Below are positions 1-64,000 of a stretch of DNA of 64,000 nucleotides, in pieces (the first letter of the stretch is position 1; every line of letters starts with the position of its first letter). The stretch spans positions 1 through 64,000 of the forward strand of contig JBFRWI010000002.1 in assembly GCA_051439505.1 (NCBI GenBank), read 5' to 3'. A program made the translations under genes and the position numbers. Source of the stretch: Hormoscilla sp. (GTDB taxonomy: Bacteria > Cyanobacteriota > Cyanobacteriia > Cyanobacteriales > Desertifilaceae). The notes beneath the pieces were generated by a model. The model ran no database searches and was not told where the DNA came from. It worked only from the letters and a program-made list of their open reading frames with translations.

Positions 1-68
1 CAGCGGCGCAACGGTTACAGACAGCGGCGCAACGGTTACAGACAGCGGCGCAACGGTTACAGACAGCC
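1..68. repeat. 21-bp tandem repeat (CAGCGGCGCAACGGTTACAGA) x3+, truncated by window edge
   Basis: Exact repeats read directly. Confidence 0.95.
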
Positions 69-88
69 GCTTTGAGATCCCTAACTCC

Positions 89-134
<46 letters not shown>

Positions 135-160
135 TCGCGTTGGGGGCGGGTCTTTTTTAC

Positions 161-216
161 CAACTGGTTTTGACCACACCCTGCCCACCCTACATCAACT
201 GCTTGTGACCACACCC
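161..216. mobile_element. Two MITE terminal-repeat remnants (CAAC..TGACCACACCC)
   Basis: 161-181 and 196-216 match the TIR of the intact element at 15984-16125. Confidence 0.65.
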
Positions 217-235
217 GAATTACCCTGATTTTATC

Positions 236-1543
236 TTATTCGTAAAACTGGATAATTTCTCCAAAATTAGCTTCACCGTATTCCACCCAGGCAATACAAT
301 TTCCTGCGGCGTCGTACAATTCGATCGCATCTCCATGATTGCGCAAACTCATCGAGTCCCGACTCGATCGCGTCACCCGAAACCGCTTCACTTCCCCGGG
401 GCCGATCGCGCCAGAGAGTGGTTCCGCCCCACTATAGCTATCACGCATTTCCCAACCTGTCAAATCTATCGCTGAAGAACTAATATTTTTCAACTCCACC
501 CATTCCTTACCTTCATCCCGCCCGCGAGGGTCAGGTAAAGCAGCGTAGATGGCGATCGGGCCATTTTGCTTGCCGATCGTGCTATCCGATCGCAGGACGC
601 GGGGCATATTTCCCATAAAGATCGGGAAAAACGAGCGAATATAGACACCCTTGCTGCCATCTGGTTCCGTATTTCTCAACAGCACCAACTTATAATTAGC
701 ATCATCAAGGGTCGTGCGCTGACTATCCTCTCTCAGCATACCACACAAGCTTTCATAATACATCACCGTCCCCATAGCTATTTCGCATTCCGGACTCGTG
801 CCCACAAAAAAACCACTCTCTTCCTTAAACAGTTTCGCGATCGGATTTCCCTGCTTGTCTGCGTAATTCCACTCCATCTGCAACGTTATCATCCTGGGAT
901 TTTTCGCCCCCTCTTTTCCTCGGCGATCGTACTGATAACCCCAATAATTCACCCGCTTTTTTTTCTCATCCAGGTAAAACTTAATCCACGAATGATACCC
1001 CGATACTTTCCCTTGACTCACATCACCTCTGAAGTTCAGATAATACTTGCCTTCCCCCACAAAAGTATGTTCAAAACCCGACGCATATTCCGTCTCATTT
1101 CCATAGTAATAGTTAGTATAGGGCTGAAACCAAATTTGGTACAACTTTTCCCGAAATTCATACTCCGATAGGTTAATCCTCAATTCCTTGCGGATGTAAT
1201 CAAAGGCGATCGCCATCGGTTCCGTTGCCATGATTTCATCCAGAAACTCATTAATTTCCCCCTCCTCTTCCTCCGACATCTCCTCCCTGCCTCTAGTGCT
1301 GACCACATAATTATCCAAAAGCTTAATAAACTTTACATAACTTGGCAAACCCAACTTCTCCTCATTTACCCGATAGAAGAGAGGACGATCTGCCAGGTCC
1401 AGAGTGCGATCGCCCGAAGCTTGCACCTGTTCGTCCAGGAGAATATCAGCATATTCATTCTCCCATGCCCCCGACTGCTCGCGAGCTGATACCGATAATT
1501 TATTGCGATCGCCGTCCCAAAGCCTTTGATAAATATCGCTCAT
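236..1543 (-). CDS. XendoU/EndoU-family endoribonuclease with C-terminal lamin-tail domain
   Basis: SGFEHTFVGE, GYHSWIKFYLDEK and K..SGFFVGTSPECE motifs; C-terminal ALPDPRG.DEGKEWVELKN...IDLTGWEMRD (LTD). Confidence 0.85.
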   Translation of the reverse strand: MSDIYQRLWDGDRNKLSVSAREQSGAWENEYADILLDEQVQASGDRTLDLADRPLFYRVNEEKLGLPSYVKFIKLLDNYVVSTRGREEMSEEEEGEINEFLDEIMATEPMAIAFDYIRKELRINLSEYEFREKLYQIWFQPYTNYYYGNETEYASGFEHTFVGEGKYYLNFRGDVSQGKVSGYHSWIKFYLDEKKKRVNYWGYQYDRRGKEGAKNPRMITLQMEWNYADKQGNPIAKLFKEESGFFVGTSPECEIAMGTVMYYESLCGMLREDSQRTTLDDANYKLVLLRNTEPDGSKGVYIRSFFPIFMGNMPRVLRSDSTIGKQNGPIAIYAALPDPRGRDEGKEWVELKNISSSAIDLTGWEMRDSYSGAEPLSGAIGPGEVKRFRVTRSSRDSMSLRNHGDAIELYDAAGNCIAWVEYGEANFGEIIQFYE

Positions 1544-1607
1544 CCATCCAACTCCCCAAGCAATTTACAATTTACAAGATGGTGGGCATTTGCCCACCGA
1601 ACCCATG

Positions 1608-2621
1608 CTAACGGAACATGCTGCTAACCGAACTATCCTCATGGATACGCCAGATCGTCTCCCCGAGCAAATTAGCCACCGAAAGCACCCTTAGCTGTGG
1701 AAACCGCTTCTCCTGTGGCACTGGAATCGTATTAGTCACGATCACCTCTTCAAACACACCGCTAGAGAGGCGTTCAACTGCCGGAGGGGAAAAGACAGCA
1801 TGAGTCGCACAGGCATAAACCTGACGTGCCCCAACTTCCCGCAGCATCCTGGCACCTTCACTGATTGTACCAGCAGTATCAATCATATCGTCCACCAAAA
1901 CAGCAGTTTTGCCCTTGACATCCCCAATCACATTCAAAACTTCCGCCACATTGTGAGATTGGCGTCGCTTATCAATGATTGCCAGCGGTGCATCATTCAG
2001 CTTTTTAGCAAAAGCCCTCGCTCTTGCTACCCCACCCACATCCGGGGAAACCACTACAATATCAGATAGTTGCTTACTAGCCAGATAATCCAGTATCACG
2101 GGGGAGCCGTATACATGGTCAAAAGGAATATCAAAATAGCCCTGGATCTGGGCTGAGTGCAAATCCATCGCCAGCACCCGACTGGCCCCAGCTTCTACGA
2201 TCAGATTCGCCACTAGCTTAGCAGTAATCGATTCCCGCCCAGCCGTTTTGCGATCGGCCCTAGCATAGCCATAATAGGGCAGCACCGCCGTAATCTGACG
2301 CGCCGAAGCCCGACGGCTAGCATCAATCATAATCAGCAACTCCATCAAGTTGTCATTGACTGGAGAGCAACAAGGCTGTATCATGTAGACATCGCAGCCT
2401 CGGATTGATTCTTGGATTTGCACGTAAATCTCGCCATCGGCAAAGCGTTTGCGAATCATCGGTCCCAAATCTAAGCCCAAGTAGCGAGCTACCTCTTGAG
2501 ACAGAGTAACATTAGCCGAGCCAGAAAACAGCCGCAGACGGTTATTATCGGTAATAGTTGGTAGAGTCGGCAGCATAGTCAAGGTTGCAGAACGGATCAC
2601 AATGGTGCCCTCGAAGCGCAT
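1608..2621 (-). CDS. prs: Ribose-phosphate pyrophosphokinase
   Basis: RFADGEIYVQIQESIRGCDVY, YGYARADRK, VVVSPDVGGVARAR, LVDDMIDTAGT; start uncertain. Confidence 0.97.
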   Translation of the reverse strand: MRFEGTIVIRSATLTMLPTLPTITDNNRLRLFSGSANVTLSQEVARYLGLDLGPMIRKRFADGEIYVQIQESIRGCDVYMIQPCCSPVNDNLMELLIMIDASRRASARQITAVLPYYGYARADRKTAGRESITAKLVANLIVEAGASRVLAMDLHSAQIQGYFDIPFDHVYGSPVILDYLASKQLSDIVVVSPDVGGVARARAFAKKLNDAPLAIIDKRRQSHNVAEVLNVIGDVKGKTAVLVDDMIDTAGTISEGARMLREVGARQVYACATHAVFSPPAVERLSSGVFEEVIVTNTIPVPQEKRFPQLRVLSVANLLGETIWRIHEDSSVSSMFR

Positions 2622-2798
2622 TCACTGAAATATTATCACGATCTTTCCTCTAGCACAATCTTGGATTTTTCTGATATTTTTATATTTATGTGAAGCGCAC
2701 CAGTTACAATTATTCAGGATTTCTTAAGAGTTGTGAACTGCTGCCCGCTAACTCTGTCTGGCATATGGATGTCATATTTTTACACTAAGGATAAGCTT

Positions 2799-3257
2799 AT
2801 GAGCCTGAAAGACCGCATCACCTCCGACATCAAAGCGGCGATGAAGTCCAGGGATAAAGTCCGTCTGGAGACAGTCCGCAGCATTAAAAAGCTGTTGCTG
2901 GAAAAGGAAGTCAGCGTCCGCCCTCAAGGTCAAGAGGCCCTGACGGAAGCCCAAGAACTGGAAGTGCTGGCCCAGCTAGCCAAACAACGGCGGGAGTCCA
3001 TCGAACAATACCGCCAAGCGGGCCGTGAGGACTTGGTGGCACAAGAATCTCAGGAACTGGCGATCGTCGAGGAGTACCTCCCGCGCCAGCTGTCAGATGA
3101 GGAGGTGGGTGCCATTATCGATGAGATTATTGCTCAGGTGGGTGCTAGTTCTCCGAAAGATATGGGCAAGGTGATGGGACCGGCGATGCAGCAACTGAAG
3201 GGTCAAGCAGACGGCAAGAAGGTGCAACAGTTGGTGAAAGCTAAGTTGGGGGGCTGA
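2799..3257 (+). CDS. GatB/YqeY domain protein
   Basis: MSLKDRITSDIKAAMKSRD...KQRRESIEQYRQAGREDL...KDMGKVMG. Confidence 0.93.
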   Translation: MSLKDRITSDIKAAMKSRDKVRLETVRSIKKLLLEKEVSVRPQGQEALTEAQELEVLAQLAKQRRESIEQYRQAGREDLVAQESQELAIVEEYLPRQLSDEEVGAIIDEIIAQVGASSPKDMGKVMGPAMQQLKGQADGKKVQQLVKAKLGG

Positions 3258-3546
3258 AGGCGATCGATTATCAGCTGGTAGGGTGGGCATTGCCCACCAT
3301 GTCAGTCGATCCTGTAACAGATAATTGTCGAATAAGTAAAAATACTGATTTACTGCTCCCGACAAGAGGCTTCATCATCTTCCCAGCCGTTGTATGTTAC
3401 TCTCAATGGTCAGGGATGGCGATCGCCCGTTCGGCACCAGACTGGCGATCGCCCTGGGGCCTCATTGGCTTTCCCAATGCAAGAATTTTGAATTTTGAAT
3501 TTTGAATTGCTTAGCGGTGCCCACCCTAGGAATTTTAGAGCCTATT

Positions 3547-4593
3547 ATGTTCAAGTTAAAAAAAATCGGAGCGCTTATCGGTCAAACCGCCTTAATCAGT
3601 TTAATCTCATTAGGATTGACAGAAATCGCCTTCCGAATATACAATAAAATTAATCCCAGTTTTATTTTCTACGATCTGTCATACAATCGCTTTCGCGGCC
3701 AACCCAACGCCCAGGACTATGATTTCACGTTAAACTCAAAGGGGTTTAAGGATGTTGAATTTAACGAAGAAAAAGCTACCGGTACATACCGCATATTAGG
3801 GATCGGCGATTCCTTTGCTTATGGAGTGGTTCCGTATCAGTACAATTACTATACTCGCGTAGAAGAAAAACTGAATCAGCGAGAGAAAAAATTTGAAATC
3901 ATTAATATGGGGATTCCCAACTTGGGGCCGAAAGATTATCTCTCAATTTTGGTGAATGAAGGATTGGAATTAAATCCAGATATGGCGATCGTCAGTTTTT
4001 TCATCGGCAATGATTTTTCCGATATGCAACAGACCAGAAGCATATACTCATATTCATATGTAGCCTCATTTATTAAATTTACATTCGACCTGCAGAAAAG
4101 CTATGAAGGACGGCAGATTCACGGAAATATGGTATATGAAGATGACCGACCGAGTATGGAGGCAGAAAAATTTTTGGAAATTCAGACCAGTAGAAGTTAT
4201 ATTCACCTAAAGCAAAATGAATATTTTGAGAATCAGTTAAAATCAGCAGTAGGTTATTTAAGGAAAATTAAAGAGATATGTGATGCCCAAAACATTAAGT
4301 TGATGGTAGTGATAATTCCTGACGAGTTGCAAGTCAACGAAGAATGGCAATCTCAAGTAATTCAAGCATTGAATTCTAATCGGGCTAATTTTGATTTTAC
4401 ACTACCAAATCGATTGTTGTCTCGGGAACTGGAAAGTGAAAACATAGCATATATAGACATGTTAAGTGAGTTCAAGTCGGTGTCCCGATCGCAAATAGTT
4501 TACAAACCTCAAGATAGCCACTGGAATATTGCGGGAAACGAGTTGGCAGCAGAAATGATTTATAAATATCTATCAGAGAAGGCCGAATTATGA
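3547..4593 (+). CDS. Membrane-anchored SGNH/GDSL hydrolase
   Basis: N-terminal TM, GIGDSFAYG, NMGIP, FFIGND, DSHWNIAGN. Confidence 0.85.
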   Translation: MFKLKKIGALIGQTALISLISLGLTEIAFRIYNKINPSFIFYDLSYNRFRGQPNAQDYDFTLNSKGFKDVEFNEEKATGTYRILGIGDSFAYGVVPYQYNYYTRVEEKLNQREKKFEIINMGIPNLGPKDYLSILVNEGLELNPDMAIVSFFIGNDFSDMQQTRSIYSYSYVASFIKFTFDLQKSYEGRQIHGNMVYEDDRPSMEAEKFLEIQTSRSYIHLKQNEYFENQLKSAVGYLRKIKEICDAQNIKLMVVIIPDELQVNEEWQSQVIQALNSNRANFDFTLPNRLLSRELESENIAYIDMLSEFKSVSRSQIVYKPQDSHWNIAGNELAAEMIYKYLSEKAEL

Positions 4594-5276
4594 AGACATT
4601 ATTGATTACGGGAACGGATACGGATGCTGGTAAGACTGTATTGACAAGTTGTCTCGCTGCTTACTGGCAAACCTATTATCCCAGTCTGAGTTGGGGAATA
4701 ATGAAACCAATTCAGTCGGGCAAGGGCGATCGGGAACTATACACCCAGTTATTTTCTCTTTCGGAGTCCCCAGAAGAGATAACACCAATATATTTGCAAA
4801 CGCCGGTGGCACCGCCCATAGCTGCCCGGCGAGAAGGAAAACCGATAGAATTGGCAAAAGTCTGGCAAACATTTCATCGCCTGCAACAGCAAAAAGATTG
4901 GTTGTTAGTGGAAGCATTAGGGGGGTTAGGTTCTCCGGTAACGGAGGAACTGATCGTGGCAGATCTAGCCAGAGATTGGCGGTTGCCAGCTGTATTAGTG
5001 GTGCCAGTCAAGCTAGGGGCGATCGGGCAAGCGGTGGCCAACGTGGCCCTAGCCCGCCAGTACGAGGTTGAAATCAAAGGCATAGTCTTGAATTGTATCA
5101 ACCCATGTTCGGAGGAACAACTTGCGGACTGGGCACCCATTGACCTAATTGAGTCTCTCACATACAGGCAAGTTTTAGGAATTTTACCTCATCTGGCGGA
5201 CCCCAAGGACTTGACAAAACTAGCTCAAGTTGCCTCAAATCTGGATTTAGAAAGATTGCTAATGGCTAATGGCTAA
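4590..5276 (+). CDS. bioD: Dethiobiotin synthase
   Basis: LITGTDTDAGKT, MKPIQSG, LVEALGGLGSP. Confidence 0.95.
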   Translation: MKTLLITGTDTDAGKTVLTSCLAAYWQTYYPSLSWGIMKPIQSGKGDRELYTQLFSLSESPEEITPIYLQTPVAPPIAARREGKPIELAKVWQTFHRLQQQKDWLLVEALGGLGSPVTEELIVADLARDWRLPAVLVVPVKLGAIGQAVANVALARQYEVEIKGIVLNCINPCSEEQLADWAPIDLIESLTYRQVLGILPHLADPKDLTKLAQVASNLDLERLLMANG

Positions 5277-5303
5277 TGGCTAATTGTGAATGGCTAATGG
5301 CTA
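5260..5303. repeat. Heptamer repeat (TAATGGC)n
   Basis: Direct reading; same family inverted at 11050-11090. Confidence 0.85.
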
Positions 5304-5330
5304 AAAGGGCAATTCTCAATTAACAATTGC

Positions 5331-6590
5331 TCAATTCTCAATTAACAATTGCTGGACAAACTCGTAAATATTTTCGACGGGTTGGTTATTGAGTACCCGA
5401 TCTTTCATATCGATCAGGGCTTTCGCAAACTCGGGGGCCTTTTCACTATAATTGACATTAGCCGCTAGCAAATCTTCAAACACCTGGAGTTCAATTTCCG
5501 ACTTGGTGGGGGCCCGATCGCCCGCCAGCATAGGCGTTTCATACTCAGTACCGGTAGCATCATACTTGAGTAAAAATATCAGCGCCTCGCACTCGCGATG
5601 CAGCTGTTGGCGGAGCGATCGCACGTTCAAGTCAAGGCGATTAAACCCCAACTGACCGAAGATGCCCAACTCCACGATCGCCCCTTGAGTTTTCCCTTGC
5701 TGAGCGACTGCTAGCACCTTTTTGAGCGCCGCGTCTTGCAATTCTACCAGAGTTTGCTGCTTATCTACTTCTAAGTTTAAGCGTAAGATCGATCGCTGAT
5801 AATAATCTTGCTTCAACTGGGCGTTAATTCCCCGTTCGTCTATCTCCACCAAATAGACTCCCCGGGGGTTTTGTCCCTGACTTTCCGCAATACTATTGGC
5901 CTCTACGGAACCGGGATTAAAAATCCAACCTTCCTCAGTATAATGCTTGTGGATGTGACCTAGAGCCAGATAATCTATCCCCGCCTGATGAAGTGGTAAT
6001 AAATCTTTGTAGCGCAAGGCCCCTTCATAACGGGCAATCTGACCCTCTAACCCGTGATGAAATAACATTACAGTATGCTGGGGGCCCCCAGGTAATAGCT
6101 CGATCGCCGCTGCCAATTGGGCGATCGCCCGGGGGGCCGCCGCACCGTACCACCGAGAACCCAGAACCCGCACTCCGCAATCTAAATCTAGATAGGCACC
6201 AGTTTTCGTCTCTGGCGTCCACAGATCGTAGAGTTCAGTTCCAGCTTCATTAGGTTCGAGCAAAATCAACTTTTCCCAATCTGCCAGATAGCGCAGCCAG
6301 CTACTTTTAGTACCATAGGGCTGGTTGTCGTGATTTCCTTCGATGGCCAACACGGGAATACCCGCTTCCTTCAGCATATCCAGGCAAACCTGGGCCTGAT
6401 TGAGAGTAGCTGGCAAAATATGCCGATGTTCAAATAAATCACCAGCAATCACCACAAAATCCACCGCTTCCCCGACAGCATACTTTTCCAAAGCATCCTG
6501 AAAGGCCAGAAAAAAGTCTTTCGTTCGCTCGGCATTCTCGTAGCGGTCAAAACCCAGATGCACGTCGGCCACATGTAAAAATCGAGGCAT
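5331..6590 (-). CDS. sbcD: SbcD/Mre11-family DNA repair exonuclease
   Basis: LHVADVHLG, IAGDLFE, IEGNHD, LALGHIH, NPGS metallophosphoesterase motifs. Confidence 0.88.
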   Translation of the reverse strand: MPRFLHVADVHLGFDRYENAERTKDFFLAFQDALEKYAVGEAVDFVVIAGDLFEHRHILPATLNQAQVCLDMLKEAGIPVLAIEGNHDNQPYGTKSSWLRYLADWEKLILLEPNEAGTELYDLWTPETKTGAYLDLDCGVRVLGSRWYGAAAPRAIAQLAAAIELLPGGPQHTVMLFHHGLEGQIARYEGALRYKDLLPLHQAGIDYLALGHIHKHYTEEGWIFNPGSVEANSIAESQGQNPRGVYLVEIDERGINAQLKQDYYQRSILRLNLEVDKQQTLVELQDAALKKVLAVAQQGKTQGAIVELGIFGQLGFNRLDLNVRSLRQQLHRECEALIFLLKYDATGTEYETPMLAGDRAPTKSEIELQVFEDLLAANVNYSEKAPEFAKALIDMKDRVLNNQPVENIYEFVQQLLIEN

Positions 6591-6682
6591 TAGTTGTTAG
6601 TTGTTAGCTGTTAGCTGTTAGCTATTAGTATAATAATTCCAGAAATTATTACATAACAGGGCGACCAAAACTTATAGTAATA

Positions 6683-6715
6683 TAGCCCGCGCAGGCGGGC
6701 TTTGTTTGTTTAGGC
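6683..6715. repeat. REP-like hairpin AGCCCGCGCAGGCGGGCTTTG
   Basis: Also at ~45147 and, interrupted, at ~36983. Confidence 0.75.
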
Positions 6716-6821
6716 TCTTCCTTTAGGTTCCGGTTAGATAAGACTGGGGGGTGAAGCCCCCACAGACCCAAAGCCACTATACATCAATGATAGAATCCTT
6801 TAGGGTGAGAGCCTGGTAGTG

Positions 6822-7418
6822 CTAATAACTGATTAGCTCGTGGTAGTTCTGCTTACATATGCCTAAAATCCGCTGGTCGTTGGAACTCACAGGAGCGATC
6901 GGGTAAAATCCTGCTAATCCCATTTGCTCCATCACTGGGCGATCCCCAGCGATTTGGGAGTCCCGGTCCAGAGCGATCGAGTAGGGATAGCTAGTTTGGT
7001 CGTAACTATTGACAATAGTTACCGCCAGCCGGTCAGACTGAATGCTGCCGTAAAAACAGTCAAAAGATGAGCGCGGCATATAGAATGCACCGATTACTCC
7101 CTGCTGCTGGCGCACTTCAAACACGGTGTATGCCTGTCCCACCTGTTCTGGTTCTGATGACTGACCATAGAGGTAGATTTCATTTCCTTCGGGACTTTTT
7201 TTCTCAGGAGGTGCTTCCACTAACAACTCCGTCGGCGAGTCTATCTCTTGAGACAGATCGGCAGTTACTGGAGTTGCTAAACCAGATAATGTCTGCAAAC
7301 CGCTTATCCCAATTCCTAGACCTAAAATCAAGATAATTTTTGCCAAGTCACCTTTTGCGGATCGCTTATGCGGTAGCTCTCTCTTAGAACCAACGCCGAT
7401 CGTATCGATATTGTACAC
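6822..7418 (-). CDS. Conserved cyanobacterial hypothetical protein, probably exported
   Basis: Hydrophobic N-terminal segment; IYLYGQSSEPEQVGQAYTVFEV...IGAFYMPRSSFDCFYG; start uncertain. Confidence 0.75.
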   Translation of the reverse strand: MYNIDTIGVGSKRELPHKRSAKGDLAKIILILGLGIGISGLQTLSGLATPVTADLSQEIDSPTELLVEAPPEKKSPEGNEIYLYGQSSEPEQVGQAYTVFEVRQQQGVIGAFYMPRSSFDCFYGSIQSDRLAVTIVNSYDQTSYPYSIALDRDSQIAGDRPVMEQMGLAGFYPIAPVSSNDQRILGICKQNYHELISY

Positions 7419-7628
7419 CCTGGTGTTCTCCCCACAACAAATATTATTTGACTGTCAATCAATTGCCAGTTTTTCTCCCTTGATTAGATACACAGAAGTT
7501 CCAATTTATTTCGGATTTTATTTACAACTATTTACATTCTGGGGAAAAATAAAAAGGCAAAAGAAGAATTTGCCATCTTTTGCCTTTTCCCCAGAAGGTA
7601 GTGCTTTGGTCGAGACCAATACTTATAC

Positions 7629-8660
7629 TTAGCTAGCGAGATATTCCCGCACGATCGAGCGGTGGCGACGCAGGTGGTTAATTGCTTGACGTTCTAGTTG
7701 ACGTACCCGTTCGCGACTGAGATTCATCCGTTGGCCCACCTGGGAGAGGGAAAGTTCGTGACCATCTACCAGGCCAAAGCGCAAACTCAGAACTTCCCGT
7801 TGCTGGGGAGTCAGATCTGCCAAGAGTCGATTTAAGTCTTGGCGCAGAGATTCCTGAGTCGTGTAGATTTCCGGAGAAATCCCGTCATCTTCGAGCAAGT
7901 CGGCCAATTCCGTGTCCTGGTTATCCCCCACCCGGATATCCAGAGAAATAGGTTGACGCGATAGAGTCAGGTATTCCCGGATTTGACCCGGTTCTAAATC
8001 CAATGCTTGGCCGATCTCGGCGGGAGTAGCAGACCGACCCAGTTTTTGCGAGAGTTCCCGCTGCATTTTCTTGATCTTATTGAGCTTTTCGGTAATGTGG
8101 ATCGGCAACCGTATGGTTCTAGCTTGCTGGGCGATCGCCCGGGTGATTGCTTGACGAATCCACCAGTAGGCGTAGGTGGAAAACTTATAGCCCCGAGTCG
8201 GGTCAAATTTTTCCACACCTCGTTCGAGACCTAGGGTTCCTTCCTGAATCAGGTCCAGAAATTCCATATTCCGCTTCTGGTACTTCTTGGCGATCGCCAC
8301 TACCAGACGCAGATTAGCTTCGATCATCTTTTGCTTGGCCCGCTGACCCTGCTGCATCACCTCATCTATGTTCTCCTCGGAGCCTAGTATCCCCTTTTCT
8401 TTGAGAACCCCCATCCACTCCGATTTACTCGCCGCCCGTTCCAGTTGTTCTTCGAGAGCCACCTTTTCCATCAGCATCCACATCATTTGCTGCACCTGCT
8501 TTCCGTAGAGAATTTCTTGCTCGTGATTCAGCAGCGGTACGCGACCGATTTCATGCAGGTAGGTCCGGACCATGTCAGCGGTGTACATGGGTTTGGCGGC
8601 CTTGCGAGTGGTTGTTTTTGCTTTTGCTTTTGTCTTGGTTTTTGTTTTTGCTTTTGCCAT
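7629..8660 (-). CDS. sigB: Group 2 RNA polymerase sigma-70 factor (SigB-like)
   Basis: ADMVRTYLHEIGRVPLL, ANLRLVVAIAKKY, KFSTYAYWWIRQAITRAI, region 4 HTH; ORF can extend to 8705. Confidence 0.8.
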   Translation of the reverse strand: MAKAKTKTKTKAKAKTTTRKAAKPMYTADMVRTYLHEIGRVPLLNHEQEILYGKQVQQMMWMLMEKVALEEQLERAASKSEWMGVLKEKGILGSEENIDEVMQQGQRAKQKMIEANLRLVVAIAKKYQKRNMEFLDLIQEGTLGLERGVEKFDPTRGYKFSTYAYWWIRQAITRAIAQQARTIRLPIHITEKLNKIKKMQRELSQKLGRSATPAEIGQALDLEPGQIREYLTLSRQPISLDIRVGDNQDTELADLLEDDGISPEIYTTQESLRQDLNRLLADLTPQQREVLSLRFGLVDGHELSLSQVGQRMNLSRERVRQLERQAINHLRRHRSIVREYLAS

Positions 8661-9282
8661 AGCTGCCCGATCATCCTCCGTAACACCGTTTGTAAATACT
8701 TTCATATCCCCTACCTAGCTGGGTATACTTGGCATCATAGATGCTTATTTATATCTGTATGTTTCCCTGTTTTTCCGGACAAATCACAGGTTGTCCATTT
8801 TTTCGGCGGGCCCTACTCCGTTTAATCGCGATTTCCCCCACTGGCCGCAACCAGAACTCCGCCGCGAGTTTGATTTATTTTTATCCTAACCCCGATAGTT
8901 CCAGCTCAACTGTGACTGGGGTCATTCGTTTTGGTGAGCTTGTGGCATGAAATTTTACCGTTATCTCGCCTGATTTCGGGAATGTTATATCTATCTTCTA
9001 TGATGGCATATCCACCACCAGCTAGCTGTTTGCAGCCAATAGAGAAAACCGAACTTGTTCGATCTTACTTCCTCCGTTTGTGCTACTCCTAGTAGCCTAT
9101 TTTACTTCCATTTTTCTCCGTACCCCACTAATAATGAATACAGCTTGAATCTAATCTATCCCACGTTGGGGAAAAAATCAACCCCGATAAGCCAACAAAA
9201 TAATTGCTATTCTGTATTACATGTAATATAGCATAATCGGGAGCGTCCGACGGGCGGATCGCCTGAGAGTGCTGGTACGCGA

Positions 9283-10992
9283 TCAGAAACCGAGGTCTTC
9301 TAGGGCCTCGGCAGCTGCGGCAAAAAGGGCCTCATCGGGCAGATCGGACCAGGAAGTTTCGCCAATTTCGCGATAGAATGTCTGGTCGTAGGGACGGGTC
9401 TGCACGACTACCGGCATGGGAACGGCATGGCCCAGAATGAGGGCCTGCTGCTTGGAATCGAGTTTGGCCAAAACGGAACGCAAATTACCTCCTCCAGAAA
9501 CTCCTGTGAATATCGCCTCTATATCTTTTTCGTCGTTGAGTAGGGCAGTTATGCGAGTGCCAATTTGAGACATGACTTCTTTATCGATCCCCGAAGGCCG
9601 CTGATCTACTACCAGTAGGGTCACGAAGTATTTCCGCATTTCTCGGGCGATCGTGCCGAAAATGGTTTGACTGGCGATGCTGGGATCCAGGAAGCGATGG
9701 GCCTCTTCGATGGTAATTACTAGAGGACGGGGGCGATCGCCGGGTTTTTTGCTTTGTAAGAACCGGTCGGCCTTGCGGACGTAAGCATGGTGAATGCGGC
9801 GGGTAATCATATTGGTGGCCAACATATAGGAGATGAGGTTGGACTGAGAACCGAATTCCACCACTACATGCTTGCCAGCGTCCAGAGACTCTAAAATTTG
9901 ATTGATATAATTGTGACCGCTGAAGTTCCGCAGGTATTTCAGACCCGTCAGGCGATTTAGTTTCCGCTGCAAGGCCGCGATCGAGGTTTTGCTGCCATTG
10001 TTTTCTTTACAAAATTCCTCGATATCCAGGTTACTCATTTCTAGCAGTTGCACGATCCAATTGTCGCCACAATGATTCCGCAACAGCAGGGCACTGTCCA
10101 GGCTAGCTTCCGAGAGATTTAACTCCCTTTTAACCAAAGTTAAATCTTCAACTTCAATTTGATTAAAGCCGAGGTACAATTCTTGAGCATCTCGAATGCC
10201 TCGCCGTCTTGTCGATTCCGGATCGAGGGTATATACTATCACCTGGCCGGGAAATAGCTGCCGCAAGCCCTTGGCCGTGGCGAAGGATTTTCCTTCACAA
10301 ACGGCTTCCCACCCATATTCCGAGTGCATGTCAAAAATCAGATTCACTGCCACTTGCTTGCTAATGATGCCAGATAGCAGCAGCCGGGCGAGAAAGGATT
10401 TTCCCGTACCTGATTTGCCAAAGATGCCATTACTCCGTTCTACAAATCTGTCTAAATCTATACAGACTGGTACGTCCATATCAATTGGTTTCCCGATCGC
10501 GAAGTTGCGGCGTCCGGGGTCATCTTCCCAGCCAAATACGGCCCGAAAGTCATATTCTGAGGCATCATATACTTGGCTGAAATGGCTGGGAATAGTTTTG
10601 ACTGGCGTTAAATCTAGGTCGATGCTGGTTTGGGCCTGAAAAGATGCTAGAGGGGATTTGCCATTTTTCTCCCGGACAAAATTATCTTTTTCCCCCATTT
10701 TGGGGGTGAACATTAACATTGGGGTGAGGTCGATCGTGCCATAGGTGCTGCTTCCGGCCAGGACTTCCTGCAAGAAGCTATTGTCAGGTTCGGGGGGGTT
10801 GGCGAGAATTCTGTTGCTAGAGGTGCCCAGGGCGACGTCCGTGACCAGACAGAAAAACCGCGACCTTCTTCCCTGCACTACCATAAATTTTCCCACCCGC
10901 ATTTCTTCGACTGAGACATCGGCGTGCAGTCGCACTTCTAATCCCTCAGACAAAGACCCTTGAATTACTGAACCTAGTGGCTTTTTTGTCAT
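9283..10992 (-). CDS. herA: HerA-family ATPase (N-terminal barrel + DUF87)
   Basis: Walker A GKSGTGKS, FDMHSEY, Walker B ITIEEAH, REMRKY, DQRP. Confidence 0.8.
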   Translation of the reverse strand: MTKKPLGSVIQGSLSEGLEVRLHADVSVEEMRVGKFMVVQGRRSRFFCLVTDVALGTSSNRILANPPEPDNSFLQEVLAGSSTYGTIDLTPMLMFTPKMGEKDNFVREKNGKSPLASFQAQTSIDLDLTPVKTIPSHFSQVYDASEYDFRAVFGWEDDPGRRNFAIGKPIDMDVPVCIDLDRFVERSNGIFGKSGTGKSFLARLLLSGIISKQVAVNLIFDMHSEYGWEAVCEGKSFATAKGLRQLFPGQVIVYTLDPESTRRRGIRDAQELYLGFNQIEVEDLTLVKRELNLSEASLDSALLLRNHCGDNWIVQLLEMSNLDIEEFCKENNGSKTSIAALQRKLNRLTGLKYLRNFSGHNYINQILESLDAGKHVVVEFGSQSNLISYMLATNMITRRIHHAYVRKADRFLQSKKPGDRPRPLVITIEEAHRFLDPSIASQTIFGTIAREMRKYFVTLLVVDQRPSGIDKEVMSQIGTRITALLNDEKDIEAIFTGVSGGGNLRSVLAKLDSKQQALILGHAVPMPVVVQTRPYDQTFYREIGETSWSDLPDEALFAAAAEALEDLGF

Positions 10993-11096
10993 TTTTTTCT
11001 TGCTAATTGTTCATGGCTAATGGCTAATTGTTCATTTTCCCATTCACTATTAGCCATTAGCCATTAGCCATTAGCCATTAGCCATTAGCCAAAGCC

Positions 11097-11888
11097 TTAT
11101 TCTATCTCAATTGATGTTGGAGATGGGTTGCTAGATGCTGTGGGTGATAAGGGGCGGCGATAGTCGGCATAGAGGCGATCGCGCCAGGTAAAGAAGGTTT
11201 CGTACATGGGCTCGTCTGCTAAACCCGGGACCCCTTTACCTTTGAGCCTTGCGGGCATATCCAGATATGGTCCATCGGGGAATTTAATATACATACTCAA
11301 CCCTGCCACTGCGAAATCTGCTAGTGTGGGACGGTTGCCCACGAGATAGGAATTATCTACCAATAGCAGACTCAGGGCTTCTAGGTTTTGCTTGAGAATG
11401 TCACTGGCTGATTTGACTTCATCAGGACCTGCACCTACCCCAAAACCCAGAAAATCGAGCAATTCCCTTGGTATTGCTCCTACTATACCTTTGATCGCGT
11501 CGGGCGTCGTGCTGGGCAATACTGATGTCCGCAGGTCTTGGTTTTGGCTGAGACCTCCATATAGGGCTTTACGACTCAATATCCCTAGGGATGAGTCTGC
11601 CCATTCTTCCATCATCAAGCAGAGTCCTCGTTCTCTGGCGTCCGTGGGAATTATTGGTTTCTCTGGATATTGTCGGTCGAGATACATGGCGATCGCCGTT
11701 GAGTCTGCCACCACCGTACCTGCATCCTCGATCACTGGCACCTGCCGCTGACCGGATATTTTGAACACTTCTATCTGTCCTACCCCGGGGGTTACTTCTA
11801 TTTTCCGGTATTCCAGCCCCTTGTAATCTAGAATCAGCCGCACTTTCTCTGAGTATGACGACAGCTCAAATTGGTACAAGTCTATCAT
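11097..11888 (-). CDS. Glutathione S-transferase family protein
   Basis: LYQFELSSYSEKVRLIL, QVPVI..ADSTAIAMYLD, YLVGNRPTLADFAVA. Confidence 0.9.
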   Translation of the reverse strand: MIDLYQFELSSYSEKVRLILDYKGLEYRKIEVTPGVGQIEVFKISGQRQVPVIEDAGTVVADSTAIAMYLDRQYPEKPIIPTDARERGLCLMMEEWADSSLGILSRKALYGGLSQNQDLRTSVLPSTTPDAIKGIVGAIPRELLDFLGFGVGAGPDEVKSASDILKQNLEALSLLLVDNSYLVGNRPTLADFAVAGLSMYIKFPDGPYLDMPARLKGKGVPGLADEPMYETFFTWRDRLYADYRRPLSPTASSNPSPTSIEIE

Positions 11889-12091
11889 TTTTTCTCTCCC
11901 GATCTCTTGATGCTTTACTTGCTGTGGGTTTTCCCTAGCACTCTACTCTAACATCTTATATCCATTTGCTTTCCTTAAGAAATGTTAAATTCACTGAAAA
12001 TTTGCCTGGGTATTCGAGGGGAACTCCAGTAGGCGGCGTCCGGACTGGGATTTGTGGCAGAATCGGAATATCCGGTTGAGGGAAGCATCTG

Positions 12092-13570
12092 ATGATTGGA
12101 AAAACGCTGGCTGGACGCTACCACATTATCCGCCATTTGGCAAGAGGAGGTTTCGGCACGACTTTTGTGGCTGTCGATCGGCTGCGTCCGGGGAACCCTG
12201 AGTGCCTGGTGAAGCAATTTCAGCCGACGGGGACGGAGGATCCCCAGACGTTGCAGGCGGCCAGGCGGTTATTCGATCGGGAAGCGGAAACTCTGGAAAG
12301 ATTGGGAAACCACGACCAAATTCCCCGACTGTTGGCTCATTTTGAGGAAAGTCAGCAGTTCTTTTTAGTGCAAGAGTTGATTGTGGGCCAGGACCTGGGT
12401 AAAGAAGTGAATGCTGGGGGACGGTGGGGGGAAGAACAGGCGATCGATCTGTTGGCGGAGGTTCTGGAAGTTTTGGTGTTCGTGCATCAGCAGGGGGTAA
12501 TTCACCGAGATATTAAGCCGGATAATTTAATCAGACGGGCGGCGGATGGTAAGATTGTTTTGATTGATTTTGGGGCGGTTAAGCAAATTAGAACGGTACA
12601 TTTGCTCAGGTTGCAGAGTGCAACTATAATTGGTACTACTGGCTATATGCCTGCCGAACAAAATAATGGCAACCCTCAGTTGGCTAGCGATGTCTATGCG
12701 GTGGGAATGCTGGGTATTCAAGCCCTGACGGGTATTTTTCCTCACGAGTTACCTAGAGACCAAAAGACTAGCGAGGTGGCCTGGCGATCGCGGGCCCGGG
12801 TGAGCGATCGCACGGCCCAGGTATTAGATAAAATGATCTGCTATGACTACCGTCAGCGCTACAGATCGGCTACCGAAGCATTGGCAGCGGTGCGGGAGTT
12901 GCAAAGTGCGATCTCTTCTACTATGCTATCACCTCAGCCACCGCCGGGATGGTTCTGGTTAAAATCACAGATAATTGCGATGATAGCATTATTTGTAGGT
13001 ATTATCTTTGGCATCGCTACGGCGATGAAATTGCCAGAAGTGAGGGGATGGTTGGGATGGGATGGGCCGCGACCTATGGCGCCACCTCCACCCGGTCCAG
13101 AAGAGGAAAGGTGGAAGACCTATCAGCATGATAATTATCGGTTCCGGATGCAATATCCGCAAGATTGGGTCCGAGAAGATGTTGAAGACCCCTTGACTGC
13201 TACTGTAGTAATTTTTGTGAATTATCGTCACGGTGATGGGCGGTACCCAAAGGCGATCGTGCAGGTTGAGGAGTTGAAAAAAGCCATGTCTTTGGCAGAA
13301 TACAGTCAGTCATCTGTTGCGGAAATTCAGCAGTTTCTCAAGCAAGCAGAGATTTCCGGGCCGATGAAAACTACTCTGGGGAACCGTCCGGCATATAAAT
13401 TAGTTTATCGGGGGATGGATGGAGACAAAAGTTTACAGAAAATGGAGGTGGGGATGGTGAAAAATGACTTGGTTTACGTGATTACTTATGAAGCGGCAAG
13501 CAGTGACTATTCTCAGTTCGAGCAAACTGCACAGGAAATAATTGATTCTTTTGAGTTATTGGAGTATTAG
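12092..13570 (+). CDS. Hanks-type Ser/Thr kinase with TM helix and C-terminal PsbP-like domain
   Basis: LARGGFG, CLVK, HRDIKPDN, DFG, GTTGYMPAE; TM; WKTY...FRMQYPQDW...VYVITYEA. Confidence 0.9.
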   Translation: MIGKTLAGRYHIIRHLARGGFGTTFVAVDRLRPGNPECLVKQFQPTGTEDPQTLQAARRLFDREAETLERLGNHDQIPRLLAHFEESQQFFLVQELIVGQDLGKEVNAGGRWGEEQAIDLLAEVLEVLVFVHQQGVIHRDIKPDNLIRRAADGKIVLIDFGAVKQIRTVHLLRLQSATIIGTTGYMPAEQNNGNPQLASDVYAVGMLGIQALTGIFPHELPRDQKTSEVAWRSRARVSDRTAQVLDKMICYDYRQRYRSATEALAAVRELQSAISSTMLSPQPPPGWFWLKSQIIAMIALFVGIIFGIATAMKLPEVRGWLGWDGPRPMAPPPPGPEEERWKTYQHDNYRFRMQYPQDWVREDVEDPLTATVVIFVNYRHGDGRYPKAIVQVEELKKAMSLAEYSQSSVAEIQQFLKQAEISGPMKTTLGNRPAYKLVYRGMDGDKSLQKMEVGMVKNDLVYVITYEAASSDYSQFEQTAQEIIDSFELLEY

Positions 13571-13627
13571 CATTGCCCGCGATCGCCCTTGTCTGGTGGC
13601 GTGAGGGGGGCGAGCGGGTGGGGGTTG

Positions 13628-14053
13628 AGAAACCGGGTTTCTCAGTCAAATCTTGGTGTCGATGCGAAAATTATCAAAGAAACCCGGTTTCTGGTCTGGT
13701 GGCGTGGGGGCGATCGCGCGGGAGTTGAGAAACCGGGTTTCTGAGGAAAATCTCGGTGTCGATGCGAAAATTATCAAAGAAACCCGGTTTCTTCGTCAAA
13801 GGTCGGTCTTGCACCAGTTGGTAAAGAAACGGTAGATTATATGGGTGAGGAAAAGAAATGTAGGGGCACGGCATCAACAGATTATTGGTAAATCTTATCA
13901 ATGTAATACCGCCGTGCCCCGGCGCGATCGCCCGGACGCAATGGGTCGCGATCGCCCCCCGATCGCCCCCCGATCGGGTGGTCCGAGGAGAAACCGGGTA
14001 ATGTAGGAAAATCTCGGTATTGATGCTAAAATTATCAAAGAAACCGGGTTTCT
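13628..14053. repeat. Three ~65-bp units bounded by AGAAACCGGGTTTCT/AGAAACCCGGTTTCT palindromes, mixed with other repeat fragments
   Basis: Units at 13628-13692, 13728-13792 and 13989-14053. Confidence 0.85.
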
Positions 14054-14099
14054 GGTTTCACCGAACAAGTATCGTTGATTTTTAGTCAGGTAAACACAG

Positions 14100-14339
14100 A
14101 TGAACGCCAAAATCGTGGATGTTTCCGAAGCAGCACAGCAGCTATCTGAATTGCTGTCACTCGCTTTGGACGGAAATGAAGTCATTATCGCCAAGGACGG
14201 ACAACCATTGGTGAAATTGGTGAAGGTTGCTTCTCCCAGTCAAAAACCCCGCGTCCTGGGTTTAAACAGAGGGGAAATGTGGATGAGTGAAGATTTTGAC
14301 GAGCCGATAAATGATGATCTTTTTACAGTGTTTAAATGA
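14100..14339 (+). CDS. Phd/YefM-type antitoxin
   Basis: VSEAAQQLSELL...GNEVIIAKDGQPLVKL...LGLNRGEMWMSEDFDEP; ATGA overlap with a PIN gene. Confidence 0.85.
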   Translation: MNAKIVDVSEAAQQLSELLSLALDGNEVIIAKDGQPLVKLVKVASPSQKPRVLGLNRGEMWMSEDFDEPINDDLFTVFK

Positions 14340-14482
14340 ATTTACTGCTGGATACGCATACTTTTATCTGGGCGTCTGTAACACCAGAAAAGCTGTCCGA
14401 TCCAGTTAGGAACTTACTGCAATACAATGCTAACACTATCATCTTGAGTCTGGCAAGTATTTGGGAAAAGACTTGGTTTTGA
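14336..14482 (+). pseudogene. vapC: Truncated VapC/PIN toxin (48 aa)
   Basis: Manual translation MNLLLDTHTFIWASVTPEKLS...SLASIWEKTWF*; stops just after SIWE. Confidence 0.8.
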
Positions 14483-14601
14483 CAAGCGATCGGCTGTACT
14501 TTGGAGGATAGCCTGCAACCGATTAATGACCTCAGCAAGGGTGGGTGGTGTTTGAATTTAAAACATGGTTGTGTTTTCCTTCAGGGGAAGAGAAGACATT
14601 A

Positions 14602-15681
14602 TTACCAGCTTATTGGAATTACGCCCGATCTAGCTTCTAATAGTCCTCTGATAAATTTTTGGGGATCGTCTGAAGGCTTAAGTAGTAATAACACACCCTC
14701 TGTTGTACATCTCTGGTTTCCAGATTCTCGAACGCAAATAACCGGGTAACCATCAACTATTCCATGACCTATATACTTTAGCATCTCGTTTTCGTAGTAA
14801 AACTCGAATCTAGCAGATACAGCCTCACACATTTTCTCAGGAGTAAAGCCATAAGCACTATAATAATCTGAAACCCAAATAATTAGTGGTCGATCTCCCC
14901 TGGCAGTTCTAAATATTGTTTGGGGTCGATCATTATTATATTTATCGTAGTAGAACATAGCAGAATCAGAGCCTGATGTTGAAGTGTTAACTGCTGGTAG
15001 CGCTAGTAATTGTTCCCAAGTATTTCTGGCTGTCAAAAATCTGCTAATCGGAATCCCCAAATACAAACCCACTGGCCCTGTAATCGAATCACCAGCCGCT
15101 CTTCCATTAATCCCCACCACCTGACCCTGCTCGTTCAGCAGTGGACCACCACTCATCCCTTTGTAAGTACCAATATTGGAGTAGACTAAGGCATAGCCAC
15201 CATCTTCAGAACCTGACAGTATACTCGTAATCTTCCCCTCAATAAACTGATAGCTGCGTTCATTAATTCCTGGTATAGGATTGAGCCAACCAGAGACATA
15301 CACAGACTGATTTCGAGAGACATTTTCCGAATTACCTAACTCAGCCACACGGTAGCTTTGGGTACTGGTGAATTGTAACCTTGCCAAGTCTAAACCAGAC
15401 ATTTCCTGGCGATAGTTAACCCTGTGTCGCTTGCCATCGGAAGTCTGAATTACATAGTCCCCCGCATTGTCTACCACGTGCCAGTTGGTGAGGACTGTGT
15501 AATCGTTCCCTTCCCGCTTCACAATCACTCCAGATCCACCTGCTTTTGGTCCATCGATGCGAACGGTAATTTCTTCGGCAATGGTGCTGACATCCTGCGC
15601 TACCGCCACGGAGAATGGCAGTTGCGCTGCTACCATTGCTGTACCGACTAACGCTGCTGACAGTCTATAGGGAAAATTCAT
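14602..15681 (-). CDS. Secreted trypsin-like serine protease (subtype B) fused to a C-terminal COP23 domain
   Basis: Signal peptide; VLTNWHVV, LDLARLQF, GMSGGP; C-terminal RTARGDRPLIIWVS...FTPEKMCEAVSARF...GYPVIC aligns with the neighbouring COP23 proteins. Confidence 0.85.
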   Translation of the reverse strand: MNFPYRLSAALVGTAMVAAQLPFSVAVAQDVSTIAEEITVRIDGPKAGGSGVIVKREGNDYTVLTNWHVVDNAGDYVIQTSDGKRHRVNYRQEMSGLDLARLQFTSTQSYRVAELGNSENVSRNQSVYVSGWLNPIPGINERSYQFIEGKITSILSGSEDGGYALVYSNIGTYKGMSGGPLLNEQGQVVGINGRAAGDSITGPVGLYLGIPISRFLTARNTWEQLLALPAVNTSTSGSDSAMFYYDKYNNDRPQTIFRTARGDRPLIIWVSDYYSAYGFTPEKMCEAVSARFEFYYENEMLKYIGHGIVDGYPVICVRESGNQRCTTEGVLLLLKPSDDPQKFIRGLLEARSGVIPISW

Positions 15682-15739
15682 GGTTCTACCTCCATTGTCG
15701 TTGTTGGGTTTCGTACCTCAACCCAACCTACACTATAAT

Positions 15740-15964
15740 TCATTTCTCTTGCTGTGGTATATCAAGATTATCGCTCATCTGCTGACGAATTGCAGCTATA
15801 ATTTTGGCATCAAAGTCGGGGTCGATCGCGGTTGTGATGACTTTAGGCGATCGCGCTCTGCGGCGATCGAGGTAAGCTTTGAATGCCGCTTCATCGTGAC
15901 GATGTTCGAGAAAGTATCGCCTTAACTGCTGGTCTGACATTGTCACATAGTCAATTTTACTCAT
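15740..15964 (-). CDS. DUF6887-like small cyanobacterial protein
   Basis: MSKIDYVTMSDQQLRRYFLEHRHDEAAFKAYLDR. Confidence 0.7.
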   Translation of the reverse strand: MSKIDYVTMSDQQLRRYFLEHRHDEAAFKAYLDRRRARSPKVITTAIDPDFDAKIIAAIRQQMSDNLDIPQQEK

Positions 15965-16205
15965 TACAGTACCTTGTGGAGTGGGGTGTGGTCAAAACCC
16001 GTTGATACTCTCCCAGTCGCCGGATCCCCCCCAAACCCCCCCTTCCAAAAGGGGGGGCAACCGGCGCGCCCCCCTTTTTAAGGGGGGTTTGGGGGGATCC
16101 TCTGCAACTACTTTTGACCACACCCTGTGGAGTGACTTCAAATTCCAGTTTTTCCTTGTTACCTGCCAGGATGAATAGATAATGAAGTGCGATCGTCAAC
16201 ACAAA
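15965..16205 (-). pseudogene. DUF6888-like remnant: 5'-truncated, frameshifted, MITE-interrupted
   Basis: CVDDRT/(+1 nt)/HYLFILAGNKEKLEFEVTPQG can be reconstructed by hand. Confidence 0.6.
15984..16125. mobile_element. 142-bp MITE with 14-bp TIR GGGTGTGGTCAAAA and 9-bp target-site duplication TGTGGAGTG
   Basis: TIRs at 15984-15997 and 16112-16125; TSDs at 15975-15983 and 16126-16134; internal GGATCCCCCC..GGGGGGATCC hairpin. Confidence 0.9.
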
Positions 16206-16207
16206 AC

Positions 16208-17125
16208 CTACTCAATACAACTTGTTGCTGCTTCTGCATCATCTCTCATCTTCCTAATCAATTCACGAACATCCCGCCTCCTGTATAACTCTCTCATCCG
16301 CCCTCGCCATTCCGAATCATCTGGAGAAAATTGCACGTCCTTGAGTGTCAATTTCGGAGCCTTCTCCATCACTGTTTCAATGGGAATGCCGAAGCTAGAA
16401 CGGGTAATAAATTCCTGTAAAGCTTGACAAGGTTCCGTGCCATCCTGATAATATTCCGGCGCATCCCAGAGGGGATAGGCGTGAATGCCATTAATCGCCA
16501 CTAATTCACCTCTCAAATTGAGCACCGGTCCTCCACTCATGCCCTTTTGCACGTAACTGGTATACCCGATGCGATAGCCATCTTTTAATTCCCTGTCCAT
16601 CACGATCGAGACCCGACCTTCTCTGAGAACAAATCCTGTAAACTCCTGCCCTAGTTCGGAGGCATTAGCCGGTGGATTTTCGGCAACTGCAAACGGAAAC
16701 CCGGCGGAAAATACTTCATCTCCTATTTGCAGAGTTGACGCACGGCCCAGCTTGGCTACTTCATAGACGGCACCCCTGCTGCGGAACTGCAATAGAGCCA
16801 AATCATACTTTTCAAAGTTAACTGTTTCCACGACTTCCGCTATATATATCTCGCCATCCGCTGTTTTAATCTCATAGGGAACCACCCCTGCTCTCAGTAC
16901 ATGGCTATTGGTAACAACAGTATAGACTAAACCTTGCTGCTGAATCAATATTCCCGACCCTAAAGTGCCGTCCGAAAGCACTTTAACTGTAATTGCCTCA
17001 GCAGTCCTGTATAGGCGATCGAATACTAGGCGCGATCGCACGTCATCGGGAGTCAAAACCCGGGCATTGGGCACATCTGCTTGCATGGCAATTAATAAAC
17101 TGCCGATACAGGCCAACAGCATCAT
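16208..17125 (-). CDS. Secreted trypsin-like serine protease, no PDZ (subtype A)
   Basis: VVTNSHVL, YDLALLQF, KGMSGGPVLN; start moved to MMLLACIG to avoid overlap with the upstream COP23 gene. Confidence 0.88.
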   Translation of the reverse strand: MMLLACIGSLLIAMQADVPNARVLTPDDVRSRLVFDRLYRTAEAITVKVLSDGTLGSGILIQQQGLVYTVVTNSHVLRAGVVPYEIKTADGEIYIAEVVETVNFEKYDLALLQFRSRGAVYEVAKLGRASTLQIGDEVFSAGFPFAVAENPPANASELGQEFTGFVLREGRVSIVMDRELKDGYRIGYTSYVQKGMSGGPVLNLRGELVAINGIHAYPLWDAPEYYQDGTEPCQALQEFITRSSFGIPIETVMEKAPKLTLKDVQFSPDDSEWRGRMRELYRRRDVRELIRKMRDDAEAATSCIE

Positions 17126-17165
17126 TGCCCGAGATTTTCCGCGAACCCTACTGGGCCAATATTTT

Positions 17166-17753
17166 TTACCAGAGTTCTTCAAGGTCTTCACTAGGGGTTT
17201 CCTGAACAGTTGCCTTATTGAGAAAAACATCAATATCAACGTAAGCTTCCCCATCCTCATAGAAAAGGAGGTCATCACTCAGCATCAAAGGTTCCTCCCG
17301 ACTGCGATAGCGCAAATCTGTCATTTGCTGTAGGACATCTTTAGGGTCACTTTCCGGTTCCAGCGTGACCAATACATCTTGTTCCCGGCAAGAACCGCCC
17401 TCGCGACTGGCAACGCAAATGACTGGATAACCATTGACATTTCCCGTTCTCATGTAATTGAGCATACCATTTTCGTAGTACCGCTGGAATCGTTGGGATG
17501 CCTCCTCACAGCGGTCCTGGGGAGTCCAACGGGGATTCTTAATCCAATTTGAAACCCAGTGTATCATGGGGACATTTCCCCGGGCAGTGCGAGCCATACT
17601 TGTCGGCACTTCCCCATATCTCGAATTAATATCCCTCCCGCAAAAGAACCCCCGGGTTTGAGCATCGCTAGGCCCTGTGGATATAGTTGCCGTTGCGCCT
17701 AGGGCCAGTGCCAATCCCATCAGCACTCGGACAAATAAGCGTTTGCTAGTCAT
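17166..17753 (-). CDS. Secreted COP23-domain protein
   Basis: Signal peptide; FFCG...VPTSMARTARGNVPMIHWVS...WTPQDRCEEASQRFQ...NGYPVIC...GGSC. Confidence 0.88.
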   Translation of the reverse strand: MTSKRLFVRVLMGLALALGATATISTGPSDAQTRGFFCGRDINSRYGEVPTSMARTARGNVPMIHWVSNWIKNPRWTPQDRCEEASQRFQRYYENGMLNYMRTGNVNGYPVICVASREGGSCREQDVLVTLEPESDPKDVLQQMTDLRYRSREEPLMLSDDLLFYEDGEAYVDIDVFLNKATVQETPSEDLEELW

Positions 17754-17851
17754 TTCACCCTCCGTCAACTCCGACGATCGGTCAATTGCTCTTCTCCAGT
17801 ATACTCCGCACGAGCATAAATTGTGCTTTTTTCTCATTCCCTTCAGCTTCC

Positions 17852-18505
17852 TTATTCAGCGGACTGAAGAGGTTCCTGGTTGAGGAAAACTTCCATATCG
17901 AGGTATGCTTCCCCATCCACATAGAACAGCACCTCATCTTCAGACAACAATTCTTCCTGCAATAATAAAGATTCTCTGCTTACTCCATCGGGGTTCTCAT
18001 TCTCTTCCTGTTCTCTAACAGCAGTTTCAGACCCATCGTAATTCAATTCTAATATTTCACCACGAGCGCGACGGCGCAAATCCGTCATTTGCTCTAGAAT
18101 CAAAGCTGGGTTCCTTCCCCATTTTAGCGTCACCAAGACATCCCGGGGACGACAACTACCCCCCGTACTCGTGCCAACGCAAATTACCCGGTAACCGTTA
18201 ACAATTCCCGTGCGCATGTACTTGAGCATGCCATTATCGTAATACCGCTGGAATCTGTTGGCGATCGCCTGACAGCGGCGTTGGGGAGTCCATCCCGAAT
18301 TGCTAGCCCAATAGGACACCCAGTGGATCATCGGCACATCCCCCCTAGTCGTGCGGGCGATCGTTGCTGGCACGGTGGTGTCGTATCTGTAATTATAATC
18401 CGTTCCACAGAAGAACTGTTGTTCTTGAGCCTTGCTAGGGGTAGTTGCACCTAGGACGAGGGCCAATACCGCCAGCATTTGCACAAATAAGCCTTTGCTA
18501 GTCAT
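17852..18505 (-). CDS. Secreted COP23-domain protein (tandem paralog)
   Basis: Same 4-Cys pattern; AAGGAG RBS; acidic C-terminal insertion. Confidence 0.88.
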   Translation of the reverse strand: MTSKGLFVQMLAVLALVLGATTPSKAQEQQFFCGTDYNYRYDTTVPATIARTTRGDVPMIHWVSYWASNSGWTPQRRCQAIANRFQRYYDNGMLKYMRTGIVNGYRVICVGTSTGGSCRPRDVLVTLKWGRNPALILEQMTDLRRRARGEILELNYDGSETAVREQEENENPDGVSRESLLLQEELLSEDEVLFYVDGEAYLDMEVFLNQEPLQSAE

Positions 18506-18761
18506 GTCACTCTCCTTGAAAAGATGGGCCCCACCGGGTGAGGGCTCCTTAGCCATTATAGCATCACGGCTGCATCTGTTCCGCAAGCATCTATCTGTAG
18601 GGGCGAAGCATTTCGGCGATCGCTTCCCTCATCAATTTACATATTTTCTCTCGAAATGATTCCCCCGTGCTTAGCGTGTTCTGCACCCTCTTGCACCATT
18701 TAAAAAAAATTATACAATTACTTTTGAAATTATTTATTATTCTGTTTTAACCGACACAAAG

Positions 18762-18818
18762 CCGCGTTACCTGGCTCCCGCCTGGTAACGCGGGGGTTTG
18801 AACCCCCGGCGGGCTAAC
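18762..18818. repeat. Palindromic repeat CCGCGTTACCTGGCTCCCGCCTGGTAACGCGG plus GGGTTTGAACCC hairpin
   Basis: Related copies near 27925, 31955, 33781, 44605 and 49350. Confidence 0.7.
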
Positions 18819-18829
18819 TATTCCTCATT

Positions 18830-19285
18830 TTAGCATGGCACGAGGACATCCGATCGTCGCAAAACCCTCATATCCTCCTCATCCAATTCTACCGGAATTC
18901 CACTTCTGATCAACTCGGCAAAATCTTCATTCGGCACCATAATGCACAAAGCATACAACCGTTCTTTCCCCGTGTTTTCAATCAGGTGAGTGCCTGTGGA
19001 CGGCACTAACAGACTATCTCCCGCTTGAATGGGCACCTTTTTCCCGTCACAACTTGCCAGTCCTTCCCCCTTGAGGATAAAAAACATTTCTACTGCCATA
19101 TCGTGTCGGTTAGGAGGTGTCTTACCCCCCACGTCAAAGATTTCTATGCAGTAAGTCAAGGAGAAATCACTAGACTTCGGATCGAAGACGATCGCCAACC
19201 GGGTTCTATCGGTTGTACTTATTCTAAAAACATGGTAATCCCGGGGTGATTTAACCAGCGGGATCATGCAAATATTCTTGTCCAT
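18830..19285 (-). CDS. Cupin domain protein
   Basis: TPPNRHDMAVEMFFILKGEG...AGDSLLVPSTGTHLIEN. Confidence 0.9.
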   Translation of the reverse strand: MDKNICMIPLVKSPRDYHVFRISTTDRTRLAIVFDPKSSDFSLTYCIEIFDVGGKTPPNRHDMAVEMFFILKGEGLASCDGKKVPIQAGDSLLVPSTGTHLIENTGKERLYALCIMVPNEDFAELIRSGIPVELDEEDMRVLRRSDVLVPC

Positions 19286-19287
19286 AA

Positions 19288-20110
19288 TTAATTATATTCA
19301 GTGTTATTGATGCCCTTAATAATCGATTTGGAATCGCAGACAAAACCAAAGCATTGCTTGACATTATAAAGGGTAGCATGCCAGCAATAGTCAGGGGAAG
19401 TCGTAGCAGTATAGTCCGAGACCAAGATGCAGTCATAACCCAAAAAATTAGCATCTTGCAGGGTGGCCATCACGCATTGGTCGGCATTCACCCCCGCAAA
19501 TAAAAGGCTTGTTTTGCCCAGATTCCGTAAAATGCTATCCAGTATCCCAAAAACCGCTCATCCGGTACTTATCCACTTTAAGATCTTCTGGTAACTGCTG
19601 TAATTCGTCAACTACAGCAGCGGCCCAACTGCCAACTGTCAAGACTGGCGCATTATTTTTGGGCAAGGGGTCTCCCAGTCCCACCGCTTCTCCCGTAGAA
19701 TTGTAAACATGACGCAAACCAGCGCTAATATTTAATAAGTCCGGACGATTCCCCCAGTTTACCCAAATTACCGGGACATCTGCTGCCCGCAATGCTGGTA
19801 AGAGTTGATTTAAGGGGTCGATCGGCTTTCGGGCAGGATTGACATCTACCCCAATATGTGCTAACCAGCCATCGGGGTGACAGAAGTCGTTCTGCATGTC
19901 AATGACCAAGATAGCTGCTTTAGCTAAGTCCAGGCGCACCGTCTTAGTTTCTGTGGCCAGGGTGACGGGACTTCGATGTGCTCTGCGCGCGCTATTCGCA
20001 CTACGCATCGCACATCGAGGAGTGATGGCAGCACGAGTGATATCGGCAGTTTCGCCATCGACTCTCCAAGCATTCGGCGGCACTCCCAAACTACGCAGCG
20101 GTTTATTCAT
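19288..20110 (-). pseudogene. Isochorismatase-family cysteine hydrolase, frameshifted at ~19540
   Basis: IDMQNDF and VDKYRMSGFWDT in one frame; DSILRNLGKTSLLFAGVNADQCV continues in another frame. Confidence 0.85.
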
Positions 20111-20181
20111 CCGTTTTTTCTCCTGTAAGACTAGCTAATTAAGTTATCAGCAAACCTGGTTGTAGGAGACAGTTGTTTAGA

Positions 20182-20562
20182 ATGATTAAAGAAATGGTAA
20201 TCTATGCAGGAGGTTGTCACTGTGGGGCCGTCCGCTGGCGGGTGCAGGTTGACAAGCATGAGGCGATCGACTGCAACTGCTCGATCTGCACAAAGAAGGG
20301 TTTTTTGCATGTGATTGTACCGCAAGAGCAGTTTACCTTGCTGCAAGGAGAGGATGTTTTGAGCACTTATACTTTTAACACGGGGATTGCCAAGCATACA
20401 TTCTGCCGGATATGTGGTATACATTCTTTTTATCGACCCCGTTCTCATCCCGACGGCATTAGTGTCAACCGACCCTGTCTGGATGGGGAGGTGACGTCTC
20501 GTTTTGAAATCGTTCCCTTTGACGGAGCCAACTGGGAACAAAACGTGAATCAGATCCGCTAA
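20182..20562 (+). CDS. GFA/CENP-V family zinc-binding protein
   Basis: GGCHCGAV, CNCSICTK, FCRICGIH. Confidence 0.92.
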   Translation: MIKEMVIYAGGCHCGAVRWRVQVDKHEAIDCNCSICTKKGFLHVIVPQEQFTLLQGEDVLSTYTFNTGIAKHTFCRICGIHSFYRPRSHPDGISVNRPCLDGEVTSRFEIVPFDGANWEQNVNQIR

Positions 20563-20592
20563 ATTATAATTATTAACCACAGGAGGGTTGAC

Positions 20593-21672
20593 ATGGAAAC
20601 AAAAACCGAAACGATCAAGCAAAGTCAGTTGATAGGTCGCCTAGTGCTAGACCGGAGTACCACCGAAGAAGTGGGAAAAGTCGAGCAACTCTGGCTAGAC
20701 ACTAAGACCCACGAGGTTTTAGGATTGCTTTGCAAGTCAGGTGGCTTGCTGGGTGGCAAGAAGCAGATATTTAAGTGGACTCAGGTGGCCGCGATCGGGG
20801 ATAGTATCATGCTGGACATGAGTGCTGGCCTGGTAGAGGAAATCAAGCCAGACCAGTTGGATCGTATAATTGGTCACGAACTGTGGACCGATAAGGGTAA
20901 CAAGGCCGGTAAGCTGCTGGACTATCTATTCGATCGCCAGACGGGAAAAGTGATTAACTATATATTCACTTCCAGTGGCTTGACGGGAATAGTCGATGGC
21001 AGTTACCTGCTGTCTCCTGAGATAATTGACAACGTGGGCAGCAAGCGGGTGATTGTTTCCGAGGCCGCTGTGGGGGACAGTCAGCAACATGAAGAAGGGG
21101 TCGGGCAAAAAATCTCGAAGGCCGGAGAATTTCTGCAAGAGGATGCCAAAAAAACTCATAAGGACTTAAAAGCGGTGCAAGCGGCCCTGGGTCAACTGAA
21201 GGAACGGGCCGGGACTGTGGCGGAACAAGCCAAAAAAACCGCTACAGAAACTGCTGGTCAACTGAAGGAACGCGCTGGGACTGTAGCCGAACAAGCCAAG
21301 GAGACTGCTAAAGAGAAAGCAGATCAATTCAAGGAACGCGCTGGGACTGTAGCCGAACAAGCCAAGGAGACTGCTAAAGAGAAAGCAGATCAATTCAAGG
21401 AACGCGCTGGGACTGTGGCCGAACGGGCCAAAGAGACTGCTAAAGAGAAAGCAGATCAATTCAAGGAACGCGCTGGCACTGTGGCCGAACAAGCCAAAAA
21501 AACCGCTACAGAGACCGCTAGTCAACTCAAGGAGAAAGCCGATCGGGTGGTTGAGAAAGCTAAATCACCAGAATCTTCTGAAAAGCAAACCCCTGTCCCC
21601 AGGGTAATAGAAGTGGATGCCGAGGCGGCTGAAGATACGCCAACAGTGGAAGCATCAGAGACTCAGAAGTAG
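20593..21672 (+). CDS. Tandem PRC-barrel protein with LEA-like repeat tail
   Basis: Two PRC-barrel-like units (LIGRLVLD..EVGKV; IIGHELWTDKGNKAGKL); 22-aa repeats. Confidence 0.8.
   Translation: METKTETIKQSQLIGRLVLDRSTTEEVGKVEQLWLDTKTHEVLGLLCKSGGLLGGKKQIFKWTQVAAIGDSIMLDMSAGLVEEIKPDQLDRIIGHELWTDKGNKAGKLLDYLFDRQTGKVINYIFTSSGLTGIVDGSYLLSPEIIDNVGSKRVIVSEAAVGDSQQHEEGVGQKISKAGEFLQEDAKKTHKDLKAVQAALGQLKERAGTVAEQAKKTATETAGQLKERAGTVAEQAKETAKEKADQFKERAGTVAEQAKETAKEKADQFKERAGTVAERAKETAKEKADQFKERAGTVAEQAKKTATETASQLKEKADRVVEKAKSPESSEKQTPVPRVIEVDAEAAEDTPTVEASETQK
21190..21540 (+). repeat. Coding 66-bp tandem repeat x5 (QFKERAGTVAEQAKETAKEKAD)
   Basis: Direct reading. Confidence 0.92.
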
Positions 21673-21773
21673 GGTTGTCCGGAGATATCTAAACAACTGG
21701 GGGGATGAATTTTTCTCATCATTCCCCCATCCCGTGTCAATTCTCAATTTAGGAAATCACAAAGGTATTAGAT

Positions 21774-23177
21774 ATGAGTTTTACAATTCAAAATGTGTTA
21801 ATTCCAGTAGAGTCCGGTTACGAAACGGTGGATGTGTTACTGGAGGCCGATCGCATTGCGGCCATTGCCCCGAAATTAGAGGCGATCGGCACTGTGATCG
21901 ACGGGCGCAACAAACTATTACTGCCGGGTTTTATCAACGCCCACAGTCATTCTTCGGAGATGTGGCAGCGGGGTATCATTCCCCCTTTACCGCTAGAATT
22001 ATGGATAGCCGAACTCTACGATTTTACCCCCTTAAACACGGAGGATATTTACCTGAGTGCCCTGGGGACTGCTGTGGAAACTTTACTTTCGGGGGGGACG
22101 ACCATTGTAGATCACTTAGTATTAATTCCGGGACAGGAACTGGAGACAGTCGCTGCTGCTGTGCGTGCTTATAAAGAGGTAGGTATCCGTGCTTTTATCG
22201 GTCCCCTAATTCAAGACCAATCTCTGACAGCAGGGGTTCCATCGGGGGGAGAAAGTCAACTGCAACAGGAACCTTATATTCGTTCGACCACTGCAACTTT
22301 GGAACTGATGGCAGAGATGGTGAATGCCTTCCATCGCCCTGAAGAGGGCGTGAATATTATGGTGGCACCAACGGGGATACATCTGTGTTCCGATGAGTTG
22401 TTTGCCGGTTGCATAGAATTGAGCGATCGGGCCTTACTTTGCCGCCACGCCCATCTCTTAGAAACGCCCGCCCAAGAGAAGCTAGCGCAAGAAAAATACG
22501 GTTGTAGTGCGGTGGCCCACCTGCAAGAAATCGGCTATTTGGGTCCGCGCACTTCTCTGGCCCATTGCGTGTGGCTGAGTGATGCCGATATCGATATTTT
22601 AGCAGAAACTAAATCCACCGTGGTTCACAATCCCCTCAGTAACCTGCGCTTAGGTAGTGGTATTGCGCCGATTTTGAAATTCAGAAAAGCAGGAGTTAAT
22701 GTTTCTTTTGGCTGCGATGGGGCGGCGAGTAATGACTCTCAAGATTTGCTAGAAGCTATCAAAATAGGTTCAATGTTGCACAATATCACGGACTTAGACT
22801 ATCGTCATTGGATCACCCCCAGGCAGTCCGTAGAAATGGCATCCCTCGGCGGGGCGATCGGTCTCAACATGTCGGATATGCTAGGTTCTCTTACCGTCGG
22901 CAAAAAAGCAGATTTAGTAGTTTATGACTTAACTTCTTTATCTTTGCTGCCTCGCACTGACCCGATCGGGTTATTAATTCTGGGGCGTCCCGTCCAAGTC
23001 GTAGACAGCGCCTGGGTGAATGGTGCGCCAGTCATTACCTCCGGGCAGATCGCCAACATTAATGTGGATGATTTGCGCCAACAGTTATTTAAGCACAGTC
23101 AGTGGACTAGCAATCGTCAATCCCAGGGGGTAAGTAGTATTGAAGCCCATTATCGCTCAGTCATGAATATTAATTGA
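21774..23177 (+). CDS. Metal-dependent amidohydrolase (TrzA/AtzB/SAH-deaminase-like)
   Basis: PGFINAHSH, HAHLLET, HNPLSNLRLGSG, GCDGAASND. Confidence 0.9.
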   Translation: MSFTIQNVLIPVESGYETVDVLLEADRIAAIAPKLEAIGTVIDGRNKLLLPGFINAHSHSSEMWQRGIIPPLPLELWIAELYDFTPLNTEDIYLSALGTAVETLLSGGTTIVDHLVLIPGQELETVAAAVRAYKEVGIRAFIGPLIQDQSLTAGVPSGGESQLQQEPYIRSTTATLELMAEMVNAFHRPEEGVNIMVAPTGIHLCSDELFAGCIELSDRALLCRHAHLLETPAQEKLAQEKYGCSAVAHLQEIGYLGPRTSLAHCVWLSDADIDILAETKSTVVHNPLSNLRLGSGIAPILKFRKAGVNVSFGCDGAASNDSQDLLEAIKIGSMLHNITDLDYRHWITPRQSVEMASLGGAIGLNMSDMLGSLTVGKKADLVVYDLTSLSLLPRTDPIGLLILGRPVQVVDSAWVNGAPVITSGQIANINVDDLRQQLFKHSQWTSNRQSQGVSSIEAHYRSVMNIN

Positions 23178-23404
23178 AAATTGGGAATTGAAAATTGGGA
23201 ATTGAAAATTGGGAATTGCGAATAAGCAACTAACAACTGACAAAGTCATTATAGGATAAACATCCATTAATGTCAACAAATGGCTGGCATCTGTGGCGCA
23301 GGATCTCGCCCAAATCCTGGCAAATAGTAGGAGAAAAAGGTTAAATCGAGGTTAAAATAGGATTAAGTATGAGAATAATTAGTAAAAAGCTCTACTATTG
23401 ACAA

Positions 23405-23608
23405 ATGCTGAAGATCGGAAGCTTGGTGCGGGTGCTGTACCCAGAATATGCTGCGGGTATCCTGGGGAGAATTCTGGATAACGAACCATCCGGTAGGTGG
23501 ATAGTGCAGTTAGAGTATAACCCGATCGAAGATGATGAAGATCCTCTGCTGTTGTCTTTAGAGGAGTCAGAATTTGAAGTCATTAGGTCGGATCCGAGGG
23601 ATGACTAG
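23405..23608 (+). CDS. Small hypothetical protein (SH3-like)
   Basis: 67-aa ORF KIGSLVRVLYPEYAAG...GRWIVQL; operon-like spacing. Confidence 0.65.
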   Translation: MLKIGSLVRVLYPEYAAGILGRILDNEPSGRWIVQLEYNPIEDDEDPLLLSLEESEFEVIRSDPRDD

Positions 23609-23617
23609 GGGGGAAAA

Positions 23618-23851
23618 ATGAAAGATATCTCAGATTTTCTCTATCCGCGCAGCCGCTATTATGGTAAAATCACGCCAGAAAGCTTGATTTTCAACGCTAA
23701 CCTACAGGAGTTTGCCCAGCGGGTGAGTTTGATCTGCGCTTTGGAAACCGGTGGCAAGCTGTCACCAGAAGAATCTTACAATCAAATTGAGGTTCTCTGG
23801 GAACAGTTGGAACGCACAACCAAGCAACTGGGCATTGGCAATAGTTCTTAG
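23618..23851 (+). CDS. Conserved cyanobacterial small protein
   Basis: FLYPRSRYYG..TPESLIFNANLQEFAQRVSLICALETGGKLSP. Confidence 0.85.
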   Translation: MKDISDFLYPRSRYYGKITPESLIFNANLQEFAQRVSLICALETGGKLSPEESYNQIEVLWEQLERTTKQLGIGNSS

Positions 23852-23898
23852 TACGTAAGGGGAAACAGCTTGAGGACTTTAGTCCTCACTACAAACGG

Positions 23899-25260
23899 AT
23901 GAATAAGCAAACAGAACAGCAGGTAACTATAGGCAGATTTTTCTCCTTTGCCCAACTCCAAACTGATACCCGCACGGAACTGTTGGCAGGGGTGACAACC
24001 TTCGTGACCATGGCCTATATTCTAGTGGTCAATCCCGAGATTTTGTCCGCTGCTATTTTTCTACAAGAGTCGGGAGATTTATTTGGAGAACTGGTCATCG
24101 CGACAGCCCTATCCTCGGCGATCGCATCTCTGGTGATGGGGTTGTATGCCAATTATCCCTTTGCCTTGGCCCCAGGAATGGGACTGAATGCCTATTTTGC
24201 CTTTGCGGTAGTGTTAGGATTGGGAATAGATTGGCGGGTGGGGTTAAGTGCAGTATTCATCGAGGGACTAATTTTTATTGCTCTAACTGTTACCAACCTG
24301 CGCAGCAAAATCGTCAAAATAATTCCCGAATGCATTAAACACGCCACCGCCGCAGGCATTGGCCTATTCATCGCCTACATCGGTCTCACCCAATCGGGTA
24401 TTATTGTCCCAGACGAGGCAACTACGACGGCATTGGGGGACTTGAAGAATGGTGCGACAAGAGTGGCGATCGCGGGTATATTAATCACAGGGGCCTTTGT
24501 AGCGCGACGACTTCAAGGATCGTTACTCTGGGGAATAATAGCTACGGCTGTGCTAGGATGGATTCTGGGAATTGCTCCTTGGCCGTCGGGACTCGTAGCG
24601 TTACCTCAATGGCCGGGACATTTACTGGGGCAAGCGATCGTGGGATTAGGGCAGGTATGGCAAAGCAATATCTTCGATCTGCTGGCAACTCTGTTTGTCT
24701 TGCTGTTCGTGGATCTGTTTGGCAGCGTGGGTACCCTGACTGGTTTAGGCATACAAGCGGGATATATGAACGAACGAGGCGAAATGCCGCGTGCATCTCA
24801 AGCATTAATGGCAGACGCCATCGGCACCACTACGGGGGCATTTCTGGGCACCTCCACTGTGACCACCTATATTGAATCTGCTTCGGGAGTTTCTGAAGGG
24901 GGACGCAGTGGTTTTACCGCCGTGGTTGTCGCAGTTTTATTTGCGATCGCCATCTTTTTCATACCCGCGATCGGGGCCATTCCCCCTTTTGCCACGGCAC
25001 CCGCCCTGGTAATTGTGGGAGTGTTAATGGCGGGTACTGTCAGACAGATTCACTGGGAGGATCCAGCGGAATCAATTCCGGCATTTTTAACCATATTACT
25101 GATTCCTTTGAGCGCATCCATTGCCGAAGGATTAGCAGTCGGCTTTATTACCTATCCTCTGCTGAAGGCATGTCAAGGGAAAGCCCGTGAAATTAGCCCA
25201 GCTATATGGATTTTAGCAGCAGTATTCGCCCTGAGATTTGTACTCATGGCTTTTATTTGA
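23899..25260 (+). CDS. NCS2/AzgA-family nucleobase permease
   Basis: AGVTTFVTMAYILVVNP, ALAPGMGLNAYF, YIESASGVSEGGRSG; many TM helices. Confidence 0.93.
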   Translation: MNKQTEQQVTIGRFFSFAQLQTDTRTELLAGVTTFVTMAYILVVNPEILSAAIFLQESGDLFGELVIATALSSAIASLVMGLYANYPFALAPGMGLNAYFAFAVVLGLGIDWRVGLSAVFIEGLIFIALTVTNLRSKIVKIIPECIKHATAAGIGLFIAYIGLTQSGIIVPDEATTTALGDLKNGATRVAIAGILITGAFVARRLQGSLLWGIIATAVLGWILGIAPWPSGLVALPQWPGHLLGQAIVGLGQVWQSNIFDLLATLFVLLFVDLFGSVGTLTGLGIQAGYMNERGEMPRASQALMADAIGTTTGAFLGTSTVTTYIESASGVSEGGRSGFTAVVVAVLFAIAIFFIPAIGAIPPFATAPALVIVGVLMAGTVRQIHWEDPAESIPAFLTILLIPLSASIAEGLAVGFITYPLLKACQGKAREISPAIWILAAVFALRFVLMAFI

Positions 25261-25289
25261 CGTTTGTTGTTTTGAATATGGAATTGCTT

Positions 25290-25664
25290 ATGTCTGACTT
25301 ACCACCATTGAATACAGAGACAATTTGGGCGATCGTTAACGATAGCATTGATGATGCCACAGTGAACCAACTGGTTTGGCATTGCCTGGGTTATCGCTAC
25401 GAAGAGGGGACGGGCAAATGGGACATCACTGGAGTTGTAGGGGACTGGGGAGAAGCATATCCAGAACCACCGGATTTTATCGAAAACCGACCGCCAACAG
25501 TGAAGTTAACTCGTTCCATTCCCAAAGAGAATAAACAGTTATTGAAGGAACAGTTGGGGTTTAAGGGCTATCAAATAAGTGAATTGAAACCCAGGCTGAC
25601 TCGGCGGGCAACAGCAGCTAACTGGCTGTTAAGCTATATGAAAGATCCCGAAATAACTGGTTAA
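25290..25664 (+). CDS. DUF1823 family protein
   Basis: DATVNQLVWHCLGYRY...YPEPPDFI...VKLTRSIPKENKQLLKEQLGFKGY. Confidence 0.85.
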   Translation: MSDLPPLNTETIWAIVNDSIDDATVNQLVWHCLGYRYEEGTGKWDITGVVGDWGEAYPEPPDFIENRPPTVKLTRSIPKENKQLLKEQLGFKGYQISELKPRLTRRATAANWLLSYMKDPEITG

Positions 25665-25669
25665 GAACC

Positions 25670-25741
25670 GGTTCGTAGTGAGGACTTTAGTCCTCATTTT
25701 ATTATCGGTTCGTAGTGAGGACTTGAGTCCTCACTACGAAC
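25670..25741. repeat. Palindromic repeat GTTCGTAGTGAGGACTTTAGTCCTCACTACGAAC, two copies
   Basis: Also at ~23872 and 48659-48742. Confidence 0.8.
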
Positions 25742-25788
25742 AATCAGATTGTTGTTTGGATAATAATCCGGATAAAATGACAGAAAGA

Positions 25789-26640
25789 TCAAACAACTTC
25801 AAAGGAGAGAATCAAATAACGAGACAGTCCCAAGCGGTTAATAAATTCGGCCCCAGCCGTTACCCTCTCGATCGCCATGTCTCCCGCCTGACGCTGTAGC
25901 CTCCGTACCACTGGGTAAGTTGGCAGGGTGTTGACTGTGATGTCTTCGGACTGCTTGAGCTTAAATTGAGTAGTTGCAGCTAAACTCCGGTATTTCTCCA
26001 GGGTGAATCTACTGTTAACTGGTCCGTAGGTGCTAGCCACAGAAGGTTTAATCAAATTTTCCGCTAGCTGGTTAAAGTAGATGAGAACTGGCAGGGGCAC
26101 AAAGTCGCAGATGGCCAATCTTCCTCCCGGGGCCAGAACTCGCCGGGCTTCTTGGAAAAAGCGCTCTCGACTGGGAAAATGGAAAATGCACTCCACTGCC
26201 AGCACCACATCAAAGGAGTTGTCCTCAAAAGGCAATTCGCAGGCATCAGCGAGTATAAAATCGATCTGATTGCCATTACTCGGTTGTACTTGTTCTCTGG
26301 CCCTGGCTAGCTGGCGATCGTCAATGTTCAAGCCAACTAACTGATTATCGGAGAAACGTTCGTTCAGACTGGCGATCGTGCCGCCGAAACCGCAACCGCA
26401 ATCGAGAATGCGATCGGCATTATCGACCCCACCAGCATCGCACACCCGCCTGCACAAATTTTCAGCCGCTGCCGCAAAGTCTGCTACCGTACCATCGGCT
26501 GCATTGGGGTTATCCCAGTAGCCCCAATGGACATGGCGGCCAAATGCTCCGATCGCCTGCTCATTGCCTTTGCCAAATTCTGCGAGCAGCCCGTCAAAAT
26601 AGGGCAAATCCACGTTATTTTCTACCATATTCTCTGTCAT
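25789..26640 (-). CDS. Class I SAM-dependent methyltransferase, copy 1
   Basis: GRHVHWGYW, ILDCGCGFGG, FDVVLAVECIFHF. Confidence 0.92.
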   Translation of the reverse strand: MTENMVENNVDLPYFDGLLAEFGKGNEQAIGAFGRHVHWGYWDNPNAADGTVADFAAAAENLCRRVCDAGGVDNADRILDCGCGFGGTIASLNERFSDNQLVGLNIDDRQLARAREQVQPSNGNQIDFILADACELPFEDNSFDVVLAVECIFHFPSRERFFQEARRVLAPGGRLAICDFVPLPVLIYFNQLAENLIKPSVASTYGPVNSRFTLEKYRSLAATTQFKLKQSEDITVNTLPTYPVVRRLQRQAGDMAIERVTAGAEFINRLGLSRYLILSFEVV

Positions 26641-26712
26641 TTTTGATTGATTATTGTCCTGGGGGCAACGGTTGTCCGATCGATCACCCGCATGTGATAT
26701 CTTAATCAAAGA

Positions 26713-27564
26713 TCAAACAACTTCAAAGGACACAATCAGATAACGGAACAGTCCCAAGCGCGTCATCCACTCTGTCCCGGAGGTTACCCTCTCCGTCGCC
26801 AGGTCTCCCGCCTGACGCTGTAGCCTTCGTACTACCGGGTAAGTTGGCAGGGTGTTGACTGTGATGTCTTCGGACTGCTTGAGCTTAAATTGAGTAGTTG
26901 CAGCTAAACTCCGGTATTTCTCCAGGGTGAATCTACTGTCAACTGGTCCGTATGTGCGATCGACAGAATATTTGAGCCAATCCCCCCCCAGCTGGCCCAA
27001 GGAGAGGAGCACTGGCAGGGGTACAAAGTCGCAGATGGTCAATCTTCCTCCCGGGGCCAGAACTCGCCGGGCTTCTTGGAAAAAGCGCTCTCGACGGGGA
27101 AAATGGAAAATGCACTCCACTGCCAGCACCACATCAAAGGAGTTGTCCTCAAAAGGCATGGCGCAGGCATCGGCGAGTATAAAATCGATCTGATTGCCAT
27201 TGCGGGGTTGTACTTTTTCTCTGGCCCGGGCTAGCTGGCGATCGTCAATGTTCAAGCCAACTAACTGTTTATCGGAGAAACGTTCGTTCAGACTGGCGAT
27301 CGTGCCGCCGAAACCGCAACCGCAGTCGAGGATGCGTGAGGCCGCATCAACACCACCAGCATCGCACACCCGCCTGCACAAATTTTCAGCCGCTGCCGCA
27401 AAGTCTGCTACCGTACCATCGGCTGCATTGGGGTTATCCCAGTAGCCCCAATGGACATGGCGGCCAAATGCTCCGAGCATATGCTCGTTCCCTTTATCAA
27501 ATTCTGCTAACAGCCCGTCAAAATAGGGCAAGTCTACGTTAGTTTTTACCATCTTCCCTGTCAT
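26713..27564 (-). CDS. Class I SAM-dependent methyltransferase, copy 2 (tandem duplicate)
   Basis: Long stretches identical to copy 1. Confidence 0.92.
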   Translation of the reverse strand: MTGKMVKTNVDLPYFDGLLAEFDKGNEHMLGAFGRHVHWGYWDNPNAADGTVADFAAAAENLCRRVCDAGGVDAASRILDCGCGFGGTIASLNERFSDKQLVGLNIDDRQLARAREKVQPRNGNQIDFILADACAMPFEDNSFDVVLAVECIFHFPRRERFFQEARRVLAPGGRLTICDFVPLPVLLSLGQLGGDWLKYSVDRTYGPVDSRFTLEKYRSLAATTQFKLKQSEDITVNTLPTYPVVRRLQRQAGDLATERVTSGTEWMTRLGLFRYLIVSFEVV

Positions 27565-27652
27565 TAAGAACCCTTTACGATCTAAGATTTTTATATTATA
27601 CTCTAGTTGCCACTTACACAACTACCACACCCCAAATTACTCTCCTCTCTTA

Positions 27653-27712
27653 GGGGGGGGATCCGGCAACTGGGAGGGTCACCCGAACGATCGACGGGTT
27701 TTGACCACACCC
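27653..27712. mobile_element. Partial copy of the GGGTGTGGTC-ended MITE
   Basis: GGGGGGGATCCGGCAACTGGGAG...GGGTTTTGACCACACCC matches the reverse complement of the left arm of 15984-16125. Confidence 0.75.
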
Positions 27713-27998
27713 GGTGCTCACCCTAATCTTATTTTCTCGTGCGATCTTCGATATTGGGAGCTATCCACCCTACATCATATATGCAATAATTTGGCATTTT
27801 TTATTTGGCGTTGCACAACAACGGGACGATCGGGGTTGACAATTTAAAATTGTGAATGGTAAATCTAAATAGTTATAAATGTTCATCAATAGACAAATCC
27901 TGGCTTTTCAATTTGCAATTTTCCTCGTTCCCTGGCTCCCGCCTGGGAACGGCAATTGGCAACAATTGACTGCTATCATCGGTAAAAATGTGCAACGC

Positions 27999-29336
27999 CT
28001 ATTTTTGCTTGAGGATTAGCAAGGTAATATCATCGTAAACCTTTTGCGCGCCAATATGTTGCTGTAAGTCAGCGATTACTGCCTGCTTGATAGCTTCCGC
28101 CGATCGCTCTCTATAGCTGCGTACTACTTCAACTAACCGCGACATCCCGTAATACTGCTTATTAATATCTTCAGCTTCAGTAATGCCATCAGTATAAAGC
28201 ACCACCACATCACCCGCACTCAATTGAATTTCCGTTTGCGCTATGAATTCAGCGATATCATACTCTAAGCCAATAGGAAATCCCAAATCTATCGTATCGA
28301 TCTCCTCGACAGTGCCGTTAGATCGCACGACGATCGCTTCTTCATGTTGACCTGTTAAATAGAGTGTGCCATCAAGATAGTCCAGCAAGCACAAGGTCAT
28401 GTTTCTATCAGAATTCATTCGCTGTATGTTTTTATAAATGGTGCGGTTAAGAGCAGATAAAAACAGCTTGTGGTCGGTTTGCTTGACTTCCAATAGCGTC
28501 CTGACAGCTGTCTGGACCATAATCATTAACACGCCACTTTCTAAGCCATGTCCCGTGACATCGCCAATAGCAATTTTAACCAGGTCGTCGCAGTACAAGA
28601 CATCGTAGTAATCGCCGCCAAATTCGGTAGCAGTTTCCACAAAACTGGCAATTTCTAGGCTATTAACTTGACAGAGTTCCCCAGGATTGGGTAAAATCAT
28701 GGCGTGCAGTTGGCGAGCAATATCTAGCTCGGCAGTCATCCGCATATTTTCGGTTTTGAGGCGCTGGTTGAGGGCGGAAATTTTCTGGTTAGCTATTTGC
28801 AATTTGGCAGTGCGTTCGGCAACTTGATGCTCTAGAGAAGCATTGAAAATTTGTAATTTATGGTTGAGGGCTTCTAATTCTTCAGTGCGTTTGGCAACTT
28901 GATGCTCTAGAGAAGCATTTAAGGTTTGTAATTCCTGGTTGAGAGCTTCTAATTCTTCAGGGGTGCGCAGGGATAGAAATTGTGGGAGCAAAGTTACCAT
29001 TTGTCCAGCAGTGTAGCAGGAAACAAAAGCGGTAATGGCTTGCTCGACACCGGAGAGCCAGTAAGCAGGATGCCAGAGGGTCCAAATCTCTAGCAGGTGA
29101 CCCAGGCCGCAGAGGATAATAAAGGCTCCGAACAAGGCAAAGACTCCCAGAAAGGGCACGTTCCTCCGCCTGTAGATAAAATAGATCAGCATCGCCGGAA
29201 TGGAAAAATAGGCGATCGCGATTAGCAAGTCGCTCAGGGCATGCAGCCATACCAGTGGTGACTGCCACAGGTAACAGTGACCGTGAGGGATGTATTGACT
29301 GGGCGAGAAAATAGTTTTGAACAGCTCGGAAATCAT
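27999..29336 (-). CDS. ETR1-type ethylene-binding domain + coiled coil + SpoIIE/PP2C phosphatase
   Basis: SDLLIAIAYFSIP, FGAFIILCGLGHL; GGDYYD, IGDVTGHG, LYTDGITEA, DDITL. Confidence 0.85.
   Translation of the reverse strand: MISELFKTIFSPSQYIPHGHCYLWQSPLVWLHALSDLLIAIAYFSIPAMLIYFIYRRRNVPFLGVFALFGAFIILCGLGHLLEIWTLWHPAYWLSGVEQAITAFVSCYTAGQMVTLLPQFLSLRTPEELEALNQELQTLNASLEHQVAKRTEELEALNHKLQIFNASLEHQVAERTAKLQIANQKISALNQRLKTENMRMTAELDIARQLHAMILPNPGELCQVNSLEIASFVETATEFGGDYYDVLYCDDLVKIAIGDVTGHGLESGVLMIMVQTAVRTLLEVKQTDHKLFLSALNRTIYKNIQRMNSDRNMTLCLLDYLDGTLYLTGQHEEAIVVRSNGTVEEIDTIDLGFPIGLEYDIAEFIAQTEIQLSAGDVVVLYTDGITEAEDINKQYYGMSRLVEVVRSYRERSAEAIKQAVIADLQQHIGAQKVYDDITLLILKQK
28808..28960 (-). repeat. 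Coding 75-bp tandem duplication (EELEALN..LQ..NASLEHQVA.RT)
   Basis: Direct reading. Confidence 0.9.
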
Positions 29337-29363
29337 ATCGTTCTCAGGTGAGGATTAACTAAG

Positions 29364-30551
29364 ATGGTAAGCGATCCCTATGGATGGCTGGAAAAATCTC
29401 TGGAAACCATACACCGCGCTAACTGGTATCGTCAGGTGGTGACGATTGACAGTCGGCCCGGTCCAGTGGTACAGTTGGCAGGCAGGTCGGTGCTGAATTT
29501 TGCTAGCAATGATTATTTGGGATTAGCAGGAGACCCACGCCTGATTCAAGCTGCCGTTAGCGCCACAGAAGCATGGGGGACGGGTAGTACGGGTTCGCGA
29601 CTGCTCAGCGGACATCGACAGTTGCACCGGGACACCGAAAGGGCGATCGCCTCTTTTAAGCAAACAGCAGATGCGATGGTATTTAGTTCGGGGTATCTGG
29701 CCAACCTGGGGGCGATCGCCGCTGTGGTGGGCAAGCGAGATTTGATTCTTTCGGACCGGTACAATCATTCTAGTCTGAAAAATGGTGCCTTACTCAGCGG
29801 TGCGAGGGTGCTTGACTATGGCCACTGTAACATAGAGGATCTCAAAAGTAAGCTGCATCAGCATCGAGAGGAATATCGCCGCTGTGCGATCGTCACCGAT
29901 AGCGTGTTCAGTATGGATGGGGACTTATGTCCCTTGCCCGAGCTGCTAGACTTAGCAGCAGAGTTCGGCTGTATGCTATTGATAGATGAAGCCCACGCCA
30001 CAGGGGTCTTGGGTGCTACCGGTGCTGGTTGCGTAGAACATTTTGGGCTGCGGGGACGAGAATTAATACAGGTTGGTACCCTCAGCAAGGCATTGGGTAG
30101 TTTGGGCGGTTATGTTGCTGGCAGTGAAATGCTAATTGATTTTCTCAGAAATCGCGCCCCAGGCTGGATCTATACTACTGGACTAACTCCAGCAGATACT
30201 GCCGCTGCCTATGAGGCGATCGGGATCTGCCAAAGGGAACCCCAAAGGCGCGCTCAACTGTGGCAGAATATCACTTACACCAAACAGCTAATTTCCCAAC
30301 AACTGCCCCTATGCCAACTTTTTCCCTCTGAGTCTGCCATCATCTGCATTAAACTAGAGAATGCAGCAGATGCCTTAACAGTGGGAGAGAAACTGAAAGC
30401 TGCGGGGATTTTTGCCCCTGCCATCCGCCCGCCCACCGTCAGTACCAGTCGCATTCGCATCTCACTGATGGCGACCCATGAAGCAACTCACCTGCATCAG
30501 TTAGTTGCTGCCCTCGATCGGATAATCCCTCCGCGAGGGGAAGCTTTATGA
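29364..30551 (+). CDS. bioF: 8-amino-7-oxononanoate synthase
   Basis: [45 protein letters not shown]. Confidence 0.96.
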
Positions 30552-30680
30552 ATTATTTGTGAAGATTCATTGCTGGTCGGATAATTGCTGCTATTTTGAT
30601 TAAACTAGACAAGTATGCTGTGGGCGCGAGTCTGTGGGCCACAACACAAATCAGCCAAGGTGATGAGGAGTACAAAAAAC

Positions 30681-31544
30681 ATGATTCGATATTTAAAGCT
30701 GCTGCAAATTATCCCAGTGACAATAGTGAGTTGGGGAATCTTCTGGGGTTTGACTGGGCCAATAGCATGGAGTCTGGAATCCTCTCAAGAGGAGATGGCA
30801 GAAGTTGACAGTACCAAAGCCGAAGACTTATTGCTGTCTGGAGAAACAGAGATATTGCTGTCGGAAACTTGGCAATTTAATCAGAAAATAGATGACCGCA
30901 GGGAAATCGCCCAATTAGGAGATGATGCGGGCACAAGTGGCTTTGCGATCGTGCCCAAAGCAGGTACTCTGGGGTTGGGTGCAGATGTGGTAGCACAGAT
31001 AATACCGCATCTGAACGGTCGAGTGGGGATAAGCGGCTTGGGGATAGATGTAGAGGTGAGTTCAGATGAAATAGATTATGATGGAGATGTGAATTTGGGG
31101 GGTGTCCCTTTGTTGCTTGATTGGTATCCTGCCAAGAGTGGTTTTCGCGTCACGGGTGGATTAGTCATCAACAATAACGAAATTGATTTGGATGCCAAGG
31201 GTCGCGATGAAGACAGAACGATTACAATCGGCGATCGGTCCTTTACGGTTAACGACGTGGGAGATCTAGAGGGGGAAGTTGAATTTAATGACATAGCGCC
31301 GTACATTGGCATTGGATTCGGGAATCCGGTAAAACCGGGAAGACAGTGGGGTTTTACGGTGGATCTGGGCATCATGTTTCAAGGTGCAGGAGATGTAAAT
31401 ATCAGGGCAACTAATGCATCTCAAGCAGCACTGGATCTGGGACTGAATGAGCAACTAGAAAGGGAAGAAGATGACATTCAAGATGAAGTAGATAATTTTA
31501 AGGTGTACCCGATATTACAGATTGGGGTAACCTACCAATTTTGA
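30681..31544 (+). CDS. Outer-membrane beta-barrel protein, copy 1
   Basis: Signal-like N-terminus, KAGTLGLGAD, APYIGIGFG, C-terminal GVTYQF. Confidence 0.8.
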   Translation: MIRYLKLLQIIPVTIVSWGIFWGLTGPIAWSLESSQEEMAEVDSTKAEDLLLSGETEILLSETWQFNQKIDDRREIAQLGDDAGTSGFAIVPKAGTLGLGADVVAQIIPHLNGRVGISGLGIDVEVSSDEIDYDGDVNLGGVPLLLDWYPAKSGFRVTGGLVINNNEIDLDAKGRDEDRTITIGDRSFTVNDVGDLEGEVEFNDIAPYIGIGFGNPVKPGRQWGFTVDLGIMFQGAGDVNIRATNASQAALDLGLNEQLEREEDDIQDEVDNFKVYPILQIGVTYQF

Positions 31545-31657
31545 TGGAGTTCGTAGTAAACGCGAAGCGCGTTTGCCAGAGTTCGTAGTGGCTGCGATCC
31601 ATTTGGGAAAAACAATGCTAGAATTGGTTTAAGGATCGTCGTCTTAGTCGGTTTTAA

Positions 31658-31938
31658 CTCAGATCTTGTACCATTGTCAATTAATCGATTAGTCTCCTGG
31701 CCCGCCGTGGGTTAAAAACCACGGCTAATAGCTGAAGTCGGTTGAAAACCGACTCTCTACCTTATAAATAAAGTTTTTTCCCTCGTTCCTCTCGTCCCTA
31801 CAGGCGACCTCGTTTTACCGAGGGGAAATCTTTATCTAGACAAGGCATACAGTGGGTTTTAACCCACTTAAGCTATTAGCCAGGGGTTTTAACCCCTGGC
31901 GGGGTAGCGGGCTTTTTGACAATGGTGCAAGATCTCAA
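31658..31938. mobile_element. MITE (TIR CTCAGATCTTGTACCATTGTCAA / TTGACAATGGTGCAAGATCTCAA) with an internal REP-like inverted pair
   Basis: Flanked by duplicated TTTTAA; internal ~52-bp inverted repeats at 31701-31754 and 31851-31903. Confidence 0.8.
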
Positions 31939-32029
31939 TTTTAACCGACTTGAGCCGAGTTACCTGGCTCCTGCCTGGTAACTCGGGGGTGGGACGGCGG
32001 ACTAACAGCGAAGTAAGGGGATTACTGAG

Positions 32030-32881
32030 ATGATTAGATATGTCAAGTTGCTGCAAATTATCCCAGTTACAATAGTGAGTTGGGGAATATCCTCGGGTTT
32101 GACTGGGTCAATAGCAGCAAGTATTGAGTCAAATGCAGAGGAAGTTGACAGTATCAAAGCAGAAGACTTATTGATGCCTGGAGAAACCGAGATAATCCTG
32201 TCAGAAAGTTGGCAGTTCGATCGGAAGATTGATGACCCAGAAGAGATCGCCCAAGTGCCGCTTTTGGGCCTCAGTGGGTGGGCGATCGGGCCAAAAGCCG
32301 GAACCCTAGGATTAGGTGCAGATATAGTCAAAAGTATCCTGCCAAATCTGAATGCCCGAGTCGGGTTAAGCGGCTTGGATATAGGAGTAGATATCAGTTC
32401 TGATAACATTGATTATGAGGGGGATGTAAATCTGGGAGGTATCCCCCTGTTGGTAGATTTTTATCCACTTTTTAGTGGCTTTCGGGTCACGGGTGGATTA
32501 GTGATCAACAATAACAAGATTGAGGTGGATGCCAAGGGTCGGGATGAGGACGGGAGTATCAGAATAGGCGATCGGGATTTTACAGTGAGGGATGTGGGAG
32601 ATATCAAGGGTGATGTAGAATATAACGACATTGCCCCGTACATTGGGATTGGATTCGGAAATCCGGTGAGACCGGGAAAAAGCTTTGGTTTTTCAATAGA
32701 TATCGGGGTAATGTTTCAAGGTGCCGGAGATGTAAGTCTGAGGGCCACTAATCCGAGTCCAGCAGCGCTATCCGCCGGAATTAACGCCCAACTGGAAAGG
32801 GAGGAAGATGACCTTCAAGATGAGGTTGATAAGATTCAAGTATACCCGATATTACAGATTGGGGTAACCTACCAATTTTAA
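32030..32881 (+). CDS. Outer-membrane beta-barrel protein, copy 2
   Basis: Paralog of 30681-31544 with the same VYPILQIGVTYQF end. Confidence 0.8.
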   Translation: MIRYVKLLQIIPVTIVSWGISSGLTGSIAASIESNAEEVDSIKAEDLLMPGETEIILSESWQFDRKIDDPEEIAQVPLLGLSGWAIGPKAGTLGLGADIVKSILPNLNARVGLSGLDIGVDISSDNIDYEGDVNLGGIPLLVDFYPLFSGFRVTGGLVINNNKIEVDAKGRDEDGSIRIGDRDFTVRDVGDIKGDVEYNDIAPYIGIGFGNPVRPGKSFGFSIDIGVMFQGAGDVSLRATNPSPAALSAGINAQLEREEDDLQDEVDKIQVYPILQIGVTYQF

Positions 32882-32897
32882 TTGGGTTCCTAGGGTG

Positions 32898-33126
32898 GAA
32901 TGTCACTGACTGAAGCTGTCATTGCGATTTTTCGCGCAGCGTGGGGGGATCCCCAACCGAGATGAAAGAAAACTCCACCAACAGACCCCCCGAAGCAATC
33001 TCCCTACTAACGGCTGGAGGTTGAGATTGCTTCGGGGGGGATGCTAGTGTAAGATGATGATGATTCGCTTTGGCACCCCCCCTCGCAATGACATTAACAA
33101 CTTGATCCCTTAAGTCAGTGCCATTC
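32898..33126. mobile_element. MITE-like element (GAATGTCACTGACTGAAG / CTTAAGTCAGTGCCATTC) enclosing a TGTCATTGCGA...TCGCAATGACA palindromic element
   Basis: Outer TIR matches 16/18; inner 11-bp IR at 32917-32927 and 33083-33093. Confidence 0.65.
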
Positions 33127-33311
33127 TTCGTAGGGTAGGCACCGCCCACCATGCTAGTTCGTAGGCACCGCCCACCATGCTGTAGCGCCAAATTTGCTCG
33201 CCACTGCCGCTGCCGCGACAACTTCACGATGAATGAAGAGCAAAATTTACTTGCGTTAGGGTCCATAATGGTAAAATTACTCTTGAACAACAATAATAGG
33301 AGCATTATTCC

Positions 33312-33746
33312 ATGGCCCTGACAGCAGGTACAGTCGCGCCCGACTTCACCGTGAAGGACACCAACGGCAACACCGTCAAGCTATCCGACTTCGCGGGCAA
33401 AACCGTCGTGCTATACTTTTACCCCAAAGACGACACTCCCGGCTGCACCAAGGAAGCCCAAAGCTTCCGAGATAACTATGCGGAGTACCAGAACAAGGAT
33501 ATGGTCGTTTTGGGAGTCAGCACGGACGACGAAGCATCCCACAAGCAGTTTACCGAGAAATTCGGCCTGCCGTTCCAATTGCTGGCCGATACCGACGGTG
33601 CAATTATGAAGGCTTACGATGTCGATGGGGGCGGCTATGCCAAGCGCGTCACTTACATTATCGACAGTGAAGGCAAAATTTCCCAAGTCATCGACAAAGT
33701 GCAAACTGCAACCCACGCCCAGGATATTTTAACGTCCATGTCCTAA
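33312..33746 (+). CDS. bcp: Peroxiredoxin Q/BCP
   Basis: VVLYFYPKDDTPGCTKEA, RVTYIID. Confidence 0.93.
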   Translation: MALTAGTVAPDFTVKDTNGNTVKLSDFAGKTVVLYFYPKDDTPGCTKEAQSFRDNYAEYQNKDMVVLGVSTDDEASHKQFTEKFGLPFQLLADTDGAIMKAYDVDGGGYAKRVTYIIDSEGKISQVIDKVQTATHAQDILTSMS

Positions 33747-33845
33747 TAAAAGTTGAGTCGGACGGGGCATCTCATTGCATCTCGTTCCCAGGTAGAACCT
33801 GGGAACGTCTATTAAAGGCTCTGCCTTCAGTGCCAAGGAAGGCTC

Positions 33846-34082
33846 TTAGCTTCTCCGACAGTTTTTCTGGTTCATTCTCACGCAGGTACAATAATTGCTC
33901 GCGCACTTCTTTCTTGCACCTTCTTGACATCGCCCCGCAAGCTGCCTCTTGACGCGGATATTCGTGATGGGTATTTTTGAGAGCGTTGCTTCTTTCAAAA
34001 TTCCCTCGGATATACCTATGGAAATACCCTCCATCTGTTCGAGAACATCATTGGGATATCTGCGCAGCGAAGGCATCGCCAA
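33846..34082 (-). other. Cys-rich ORF overlapping the protease stop; possible frameshifted C-terminus
   Basis: Open frame ending RCQEGARKKCASNYCTCVRMNQKNCRRS*. Confidence 0.35.
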
Positions 34083-34782
34083 GTTCCATTAAACGTCTTA
34101 TCTTTGATGGTAATTTGTTGAAAATAATCGTAGTGGGAATACCGATGAAACCTTGCCAAGGTTTCTCACGTATGTGTATCCCTATTACGTGACCGTTATT
34201 ATCGAGGACTGGTCCACCACTCATACCTGCTTTTGTTTGCTCCTCCGTATTATTTGCATTATAGAGCAAACGGTAATCATTGACTTCTGGATCTACATAT
34301 CTAGGATTCACCATGTTCAGATGAGAAAGCTTAAAAGTATTCTCCCCTTTTGACCAACCAAAAACGTATATAGATCCAGTTCGTTTGCCAAAATGTCCTA
34401 GCTTCGCCACTTCATAATTGTTTTCTGTGCTCTCGAACCGCAATACTGCTAAGTCCACGCCTTTCCGTCTGTCAATCTTGCTAGATCTAACCATATAGAT
34501 TTTGCCATCAGGAGTCTCAACCTGATATGATTGTTTTTCTCTTACCACATGCTCTGCTGTGAGGACGTAGTAAGTTTCGTCGTCCCGAGCAATTATCACC
34601 CCTGTTCCCTCAGTCTTCCATCGCCCCGGATATAGTATGTTGGGTCTGTTAATTTTTACCGCCATCGCTTTAGCACGATTCTCGACCTGACGAGAAGTGA
34701 GTGCTGATTGCGCTGGCACCTGAGAAAGCATGACTATTGCGGTGCCGATCAATGCTGCTGGTAGCTTATTGGATAAATTCAT
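34048..34782 (-). CDS. Secreted trypsin-like serine protease (subtype B), possibly truncated
   Basis: MNLSNKLPAALIGTAIV signal; VLTAEHVV, VDLAVLRF, AGMSGGPVL. Confidence 0.82.
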   Translation of the reverse strand: MNLSNKLPAALIGTAIVMLSQVPAQSALTSRQVENRAKAMAVKINRPNILYPGRWKTEGTGVIIARDDETYYVLTAEHVVREKQSYQVETPDGKIYMVRSSKIDRRKGVDLAVLRFESTENNYEVAKLGHFGKRTGSIYVFGWSKGENTFKLSHLNMVNPRYVDPEVNDYRLLYNANNTEEQTKAGMSGGPVLDNNGHVIGIHIREKPWQGFIGIPTTIIFNKLPSKIRRLMELGDAFAAQISQ

Positions 34783-34809
34783 TCAATCTTCTCCTTCTTC
34801 AACATTGTT

Positions 34810-36201
34810 TTAGATTTCAATAAGCTCCCGGTCTTCAATAAGCTCCGGGTCTTTTTTATAACGTCTAACTTTTTCATCATAGTGATATACCAAGTAATAT
34901 CTCTTGTCTTCTTTCGTTGGATCGATCAATCCAACAATTACTTCTGGTTCTCTAGTCTCGTTTTCACCATCTAAATCTCGAACCTCAATAGCCCAAACTT
35001 TGCCTCTATCTGCAACTGGCTTTTCGTCTTCAATTGTAACATTGCGTGTATCTATTTGAGCTTTTCTTCTTTCTATTTCTAAACTATAGTTCCTTTCCCG
35101 TACAGATCCGGATATTATTGCCTGCACACGTTGAGAGCAATTATCATCATTCTCATTAAAATAATATGTAGATACTAGAGGGAATTTTCCGGACTGTGCC
35201 CCGGTTGAATTGCACTGTAACGCTGGCTCTCTGGGGTCTGTTACAGTTGTTTCTGGCGGCGTTGGCGGCTTTGGTTTTGGCGGCGGCGCTGGTTTTGGCG
35301 GCAGAGGAACAGGTGAAGGTATAGATGGGGGAACCCCGGCTATCGGAGGGTTGATTATAGAAGCATACTTTGGCTCTCTCAACTTGTCAATCGCGATCGC
35401 CCAGCTAGAGTTTTCGAGCAGGTCTCTTGACCTGTCAACTGGGTCGCCATTCCTATACACATAAAAATCTCGATTTCCTTGCCCAAAAGGTATAGGATGG
35501 CTATGCTTACCATTAATCCCAACAACCTCACCATTGCTATTGAGCAGTGGTCCCCCACTCATCCCCTTTTCTATATCGACATAATATCCCACTCTGTAGC
35601 CCATTTCCATCTCCCGATCGAGGATCAAAGAAATCTCCCCTGACTCGCATTTAAATCCTCTTGAAACAGACGGATCTGCTATGATTGGAAACCCCGCTGC
35701 CAACACTATTTGACTCGGTTCTAGAGTAGATGTGGCTCTGAAAGTGGCTATCTCATACTTACTTGTACTATTGAACTGCAATATTGCAAGATCGTCAGCT
35801 AAACCGTTCTCGTCGTAGCGTTTTATCAATTTCGCCGCATATAAACTGTCATCATGAGTTTGAACTTGATAATCCCTATTGTCCCCAACTACATGCGCCC
35901 TATTGTCCCCAACTACATGCGCATTAGTCAGAACCTTATAAAGCCTTTGTGTTCCCTCAACTTTTTTCTCAATCAGAATTCCTGTACCCTCAGCAATTCG
36001 ATTTTCTGACAATATCTTGACAGTGAATTTTTCAGCCCGATCGCACACTTGCTTCTCTGATAATTCAGTTTGTTTTAGGAATGAGTTGCTTAAGGTGATA
36101 TTTTTTTTCAAGTAATGGATAGCAGGTTCCTGTGCTGGCAGATGGATGCACAAAATGCCAACACAAACCCCTGCGATCCCTAAGCTCCAGTTCATCATCA
36201 T
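34810..36201 (-). CDS. Secreted trypsin-like serine protease (subtype A) with Pro-rich linker and unknown C-terminal domain
   Basis: VLTNAHVV, DDLAILQF, KGMSGGPLLN; PPKPAPPPKPKPPTPP linker. Confidence 0.87.
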   Translation of the reverse strand: MMMNWSLGIAGVCVGILCIHLPAQEPAIHYLKKNITLSNSFLKQTELSEKQVCDRAEKFTVKILSENRIAEGTGILIEKKVEGTQRLYKVLTNAHVVGDNRAHVVGDNRDYQVQTHDDSLYAAKLIKRYDENGLADDLAILQFNSTSKYEIATFRATSTLEPSQIVLAAGFPIIADPSVSRGFKCESGEISLILDREMEMGYRVGYYVDIEKGMSGGPLLNSNGEVVGINGKHSHPIPFGQGNRDFYVYRNGDPVDRSRDLLENSSWAIAIDKLREPKYASIINPPIAGVPPSIPSPVPLPPKPAPPPKPKPPTPPETTVTDPREPALQCNSTGAQSGKFPLVSTYYFNENDDNCSQRVQAIISGSVRERNYSLEIERRKAQIDTRNVTIEDEKPVADRGKVWAIEVRDLDGENETREPEVIVGLIDPTKEDKRYYLVYHYDEKVRRYKKDPELIEDRELIEI

Positions 36202-36253
36202 CTCAGCTTAAGTTATAATTTGCTGATTTTTCCCTGCTACTGAAACTATTCTA

Positions 36254-36805
36254 CTATTCTGCCTGATTGTCGTAGAGCAGTTCTTCCACATCAATGTATA
36301 AATTACCTTCCCAGTCGTATATTTTAATATGCTGGGACTGATTGAAAGACGAACTCCGATCGCGCGCATCAAGTAGCTTTTCAAGAACCGCGTTTGGATC
36401 TTCGCTCTCGTCCGGCAATATCGTGAATAGCATATTGATCCTGTTGCATGGTACGCCTACTTCTTGAGTACCACACACGACATAATAATTTCCCACTTTT
36501 CCAATGTTAAAATATTTAAGCTCCTCGGACTCGTGTAAACGCTGGAATCTCTTAGAAACCTCTTTACAGCGCTTCTCCGGTGTCCAGCCTGACAGGGCAA
36601 AAGCTTCAGAACGCCAGCGAATCAGAGGAATTGGTCCTCGGGAGGCTTTATACATTGTCGTTTGTATACCATTCCTCTTACGGCAGAAGAATAAAGTCTC
36701 GTCGCGTTGAGCACTTTCAGCTGCACTCGGCCTGTCTAGAGCCACCGTAGCCCCTAGCACGCACATCAGCGCTGCCAGGACTTTAGTCAATGTCATCTGT
36801 TTCAT
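36254..36805 (-). CDS. Secreted COP23-domain protein
   Basis: Signal peptide; FFC...RGPIPLIRWRS...GWTPEKRCKEVSKRFQ...VVC...PC...LFTI. Confidence 0.88.
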   Translation of the reverse strand: MKQMTLTKVLAALMCVLGATVALDRPSAAESAQRDETLFFCRKRNGIQTTMYKASRGPIPLIRWRSEAFALSGWTPEKRCKEVSKRFQRLHESEELKYFNIGKVGNYYVVCGTQEVGVPCNRINMLFTILPDESEDPNAVLEKLLDARDRSSSFNQSQHIKIYDWEGNLYIDVEELLYDNQAE

Positions 36806-36844
36806 AAGACTATCTCCTTGATGCTCCTTGATGCCGAATCTAGT

Positions 36845-37115
36845 ATAGCAGTTTTCACCTGAGTCAAGTACACCTCAAGCTGGTGTCTGCCGGTGCTATC
36901 TCGTTTTTCTTTGCCTCGTCCCAATGTCAAGGGTGCGCCTACTTCTAGTTGATAGCCGGATGTATCTGTGATGCATGTAATCTAGCCCGCGCAGGCGGTT
37001 GCCACGCTGCGCTCGCAATGACATTGCTTTGTTCTTGTAGCCGGACCCTTTAGGGTTCGGGCGGGAAGGCCGAGTACCAACAGGTGCAAGACCACACCCC
37101 AATGCAAACCGCTAT
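36845..37115. mobile_element. Composite MITE-like element (ATAGCAGTTTTCA / TGCAAACCGCTAT ends) carrying fragments of three other repeat families
   Basis: Ends match 11/13; internal AGCCCGCGCAGGCGG, TCGCAATGACA and GCAAGACCACACCC pieces. Confidence 0.55.
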
Positions 37116-37220
37116 TTTCTTAGTCTAGCACATGGTACGCTCATGGTACGCACATGACAAAAAATTTTTTCGTGCTGAACTCTCCCTGGCTAGTTAGTGG
37201 CAGATTGCTTTAGGCTATTG

Positions 37221-39071
37221 ATGGAAGCAACGGCAATCAGCGCAATGCTAGGACAAACAATCGGTGGCCACTACCGCATTATTCAATTCTTGGGCCAAGG
37301 CGGATTTGGCGAGACTTGGTTAGCTGAAGACCTGCATTTACCCGATCGCCCTCACTGTGTCGTCAAGAAGCTGAGTCCTCCATCCAACGATCCCGCGCTG
37401 CTGCCAACGGCCAGACGCCTGTTCGATCGGGAAGCCAAAACCCTCTACCAGCTAGGCCAGCATGACCAGATTCCCCAACTGTTAGCTTACTTTGAGGAAA
37501 ATCAAGAATTCTATCTAGTCCAGGAATTTATCCCCGGACATGACCTGACCCAAGAACTCCCTGCCGGCAGTAAGTTGAGCGAGGATCGAGTCATTGCTTT
37601 TCTGGTAGAGATTCTGACCATCTTGGAGTTCGTCCATCAACAGGGTGTCATTCACCGGGATATTAAGCCCTCCAATTTAAGGCGACGCCAGCGGGATGAC
37701 AAGATTGTTCTGATCGACTTTGGGGCAGTCAAGCAAATCAGCTCCACCGTAGCCACACCTCAAGGCCAGAGTCCGACTATTATTGGCACAAGGGGCTATA
37801 TGCCCCCCGAGCAAGAGAAAGGTTATCCCAATTATAGCAGTGACATATATGCCGTGGGAATGGTTGGAATCCAAGCCCTCACCGGGTCGCCGCCTACCAA
37901 CCTCCCAATAGACTCTAGCACAGGGGAAGTCATCTGGCGAAATCGGGCACAGGTCAACCCTCAGCTAGCAAACATTTTAGACAAAATGGTGCGCCAGGAC
38001 GATAGCCAACGCTACCAGTCAGCAACTGAAGCACTGCAAGCTCTGAAAAAAACGAGAAATTCTATGGGTGCTAAATCTAAACTGATATTTTTGATTGTTT
38101 TAATCTTACTAGGATTAGCAGGAGGAGGAGTAATAGGATGGCGCATCTTTACCTCCCGGCAATCTCTTGAACCAGAACCACCTCCGCCATGTCAAACCAT
38201 CACTGCACAGTCATCGCAAGTATATGCCGTTGCCATTAGCCCGGATGGTGAGACAATAGCCAGCGCTAGTCAGGACAAAACCGTTAGGTTATGGAGCAGA
38301 GAAACCTGTGAATGGGACGGCACTTTCTCAGGACATTTAGGCCCAGTCAATTCTGTAGCCATTAGCCCCGACGGGCAGACTATTGTTAGTGGCAGCTCCG
38401 ACAATACTATCAAGCTATGGAACCGGAAGACAGGAGAATTAATTCGCACTCTCACAGGACATGCTGATGCAATTACCTCAGTTGCCATTAGTTCTGATGG
38501 TGAGACTATTGTTAGTGGCAGCTCCGACAATACTATCAAGCGATGGAACCTGAATACTGGGGAATTAATTCGCACCTTCACAGGACATACAGGCGGGGTT
38601 GAAGCAGTGGCTATCAGTCCAGATAGTCAGATGCTTGTCAGTAGCAGTCGAGACAGCAGCATCAAGCTGTGGAACCCGCACACCGGACAGCTACTCGATA
38701 CTTTATTTGAGAATTGGGTAATTTATTCCGTCGCCATCAGCCCAGATATGCAGATTCTTGTCAGTAGCGGTTGTAGCCAGAAAATTAACCTATGGAATCT
38801 GAAAAATGGTCAACTGCGCCGTAACCTGGAAAAGCCTTCAAGTAATGTTTGTGCCGTCGCCATCAGCCCGGACGGAAAGACCATTTTTGGTGCCCGTAAT
38901 GACGGAAAAATCCAGCAGTGGGATCTGCAAACCGGGTCGTCGATCGGCATCATTCCTGGTTCTGGGCATTCAGAGCAAATTGCAGCAATTGCTATCAGCC
39001 CGGACGGGAAAACGATCGTCAGTGGCAGTCTTGACAAGACCATCAAAATCTGGCAAATTCCAGAACGTTAA
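37221..39071 (+). CDS. Hanks-type Ser/Thr kinase with TM helix and seven WD40 repeats
   Basis: LGQGGFG, HRDIKPSN, DFG, GTRGYMPPE; TM; repeated VAISPDG..IVSGS.D.TIKLW. Confidence 0.95.
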   Translation: MEATAISAMLGQTIGGHYRIIQFLGQGGFGETWLAEDLHLPDRPHCVVKKLSPPSNDPALLPTARRLFDREAKTLYQLGQHDQIPQLLAYFEENQEFYLVQEFIPGHDLTQELPAGSKLSEDRVIAFLVEILTILEFVHQQGVIHRDIKPSNLRRRQRDDKIVLIDFGAVKQISSTVATPQGQSPTIIGTRGYMPPEQEKGYPNYSSDIYAVGMVGIQALTGSPPTNLPIDSSTGEVIWRNRAQVNPQLANILDKMVRQDDSQRYQSATEALQALKKTRNSMGAKSKLIFLIVLILLGLAGGGVIGWRIFTSRQSLEPEPPPPCQTITAQSSQVYAVAISPDGETIASASQDKTVRLWSRETCEWDGTFSGHLGPVNSVAISPDGQTIVSGSSDNTIKLWNRKTGELIRTLTGHADAITSVAISSDGETIVSGSSDNTIKRWNLNTGELIRTFTGHTGGVEAVAISPDSQMLVSSSRDSSIKLWNPHTGQLLDTLFENWVIYSVAISPDMQILVSSGCSQKINLWNLKNGQLRRNLEKPSSNVCAVAISPDGKTIFGARNDGKIQQWDLQTGSSIGIIPGSGHSEQIAAIAISPDGKTIVSGSLDKTIKIWQIPER

Positions 39072-39169
39072 ATTTCCCGGCCACCAACTATGCAGTTCCC
39101 GATCGAGGGTGGAGGAGTTGGTGACTCGATTGGAAATATCTTTGAATACTTACTCTAAATTTGTAAATA

Positions 39170-39547
39170 ATGGACCTCAAAATAGACCAAAAATGGGATT
39201 CTGCATCTCTGCGGATCGTTAGCAAGACTATAACTCCAGCAGGAATTACCAAAACTCTGGGAATAGAACCAACTCGTGCTTACGCGATCGGGACACCTGT
39301 GAAGTGGATTCTCGAAAGTGGCTTGGATGAATCGGAACCCCTCAACTTACATATTAACCAATTACTGTTGTTGATTGAGTCAAAAGTTGAGCGGTTCAAA
39401 AAACTAATGTCGGTATGCGACATAGAAATATTTTGCGGTTTTTCCTCCGAAAATGGTCAAGGGGGATTTGTTCTTGATGCTGGACTAATCAAGCGGATGG
39501 GCATCATCCCCCTAGATTTGGTGCTGGATTTGTATCCCGCATCATAG
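39170..39547 (+). CDS. DUF4279-like protein
   Basis: ASLRI...ITKTLGIEPT...W.LES...GGFVLD....RMG...LDLVLDLY. Confidence 0.65.
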   Translation: MDLKIDQKWDSASLRIVSKTITPAGITKTLGIEPTRAYAIGTPVKWILESGLDESEPLNLHINQLLLLIESKVERFKKLMSVCDIEIFCGFSSENGQGGFVLDAGLIKRMGIIPLDLVLDLYPAS

Positions 39548-39606
39548 CTGTGGGCTATACTGAGTAGTATATATTGTCTAGCGCATAGGAAGCACTAAAG
39601 TGCTTA

Positions 39607-40803
39607 CTACGAACTGAAGACTGAGTAGTATATATTAGCTTGCTTGAGCCGTCGCAAGGCTTCCCCTAGCCGATCGCACTCAGCAATCAAACTAACTCTC
39701 ACATAGCCTTCACCACCAGCACCAAAAGCATTTCCCGGCGTCACCACCACTCCAGTCCGCTGCAAGACATCCAGGGCAAAATCTGTCGAACCTATTCCAG
39801 GGGGACAAGGAACCCACAGATACATGGTGGCTTTGGTTTTGGGAACATCCCACCCCAACTCTGCCAAACCTTGAATCAGAAAATCTCGGCGAGTCCGATA
39901 GCGTTCCCGAACCTCTTTCAAATAGGAATCAGGTAATCCCAGCGCTGTTTCCGCTGCAACTTGCAGGGCCGCAAACACGCCGTAATCTAAATTCGTTTTC
40001 AGCGTCCTTAAACCTTGGATGATCTTAGAATTCCCCACCACAAAGCCTATGCGCCACCCAGCCATATTATAGGTTTTGGACATGGTATGAAACTCAACCC
40101 CAATTTCCTTGCCACCGGGAATTTCTAGTAAGCTAGTGGGTTGATAGCCATCAAAGGCTAATTCTGCATAGGCCAGGTCGTGAACCAGCAAGATTTGATG
40201 GCGACGGGCAAAAGCGACCATTTCCACAAAAAACTCCCGGGGGGCCGTGGCGCAGGTGGGGTTGTTGGGATAGTTGAAATATAATATCTTGGCCCTTGTG
40301 GCTACATCCTCGGGAATGCTAGCTAGATCGATCAGCCAGTCGTTTTCTGGTTTCAGAACTAAGGTGTGGACCTCTCCACCCGCGATCGCGGGGCCGCGAA
40401 AATGGGCCGGATAGGCCGGAGAGGGGACTAAAATTAAATCCCCCGGATTGATGTAAGCTAATGCTAAATGGCTGAGTCCTTCTTTAGAACCCAATAGAGG
40501 TAAAGCTTCGCTATCTGGATCCAGTTGCACTCCATAACGACGGTGATACCAGCTAGTAATGGCGCTGCGGAAACTGGCAGTCCCCTCAAAGGGAGGATAG
40601 CCGTGATGGGCGGGATTTTGTAAAGCCTCGATCGCCGCTTCCACTACCGGTTGGGGCGTGGCCCCATCGGGGTTTCCCATGCCCAAATCTATCAGATCCA
40701 GTCCCTGTTTTCTGGCATTTGCTTTCAGTTCGTCCAGGCGGGCAAATACATAAGGAGGCAAGCTTTTCAGGCGTTCAGCTGGGCTTATCCAATCTAGATT
40801 CAT
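39607..40803 (-). CDS. Class I/II PLP aminotransferase (aspartate/LL-DAP aminotransferase-like)
   Basis: IDLGMGNPD, NYPNNPT, HDLAY, EFHTMSKTYNMAGWRIG. Confidence 0.93.
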   Translation of the reverse strand: MNLDWISPAERLKSLPPYVFARLDELKANARKQGLDLIDLGMGNPDGATPQPVVEAAIEALQNPAHHGYPPFEGTASFRSAITSWYHRRYGVQLDPDSEALPLLGSKEGLSHLALAYINPGDLILVPSPAYPAHFRGPAIAGGEVHTLVLKPENDWLIDLASIPEDVATRAKILYFNYPNNPTCATAPREFFVEMVAFARRHQILLVHDLAYAELAFDGYQPTSLLEIPGGKEIGVEFHTMSKTYNMAGWRIGFVVGNSKIIQGLRTLKTNLDYGVFAALQVAAETALGLPDSYLKEVRERYRTRRDFLIQGLAELGWDVPKTKATMYLWVPCPPGIGSTDFALDVLQRTGVVVTPGNAFGAGGEGYVRVSLIAECDRLGEALRRLKQANIYYSVFSS

Positions 40804-41981
40804 CGTTCATTTTTCTCGTTAACTGCTAATGGCGTCGTGGTTGAAACCATTGCTGCCATCAGTTGGTCCGGCCCCACCTGGAAGGGGAGTCGGTGAATGT
40901 CAGAAGCAGGTCTACAGGCAATTTCCGCTGCTTTACGCAACTCTGCCAGGGTGACGTTCCCCAGTCCCAAGTCATCCAGGGTTTTCGGCAGGCCAATCTC
41001 CGTGTAAAACTGTAACAGTTGTTGTCTGGCCGTAACTGCCAGTTGGTTTCCCTGCACCGTCTCTTCCAAGCGCAACTGCACTAGAATCCCGTAGGCCACT
41101 TTTTCTCCATGTAAAGTATGACGGACCTCCCGAATGTGGGTTAAGCCATTGTGGACAGCATGGGCCCCTACGGTGCGACATTGAGAACCTCCCAGTCCCC
41201 CGATCGTCCCTGCTAGGAGTACTGTAGCATCTACCACTTGCCGCCAAGCTTCTCCCCCTGGAGCTTTGAGGGCCTCTGCTGATTTTTGGAATAAAATATC
41301 TCGCAGGATCCTCGCCTCTTGGACAGCAGCAATGAGTATGGTTTCGGTGGAGTGACCGCTACTGACAGATGCTTCATACCATTTGGCGATCGCATCTCCT
41401 ATGCCTGCCACCAGAGTCCGTGCTGGGGCTGTCGCAATTAGATTGTAATCTAGCACTAGCAACTCCGGACACTGGGCGAGGCCGACACCGTAGAGAAACG
41501 CACCCTCCTGAGAGTATACATTAGAAAGGGCTGCCCAGGCGGCACAGGTTGCCCCTGATGTGGGAATAGTTACCACTGGCAGTTGACAATAGTGACCCAC
41601 CAATTTGGCTGCATCCAGGGCCTTGCCACCACCGACGCCAATAATCAGATCTGCTGCATGGGTGCTGACAGCTTGCTTGAGGGACTCTATTGTTGCTTCG
41701 CTACAATCAGGAGAGTAGTTCGCCTCCGCCGCAGTTAGTTGCTGCTGTGCCAGGACTGGTTGCAAGGGCGATCGCACTACCTCTAGAGTCCGATCGCCCC
41801 CTACGATCAGGGGACGAGAACCCAAACGGGCGATCTCCTCTCCTGCTTGGGACAGACAGTTTTCCCCTCGCATCACCCTGGTTGGGGCAACACTCATATA
41901 TATTAAGGGCTTATTGGCTGTTGCCGCTGCTAATTTAGGTAATAAAGCTTCCTCAGACATCATTGTGGTATATTTTTCCAT
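40800..41981 (-). CDS. Iron-containing alcohol/glycerol dehydrogenase-like protein
   Basis: IGVGGGKALDAAK, GIGDAIAKWYE, AHAVHNGLT, LHGEKVAYG; start uncertain. Confidence 0.9.
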   Translation of the reverse strand: MEKYTTMMSEEALLPKLAAATANKPLIYMSVAPTRVMRGENCLSQAGEEIARLGSRPLIVGGDRTLEVVRSPLQPVLAQQQLTAAEANYSPDCSEATIESLKQAVSTHAADLIIGVGGGKALDAAKLVGHYCQLPVVTIPTSGATCAAWAALSNVYSQEGAFLYGVGLAQCPELLVLDYNLIATAPARTLVAGIGDAIAKWYEASVSSGHSTETILIAAVQEARILRDILFQKSAEALKAPGGEAWRQVVDATVLLAGTIGGLGGSQCRTVGAHAVHNGLTHIREVRHTLHGEKVAYGILVQLRLEETVQGNQLAVTARQQLLQFYTEIGLPKTLDDLGLGNVTLAELRKAAEIACRPASDIHRLPFQVGPDQLMAAMVSTTTPLAVNEKNER

Positions 41982-42018
41982 TCCGTCATCCTGCCCATCG
42001 CCCGTACCCGATCCCCAG

Positions 42019-42546
42019 TCACTCTGTGGAATTCGGCAATACTGGCAAGGAGGCTAATTTTTCCGAGTCTATGAATATCTCCATATTATCGTCTGCTCGA
42101 CTTCTCAGCGATCGCTTGACATAACCCAGGTAAACTGGTTGCGATACATTCTCCTGGGGATGAATTATCGTCCGGGCCCGGATCGTCAGTTGGGTATCTG
42201 TACTACTACTGCGTCCTGGGGAAAACAGATCGTAAGCTGCTTGCCGGAGGGTAGCTTCCAGTTGGGGTTCTGTAATCTCCGGGGGCACTGCGATCGCCGT
42301 TTGGGCTGCGCCATTATCGTATACCCGAGAGAAGGGTACTGCACCTGGTATTTTTATCTGGGGGACTGCCGCTATACTCAAGGTGAACAAACCAGCGGTC
42401 AATATCACCATAAAGCTAGTAACGCCCACCAGTCTGAACCTGATGCCCCATTTGAGTACCCAACTGAGGACTGTCACGACAGCACAGAGGGCAGTAGCAA
42501 TTCCTACCCACTTAGCTGCTAGCACAAATAAACTTGCTGTTGGCAT
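42019..42546 (-). CDS. ycf51: Ycf51 family protein
   Basis: WGIRFRLVGVTSF, VYDNGA, QLEATLRQAA.DL.SPGR. Confidence 0.88.
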   Translation of the reverse strand: MPTASLFVLAAKWVGIATALCAVVTVLSWVLKWGIRFRLVGVTSFMVILTAGLFTLSIAAVPQIKIPGAVPFSRVYDNGAAQTAIAVPPEITEPQLEATLRQAAYDLFSPGRSSSTDTQLTIRARTIIHPQENVSQPVYLGYVKRSLRSRADDNMEIFIDSEKLASLPVLPNSTE

Positions 42547-42599
42547 GAGATTTTGTCCGATGTTTTGGGTTTTTATCTTGACAGAAGAGCGATTACGTG

Positions 42600-43079
42600 T
42601 TAATCGAGTTCATTGCTGACAAACCCTGCTTCTGGCTGAGTGCCTAAGGGATTTTCTAGGGCTGCCTTGAGGGTATGCCATGTCAGATTAGCACATTTGA
42701 TTCTGACTGGGAACTGGGAAACGCCTTGCATGGCGTTCAACTTCCGCATTTCTTTGGGAAACTCTACTTCTCCTTTCATCATCCCTTGGAACCTTTCTAC
42801 CATTTCCAGAGCTTCTGCAACTGTTTTGCCGATGCAGGCCCCGGCCATTAAGTCCGCCGACGCCATCGCGATCGCGCAGCCTTCCCCAGAGAATTTTAGA
42901 TCGCAGATGCGATCGCGAGCATCATTCAGTTGCAGAGTCAGCTCGATGGTATCCCCGCAACTGGGGTTATATCCCCGCTGGGACCGATGCACCGGTTCCG
43001 TTTTGCCCCGATGCCGAGGCTTCTTGTAATGTTCTAGAATAACTTGTTGATAGAGGTCGCGCAAATTTTCCAGAGACAT
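42600..43079 (-). CDS. sufU: SUF-system NifU-family protein
   Basis: LYQQVILEHYKKP, NPSCGD, GEGCAIAMASA, RIKCA.L.WH. Confidence 0.93.
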   Translation of the reverse strand: MSLENLRDLYQQVILEHYKKPRHRGKTEPVHRSQRGYNPSCGDTIELTLQLNDARDRICDLKFSGEGCAIAMASADLMAGACIGKTVAEALEMVERFQGMMKGEVEFPKEMRKLNAMQGVSQFPVRIKCANLTWHTLKAALENPLGTQPEAGFVSNELD

Positions 43080-43214
43080 AGTTATCGTTTCGGATCGGTG
43101 TCCGACATGAACATGGCGATCGTGTTAATTTTAGCATAATAGCTAGCTGATGGTGCGGTTCGAGAGGAGAGAATCATTATGGGGTCTTCTCTAATCTCGT
43201 GGGACCGACTTATA

Positions 43215-43823
43215 TCATACTTGGGAATATAAGTCAAAAAGACGCTGCACCACCTCAATGGCTTGGCCAGCAAAATTTCGGGCAACTGCTACTTTCTCCT
43301 GTTGTTCTATCACGCGGTCTGAGATCGCCTTTGCTTTTACCAGGATATCGTAATCTGACTCGGTGAGGAAGCCGCAAGCAAAGAATGTGAGAGCTAGTTC
43401 TGTGGGACTTTGCGTTTCAAAGTCAATTGAGTTCTGTTCTGCTATCATGCGCATTACTATTTTAGCTATAAACACAGCACCACAAACCGCTGCATCAAAA
43501 TCTCCTTTTGCTATTAGTTTACCTGCTCTCTACAGATATATATAAATATCTGTCAAATCTCTAACTGGATAATCATATAATTTTGCTATTTGCTCGCCAT
43601 CAGATACATCTTTTACTTGAGGCGTAATCTCTGGAGGTTTTAAGGCCACAATCACTGCCGTTTTTTCCGCGTGGATAATGTAATCGAGATCCGATCGGGA
43701 AATAAATTCAGTCAATGGAGCGACGCGCGGCTTCACTAAAACTCGATAACCTTGCTGTCTATAGCGCTCGGCAATTTTTTCGCTCATAGGATCTGATAAC
43801 TCCTCTAATATCGGTCTAGTCAT
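43215..43823 (-). pseudogene. REase_AHJR-like/HEPN-like gene with in-frame TAG at 43530-43532
   Basis: Two ORFs in the same frame separated by one stop; IAERYRQQGYRV...LDYII N-terminus and helical C-terminus. Confidence 0.6.
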
Positions 43824-43842
43824 CTCGTTCCCATCTGAGTGA

Positions 43843-43956
43843 CGATCGCGCAGCCTTCCCCAGAGAATTTTACATCACAGATGCGATCGCCCGCCTCATG
43901 CAGTTGCTCCCGTCAGCTCGATGGTATTCCCGCAGCTGGGGTTATGTCCCCGCTGG
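43843..43956 (-). pseudogene. Diverged internal fragment of sufU
   Basis: Aligns by eye to 42869-42981 with substitutions and a 1-nt indel. Confidence 0.9.
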
Positions 43957-44004
43957 CGATACTTCAAAGGACAGCATTTTATTTGTCCGGAGCGAGGGGG
44001 GGAC

Positions 44005-44050
44005 GGGTGTGGTCTTGCACCAGTTGGTTTGGAAACGGCAGATGGTATGG
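44005..44050. mobile_element. MITE-type terminus GGGTGTGGTCTTGCACCAGTTG
   Basis: Related to 13805-13844 and to 37078-37099 (inverted). Confidence 0.55.
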
Positions 44051-44111
44051 AACGCAAGCATAGACGCAGCTTGACAATAAGCCATTGCTGGCTGACAACG
44101 AACTATTACTG

Positions 44112-44237
44112 GCTTACATAAAGCCAATGTAAGCTTACATAAAGCCAATGTAAGCTTACTTAAAGCCAATGTAAGCTTACTTAAAGCCAATGTAAGCTTA
44201 CCCAAAGCCAATGTAAGCTTACCCAAAGCCAATGTAA
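44112..44237. repeat. 21-bp tandem repeat (AAAGCCAATGTAAGCTTACNN) x6
   Basis: Direct reading. Confidence 0.95.
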
Positions 44238-44393
44238 ATGGGTGTGTAGGAGCATTTATTGCACTCAGAGCCCCCCCAAACCCCCCCCGTGGAGGAGATC
44301 CGGCGACTGTCCGGGCCCCCAATACTGCGTATGTTTTGCAACAACTTCCTCGGGAGAGTGGGGAGCAGGGAGGACGCACCGGACGCGGTGACA

Positions 44394-44450
44394 CCCCATC
44401 TCCGTGTCTCCCCATCTCCGTGTCTCCCCCTCTCCGTGTCTCCCCCTCTC
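44394..44450. repeat. 16-bp tandem repeat CCCCATCTCCGTGTCT x3
   Basis: Direct reading. Confidence 0.85.
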
Positions 44451-44756
44451 TTTTCCCTCTCCCTTCTCCCTTATTAGCATAATAGCTGCTTGGTGGCGCA
44501 GCCCTACAATGGCGACAAGTAGGCTATATCGATCGGATGCTTCGCCAGCATTTCCAGCGCGTTTTTTCCTAATATTTACCTCTATAATTTAGCTAAAAGC
44601 CTTAGGGTTTGAACCCCCGGCGGGCTGACTTTTAGAGTGCGATCGGGTAAAATAGGACAAGCTGACATAGAATATAAGTACGCGAATCTCTTCTCGGTGG
44701 AGTGTCCCATGGTAGTCGAAAATTTGTAAGTGCCGAATTTTCCCGAGAAGGTTAAA

Positions 44757-45122
44757 ATGCAAATGAAACTACGCCAAAAAATTGACGAACTGACTTTACT
44801 AGAACTGTTTTGGTCCGAACCAAAAATTGCCGATCGTGAAGATGGTTATTGGTGTTACGAAGCTACAGATGATGCAGGTAGGGTCATCCGTTTTGGCATG
44901 GATGTAATTCAGGAGTCCGTTCAGATAGACCTAAAAGTTTCTGGTTTATCCCTAGTAACTCTCAGCTTTGAGTTAGTTGATGCTATTGAAATCATCGATT
45001 TAGATCGAGGACAATTTGCTTTTGTCGTAGCAGCTGATATTGAGCAGGCTAGAACTAGAATTGAAGTGAAATTGCGACCTGATATTGAAGTTCAGGGATA
45101 TACTCTGAAAAACGAATCCTAG
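44757..45122 (+). CDS. Acidic hypothetical protein
   Basis: Protein-like ORF DELTLLELFWSEP...YWCYE; start uncertain. Confidence 0.65.
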   Translation: MQMKLRQKIDELTLLELFWSEPKIADREDGYWCYEATDDAGRVIRFGMDVIQESVQIDLKVSGLSLVTLSFELVDAIEIIDLDRGQFAFVVAADIEQARTRIEVKLRPDIEVQGYTLKNES

Positions 45123-45223
45123 GGGAACATCTCGATGTAAGTAATATAGCCCGCGCAGGCGGGCTTTGTTCCTGTAGCCCCACCATAAATGGTGGGGGCG
45201 GTGGGGTCGGCGGTGGTAGCTGC

Positions 45224-46201
45224 TTAAATGTAAAGCTGGGCCACATACTCGCCATAGCCGTTATAAGGCAAAGTCGGGCGCCTGGGCCAAGAAAAAGGCG
45301 AACCAGAAGTAATCAGCCGTTCCGTCGCCTGGGACCATCTCGGATGAGGTTTATTCGGATTCACATTCGCCTCGAAATCATACTCATTTGCCACCAAAGT
45401 ATTCCAGAACGTTGCCGGTTGTGACTCCAAAAACTCAATCTTCACGATCGACTTAGCGCCCTTGAAGCCATACTTCCAGGGAACCACCTCTCGAATTGGC
45501 GCACCATGCTGCTTCGGCAGAGTGTGACCATAGATCCCCGTAGCAAAAAACGCCAACTCATTCATCATTTCATCCAGGCGCAGACTTTCCGTGTAGGGCC
45601 AGGGATATCTCGCAAAAGGTAACCCAGATCCCCCCGTGCTAATCTTGGCGTCGTACCAGGAGGTAAAACGCACGAATTTTGCCTTGGAGGTAGGTTCCAC
45701 ATCTTCTACTAGCAACCTCATGGGAAATCCTACCCAGGGTACCACCATTGCCCAAGCTTCCACGCAGCGGAAGCGATAAACCCGTTCCTCTATGGGAAAC
45801 CTTTTATGGATATCATCCAAATCATACAGTCGGGGCTTGTGTACCAAACCCCCGACTTCCACTTTCCAGTCTGCCGTTGGCAACGCCTGTGCGGCCTTCC
45901 AAATCGATTTCCCACTGCCGAATTCATAGAAGTTGTTGTACTTCGCTGCCAACTCCTCGGCGGTGATCGGTCGATCGACCTTAGCAAAATCCGGATTGCG
46001 TACTAGATTAGGGTAAGGCTTATAGAAGCTTTCCGTCGATGATGCCGGAGACTGGTCACAACCTGCTACGGGCAAGATACTGCCAGTCAAACCAGCGCCA
46101 AGCAAGGATTTCATAAACCGGCGTCGGTTAAAAAAAGCCTCTTGGGGCGTTGCCTCTCGTTCGGGAATTTCCCAGGATTTTGGTACGCGGATTAAAGTCA
46201 T
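45224..46201 (-). CDS. msrP: Protein-methionine-sulfoxide reductase catalytic subunit
   Basis: Tat NRRRFMK, YNNFYEFG, ERVYRFRCVEAW, PWKYGFKGAKSIVKI, HPRWSQATE. Confidence 0.95.
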   Translation of the reverse strand: MTLIRVPKSWEIPEREATPQEAFFNRRRFMKSLLGAGLTGSILPVAGCDQSPASSTESFYKPYPNLVRNPDFAKVDRPITAEELAAKYNNFYEFGSGKSIWKAAQALPTADWKVEVGGLVHKPRLYDLDDIHKRFPIEERVYRFRCVEAWAMVVPWVGFPMRLLVEDVEPTSKAKFVRFTSWYDAKISTGGSGLPFARYPWPYTESLRLDEMMNELAFFATGIYGHTLPKQHGAPIREVVPWKYGFKGAKSIVKIEFLESQPATFWNTLVANEYDFEANVNPNKPHPRWSQATERLITSGSPFSWPRRPTLPYNGYGEYVAQLYI

Positions 46202-46538
46202 GGAACTTATTTTCGGTTGTTGGGTAGCACCTCTATTATGAGAGAACTAACTCAAGATTTATGAGGTAATTTCCCCAGCCTACCACCGGCAGCCCTCCGA
46301 TCCTACCTGCGGGCGATCGCCTCCCCAAGCCTCCCCAAGTCTTTCACACCGGTCGTTCTGGGCTTATAGCATTGATATTTTGTATGATTCAATACATATA
46401 TCACAGAATGTCAGTTATCTGCTATAAATTTAAGATTTGCTTAATAGTTGCAAGAGATTAAATTTTGTTACAATTATTTAACAAGGGACTAAGATGAATG
46501 TAAATTAAGAAAAATAAATAAGAAAGGGCAATAGATCG

Positions 46539-48650
46539 ATGTACGCCTTAAAATACCCAGAATTTCACAACCCATTTTTAGAAAGCCTGGTGGCTCATAC
46601 ACCGGCAGTGCTTTATCAATATGTCCTCCATGCCAATGGCAGCGAGGAGTTTGTTTACATGAGCGACTATGTCCGCGAGATCTTTGAACTAGAACCAGCA
46701 GCAATTCAGCAGAATCAGGAGTTGATCTGGAAGCGAGTCCATCCCGATGACCGTCAGTCCTGCCGTGAAGCAATGACAGCGGTGGCCCTGGAGAGAGATC
46801 CATGCCATTGGGAAGGCAGGATCGTCACTCCTAAAGCTGGGCTCAAGTGGATTCAAATTACAGTTAAATCTCAACAGCAGCCAAACCGCGACATCATCTG
46901 CTATGGCTTGATTACCGATATCACCGATAGCAAACGGGCGGCGGCGGCAGAAATAGAGAGGGAACAACGGTTCCGGGCCATGTTTGAGCAAGCGGATGTC
47001 GGCATTGTCGAATGTACCCTGGACGGTCGCGTCCAACAAGTCAATCAAAAGTTTTGTGATATTGTGGGCTACAGCCAGTCGGAACTACTAGCCCTCTCCT
47101 ATACAGATATTACTCATGCGGATGACCGGGTAGCTGATGATGCCTATCTCAAACAACTGTTGGCAGGTGAAATTCAGACTTACTCGATTGAAAAACGCTA
47201 TCTTCGCAAAGGTGCTACCGCAGAAAAGGAATTTACTTGGGTGCATATGAGGGTGTCGCTGGTGCGTCGGCCCACGGGAGATCCCCAGTCTCTGCTGGCG
47301 GTAGTCACCGATATTAGCGATCGCAAAAAGGCCGCTAGAGCCCTGAAGGAGAGCGAACGACGCTTCCGGGCGATCTTTAACTCGGCTTTTGGGTTTATCA
47401 CGATCCTTTCGCCTCAGGGGAAAATTGAGCAGGCAAATCAGACCGTACTGGACTTCGCAGGCGTCCAACTAGCAGATGTGGTGAATTGTCCCCTCTGGGA
47501 GACTCCCTGGTTCAAGCTCAAACGTAAGACTTCCCGACAGCATCAAAATCGTTTGCAACAGGCAATTGCTACTGCTGTGGCTGGTGAATTTGTCCGCTAT
47601 GAAGCCGAGATTCTGGGGGCCGACGAAAAAATAGTCACCATCGATTTTTCCCTCAAGCCCGTGTTTGATTCTTGTGGGAAAGTGGTACTGCTGATCGCAG
47701 AAGGACGCGATGTTACCGAACGCAAACGGGCGGAAGAGGCCCGACGGCGATCGGGGGAACTCCTGAAAAAGAAAAATAAGCAGCTCAACCAGACTCTGGG
47801 TGACTTGAAACGCACCCATTCACAGCTAATTCAAGCCGAAAAAATGTCTTCCCTCGGTCAGATGGTTGCAGGTGTAGCCCACGAAATCAACAATCCTGTT
47901 AACTTTATTTACGGCAACCTTACCCATGCCGAAGATTATATCAGCGATCTGTTAGAAATAATGGGGATGTACGAGCGTCACTACCCCCAACCTCACCCAG
48001 AGATAGCTGCCGAAATCGAGGAAATGGAACTAGATTTCGTGACAGAAGACTTGCCCAATTTGCTGAATTCGATGAAAGTTGGTGCCGAACGGATTCGCGA
48101 GATTGTCAAATCCCTGCGGACTTTCTCTCGTCTGGATGAAGCGGAGGTGAAAAACATCGATCTGCACGAGGGAATAGATAGTACCTTGATGATTCTTCAG
48201 AACCGCTTGAAAGCTAAACCCTGTCATCCGACAATTGAGGTGGTCAAAAACTATGGCAATTTACCCCCAGTTGAATGTTATGCAGGACAACTAAATCAGG
48301 TGTTTATGAACATCCTCGCTAATGCCATTGATGCGATCGAAGAATGTAAGCATGGCGCGGCCTGCTCTCGGGACAATATCCGCAATCCCAAGATTACAAT
48401 TCGCACAGTCAAAGCGGGCGATCGGGTGGAGATTCGGATTGCTGACAATGGTCCTGGCATGCCTGAAAGCGTCAAGCAGCGACTCTTTGACCCCTTCTTT
48501 ACCACCAAACCGGTGGGTAAGGGTACTGGTTTGGGATTATCCATCAGCTACCAAATAGTTGTGGACAAGCACGGCGGTCAGATGCAATGCTTTTCTACAC
48601 CGGGACAAGGGACGGAGTTTGTCATCGATATTCCAATTAAACAGTCCTAA
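46539..48650 (+). CDS. Soluble multi-PAS sensor histidine kinase
   Basis: Three PAS/PAC units; EKMSSLGQMVAGVAHEINNP, NQVFMNILANA, FTTKPVGKGTGLGL. Confidence 0.95.
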   Translation: MYALKYPEFHNPFLESLVAHTPAVLYQYVLHANGSEEFVYMSDYVREIFELEPAAIQQNQELIWKRVHPDDRQSCREAMTAVALERDPCHWEGRIVTPKAGLKWIQITVKSQQQPNRDIICYGLITDITDSKRAAAAEIEREQRFRAMFEQADVGIVECTLDGRVQQVNQKFCDIVGYSQSELLALSYTDITHADDRVADDAYLKQLLAGEIQTYSIEKRYLRKGATAEKEFTWVHMRVSLVRRPTGDPQSLLAVVTDISDRKKAARALKESERRFRAIFNSAFGFITILSPQGKIEQANQTVLDFAGVQLADVVNCPLWETPWFKLKRKTSRQHQNRLQQAIATAVAGEFVRYEAEILGADEKIVTIDFSLKPVFDSCGKVVLLIAEGRDVTERKRAEEARRRSGELLKKKNKQLNQTLGDLKRTHSQLIQAEKMSSLGQMVAGVAHEINNPVNFIYGNLTHAEDYISDLLEIMGMYERHYPQPHPEIAAEIEEMELDFVTEDLPNLLNSMKVGAERIREIVKSLRTFSRLDEAEVKNIDLHEGIDSTLMILQNRLKAKPCHPTIEVVKNYGNLPPVECYAGQLNQVFMNILANAIDAIEECKHGAACSRDNIRNPKITIRTVKAGDRVEIRIADNGPGMPESVKQRLFDPFFTTKPVGKGTGLGLSISYQIVVDKHGGQMQCFSTPGQGTEFVIDIPIKQS

Positions 48651-48658
48651 TGTCGATC

Positions 48659-48742
48659 GTTCGTAGTAAGGACTTTAGTCCTTGCCGTTCGTAGTAAGGA
48701 CTTTAGTCCTTGCCGTTCGTAGTCAGGACTTTAGTCCTTGCC
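48659..48742. repeat. 28-bp tandem repeat GTTCGTAGTAAGGACTTTAGTCCTTGCC x3
   Basis: Head-to-tail, no spacers. Confidence 0.92.
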
Positions 48743-48939
48743 ATCATCAGCACTCCTCATACTTCTCGGTTAATAACTTGTCATTGCGAGGTCATTGCGA
48801 GGGGGGGACTATGGATCTGCCAGAAAAAATCTATTAGTATAGAAGGACCAAGGCCAAGAGCGCCTGATGGCCTGAGGCAGAGCCTCAGATGTTCCCTGGA
48901 GCGGCCCGGGAACGAATGACAGCCAAGCAGAGGTAGACT

Positions 48940-49330
48940 ATGAACAAAGTCCAGGCAAAATTACCAACTGATATCTGGATAGCAGCTAGCTGGGATGAAT
49001 ACATCCAAGTAATAGCTCCCGAGTCAAAAGCCAAAGGCTACTATTATGATGGGAAATTGCGGATAGAAATGTCACCTGTGGGCAACGACCACGCCAGCGA
49101 CCACACAATTATTATGTTTGCTGTTAATCTGTTTGCCAGCATTAAAGGCTTCGATATCAACGGAAAGGATAACTGCACCTACCGAAAAACTGGTATGCCA
49201 GAGGCTCAACCAGATGCCTTACTACATTGGAGAAAACGTTAATGCAATCCCTTGGGGAACTACCATCATCGACCTAGATATCTATCCACCGCCTAATCTA
49301 GTAATCGAAGTAGCTAACACATCTCTAGCT
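48940..49330 (+). pseudogene. Uma2-family endonuclease, frameshifted (~49220) and 3'-truncated by a repeat
   Basis: SWDEY..KGYYYDG..IEMSPVG.DH..QPD / YYIG...PPNLVIEVANTS, then the GAGGCAGAGCCTC repeat. Confidence 0.85.
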
Positions 49331-49425
49331 GGAGGCAGAGCCTCTGTTGTGCGTTCCCAGGCAGAGCCCGGGAACGAGTCTTGGCTAGCAATTAGCAATT
49401 AGCAAGCCCGCAATTCTCAATCATC

Positions 49426-51717
49426 CTAAGATGCGTAAGCTTCCTGGGTCTTTTGGCGATCGAGCTTCAAGATCAGCACGCCCAAGGGAGGCAAACACAA
49501 ATCCAAGGAATAAGCATAATTGTGGAACCACCATTCATCAGTCCACTTGCCACCCAAATTCCCCATATTGCTGCCACCGTACTTACCAGCATCGCTATTA
49601 AACAACTCCGTGTAGAATCCCGGTTCTGGTACTCCAATGCGATAATGAGAATGAGGCTGAGGCGTGAAGTTACAAATCGCTACGACAAAATCATTCGGAT
49701 CTTTGCCACGACGGATAAACGACACCACGCTATGGCGATTGTCGGTACAATCAATCCACGTAAACCCTTCTTCTTCAAAATCTCGGGTATAAAGAGCTGG
49801 TTGGCTGCGATAGAGTTGATTCAACTCACTTACAAACTGCTTCAGTTGCTGATGAGGCCCATACTGCAACAAATGCCACTCCAGATCCCCCCAGACATTC
49901 CACTCATTCCACTGACCAAACTCCATACTCATAAACAGAGTCTTTTTGCCTGGGTGGGCGAACATGTAAGCAAACAAGCAGCGCAGGTTAGCATATTTCT
50001 GCCACTCATCCCCCGGCATCTTTCCGATCATGGGGCTTTTGCCATGGACTATCTCATCGTGAGATAGGGCTAGCATGTAGTTCTCCGAGTGGTGATACCA
50101 CATGCTGAAAGTCACGTTATTCTGGTGGAACTGGCGGAACCAAGGATCCATGCTGAAGTAGTCCAGCATATCGTGCATCCAGCCCATATTCCATTTCATG
50201 TTAAAGCCCAAACCCCCTACATAGGTAGGCCAGGATACCATCGCCCAGTCTGTGGACTCCTCCGCGATCGACATGGTACCGGGGAAATAGCTAAATAATA
50301 GATGATTCACCTGACGCAGGAAATCAGCAGCTTCAATATTTTCCCGGCCTCCGTACTGATTTGCTACCCATTCTCCATCCTCGCGGGCGTAGTCCAGGTA
50401 CAGCATGGAGGCCACCGCATCCACCCGAATGCCATCGATATGGTACTTGTCGAACCAGAACAGCACGTTGGCCACCAAGAAATTCCGTACCTCATTGCGG
50501 GAATAGTTGAACACCAGGGTGCCCCATTCCTTATGTTCCCCTTTGCGGGGGTCCGCGTGTTCGTAAAGATGGCTGCCATCAAAAAAGGCCAAACCGTGAC
50601 CGTCCTTGGGGAAGTGGGCCGGAACCCAGTCCACAATCACCCCAATGCCATTTTGGTGACATTGGTCCACAAAATACATGAAATCTTGCGGAGTTCCATA
50701 GCGGGAAGTAGATGCATAGTACCCCGTCACCTGATAACCCCAGCTACCATCAAAGGGATGTTCTGCTATAGGCATCAACTCAATATGAGTAAATCCCAGT
50801 TCCTTGACATAGGGAATTAGCTTGGCCGCCAGTTCCCGGTATGTGAGGAAACGCGCATAGGGTTTATAATCCGAGACTACTACTACAGGCTCTGTCGTAC
50901 CATCAGCCAATTGGGCAGGTTGTTCGGCATCGGCATGCATCCAGGAACCCAAATGCACCTCATAGACTGCGATCGGCTCTTTCAGGACATCAGTGTGGCG
51001 ACGGCGTTCCATCCAGTCATCGTCATGCCAGCTATAGGAATCTAAGTTGGTGACAATGGAAGCGGTTTTGGGTCGGACTTCCTGCTGAAACCCGTAGGGG
51101 TCGGACTTCTCGTAAATATGCCCCTCGTAGTTTTTCACTTCGTATTTATAATGTTCGCCCACACCCACGTCGGGAATAAACAACTCCCAGACACCGTTAC
51201 CTGTTTTCCGCATCTGATGCTTGCGACCGTCCCAGTTGTTAAAATCCCCCAGCAGTGAGACATTGCGGGCATTGGGTGCCCAAAGGGCAAAGTAAACCCC
51301 TTTAACACCGTTGACTTCCGTGGGGTGGGCACCTAGTTTCTCATAGATGCGGTGATGGTTGCCTTCGGCAAACAGGTGAATGTCAAGGTCTGTCAGCTTG
51401 GGAGAACGAAAGGCGTAGGGATCGTAGATCACCCGTTCGTGTTCTCCTTCTTTAATCTTTAACTGATAGTTGGCCAGTTCCTGCTTCTCGATCGTGCATT
51501 CAAAGAAGTGGGGATTATGTACCGACTGCATCTGGTGTTCGCTGCGATCGTCCGGGCAGAGTACCCACACGGCCTCTGCAGTCGGTTGATAGGCTCGCAC
51601 TACCCAACTTGTTTTACCATTATCTTCTATCTGATGGGGCCCTAGTACCTCAAAGGGGTCGTGATGCTGATTCCAGACAATCCGGTCTATTTGATCGGGG
51701 GCGATGGTCGTTGACAT
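49426..51717 (-). CDS. glgB: 1,4-alpha-glucan branching enzyme
   Basis: [47 protein letters not shown]. Confidence 0.98.
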
Positions 51718-51880
51718 GAGGCTATCCTACCTATCTCCATTAAGTTACTGAACAAGTTACAAAAATATCCACGCCCAGGAACCTGGCTGTGGTTTGATTT
51801 ATGTTTCTTTATTTTAGAGGATGAATTTTAACATTCTCGGGCAATCAATAGGCCATCTCAGCCCAGACAGGCGATCGGCC

Positions 51881-52168
51881 TTAGAAGGGTATGATAGTAC
51901 GAACGGCGCGACGTATGCGCAGGAGGAAAATCAGTTCGGAGATTTGGGGGTCGATCCTTGTGGATGGTCTCGACTGTAGCTTCCCTTGCAAGAGGGCGTA
52001 CTCGGCGGCGGTCAGGGGTTTACCGTCAACTGGCGATCGGGCTTCGGTAAGGATCTCGGTGCGCAAGATTTCTTCGGGGACATCGGACGGCGGCGGTAAG
52101 GCCCTAGCGGGGGAAAGGGTTCCCAGATAGATAGCCGAAAGTAGGGCCACTCTTGTATATCTATACAT
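51881..52168 (-). CDS. Conserved cyanobacterial exported small protein
   Basis: ALPPPSDVPEEILRTEILTEARSPVDGKPLTAAEY. Confidence 0.8.
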   Translation of the reverse strand: MYRYTRVALLSAIYLGTLSPARALPPPSDVPEEILRTEILTEARSPVDGKPLTAAEYALLQGKLQSRPSTRIDPQISELIFLLRIRRAVRTIIPF

Positions 52169-52171
52169 TGA

Positions 52172-52849
52172 TTATCCTTCAGCGAGTCCAGGGGGTAAGG
52201 GTTCGCGGCAAGTTTTGTGTACCTCGGTAATGCGTGAGAATAGCCAGGGATAGGACTGACGGTAGTCCGGGATCAGGGCTAGGGGACTCAGCAGGGCCGC
52301 AGCGGCCAGATCGGCTACGCTCAGATTTGAGCCTACCAGATAGGGGCTGTCTTGCCATCGGGATTTTAGCACATCCATTGCTAAATTGAGGCGCGATCGG
52401 GCTAATTCTACTGCTGCGGGTGTAATGGAGTATTGACGAATCACTACTTGTATGACCAGTTGACTGAACCAAGAGGGGTCGATATTCTTTCCGGCACCGG
52501 CGCGGAAGTGATAGTAAACAAAACGAGTAGCAGTACCGATGCTTTCATCTAACCAGTCTTCCAGCATCTGGGCTTCCTGTTGCTGTTGCGGATCCGGTAA
52601 TGTCAGGGGCGGATCGGGGCTGTAGCTTTCCAGATATTGCCATATTCGGGTGGAGTCGGCGATCGCCTGTGGTTGACCCTCTAGTTGGGGCAATAGCACT
52701 GGCATCGTCGTCAGTCCGGTGAGGGGTTTTAGTTTGAGGACATGGAGACCAGGAGTGAGGTTTTCTACCTGGTAAGAAATTTGCTTGTAGCCTAGGGCTA
52801 GTCTGGCTTTGCGACAATAGTGCGATGTACTAAATTGCAGTAGTAGCAT
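52172..52849 (-). CDS. Glutathione S-transferase family protein
   Basis: QFSTSHYCRKAR, ADSTRI, YLVGSNLSVADL. Confidence 0.9.
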   Translation of the reverse strand: MLLLQFSTSHYCRKARLALGYKQISYQVENLTPGLHVLKLKPLTGLTTMPVLLPQLEGQPQAIADSTRIWQYLESYSPDPPLTLPDPQQQQEAQMLEDWLDESIGTATRFVYYHFRAGAGKNIDPSWFSQLVIQVVIRQYSITPAAVELARSRLNLAMDVLKSRWQDSPYLVGSNLSVADLAAAALLSPLALIPDYRQSYPWLFSRITEVHKTCREPLPPGLAEG

Positions 52850-53106
52850 GGTTAATGGCCTCTTGGAAATGGCAAATAGTTAATTGTAAATTGTTTCTCG
52901 CAACAATATCTAGCTGAAAAATATCCTGGCAAAATTTTTATTAAATCTTGACATTTGGCTGGCATTTCACAATCAAAAACGGAGCAATTGTTAATTGAAA
53001 ATTGCTCCACTTTACCTTCGCTCTAGTGCTACGCTACCGCAGGCAATTAGCCCGCAAGGGCAATTTTCCATTGGCAATCGCAAATGTGAGATGATACCTT
53101 ACACAG

Positions 53107-55707
53107 TTACTTAGGACGTACAGGTTCGCGGTCCTTGTCTTTACAGAGGGAAGAATTTAGTGCCCCTTTCGGATAGGCAATCCGTTTGTGATTGAACTGT
53201 TCCCAGACTCGCACGAAAACATCCGCAACGATCGGCATTTCCTCTCGCGTTAACCCAGAATCTACCAATTGATTGTCTTGCCAACGGGCTTTGAGGATTT
53301 TATTCACCATTCCTAGGGCTTCCTGATAGGTAGCATCCTTGAGCGATCGCAGGGCGGCCTCACAGGAATCAGCCAGCATCAAAATCCCCGTTTCGCGGGA
53401 CTGAGGAATCGGACCATCGTAGCGGAAATCCGACTCCCGCACCACTATATTCGGATCTTTTTCCGCCATCTGCTTCGCCTGATAATAGAAATAGGCAATC
53501 AGCATTGTTCCTTGATGTTCTGGAATAAACGCCTCAACGGACTTAGGCAACCGATACTTGCGAGCCATTACCAGTCCTTCACTGACATGCTTTTTGATAA
53601 TCTCCGCACTCTTCCAGGGATCTTTAATTTCATCATGCTTATTGGGACCCCCCATTTGATTTTCAATGAACCCCAACGGGTCGTGCATCTTGCCGATATC
53701 ATGATACAGGGTTCCCGCCCGCACCAATTCAACATTGCCACCCAGAACTCGGGTAGCTGCTTCCGCTAGCGTTGCCACAAACAGCGTATGTTGAAATGTT
53801 CCTGGGGCTTCCGAGTTCAGGCGCTGCAACAAGGGGCGATTTGGGTTAGCTAACTCTGCCAAACGCACCGGGGTAACTAGATCGAACACGTGTTCCAAAT
53901 AGGGGCTCAAACCCAATGCTACAATGCTGCAAGCTAAACCTCCCAGACTGCGAAGCCCAGCAGCAACTAGCAAGGGCGGCCAGACCACAGGAGCAGCGGC
54001 AAGGATAATTAAGGTAACGGTCAGATAGACCACTCCTTGAGTCAATCCTACCGCTACCCCTAACAGGGCAAATTCCTCGCGCGATCGCATTCTTTCTGCC
54101 ATCAAACCGCCCAGAATACCCCCCACGACACTTGCTAGCCAATCACTGAGGCTAATTATTTCCGGGCCGATCGGCATTCCTATGGGCAACAGCAAACCCA
54201 GTAAACTGACTACTGTCACTCCCAAGGCCGAACCATAAAAACTACCCATCAACAGCCCTGTTATTGGCAAGCTAGCAGCATCCAAATTTAAGACTACTAG
54301 CAATGGCGCACTCAGACTCAGCAGCAACACTAATATCATGTCTCGCTGGCGCATTCTCGGGTGAAATTTTCGTTGCACCACCCAAAACACCCCGATCGCC
54401 CCGCTGACCAACATCCCAAACCCCAGCAACCCTTTCCAGTTTACTTGCCGCTGAGAAAGGCCAAAATAATCTATGACCACAAATTCCTCTCTGGTAATGC
54501 GATCGCCCGCCTCCACGATCGCCTCATCTTTTTGGACTGATATCACCACTGCTTCCACAGATAAAGCCGCTTGTTCTGCTTGTAACCTGGTTTTTTCTGC
54601 ATCTTCGATCAGATTTGCTTTAACCACCTGTTCTAGCAGTTCCCTCGCCCAAGAAGCTGTGGACTCTGGCACTGAGTCCTGCAGCTGTAAGGCGATCGCT
54701 TCGGCGAGGAGATTATCGGGCAATCCTTTGGGGATCCCTTGGGCCATCATTCTCCTGGTGCTTTCCTGGATGCCTTTAACTGTTTCGTTCCAAGTTGCAT
54801 CGGACAGTTCCAGTAGTTCCTCGTCATATATTGTTTCTGGATCTTTGCTCCTCTGCGTTTTAATGGAGTTTAATGACAGAGCGTAACTCTGACGCACTTG
54901 GGCTATCCGATCGAGCAATGCTTGGAACTTTTCCGACTTTTCCGACTCAAGAAGCGACTCCTTGAGCGATCGCAGTTCAAATATCGCTTGTTCTTGTTCT
55001 GTGCGGGATATTTTATCCTCTGGCGCTGCTTGGCTATTATTAGCCCCCTCCCCACCGGACAATGGAGCCGACTCTTGCTCCCTTTTGGTGGAAATAGCGT
55101 TCCCGGGAGATCCGGTCTCTGGGGATTCCTCTGTCGGGGCTTTATTTACCCCCAGCAGTACCATACGCCACTCCCACTCCTGGGCTTGACGAAGGTACTG
55201 TTGGGTCTCTAGCGAGAGCAACTTTGGTTCCACGAATGGAAATCCACCCGCCTGCTGCCGCAATTCATTTCCCCGGTCCAGAATTTCCTCTATCTTCTGG
55301 TAAACCTGTTTATTTACCACTTCATCGATCATCAAGACCGGGATTGCACCCGTGCGTTCTCGCTGGCGCTTTGCTTCCGTCGCTTGGCTATCAGGTATCT
55401 CCGCCTTCTGGGGAGCCAATATCGTCTCTGGGGCGATCGTTCCCGACGATATTTTCGGCGCGTTGTATAAGCGGTAGCCTATTGTACTCGTCAGCGACAC
55501 CACTGCTACCACCAATACCGCCCCTGGATGGGCTTGTTTTTTGCCGCTACCCCTGGTTAGTTTTGGCTTTCCTCCTGCATTTAATCCCGTCTGACTATAG
55601 TTACTGGACAGCTTCTTTTGTACTGGTTGGCGCGATCTCGGGGCTTCCGTGAAGTGGACTCGCCACCACCGATCTACCTGGCCTGTCAAATACTGAATTG
55701 TTTTCAT
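53107..55707 (-). CDS. 7TM-HD phosphohydrolase (PgpH-like)
   Basis: Extracellular domain, 7 TM helices, EAPGTFQHT, YHDIGK, IPEHQGT, MLADSCEAA. Confidence 0.92.
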   Translation of the reverse strand: MKTIQYLTGQVDRWWRVHFTEAPRSRQPVQKKLSSNYSQTGLNAGGKPKLTRGSGKKQAHPGAVLVVAVVSLTSTIGYRLYNAPKISSGTIAPETILAPQKAEIPDSQATEAKRQRERTGAIPVLMIDEVVNKQVYQKIEEILDRGNELRQQAGGFPFVEPKLLSLETQQYLRQAQEWEWRMVLLGVNKAPTEESPETGSPGNAISTKREQESAPLSGGEGANNSQAAPEDKISRTEQEQAIFELRSLKESLLESEKSEKFQALLDRIAQVRQSYALSLNSIKTQRSKDPETIYDEELLELSDATWNETVKGIQESTRRMMAQGIPKGLPDNLLAEAIALQLQDSVPESTASWARELLEQVVKANLIEDAEKTRLQAEQAALSVEAVVISVQKDEAIVEAGDRITREEFVVIDYFGLSQRQVNWKGLLGFGMLVSGAIGVFWVVQRKFHPRMRQRDMILVLLLSLSAPLLVVLNLDAASLPITGLLMGSFYGSALGVTVVSLLGLLLPIGMPIGPEIISLSDWLASVVGGILGGLMAERMRSREEFALLGVAVGLTQGVVYLTVTLIILAAAPVVWPPLLVAAGLRSLGGLACSIVALGLSPYLEHVFDLVTPVRLAELANPNRPLLQRLNSEAPGTFQHTLFVATLAEAATRVLGGNVELVRAGTLYHDIGKMHDPLGFIENQMGGPNKHDEIKDPWKSAEIIKKHVSEGLVMARKYRLPKSVEAFIPEHQGTMLIAYFYYQAKQMAEKDPNIVVRESDFRYDGPIPQSRETGILMLADSCEAALRSLKDATYQEALGMVNKILKARWQDNQLVDSGLTREEMPIVADVFVRVWEQFNHKRIAYPKGALNSSLCKDKDREPVRPK

Positions 55708-56222
55708 TTTAGCACCCACTTAACAGCCGCAACCTTCAATTAATGCCTTTTACCATCAAACCTTCCTGACTACACCTCCGGGATATCTTTGGATCGCGCA
55801 CGATTTAGCTAGTCGTGATTTTGGTAGCCGCCGCGCCCGAGTCAATACTGCCACCCTTCGGCTTCGCTCAGGGACCATGCGATCGGCTTTTTCTAATAGT
55901 ATCAGACTCTGTGCCGAGGGAGCCAGAACTGAGTCTTGAGTATCTAAATATCATTATCCAATCCTCCTTTTGCTTAATGATAACTCATACTGGCTTTGTC
56001 AATTTCCTGGGTTTACTCCTCATCTATTATGAACGCCTCTCCTGCTTTGATGGCAGCGAGGTCGATCATTTGCTCTAACATAGCATACTTGAGAGCCTAT
56101 TTTATTGGGGGTTATAAGCTTTTGCCCTATTAAATTGCTACGACGAACGCACCAAACCCTTGCGATCGATAGCTTCGGGAATTTTTAATATTTAATAAGA
56201 TAATTTACCAATTGCTTACTAC

Positions 56223-57134
56223 TTATGTGGTCCTCGCTGGTTGGATCCTCGGTACAGCAACAGCATTTCCCAGAGGGGATTTAGCGATCTGGGTGGGCCA
56301 ATAGACACCAGACCAAGCGGCGAATAAGTTACTAGCGAGTTGGACAATTTCCGCTCCTGAGGTGACGCCCCAGCAAGGAAGAAGGATTTTATCGCTCATC
56401 TGTGCCATCGCCATCCGCCATGAGACTGGGATACCTACAATACTATTATATGCTCCTGACATTGCTCCAGTCAGAGCTGCGACCAGTTGTGGCTGGGCCC
56501 TAGCAATTCTCAAGGCCCGCATAACAGAGAGACGAAAATCTTCTGGAGTGGTCGCAAAGCAGTATAATGCTTTGGCGATACTATTTGAGAGCACGGAACT
56601 GGCGGTTTCTAGACTAGCCCCCACTAAGAGTAAGGTTTGCACTTGCTCTAGCTCAGAGGTAAGTTCCCCGTCTGACTGGATATAGTTAATGATTTGAGGA
56701 ATGATGCTTCGGTGGTCGAATTTTTCTAGAGCTATTTGCAATAAGCAGTAGCCAATTGCTAGAGTAGCATCTTTTGTCTCCCCGACAGAACCAGATAATT
56801 GGCCAGCGGCAAGTTGATTGAGCTTCCGGCGCAGCTTTTCGGCATCTTCGTGAAAAAATAGGGCGTAGGGGAGGGTGGTGGCCGTAGCTTCGTTACCTAC
56901 TGGCATGTTTCCCTCTAGGGGACCGCCTGCAATCAAGCTTTTGCACCCACGCACGGCGTAGCTTCCCCATCCAGGTAAGAACCGTGAGAGTTGGCCGATA
57001 TCTAAATCCCACCAGTTGGCGGGTGGTGACCCCAACTGGTGCCAAGACCGGCTAGTGATGGAGATGCCTAACATTTCTCCGACAGCTGCCCCGAGGAAGG
57101 CTCCTTGAAATCGACTCTCAATGGTATAGCGCAT
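56223..57134 (-). CDS. ADP-ribosylglycohydrolase-like protein (degenerate)
   Basis: RFQGAFLGAAVGEMLG, ALTGAMSGAYNSIVGIP.SW. Confidence 0.75.
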   Translation of the reverse strand: MRYTIESRFQGAFLGAAVGEMLGISITSRSWHQLGSPPANWWDLDIGQLSRFLPGWGSYAVRGCKSLIAGGPLEGNMPVGNEATATTLPYALFFHEDAEKLRRKLNQLAAGQLSGSVGETKDATLAIGYCLLQIALEKFDHRSIIPQIINYIQSDGELTSELEQVQTLLLVGASLETASSVLSNSIAKALYCFATTPEDFRLSVMRALRIARAQPQLVAALTGAMSGAYNSIVGIPVSWRMAMAQMSDKILLPCWGVTSGAEIVQLASNLFAAWSGVYWPTQIAKSPLGNAVAVPRIQPARTT

Positions 57135-57242
57135 GATGATTGATTTATCAATTAAGTAGTCGTGCAAAAGTATTTTAGTATTTGTTTTTTTAGTCAACAA
57201 GCGCATAACCCTTGCACTGTAATAATTTGAAGCTCTCTGGCT

Positions 57243-57284
57243 CGAACTACGAACTACGAACTACGAACTACGAACTACGAACTA
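57243..57284. repeat. Heptamer repeat (CGAACTA) x6
   Basis: Direct reading. Confidence 0.92.
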
Positions 57285-57480
57285 TTTATTGGTGAGGTGT
57301 TCGGTAGCTGGACTGTCAAGAGGACGCGCTCCGGGTGGCCCTGGCTCCTTACTGTCTATCCTACATCCACTGGGAACGACCCTGGCCTGTAGACCGGTAG
57401 CGGTGCTAGTGTCAGGAGTCTGAGACGGAAGAACGGTGAACTTGCTATGCTGGAAGATGATATCCATCTGTATTGCCAGG

Positions 57481-58461
57481 ATGAAACCAGTTTTTGCTGC
57501 TCTTGCTGCTTGCCTGCTGACTGCTTCATTGAGTGCCTGTGCCAATAGTGAAATGGGCTCTGCCGTTGAACAATCCTTGGCCGCAGACCCCAATCTTCAG
57601 AAAAACGCCTCGACTCGGACGCCGGACGGGACCGCCACCCAATCCCCGCCTCCCGATCGGACGTCCGATCGGGACAATGTAATAGTAGAGCGCGAGCCGA
57701 TCGATACTCCGGAGCCGTTAAATCCTCCCCAGGATCCACCCGAAATTGCCGCACAGACCGCTGAGACAGTATTGAGTACCTGGTCGGACGGGGAAATACC
57801 CGAACCATTGCGTCAGTACGTGGCCGACTTGATAGAACTGGGGGTTTTAACTCCAGCAGATTTGGCACCCGATCGAACAGTGATGCGCCGGCAGTACGTC
57901 CGTTGGCTAATGTTGGCTAACAATAAAATGTATGCTCACAACCCAGGTAAACAAATTCGTCCGTCAACGTCAAAATCTGCTGAACCAGTTTTTCAGGACG
58001 TGCCCCGTACTGATCCGGACTTCCCTCTAATTCAAGGTTTAGCAGAGGCGGGTATACTGCCAAGCAGGTTAACTGGTGATGGGACAGTAGTTTTGTTTCG
58101 CCCAGATACCGCCCTTACCCGCGCCGAAATGATTCTCTGGAAAGTGCCTCTGGATATCCGTAGAGCTTTACCTACGGCTACGATCGATACGGTGAAGGAA
58201 ACCTGGGGTTTCCAAGATGCTGCTAAGATTGACCCGAAGTCGTTACGCGCAGTTTTGGCAGATTATCAGAATGGAGAGAAGGCGAATATCCGCCGGTCTT
58301 TCGGTTATACTAATTTGTTTCAGCCGACGAAAACTGTTAGCGCTATTGAGGCGGCGGCGTCTCTATGGTATTTTGGCTATCAAGGTGATGGTATATCTGC
58401 TGTGGAGGCGATCGCTATTGCTCGCAGCAAAGAACAGACGCCTACTGTCAGTGGTCAGTAG
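57481..58461 (+). CDS. S-layer homology (SLH) domain lipoprotein
   Basis: Lipobox LSAC; FQDVPRTDPDFPLIQGLAEAG, FRPDTALTRAE. Confidence 0.87.
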   Translation: MKPVFAALAACLLTASLSACANSEMGSAVEQSLAADPNLQKNASTRTPDGTATQSPPPDRTSDRDNVIVEREPIDTPEPLNPPQDPPEIAAQTAETVLSTWSDGEIPEPLRQYVADLIELGVLTPADLAPDRTVMRRQYVRWLMLANNKMYAHNPGKQIRPSTSKSAEPVFQDVPRTDPDFPLIQGLAEAGILPSRLTGDGTVVLFRPDTALTRAEMILWKVPLDIRRALPTATIDTVKETWGFQDAAKIDPKSLRAVLADYQNGEKANIRRSFGYTNLFQPTKTVSAIEAAASLWYFGYQGDGISAVEAIAIARSKEQTPTVSGQ

Positions 58462-58578
58462 TCAGTGGTCAGTGGTTAGTGGTTAGTGGTCAGTGGTCGG
58501 TGGTCAACCCACAACTAACAACTAACAACTAGCAACTAACAACTAACAACTAGCAACTAACAATTAACAACTAACAAT
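58446..58578. repeat. Heptamer arrays (GTCAGTG/GTTAGTG)n and (CAACTAA)n
   Basis: Direct reading; similar pair at 59064-59197. Confidence 0.85.
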
Positions 58579-58593
58579 TCACGAATAGAGAAG

Positions 58594-59058
58594 ATGCCTA
58601 AAACAGTTGCCGATGTCATGACCCGCGATCCGATCGTGGTCCAGCCTGAAACTTCTCTGAAGCAGGCTATTAAAATTATCGCAGACAGACATATTAGTGG
58701 TCTGCCGGTTGTAGATGGGGAAGGAAAATTGGTGGGGGTAATTTCCGACAGCGATCTATTATGGCAGGAAACAGGGGTAGAACCTCCTGCCTATATTATG
58801 CTGTTGGATAGCATAATTTATCTGGAAAATCCCGCTACCTATGAAAAGGACTTGCGTAAGGCGATGGGACTGACGGTTAAGGAGGTGATGAGCGATCGCC
58901 CCATAACGGTGAAACCGGATAAACCCCTGCGGGAAGCGGCCCAGATGATGCAAAAACACCACATCCATCGCTTGCCCGTACTGGACGATGCGGGTAAATT
59001 GATTGGTATTCTCACCCGTGGTGATATTATCCGCTTAATGGCGACCAGTGAAGAATAG
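58594..59058 (+). CDS. CBS domain pair protein
   Basis: VADVMT, ISGLPVVD, IHRLPVLD, GILTRGD. Confidence 0.95.
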   Translation: MPKTVADVMTRDPIVVQPETSLKQAIKIIADRHISGLPVVDGEGKLVGVISDSDLLWQETGVEPPAYIMLLDSIIYLENPATYEKDLRKAMGLTVKEVMSDRPITVKPDKPLREAAQMMQKHHIHRLPVLDDAGKLIGILTRGDIIRLMATSEE

Positions 59059-59198
59059 TTCGTAGTCAGTAGTCAGTAGTCAGTAGTCAGTAGTATTAGA
59101 GGTAGGTGGTCAGCGATCGAGGTTCAAACTAACAACTAACAACTAACAACTGACAACTAACAACCCACAATTAGCAATTAAAAATTAGCAATTAACAA

Positions 59199-59861
59199 AT
59201 GACAATAACTCCTGAGTCAGTGGCAAAGTTACTGAGTTCTGAAGATTACGGCGATCGCCTGCGGGGCATTAACGAACTGCGCCAAGTGGAAGAGGCGATC
59301 GCATTTGAGATGATTCAACCTTTAATTGTTGACAATAATGTGAGAATCCGCTATGCAGCAGTGAGCCAGATGGCGATTCTGGGGCAGCAAGATTTACAGA
59401 AGTCTTTGCAGATATTGCGCGATCGGCTCTTCAACGACCCGGAAATTGATGTGAAAGCAGCTGCTGCGGACGCTTTGGGCGCTCTCAAGTTAACGGAAGC
59501 TTTCAGCGACCTAGAACAAGTATACCAAAGTACTGAAGAGTGGCTACTGAAACTCAGCATCGTCGCCACTTTAGGGGAAATGGGAGACCCCCGTGCATTT
59601 GATATCCTCGCTGATGGTCTCAAATCAGAAACAGACATTGTCAAAACTGCTGCTATTAGTTCCTTGGGAGAATTAGGAGATTCCCGTGGGGTTACTCTGT
59701 TGATTCCTTTTGCTAGCAATTCAGATTGGCAAGTCCGTTACCGGGTCGTGCTAGCGCTGAACCGCTTGGGTGGCCCAGAAGCTCGGTCTATTCTAGAAAG
59801 TTTAGCAAAAGATGAAGTCGAGCAAGTTGCGACAGAAGCGAAAAAGGGTTTAGAATCATAA
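59199..59861 (+). CDS. nblB: HEAT-repeat phycobilisome degradation protein NblB
   Basis: LLSSEDYGDRLRGINELR, RIRYAAVSQ, DVKAAAADALG. Confidence 0.8.
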   Translation: MTITPESVAKLLSSEDYGDRLRGINELRQVEEAIAFEMIQPLIVDNNVRIRYAAVSQMAILGQQDLQKSLQILRDRLFNDPEIDVKAAAADALGALKLTEAFSDLEQVYQSTEEWLLKLSIVATLGEMGDPRAFDILADGLKSETDIVKTAAISSLGELGDSRGVTLLIPFASNSDWQVRYRVVLALNRLGGPEARSILESLAKDEVEQVATEAKKGLES

Positions 59862-60037
59862 TCGTAATCTTCCGGTTGTAAGGCGTTATCTTCATGTGAT
59901 GCTTCAATTGGGTTTCCCGACCTGTAGCATTTTGTTGAAAAAAGTCAAGATAATTGCGGTTGAGCTTTTGAGAATAATTGTGCAATACTCGGTCTTAATT
60001 ATCTAATCCTTAGCTGACTTCCGACCGGAAATTGGTT

Positions 60038-60724
60038 ATGAGAATATTGCTGGTAGAAGACGATCCCGAACAACTAGAACCTTTGCATGCGGCATTATCC
60101 CAAGTGGGACATATTGTCGATGGGGTGGAGGAGGGAGAAACGGCTAAATGGTTGCTGTCGGAAAAAGACTACGATTTGCTAATCCTTGACTGGATGTTGC
60201 CCACGGTCAGCGGCCTAGAAGTTTGTCGCTATTACCGACAAACGGGCAAAACTGCTCCTGTATTAATGCTGACTGCTAAGGATGCTACTATAGATAAAAT
60301 TACAGGCTTAGATGCTGGTGCAGATGATTACTTAGTCAAGCCCGTGGACTTGCTGGAATTGCTGGCAAGGGTGAGGGCATTGGGCAGGCGATCGCCTTTA
60401 TGGACGGCAGATACCCTCTGCTACGAAGACCTACAATTAAATTTAACCACTCTCAAGGTCGAACGGCAGTCATCTGTCGTGCAGCTTTCGGTGCGGGAAT
60501 TTCAATTGTTAGAATATCTGATGCGCCATCCAGGACAAGTTTTAACCCGCAACCAAATAGAACAGTATCTCTGGGAATGGAGAGAAGAACCGGAAAGCAA
60601 TGCCGTTACTACCTTGGTCCGCCGACTGCGACAGCGACTACAAATCATAGGGGCGTCTTCATGGGTGGAAACTGTTTACGGCATGGGGTATCGCTGGCAA
60701 CGACCACATTCATCCTCAGTTTGA
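60038..60724 (+). CDS. OmpR-family response regulator (RppA/NrsR-like)
   Basis: ILLVED, LILDWMLP, GADDYLVKP, ETVYGMGYR. Confidence 0.93.
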   Translation: MRILLVEDDPEQLEPLHAALSQVGHIVDGVEEGETAKWLLSEKDYDLLILDWMLPTVSGLEVCRYYRQTGKTAPVLMLTAKDATIDKITGLDAGADDYLVKPVDLLELLARVRALGRRSPLWTADTLCYEDLQLNLTTLKVERQSSVVQLSVREFQLLEYLMRHPGQVLTRNQIEQYLWEWREEPESNAVTTLVRRLRQRLQIIGASSWVETVYGMGYRWQRPHSSSV

Positions 60725-60730
60725 GCAACT

Positions 60731-62263
60731 ATGCAAAAATCGATCGCCCAAAAGCTGCAAAGTTTCTGGAGGCACATGCCAGTCCGGCGACGGGGCAGGT
60801 TTATTATTGCCATTCCCGTGACTTATTTCATTGCTACCCTGGCAGCAGTGTATTGCTTGAAACTAGATTTGGTAGAAGATGAAGATTTGGTACAGCACAC
60901 TCAACAAGTGCGTTTAGAAACCAAAAGTTTACTCGCGGCCTTAATTGATGCCGAAGCGGGAGTTCGAGGTTATGCCATGACCGGACGACCGGATTTTCTC
61001 GCGCCCTATAGTCAGGCGATCGCAGAAATTCCCCAATCCCTCACCCAATTGGGGCGGCTAATTTCCGACAACCCCCAACAAATTGCCAGACTGACAGAAA
61101 TTAGACAATTAACAGAAGAAACTCTCGCCATTATGGAGAAGAAATTGGCGAAGATGAATGTCTTGGTGCTACGGGGAGGCTGGAAAAAACGCGAAGGCGA
61201 ACAATCCTATTATCAATCGCCACTACAAGGGCAATTTTCTCCTAGCGAACTTTATGATTGGCTAGAACAGTGTAAAACTCTTGTGGATACAACGAGAGTA
61301 AAAATTGACAGTTTTGCCGCCGAAGAAGAACGCTTGTTAGCGGAACGCAAACAGCATTTAGAGTTCGATCGACTGCTAAGTTTTGGTGTTTTATTGGTTG
61401 CTATTATTCTGGGGCTGGCTGGAGGTATTTTTGCTCTATATCTTTTCGGTGAGTTGGAGCGAGAATTGTCCCAGGAGAGAAAATGCTTGCGCGAAACTAA
61501 TGGGAGGTTGGAGTTATCTCGAACTGAGGTAGAACTGGCCAATCAAAAACTTCAAAATGCTTACGAACAATTACAGCGCTTTACTGCTAATGCTTCCCAC
61601 GAATTGCGTTCTCCTTTGGCAGCTATTTTAAGTAACGCTCAGGTGGGATTATTAGCACCGGATAGCGATAATATTCAACCCCGACAGCGTTTGGAAAAAA
61701 TCGTCGAACTTGCCAAGTCAATGAAGACCTTGGTGGAAAATTTACTATTTTTAGCTAGGTGCGAAAGCTTGCCGGAAACTGTGGTAGAAATTGAGTTAAA
61801 ATCTTTCCTGCAAAAAATTAGCGATGAATGTCAATTGCTAGCAGCAGGAAAAAACCTTAATTGGATAGTAAATTTACCGGCTACTCCAGTTATGGCTAAA
61901 GTGGAACCGAATCTCCTACAGCAAGCTGTAGTAAACTTGCTGCAAAATGCTTGCAAATATACCCCGGATGAGGGTACAGTTGAGATAAAAATGGAGACCG
62001 ACGATGGTCAAATTGACATATTGGTCAGAGATACGGGAGTGGGAATTACCGAGGCAGATTTACCTCATATTTTTGAGCGCTTTTATCGGGTGGAAAGGCG
62101 ATCGCGCAGCGGTTTTGGTTTGGGATTGGCGATCGCCCAGCAAATTGTCAACCTCCACGACGGTCTCCTGACAGTGGAAAGCGTCTTGGGTCAGGGGTCA
62201 ACTTTTACTATCTCTCTCCCGTTGACAGCAAAAGTCAAACCCCCAAATAAGGGCCATGCGTGA
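60731..62263 (+). CDS. CHASE3 sensor histidine kinase
   Basis: TM-VQHT..V...[36 protein letters not shown]. Confidence 0.92.
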
Positions 62264-62275
62264 TGATTAATCGTT

Positions 62276-63307
62276 TCAAAGGATGGGGGAACCGTTGGGG
62301 CGAGTAATGGCAGAAGCATCGAAGTCGTCATCGTCAAATTCTCCCACTACATTTACTCGTTCTCCGCGCCTCAAATTGAGGGATTGATTATCGGGTAAAT
62401 CCGCATCAACGCGAACACGACCATTGCGAGTCCGCAGCAAAAACTCATCGTTATCCACCATCCGAATAACCCGACCGGAGATAGTAGTTGCCGTTCCCGG
62501 TGCATCTGTCGTCGGAACTATGGGAGAACCGTCCGGGCGAGTAACGGCAGAAGCATCGAAGTCGCCATCGTCAAATTCTCCCACTACATTCACCCGTTCT
62601 CCGCGCCTCAAATTGAAGGATTGGTTATCGGGTAAATCCGCATCAACGAGAACTCGACCATTGCTAGTCCGCAGCAAAAACTCATCGTTATCCACCATCC
62701 GGATAACCTGACCGGAGATAGTATTTGCCGGTGCCGGTGTATCTGTGGAAATTATGGGGGAACCGTCCGGGCGAGTAATGGCAGAAGCATCGAAGTCGCC
62801 ATCGTCAAATTCTCCCACTACATTCACCCGTTCTCCTGGTTGCAGGTTGAGAGATTGGGAATCTGGTAAATCCGCATCCACCAGAATGGGACCATTATTG
62901 GTCTGAAGCAAAAACTCATCGTTATTCACTATCCGGATAACCTGACCGGAGATGGTGCTTGTGGAAAAAGTCCTGTTTCCTGGAGAAGTTAAAGGATCGC
63001 TTGTCCGATAGATCTCGCCGGTTAGACTCTCCCCTGTCACCGGATCTAAAATCATCGAACCGTCCGGTCTCGCGATCGATCGGGTATCGATTTCCCCTTT
63101 GTCAAATTCATCTACCAACACGCTGACAGATTCGCCGACTGTTAAATCCAACCCTGAAGCACGAATAGGTGAAGGATCTACAATGGCACTGCCGCCACCA
63201 AAATTGAGGACAAAATCCTCTCCATCCTCCGTGAAACCACCGACGATTCCTGTGATGATGGCTCCTGGTTGAACTCCCACTGTGGGAAATGGATTTGGGT
63301 CAATCAT
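62276..63307 (-). CDS. Acidic protein with four OB-fold-like repeats (YgiW/YdeI-like)
   Basis: ISGQVIR.V.NDEFLL.T.NG...VDAD......LNL..GERVNVVGEFDDGDFDA x3 plus one diverged unit. Confidence 0.75.
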   Translation of the reverse strand: MIDPNPFPTVGVQPGAIITGIVGGFTEDGEDFVLNFGGGSAIVDPSPIRASGLDLTVGESVSVLVDEFDKGEIDTRSIARPDGSMILDPVTGESLTGEIYRTSDPLTSPGNRTFSTSTISGQVIRIVNNDEFLLQTNNGPILVDADLPDSQSLNLQPGERVNVVGEFDDGDFDASAITRPDGSPIISTDTPAPANTISGQVIRMVDNDEFLLRTSNGRVLVDADLPDNQSFNLRRGERVNVVGEFDDGDFDASAVTRPDGSPIVPTTDAPGTATTISGRVIRMVDNDEFLLRTRNGRVRVDADLPDNQSLNLRRGERVNVVGEFDDDDFDASAITRPNGSPIL

Positions 63308-63352
63308 ATTTAAGACTCCTCGAACGTGATGGTTTCACCATAAAAAAAGAAA

Positions 63353-63402
63353 GTGACATGAATGTGACACCATTTTTTTTCTGCTTGTCATTTTTCTGTC
63401 AC
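63353..63402. promoter_or_regulatory. Two oppositely oriented TGTCAY-N5-TGTCAC boxes
   Basis: 63353-63369 (minus) and 63386-63402 (plus); 11-bp period typical of OmpR-family sites. Confidence 0.55.
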
Positions 63403-63590
63403 ATTTACTTTTTATCTTCGGGATAGAGTAGGCACCGCCCACCCTTGAGGCGATCGCACTATTGCTGTAACCTGATTGCTGTCATCTCTGTAATGTGTAA
63501 AATTTTCCGGACACCTCTTGTCAGTAATATTTCGGACATATTCTTTCACTTTTCACTGGCTAAAGTAGATGTCGTTCAGGAAAGCAAATC

Positions 63591-63875
63591 ATGATCCCGT
63601 TACTAATCAAGGAAAATCTAGTGCAGCCGTTCAAATACTGGAATGAAGGCATCAAAGAAGGGATGGTGAATCATCAAGGTGAATTGTATTCTTATGTGGG
63701 GTCATACCCCTTGAATAGAAGAGCGCAGGCTTATGAGTTAGGATGCGAAATGGCTGAAAAGGGAATGGATATCTGCCTAACTTACTCTCCGTTGGGTTAT
63801 AAAGTATGGATGAAGCTGAAACTTTCTGAAGCTAATCAAACCGATAACCAGTTCGGTAACGTGCAAATAGCATGA
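63591..63875 (+). CDS. Conserved cyanobacterial hypothetical protein
   Basis: PLLIKENLVQPFKYW..GIKEGM....ELY...R.QAY. Confidence 0.75.
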   Translation: MIPLLIKENLVQPFKYWNEGIKEGMVNHQGELYSYVGSYPLNRRAQAYELGCEMAEKGMDICLTYSPLGYKVWMKLKLSEANQTDNQFGNVQIA

Positions 63876-63911
63876 ATAATTTTAATGAGCGATTGAAAAA
63901 TCTGAGATGCA

Positions 63912-63928
63912 TGTCACTTTCTTGTCAC
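63912..63928 (+). promoter_or_regulatory. Third TGTCAC-N5-TGTCAC box
   Basis: TGTCACTTTCTTGTCAC. Confidence 0.5.
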
Positions 63929-64000
63929 ATTCTGGAGTTAACGTCAGAATAGGACTACCCAAAAATAACTTTTGCCAACTAATTCAGGAACGATAATCAT

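Follow-up and report, generated by a model that had tools for sequence, protein, structure and literature searches.

We found that COP23, a trypsin-like protease of one group (A) and a protease of a second group (B) are encoded in one conserved order, often beside a gene for a Ser/Thr kinase, and we put the chances at about even that B cuts the COP23 of its own operon. From sequence, we established the gene order, the division of the proteases into two S1 groups, a conserved site in COP23, a match between that site and the pocket of B, and the linkage to kinases. The window is a stretch of 64,000 nucleotides from Hormoscilla sp. that contains two such loci.

Two COP23-protease loci in the window

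A sequence-only reading of this DNA had described COP23, protease A and protease B in the same order at two loci, and we found the same order, with all seven ORFs on the minus strand (Table 1). Several other features from that reading also held up. The four proteases matched PF13365 (Trypsin_2) with intact His/Asp/Ser triads (A1, H126/D159/S248; B1, H68/D98/S177; A2, H95/D137/S215; B2, H78/D110/S188), all have GMSGGP around the catalytic Ser, none has a PDZ domain in a Pfam scan, and the A-specific motifs and the B leader were seen in the alignment. The loci are not a recent duplication: A1 and A2 are 33% identical, B1 and B2 are 34% identical, and at the DNA level the loci match each other over a single stretch of 60 bp (82%). 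The same reading had counted the module twice, which is too few. There are 25 Pfam matches to COP23 in the genome, and 14 of 25 COP23 ORFs that lack a protease domain precede such proteases.

Table 1. Features at and around the two loci of the window
Feature	Position	Strand	Basis
COP23, locus 1, first copy	17852..18505	-	PF14218, E 1e-36
COP23, locus 1, second copy, Leu-type site	17166..17753	-	PF14218, E 5e-40
Predicted scissile bond Leu-Ser, second COP23 of locus 1 (model residues 127-128)	17277..17282	-	alignment column
Protease A1, Trypsin_2, V190/N213 (chymotrypsin numbering)	16208..17125	-	Pfam; A side of tree
DUF6887 small gene between A1 and B1	15740..15940	-	PF21826, E 5e-18
Protease B1, Trypsin_2 (T190/N213) with C-terminal COP23	14602..15681	-	Pfam; B side of tree
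Fused COP23 domain of B1	14605..14940	-	PF14218, E 1e-25
Ser/Thr kinase with C-terminal PsbP-like domain, convergent with locus 1	12092..13570	+	Pkinase and PF18933
COP23, locus 2, Gln-type site	36254..36805	-	PF14218, E 9e-34
Predicted scissile bond Gln156-Ser157, COP23 of locus 2	36335..36340	-	alignment column
Protease A2, Trypsin_2 (I190/N213), Pro-rich linker and C-terminal domain	34810..36201	-	Pfam
Protease B2, Trypsin_2 (T190/H213), catalytic domain only	34048..34782	-	Pfam
Ser/Thr kinase-WD40, 392 bp from locus 2 and divergent from it	37197..39071	+	Pfam

Three ORFs extend upstream of the likely starts used here: 17852-18586 for the first COP23 (Met at 18505), 17166-17837 for the second (17753) and 16208-17278 for A1 (17125). 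The four COP23 domains in the window scored 90-137 bits against a gathering cut-off of 27, and PF14218 was the sole Pfam match at E≤0.01 in the proteins of the three COP23 ORFs. The first COP23 of locus 1 has a hydrophobic leader, four Cys and an acidic insertion following the site. B1 is a protease-COP23 fusion, with the COP23 domain at residues 248-352; GC content is 38% in the fused COP23 part and 48% in the protease part. The tail of A2 had no Pfam match at 1e-12. A1 and B1 are separated by 527 bp, with a dispersed repeat (265 BLAST pieces across the genome) and the DUF6887 gene (66 aa). We treated both as insertions, and the DUF6887 gene is probably outside the system.

Gene order across genomes

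When loci were fetched with A alone, 73 of 80 had COP23 immediately upstream and 57 of the 80 had the full order COP23-A-B, in agreement with the earlier proposal of a conserved unit. COP23 was at most 2 kb upstream of 44 of 54 A-type matches (expected by chance, 0.05). The downstream B was absent in 22 of the 80 A-found loci (3 of these near contig ends). Because COP23-A alone is common, a model with COP23 as a substrate of B only leaves this arrangement unexplained. As had been supposed, A and B are position-specific groups: the first slot held 55 A and 11 B, the second slot held 48 B and 2 A, and A and B were on separate sides of the tree. In 102 triplets the median gaps were 32.5 and 36.5 bp, and A and B were fused in 24. 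These comparisons leave out 3 unlisted matches, the fetched regions L065 and L154 (no COP23 ORF), 29 matches that scored under the gap for A and the 4 bottom A-type rows. Word-based homolog searches were uninformative, with 2 matches, or 1 match for longer forms.

It is possible that the genes are merely co-regulated in an operon for secreted proteins that is duplicated en bloc, without direct contact between the products. Linkage alone can yield co-divergence and one residue switch, and each part is also found alone. No COP23 was within 5 kb upstream of 32 of 81 B-type matches, A-B-TPR fusions without COP23 exist downstream of a pair of genes for a sigma factor and DUF1822, and 58 of 119 COP23 ORFs in other genomes were without a protease. 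However, the order has persisted over many genera while mean identity is about 35-46%, and A-B and B-COP23 fusions occur repeatedly. In addition, the kinase, COP23, A and B of one locus (G000 C186) share a C-terminal two-Cys tag that was present in 4 of 7981 ORFs, with a search pattern written from these four. We think that co-regulation without contact is very unlikely.

The C-terminal modules of the proteases are swappable, as the sequence-only reading had suggested, and include TPR, WD40, GUN4 and Pilin_GH. COP23 is itself portable. It is appended to B proteases, to a caspase-like domain (L115) and to an AAA_35 protein (L165), and it is fused to fasciclin (G000 C84) and DUF1565 beta-helices (G000 C190). 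Its divergence follows each protease more closely than A and B follow each other (partial distance correlations: COP-A 0.56, COP-B 0.36, A-B 0.18). Both observations would fit a COP23 that functions as a docking or scaffold module, gathering A, B and other cargo at the cell surface, with the E, Q or L of the site described below being structural and uncut.

Expression

Three consecutive Arthrospira tags in Table 1 of PMC13114239, RS07465 (COP23), RS07460 and RS07455 (serine proteases), change together. Their log2FC values in the 25-row table of differentially expressed genes are -1.97, -2.08 and -2.10, respectively; we identified these genes through tag and product name alone. Contigs from four RNA libraries (three studies) cover a relative locus, L105, and two of them bridge the COP23-A junction. 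Because their strand is unknown and DNA carry-over is possible, we did not count these contigs as co-transcription.

Pockets of proteases A and B

The pocket of A is aliphatic and HtrA-like, with I or V at position 190 in 117 of 133 sequences and N213 in 129 of 133. The pocket of B is mostly of the Glu/Gln type by sequence, with T190 in 82 of 134 and H213 in 98 of 134. His213 together with Thr or Ser at 190 is a mark of Glu/Gln-specific proteases, according to PMC5508998. This pocket is present in B2 and absent in B1 (T/N) and in A. Alignments A3 (48 rows) and A4 (51 rows) showed no variation at the catalytic His, Asp and Ser, and V8 was among the PDB matches of B (E 8e-16). An AlphaFold2 model of a natural A-B tandem (pLDDT 84, pTM 0.65) had both domains folded and did not show a fixed packing. 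Prediction of a complex of A1, B1 and COP23 scored 0.00 in two runs, with the controls not folded, and we did not count it in either direction.

A conserved site in COP23 matches the pocket of B

A site of the form (L/I/V)-x-(E/Q or L)-S, lying in a floppy loop, is conserved in protease-linked COP23s. Among 143 linked COP23s, the site residue was E in 47, Q in 24 and L in 53, and the next residue was Ser in 88. L, I or V was present two residues upstream in 53 of 71 COP23s of the E/Q type and 52 of 53 of the Leu type. The pattern hydrophobic-x-(E/Q)↓S is similar to that of 3C-type sites.

We had foretold a match between this residue and the pocket of B before testing for it. The partner B had Thr (or Ser) at 190 and His at 213 for 59 of 59 E/Q-type COP23s and for 1 of 38 Leu-type COP23s; 46 of the 143 were dropped for having no readable B or a residue other than E, Q or L. 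The B pockets in the Leu clade had 10 states, and 9 of 18 unlinked B proteases had the T/H pocket. On the COP23 tree, the match comes down to a single P1-S1 switch (sign test with one independent pair, p = 1) and so could reflect shared ancestry; B may simply have kept Thr190/His213 as its ancestral state. As it stands, the residue match points to COP23 occupying the active site of B. The fused COP23s of B1, L199, L115 and L165 end, as judged by eye, at the residue equivalent to P1. An uncut docking module would give no reason for these endings, nor for a T/H pocket that is uniform in the B partners of E/Q-type COP23 and lost exactly at Leu-type COP23, and we consider that reading quite unlikely.

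The AlphaFold2 model of the second COP23 of locus 1 had a pLDDT of 82.9. Segment 123-128, which holds the predicted Leu-Ser bond, had pLDDT<50, and the predicted site falls outside the two disulfides of the model. Searches with COP23 gave no match in Foldseek at E≤0.001 (the C-terminal half was barely covered), none in a PDB sequence search (best E 0.72) and no usable match beyond PF14218 in the ESM Atlas. With residues 1-66 only, the best VIA match was a PH-type fragment (Z 5.6, rmsd 2.4, 49 residues).

It is also possible that COP23 is a trans-encoded inhibitor or folding helper, that is, a detached pro-domain, whose loop or new C-terminus occupies the active site and holds the protease pair inactive until it is required, with no signal relayed. 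This is a specific version of the role as inhibitor, chaperone or adaptor that the sequence-only reading had proposed. The P1-S1 match serves this reading equally. The tails of the pro-regions of alpha-lytic protease and subtilisin block active sites, and the fused copies ending at P1 resemble product-type inhibitors. Long pro-peptides are folding assistants in bacterial glutamyl endopeptidases, also according to PMC5508998. In addition, the operon begins with COP23, which can be amplified, as in the five copies at L105. However, the loops of canonical inhibitors are rigid. The low-confidence loop outside the disulfide core is somewhat more in keeping with a substrate than with such an inhibitor. 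Furthermore, many B proteases and some A-B fusions lack COP23, indicating that COP23 is not required for folding. This reading would also account neither for the kinase linkage nor for the conserved tail that follows the site. We regard the inhibitor or helper role as doubtful.

Linkage to Ser/Thr kinases

A Ser/Thr kinase gene flanks each locus in the window. The sequence-only reading had overlooked this linkage, as well as the protease-COP23 and A-B fusions and the unlinked COP23 clade described below. Kinases were near 19 of 54 linked loci compared to 3 of 56 orphan-COP23 loci, and most modules had no kinase nearby (35 of 54 and 47 of 80). A PsbP-like domain was present in 41 of 56 module-linked kinases. 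These are on at least four kinase lineages and occur in varied orientations relative to the module, which also argues against mere co-regulation. In the kinase-PsbP-like family, 15 of 18 members were at most 8 kb from COP23 and 3 of 18 stand alone. The kinase convergent with locus 1 (Pkinase and PsbP_2, with a hydrophobic segment) is, alone among the genome's 69 kinases, of the kinase-PsbP type, and the kinase-WD40 beside locus 2 is in one clade with other module-linked kinases. Most linked kinases have a strongly hydrophobic 19-residue window after the kinase domain, and we infer the topology of a receptor kinase with an extracytoplasmic PsbP-like domain. A PDB sequence search with the PsbP-like domain gave no match.

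A separate branch of the COP23 family

One COP23 clade, distinct and single-copy, was never protease-linked (30 of 30 rows). This rules out COP23 as a universal protease partner and limits our claim to one branch of the family. The predicted site is mostly missing from this orphan clade (28 of 32 long orphan ORFs were gapped). COP23 is still listed without known function, and in diatom endosymbionts its homologues rank among the genes with the highest expression. The COP23 of Synechococcus/Cyanothece RF-1 is reported to be membrane-located, with light- and Ca2+-dependent degradation and a function described as unresolved (10.64898/2026.04.23.720389). It belongs to the same Pfam family as the COP23s of the window.

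In the literature searched, supplements excluded, we found no paper that links COP23 to proteases or kinases and no description of a COP23-protease-kinase system. COP23 neighbourhoods may be listed in the supplements of PMC7159879 and PMC8195603. COP23 is absent from PMC8283722, and PMC12876843 was a false match.

Proposed mechanism

Based on hydrophobic leaders and the two disulfides in COP23, all three proteins are probably exported. Outside the cell membrane, B would cut COP23 at the conserved (L/I/V)-x-(E/Q or L)↓S site and thereby detach a short hairpin-helix tail at the C-terminus from the disulfide core. Now ending in P1, the core would probably stay bound as a product-like brake or docking module; several fused copies appear to encode this form directly. 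The variable TPR, WD40 and GUN4 tails of B may set the trigger or the location of the cut. A, apparently the tightest partner of COP23, could act upstream, either activating B or making a second, aliphatic cut. In the least certain step, the PsbP-like outer domain of the kinase would read the cleavage state. The complete relay would be an extracellular cascade in which A activates B, B cuts a folded, disulfide-bonded COP23 pro-ligand at a locus-matched site and the cleavage product acts on the PsbP-like outer domain to switch a Hanks-type kinase. It is offered tentatively, and we think it rather unlikely as a whole. The paralogous cassettes, about ten in the genome, would then be insulated channels through which multicellular cyanobacteria sense damage, neighbours or invaders.

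For the linked COP23 branch, we can now name, as testable predictions, a partner enzyme, the bond that it would cut and a swap of specificity. A genomic context is also gained for an orphan sensor domain of kinases and for two cyanobacterial groups of proteases that had no name. If B cuts COP23, this would be the first molecular role for COP23, in a signalling switch outside the cell membrane. If the receptor step is also true, filamentous and colonial cyanobacteria would have a proteolysis-to-phosphorylation signalling route across the membrane.

Comparison to known systems

The closest solved relatives of A and B are HtrA, DegP, DegQ, DegS and the cyanobacterial HhoA and HhoB (best E, 4e-24 for A and 9e-24 for B). 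HtrA-type rows and A both have I190/N213, and A, B and the HtrA family are alike in probable export. In contrast, position 194 is Met in 132 of 133 A and 128 of 134 B, and Asn in 10 of 10 HtrA-type rows. The PDZ of HtrA is also absent from the protease tails scanned at 1e-12, and A and B score at most 65 bits against NCBIfam HtrA-family cut-offs of at least 408. The GMSGG motif, the lack of PDZ and these scores rule out membership in the HtrA family. Unlike HtrA, A and B are encoded as a pair with COP23.

B carries His213 with Thr190, as in the glutamyl endopeptidases (V8, BIGEP) and viral 3C-like proteases. In contrast to these enzymes, one B lineage lacks the Thr190/His213 pair, B has variable TPR, WD40 and GUN4 tails, and its predicted substrate is the product of a neighbouring gene.

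The Trypco1/Trypco2-trypsin and NucA-trypsin systems of multicellular bacteria likewise have a small dedicated gene beside a trypsin-like peptidase. Tandem peptidases are proposed to act as cascades in those systems, and GUN4, TPR and kinase domains are in common; the main text of Kaur et al. 2020 (PMC7159879), which describes them, does not mention COP23. Unlike these systems, COP23 had no Trypco match at E 0.01 and export-type leaders are present. In addition, no MoxR/vWA, STAND or nuclease cluster was among the 22 commonest neighbour clusters of 134 loci, judged by example sequences.

Spaetzle-Toll in insects and the peptide pheromones of bacteria are pro-ligand, protease and receptor signalling systems. 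In both, dedicated proteases cleave a secreted precursor, which a membrane receptor then senses, as in our proposal; we do not claim homology. By comparison, the precursor in our proposal is COP23, a folded 4-Cys domain for which no fold matched clearly. Its proteases form an S1 pair encoded in the operon, and a Hanks-type kinase bearing a PsbP-like domain is the candidate receptor.

Two COP23-protease loci in the window

All seven genes that the sequence-only reading had placed in two loci were recovered as ORFs at the positions it gave. They encode three COP23 proteins (PF14218) and four Trypsin_2 proteases with full triads and GMSGGP. As had been claimed, none of the four proteases had a PDZ domain in a Pfam scan, and the loci are strongly diverged (protein identity 33-34%, DNA identity almost nil). 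The earlier reading had overlooked a fourth COP23 domain at the end of B1 (Pfam), a repeat and a DUF6887 gene that separate A1 from B1, and a Ser/Thr kinase gene flanking each locus (Pfam). GC content is 38% in the fused COP23 part of B1, compared to 48% in the protease part of B1 and in the window, which suggests that the fused part is a later graft. Other features of the window are listed with the COP23 fusions found elsewhere. The C-terminal Tyr-Gln-Phe motif of the tandem paralogues is typical of outer-membrane beta-barrels.

Features of the window and of other COP23 loci (C, contigs of the Hormoscilla genome; L, fetched loci)
Feature	Sequence	Positions	Remark
Kinase-PsbP gene	window	12092-13570	sole one in the genome
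Dispersed repeat family	window	13590-14080	139 BLAST pieces in genome
Locus 1: two COP23, A1, B1	window	14602-18505 (minus)
Fused COP23 part of B1	window	14610-14950
Dispersed repeat family	window	15984-16125	265 BLAST pieces in genome; includes inverted G/C-rich runs
Isochorismatase-family ORF	window	19535-20110	profile positions 2-102 of 175 only; may be truncated or frameshifted
Tandem paralogous proteins	window	30615-31544, 32030-32881	1.2 kb from locus 2; no Pfam match; end in Tyr-Gln-Phe
Locus 2: COP23, A2, B2	window	34048-36805 (minus)
COP23-fasciclin fusion	C84	7598-9031
Module with shared two-Cys tag	C186 (L169)	6198-11430
COP23-DUF1565 beta-helix fusion	C190	1184-4367	DUF1565 gene also within five-copy COP23 array of L105
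COP23-caspase-like fusion	L115	4750-6369
COP23-AAA_35 fusion	L165	4036-6231

COP23 is linked to two kinds of protease in a conserved order

In the Hormoscilla genome there were 25 Pfam COP23 matches, and local profiles found 26 COP23 ORFs and 31 trypsin-like ORFs. Same-strand proteases follow 14 of the 25 COP23 ORFs that lack a protease domain. COP23 was present in 40 of 121 genomes sampled evenly across the phylum. We fetched 112 regions around 125 listed COP23 matches outside this genome; they contained 119 COP23 ORFs, of which 61 preceded one to three protease domains and 58 had no protease after them.

COP23 was within 2 kb upstream of 44 of 54 A-type matches (53 genomes; 0.05 expected); most of the sequences behind that A profile came from these genomes themselves. 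For a more independent test, A alone served as the query. Among the best 80 of 550 GTDB loci (Nostoc, Scytonema, Fischerella, Calothrix, Pleurocapsa, Oscillatoria and others, kin among them not being independent), COP23 was upstream in 73, B was downstream or fused in 58, and both were present in 57. That is, the proposed order is conserved. B was more loosely tied, with 49 of 81 B-type matches within 5 kb downstream of COP23; lone B genes and A-B-TPR fusions without COP23 both occur. One genome has four near-identical copies of a stand-alone B (L185, L186), three close to a gene that we take to be psbA-like. In six loci (L058, L064, L066, L073, L080, L088) COP23 is closely preceded by a third protease, of GNSGG type; in the two that were scanned, Pfam assigned no tail. 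COP23-free A-B-TPR fusions at L175, L176 and L177 immediately follow a sigma-factor-like gene and DUF1822, a pair reported in other conflict-system neighbourhoods (PMC8195603).

A and B are separate groups, as had been predicted. A single branch (support 94, unstarred) divided them in a tree of 141 domains, in which HtrA-type rows grouped on the A side, and each kept its position: the first slot after COP23 held 55 A and 11 B, and the second 48 B and 2 A. Among 102 complete triplets, median gaps were 32.5 and 36.5 bp and A and B were a single chain in 24. A crude hydropathy test picked out leader-like stretches in A (55/57), B (50/51) and COP23 (131/144). Protease tails included TPR, WD40, GUN4 and Pilin_GH. 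In the S1 pocket, A had I/V190 (117/133) and N213 (129/133), as in HtrA; B had T190 (82/134) and H213 (98/134), a pair described for Glu/Gln-specific proteases (PMC5508998). Membership of A and B in the HtrA family was rejected based on the GMSGG motif and family cut-offs.

The COP23 loop residue matches the B pocket

Four Cys were present in 203 of 226 COP23 domains. In the COP23 model (pLDDT 82.9), a beta-meander with a helix is followed by a hairpin with a second helix, then by a disordered loop (123-128) and a short hairpin-helix tail; no match stood out in fold searches. About half of the unlinked COP23s group in one clade of long-tailed, single-copy proteins (FastTree support 99; 30 rows: L063, L076, L082 and 27 similar loci), with no protease-linked member in the tree. 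This clade is a candidate for the true orthologue group of circadian COP23. In the tree, the clade has no member from the Hormoscilla genome, which is 93% complete.

Because B looked Glu/Gln-specific and the COP23 loop consensus contained 'ES', we compared the loop residue to the B pocket. Of 143 linked COP23s, 47 had E, 24 had Q and 53 had L at this predicted site, usually followed by Ser; 28 of 32 long orphan COP23 ORFs had a gap there. Position -2 was L/I/V in 53 of 71 E/Q-type and 52 of 53 Leu-type sites. In 97 COP23-B pairs, T(S)190 with H213 was found in 59/59 with an E/Q site and 1/38 with a Leu site, although the Leu type is one clade and the match therefore counts as one independent event (p = 1). 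B pockets of the Leu group had ten different states, and unlinked B had T/H in 9 of 18. The window contains both types: a Gln COP23 with B2 (T/H) and a Leu COP23 with B1 (T/N). In 4 of 11 fused copies (B1, L199, L115 and L165), COP23 ended at the P1-equivalent residue in an alignment read by eye; five retained site and tail (four being one lineage), and two were too diverged to read.

The most likely reading, to which we give an even chance, is that the loop site is where B binds and cleaves the COP23 of its own operon. The cut would free the tail, and the core would then end in P1 and probably remain bound. It is also possible, with roughly half that likelihood, that COP23 is an inhibitor or pro-domain; this relies on the same COP23-B contact and differs from cutting only in turnover. 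A scaffold role for COP23 is unlikely, as it fits the residue pattern poorly. Co-regulation has been recorded: in PMC13114239, consecutive Arthrospira platensis tags for COP23 and two serine proteases, identified by tag and product name only, drop together (log2FC -1.97, -2.08 and -2.10). The table has 25 rows, and the text gives 21 genes and names only 'several serine proteases'. That the genes are merely co-regulated seems very improbable, again fitting the residue pattern poorly.

In the cleavage reading, A, which accompanies COP23 more consistently than B does, would act at an earlier step or make a separate aliphatic cut. Partial distance correlations were 0.56 (COP23-A), 0.36 (COP23-B) and 0.18 (A-B); that is, A and B each track COP23 better than each other. 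Because there are loci with only COP23 and A, the role of A is not secondary.

Kinases and a PsbP-like domain near the modules

The top neighbour cluster of 134 loci, found at 65, contains kinases. A kinase profile matched 19 of 54 linked loci versus 3 of 56 orphan-COP23 loci with the same summed length (Fisher p 9e-5, overstated by kinship). Kinases were near 33 of the 80 A-found loci, and in 13% of random windows of the Hormoscilla genome. A PsbP-like C-terminal domain was present in 41 of 56 such kinases; 26 of these 41 genes lie downstream in convergent orientation, 8 lie upstream, on the same strand, and 7 are placed otherwise. Eighteen members of the kinase-PsbP family were counted in 12 of 53 genomes; 15 lie no more than 8 kb from a COP23, and 3 stand alone. 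At least four kinase lineages carry the domain, as do CHAT proteins at two loci and a kinase-free gene inside the C186 double module. One clade, chosen afterwards, of 16 of the 69 Hormoscilla kinases includes all six that are module-adjacent. The kinase could be an optional reader of the cassette.

At C186, kinase, COP23, A and B share a two-Cys C-terminal tag found in only these four of 7981 ORFs, by a pattern written from them. Other loci carry their own two-Cys tags (18 protease, 16 COP23 and 3 kinase tails). The shared tag may be a signal by which the proteins of one locus are sorted or paired.

Comparison with known systems

Among described arrangements, the Trypco-trypsin pairing (PMC7159879) comes closest; the parts that define it in that main text are absent here. 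COP23 is not mentioned in the main texts of PMC7159879 and PMC8195603. Other reports treat COP23 as circadian or nitrogen-linked, of unknown function (10.64898/2026.04.23.720389, 10.1101/2021.03.24.436785, PMC11131595). We found no description of a COP23-protease-kinase system in the literature searched, supplements and subscription journals being outside its scope; as far as that literature reaches, the parts of the cassette had not been connected. The overall scheme would be one known in kind: a precursor, a dedicated protease and a receptor, as in Spaetzle-Toll signalling and pro-peptide pheromones. The predicted site has an analogy in 3C cleavage sites, and the inhibitor reading in pro-region inhibitors.
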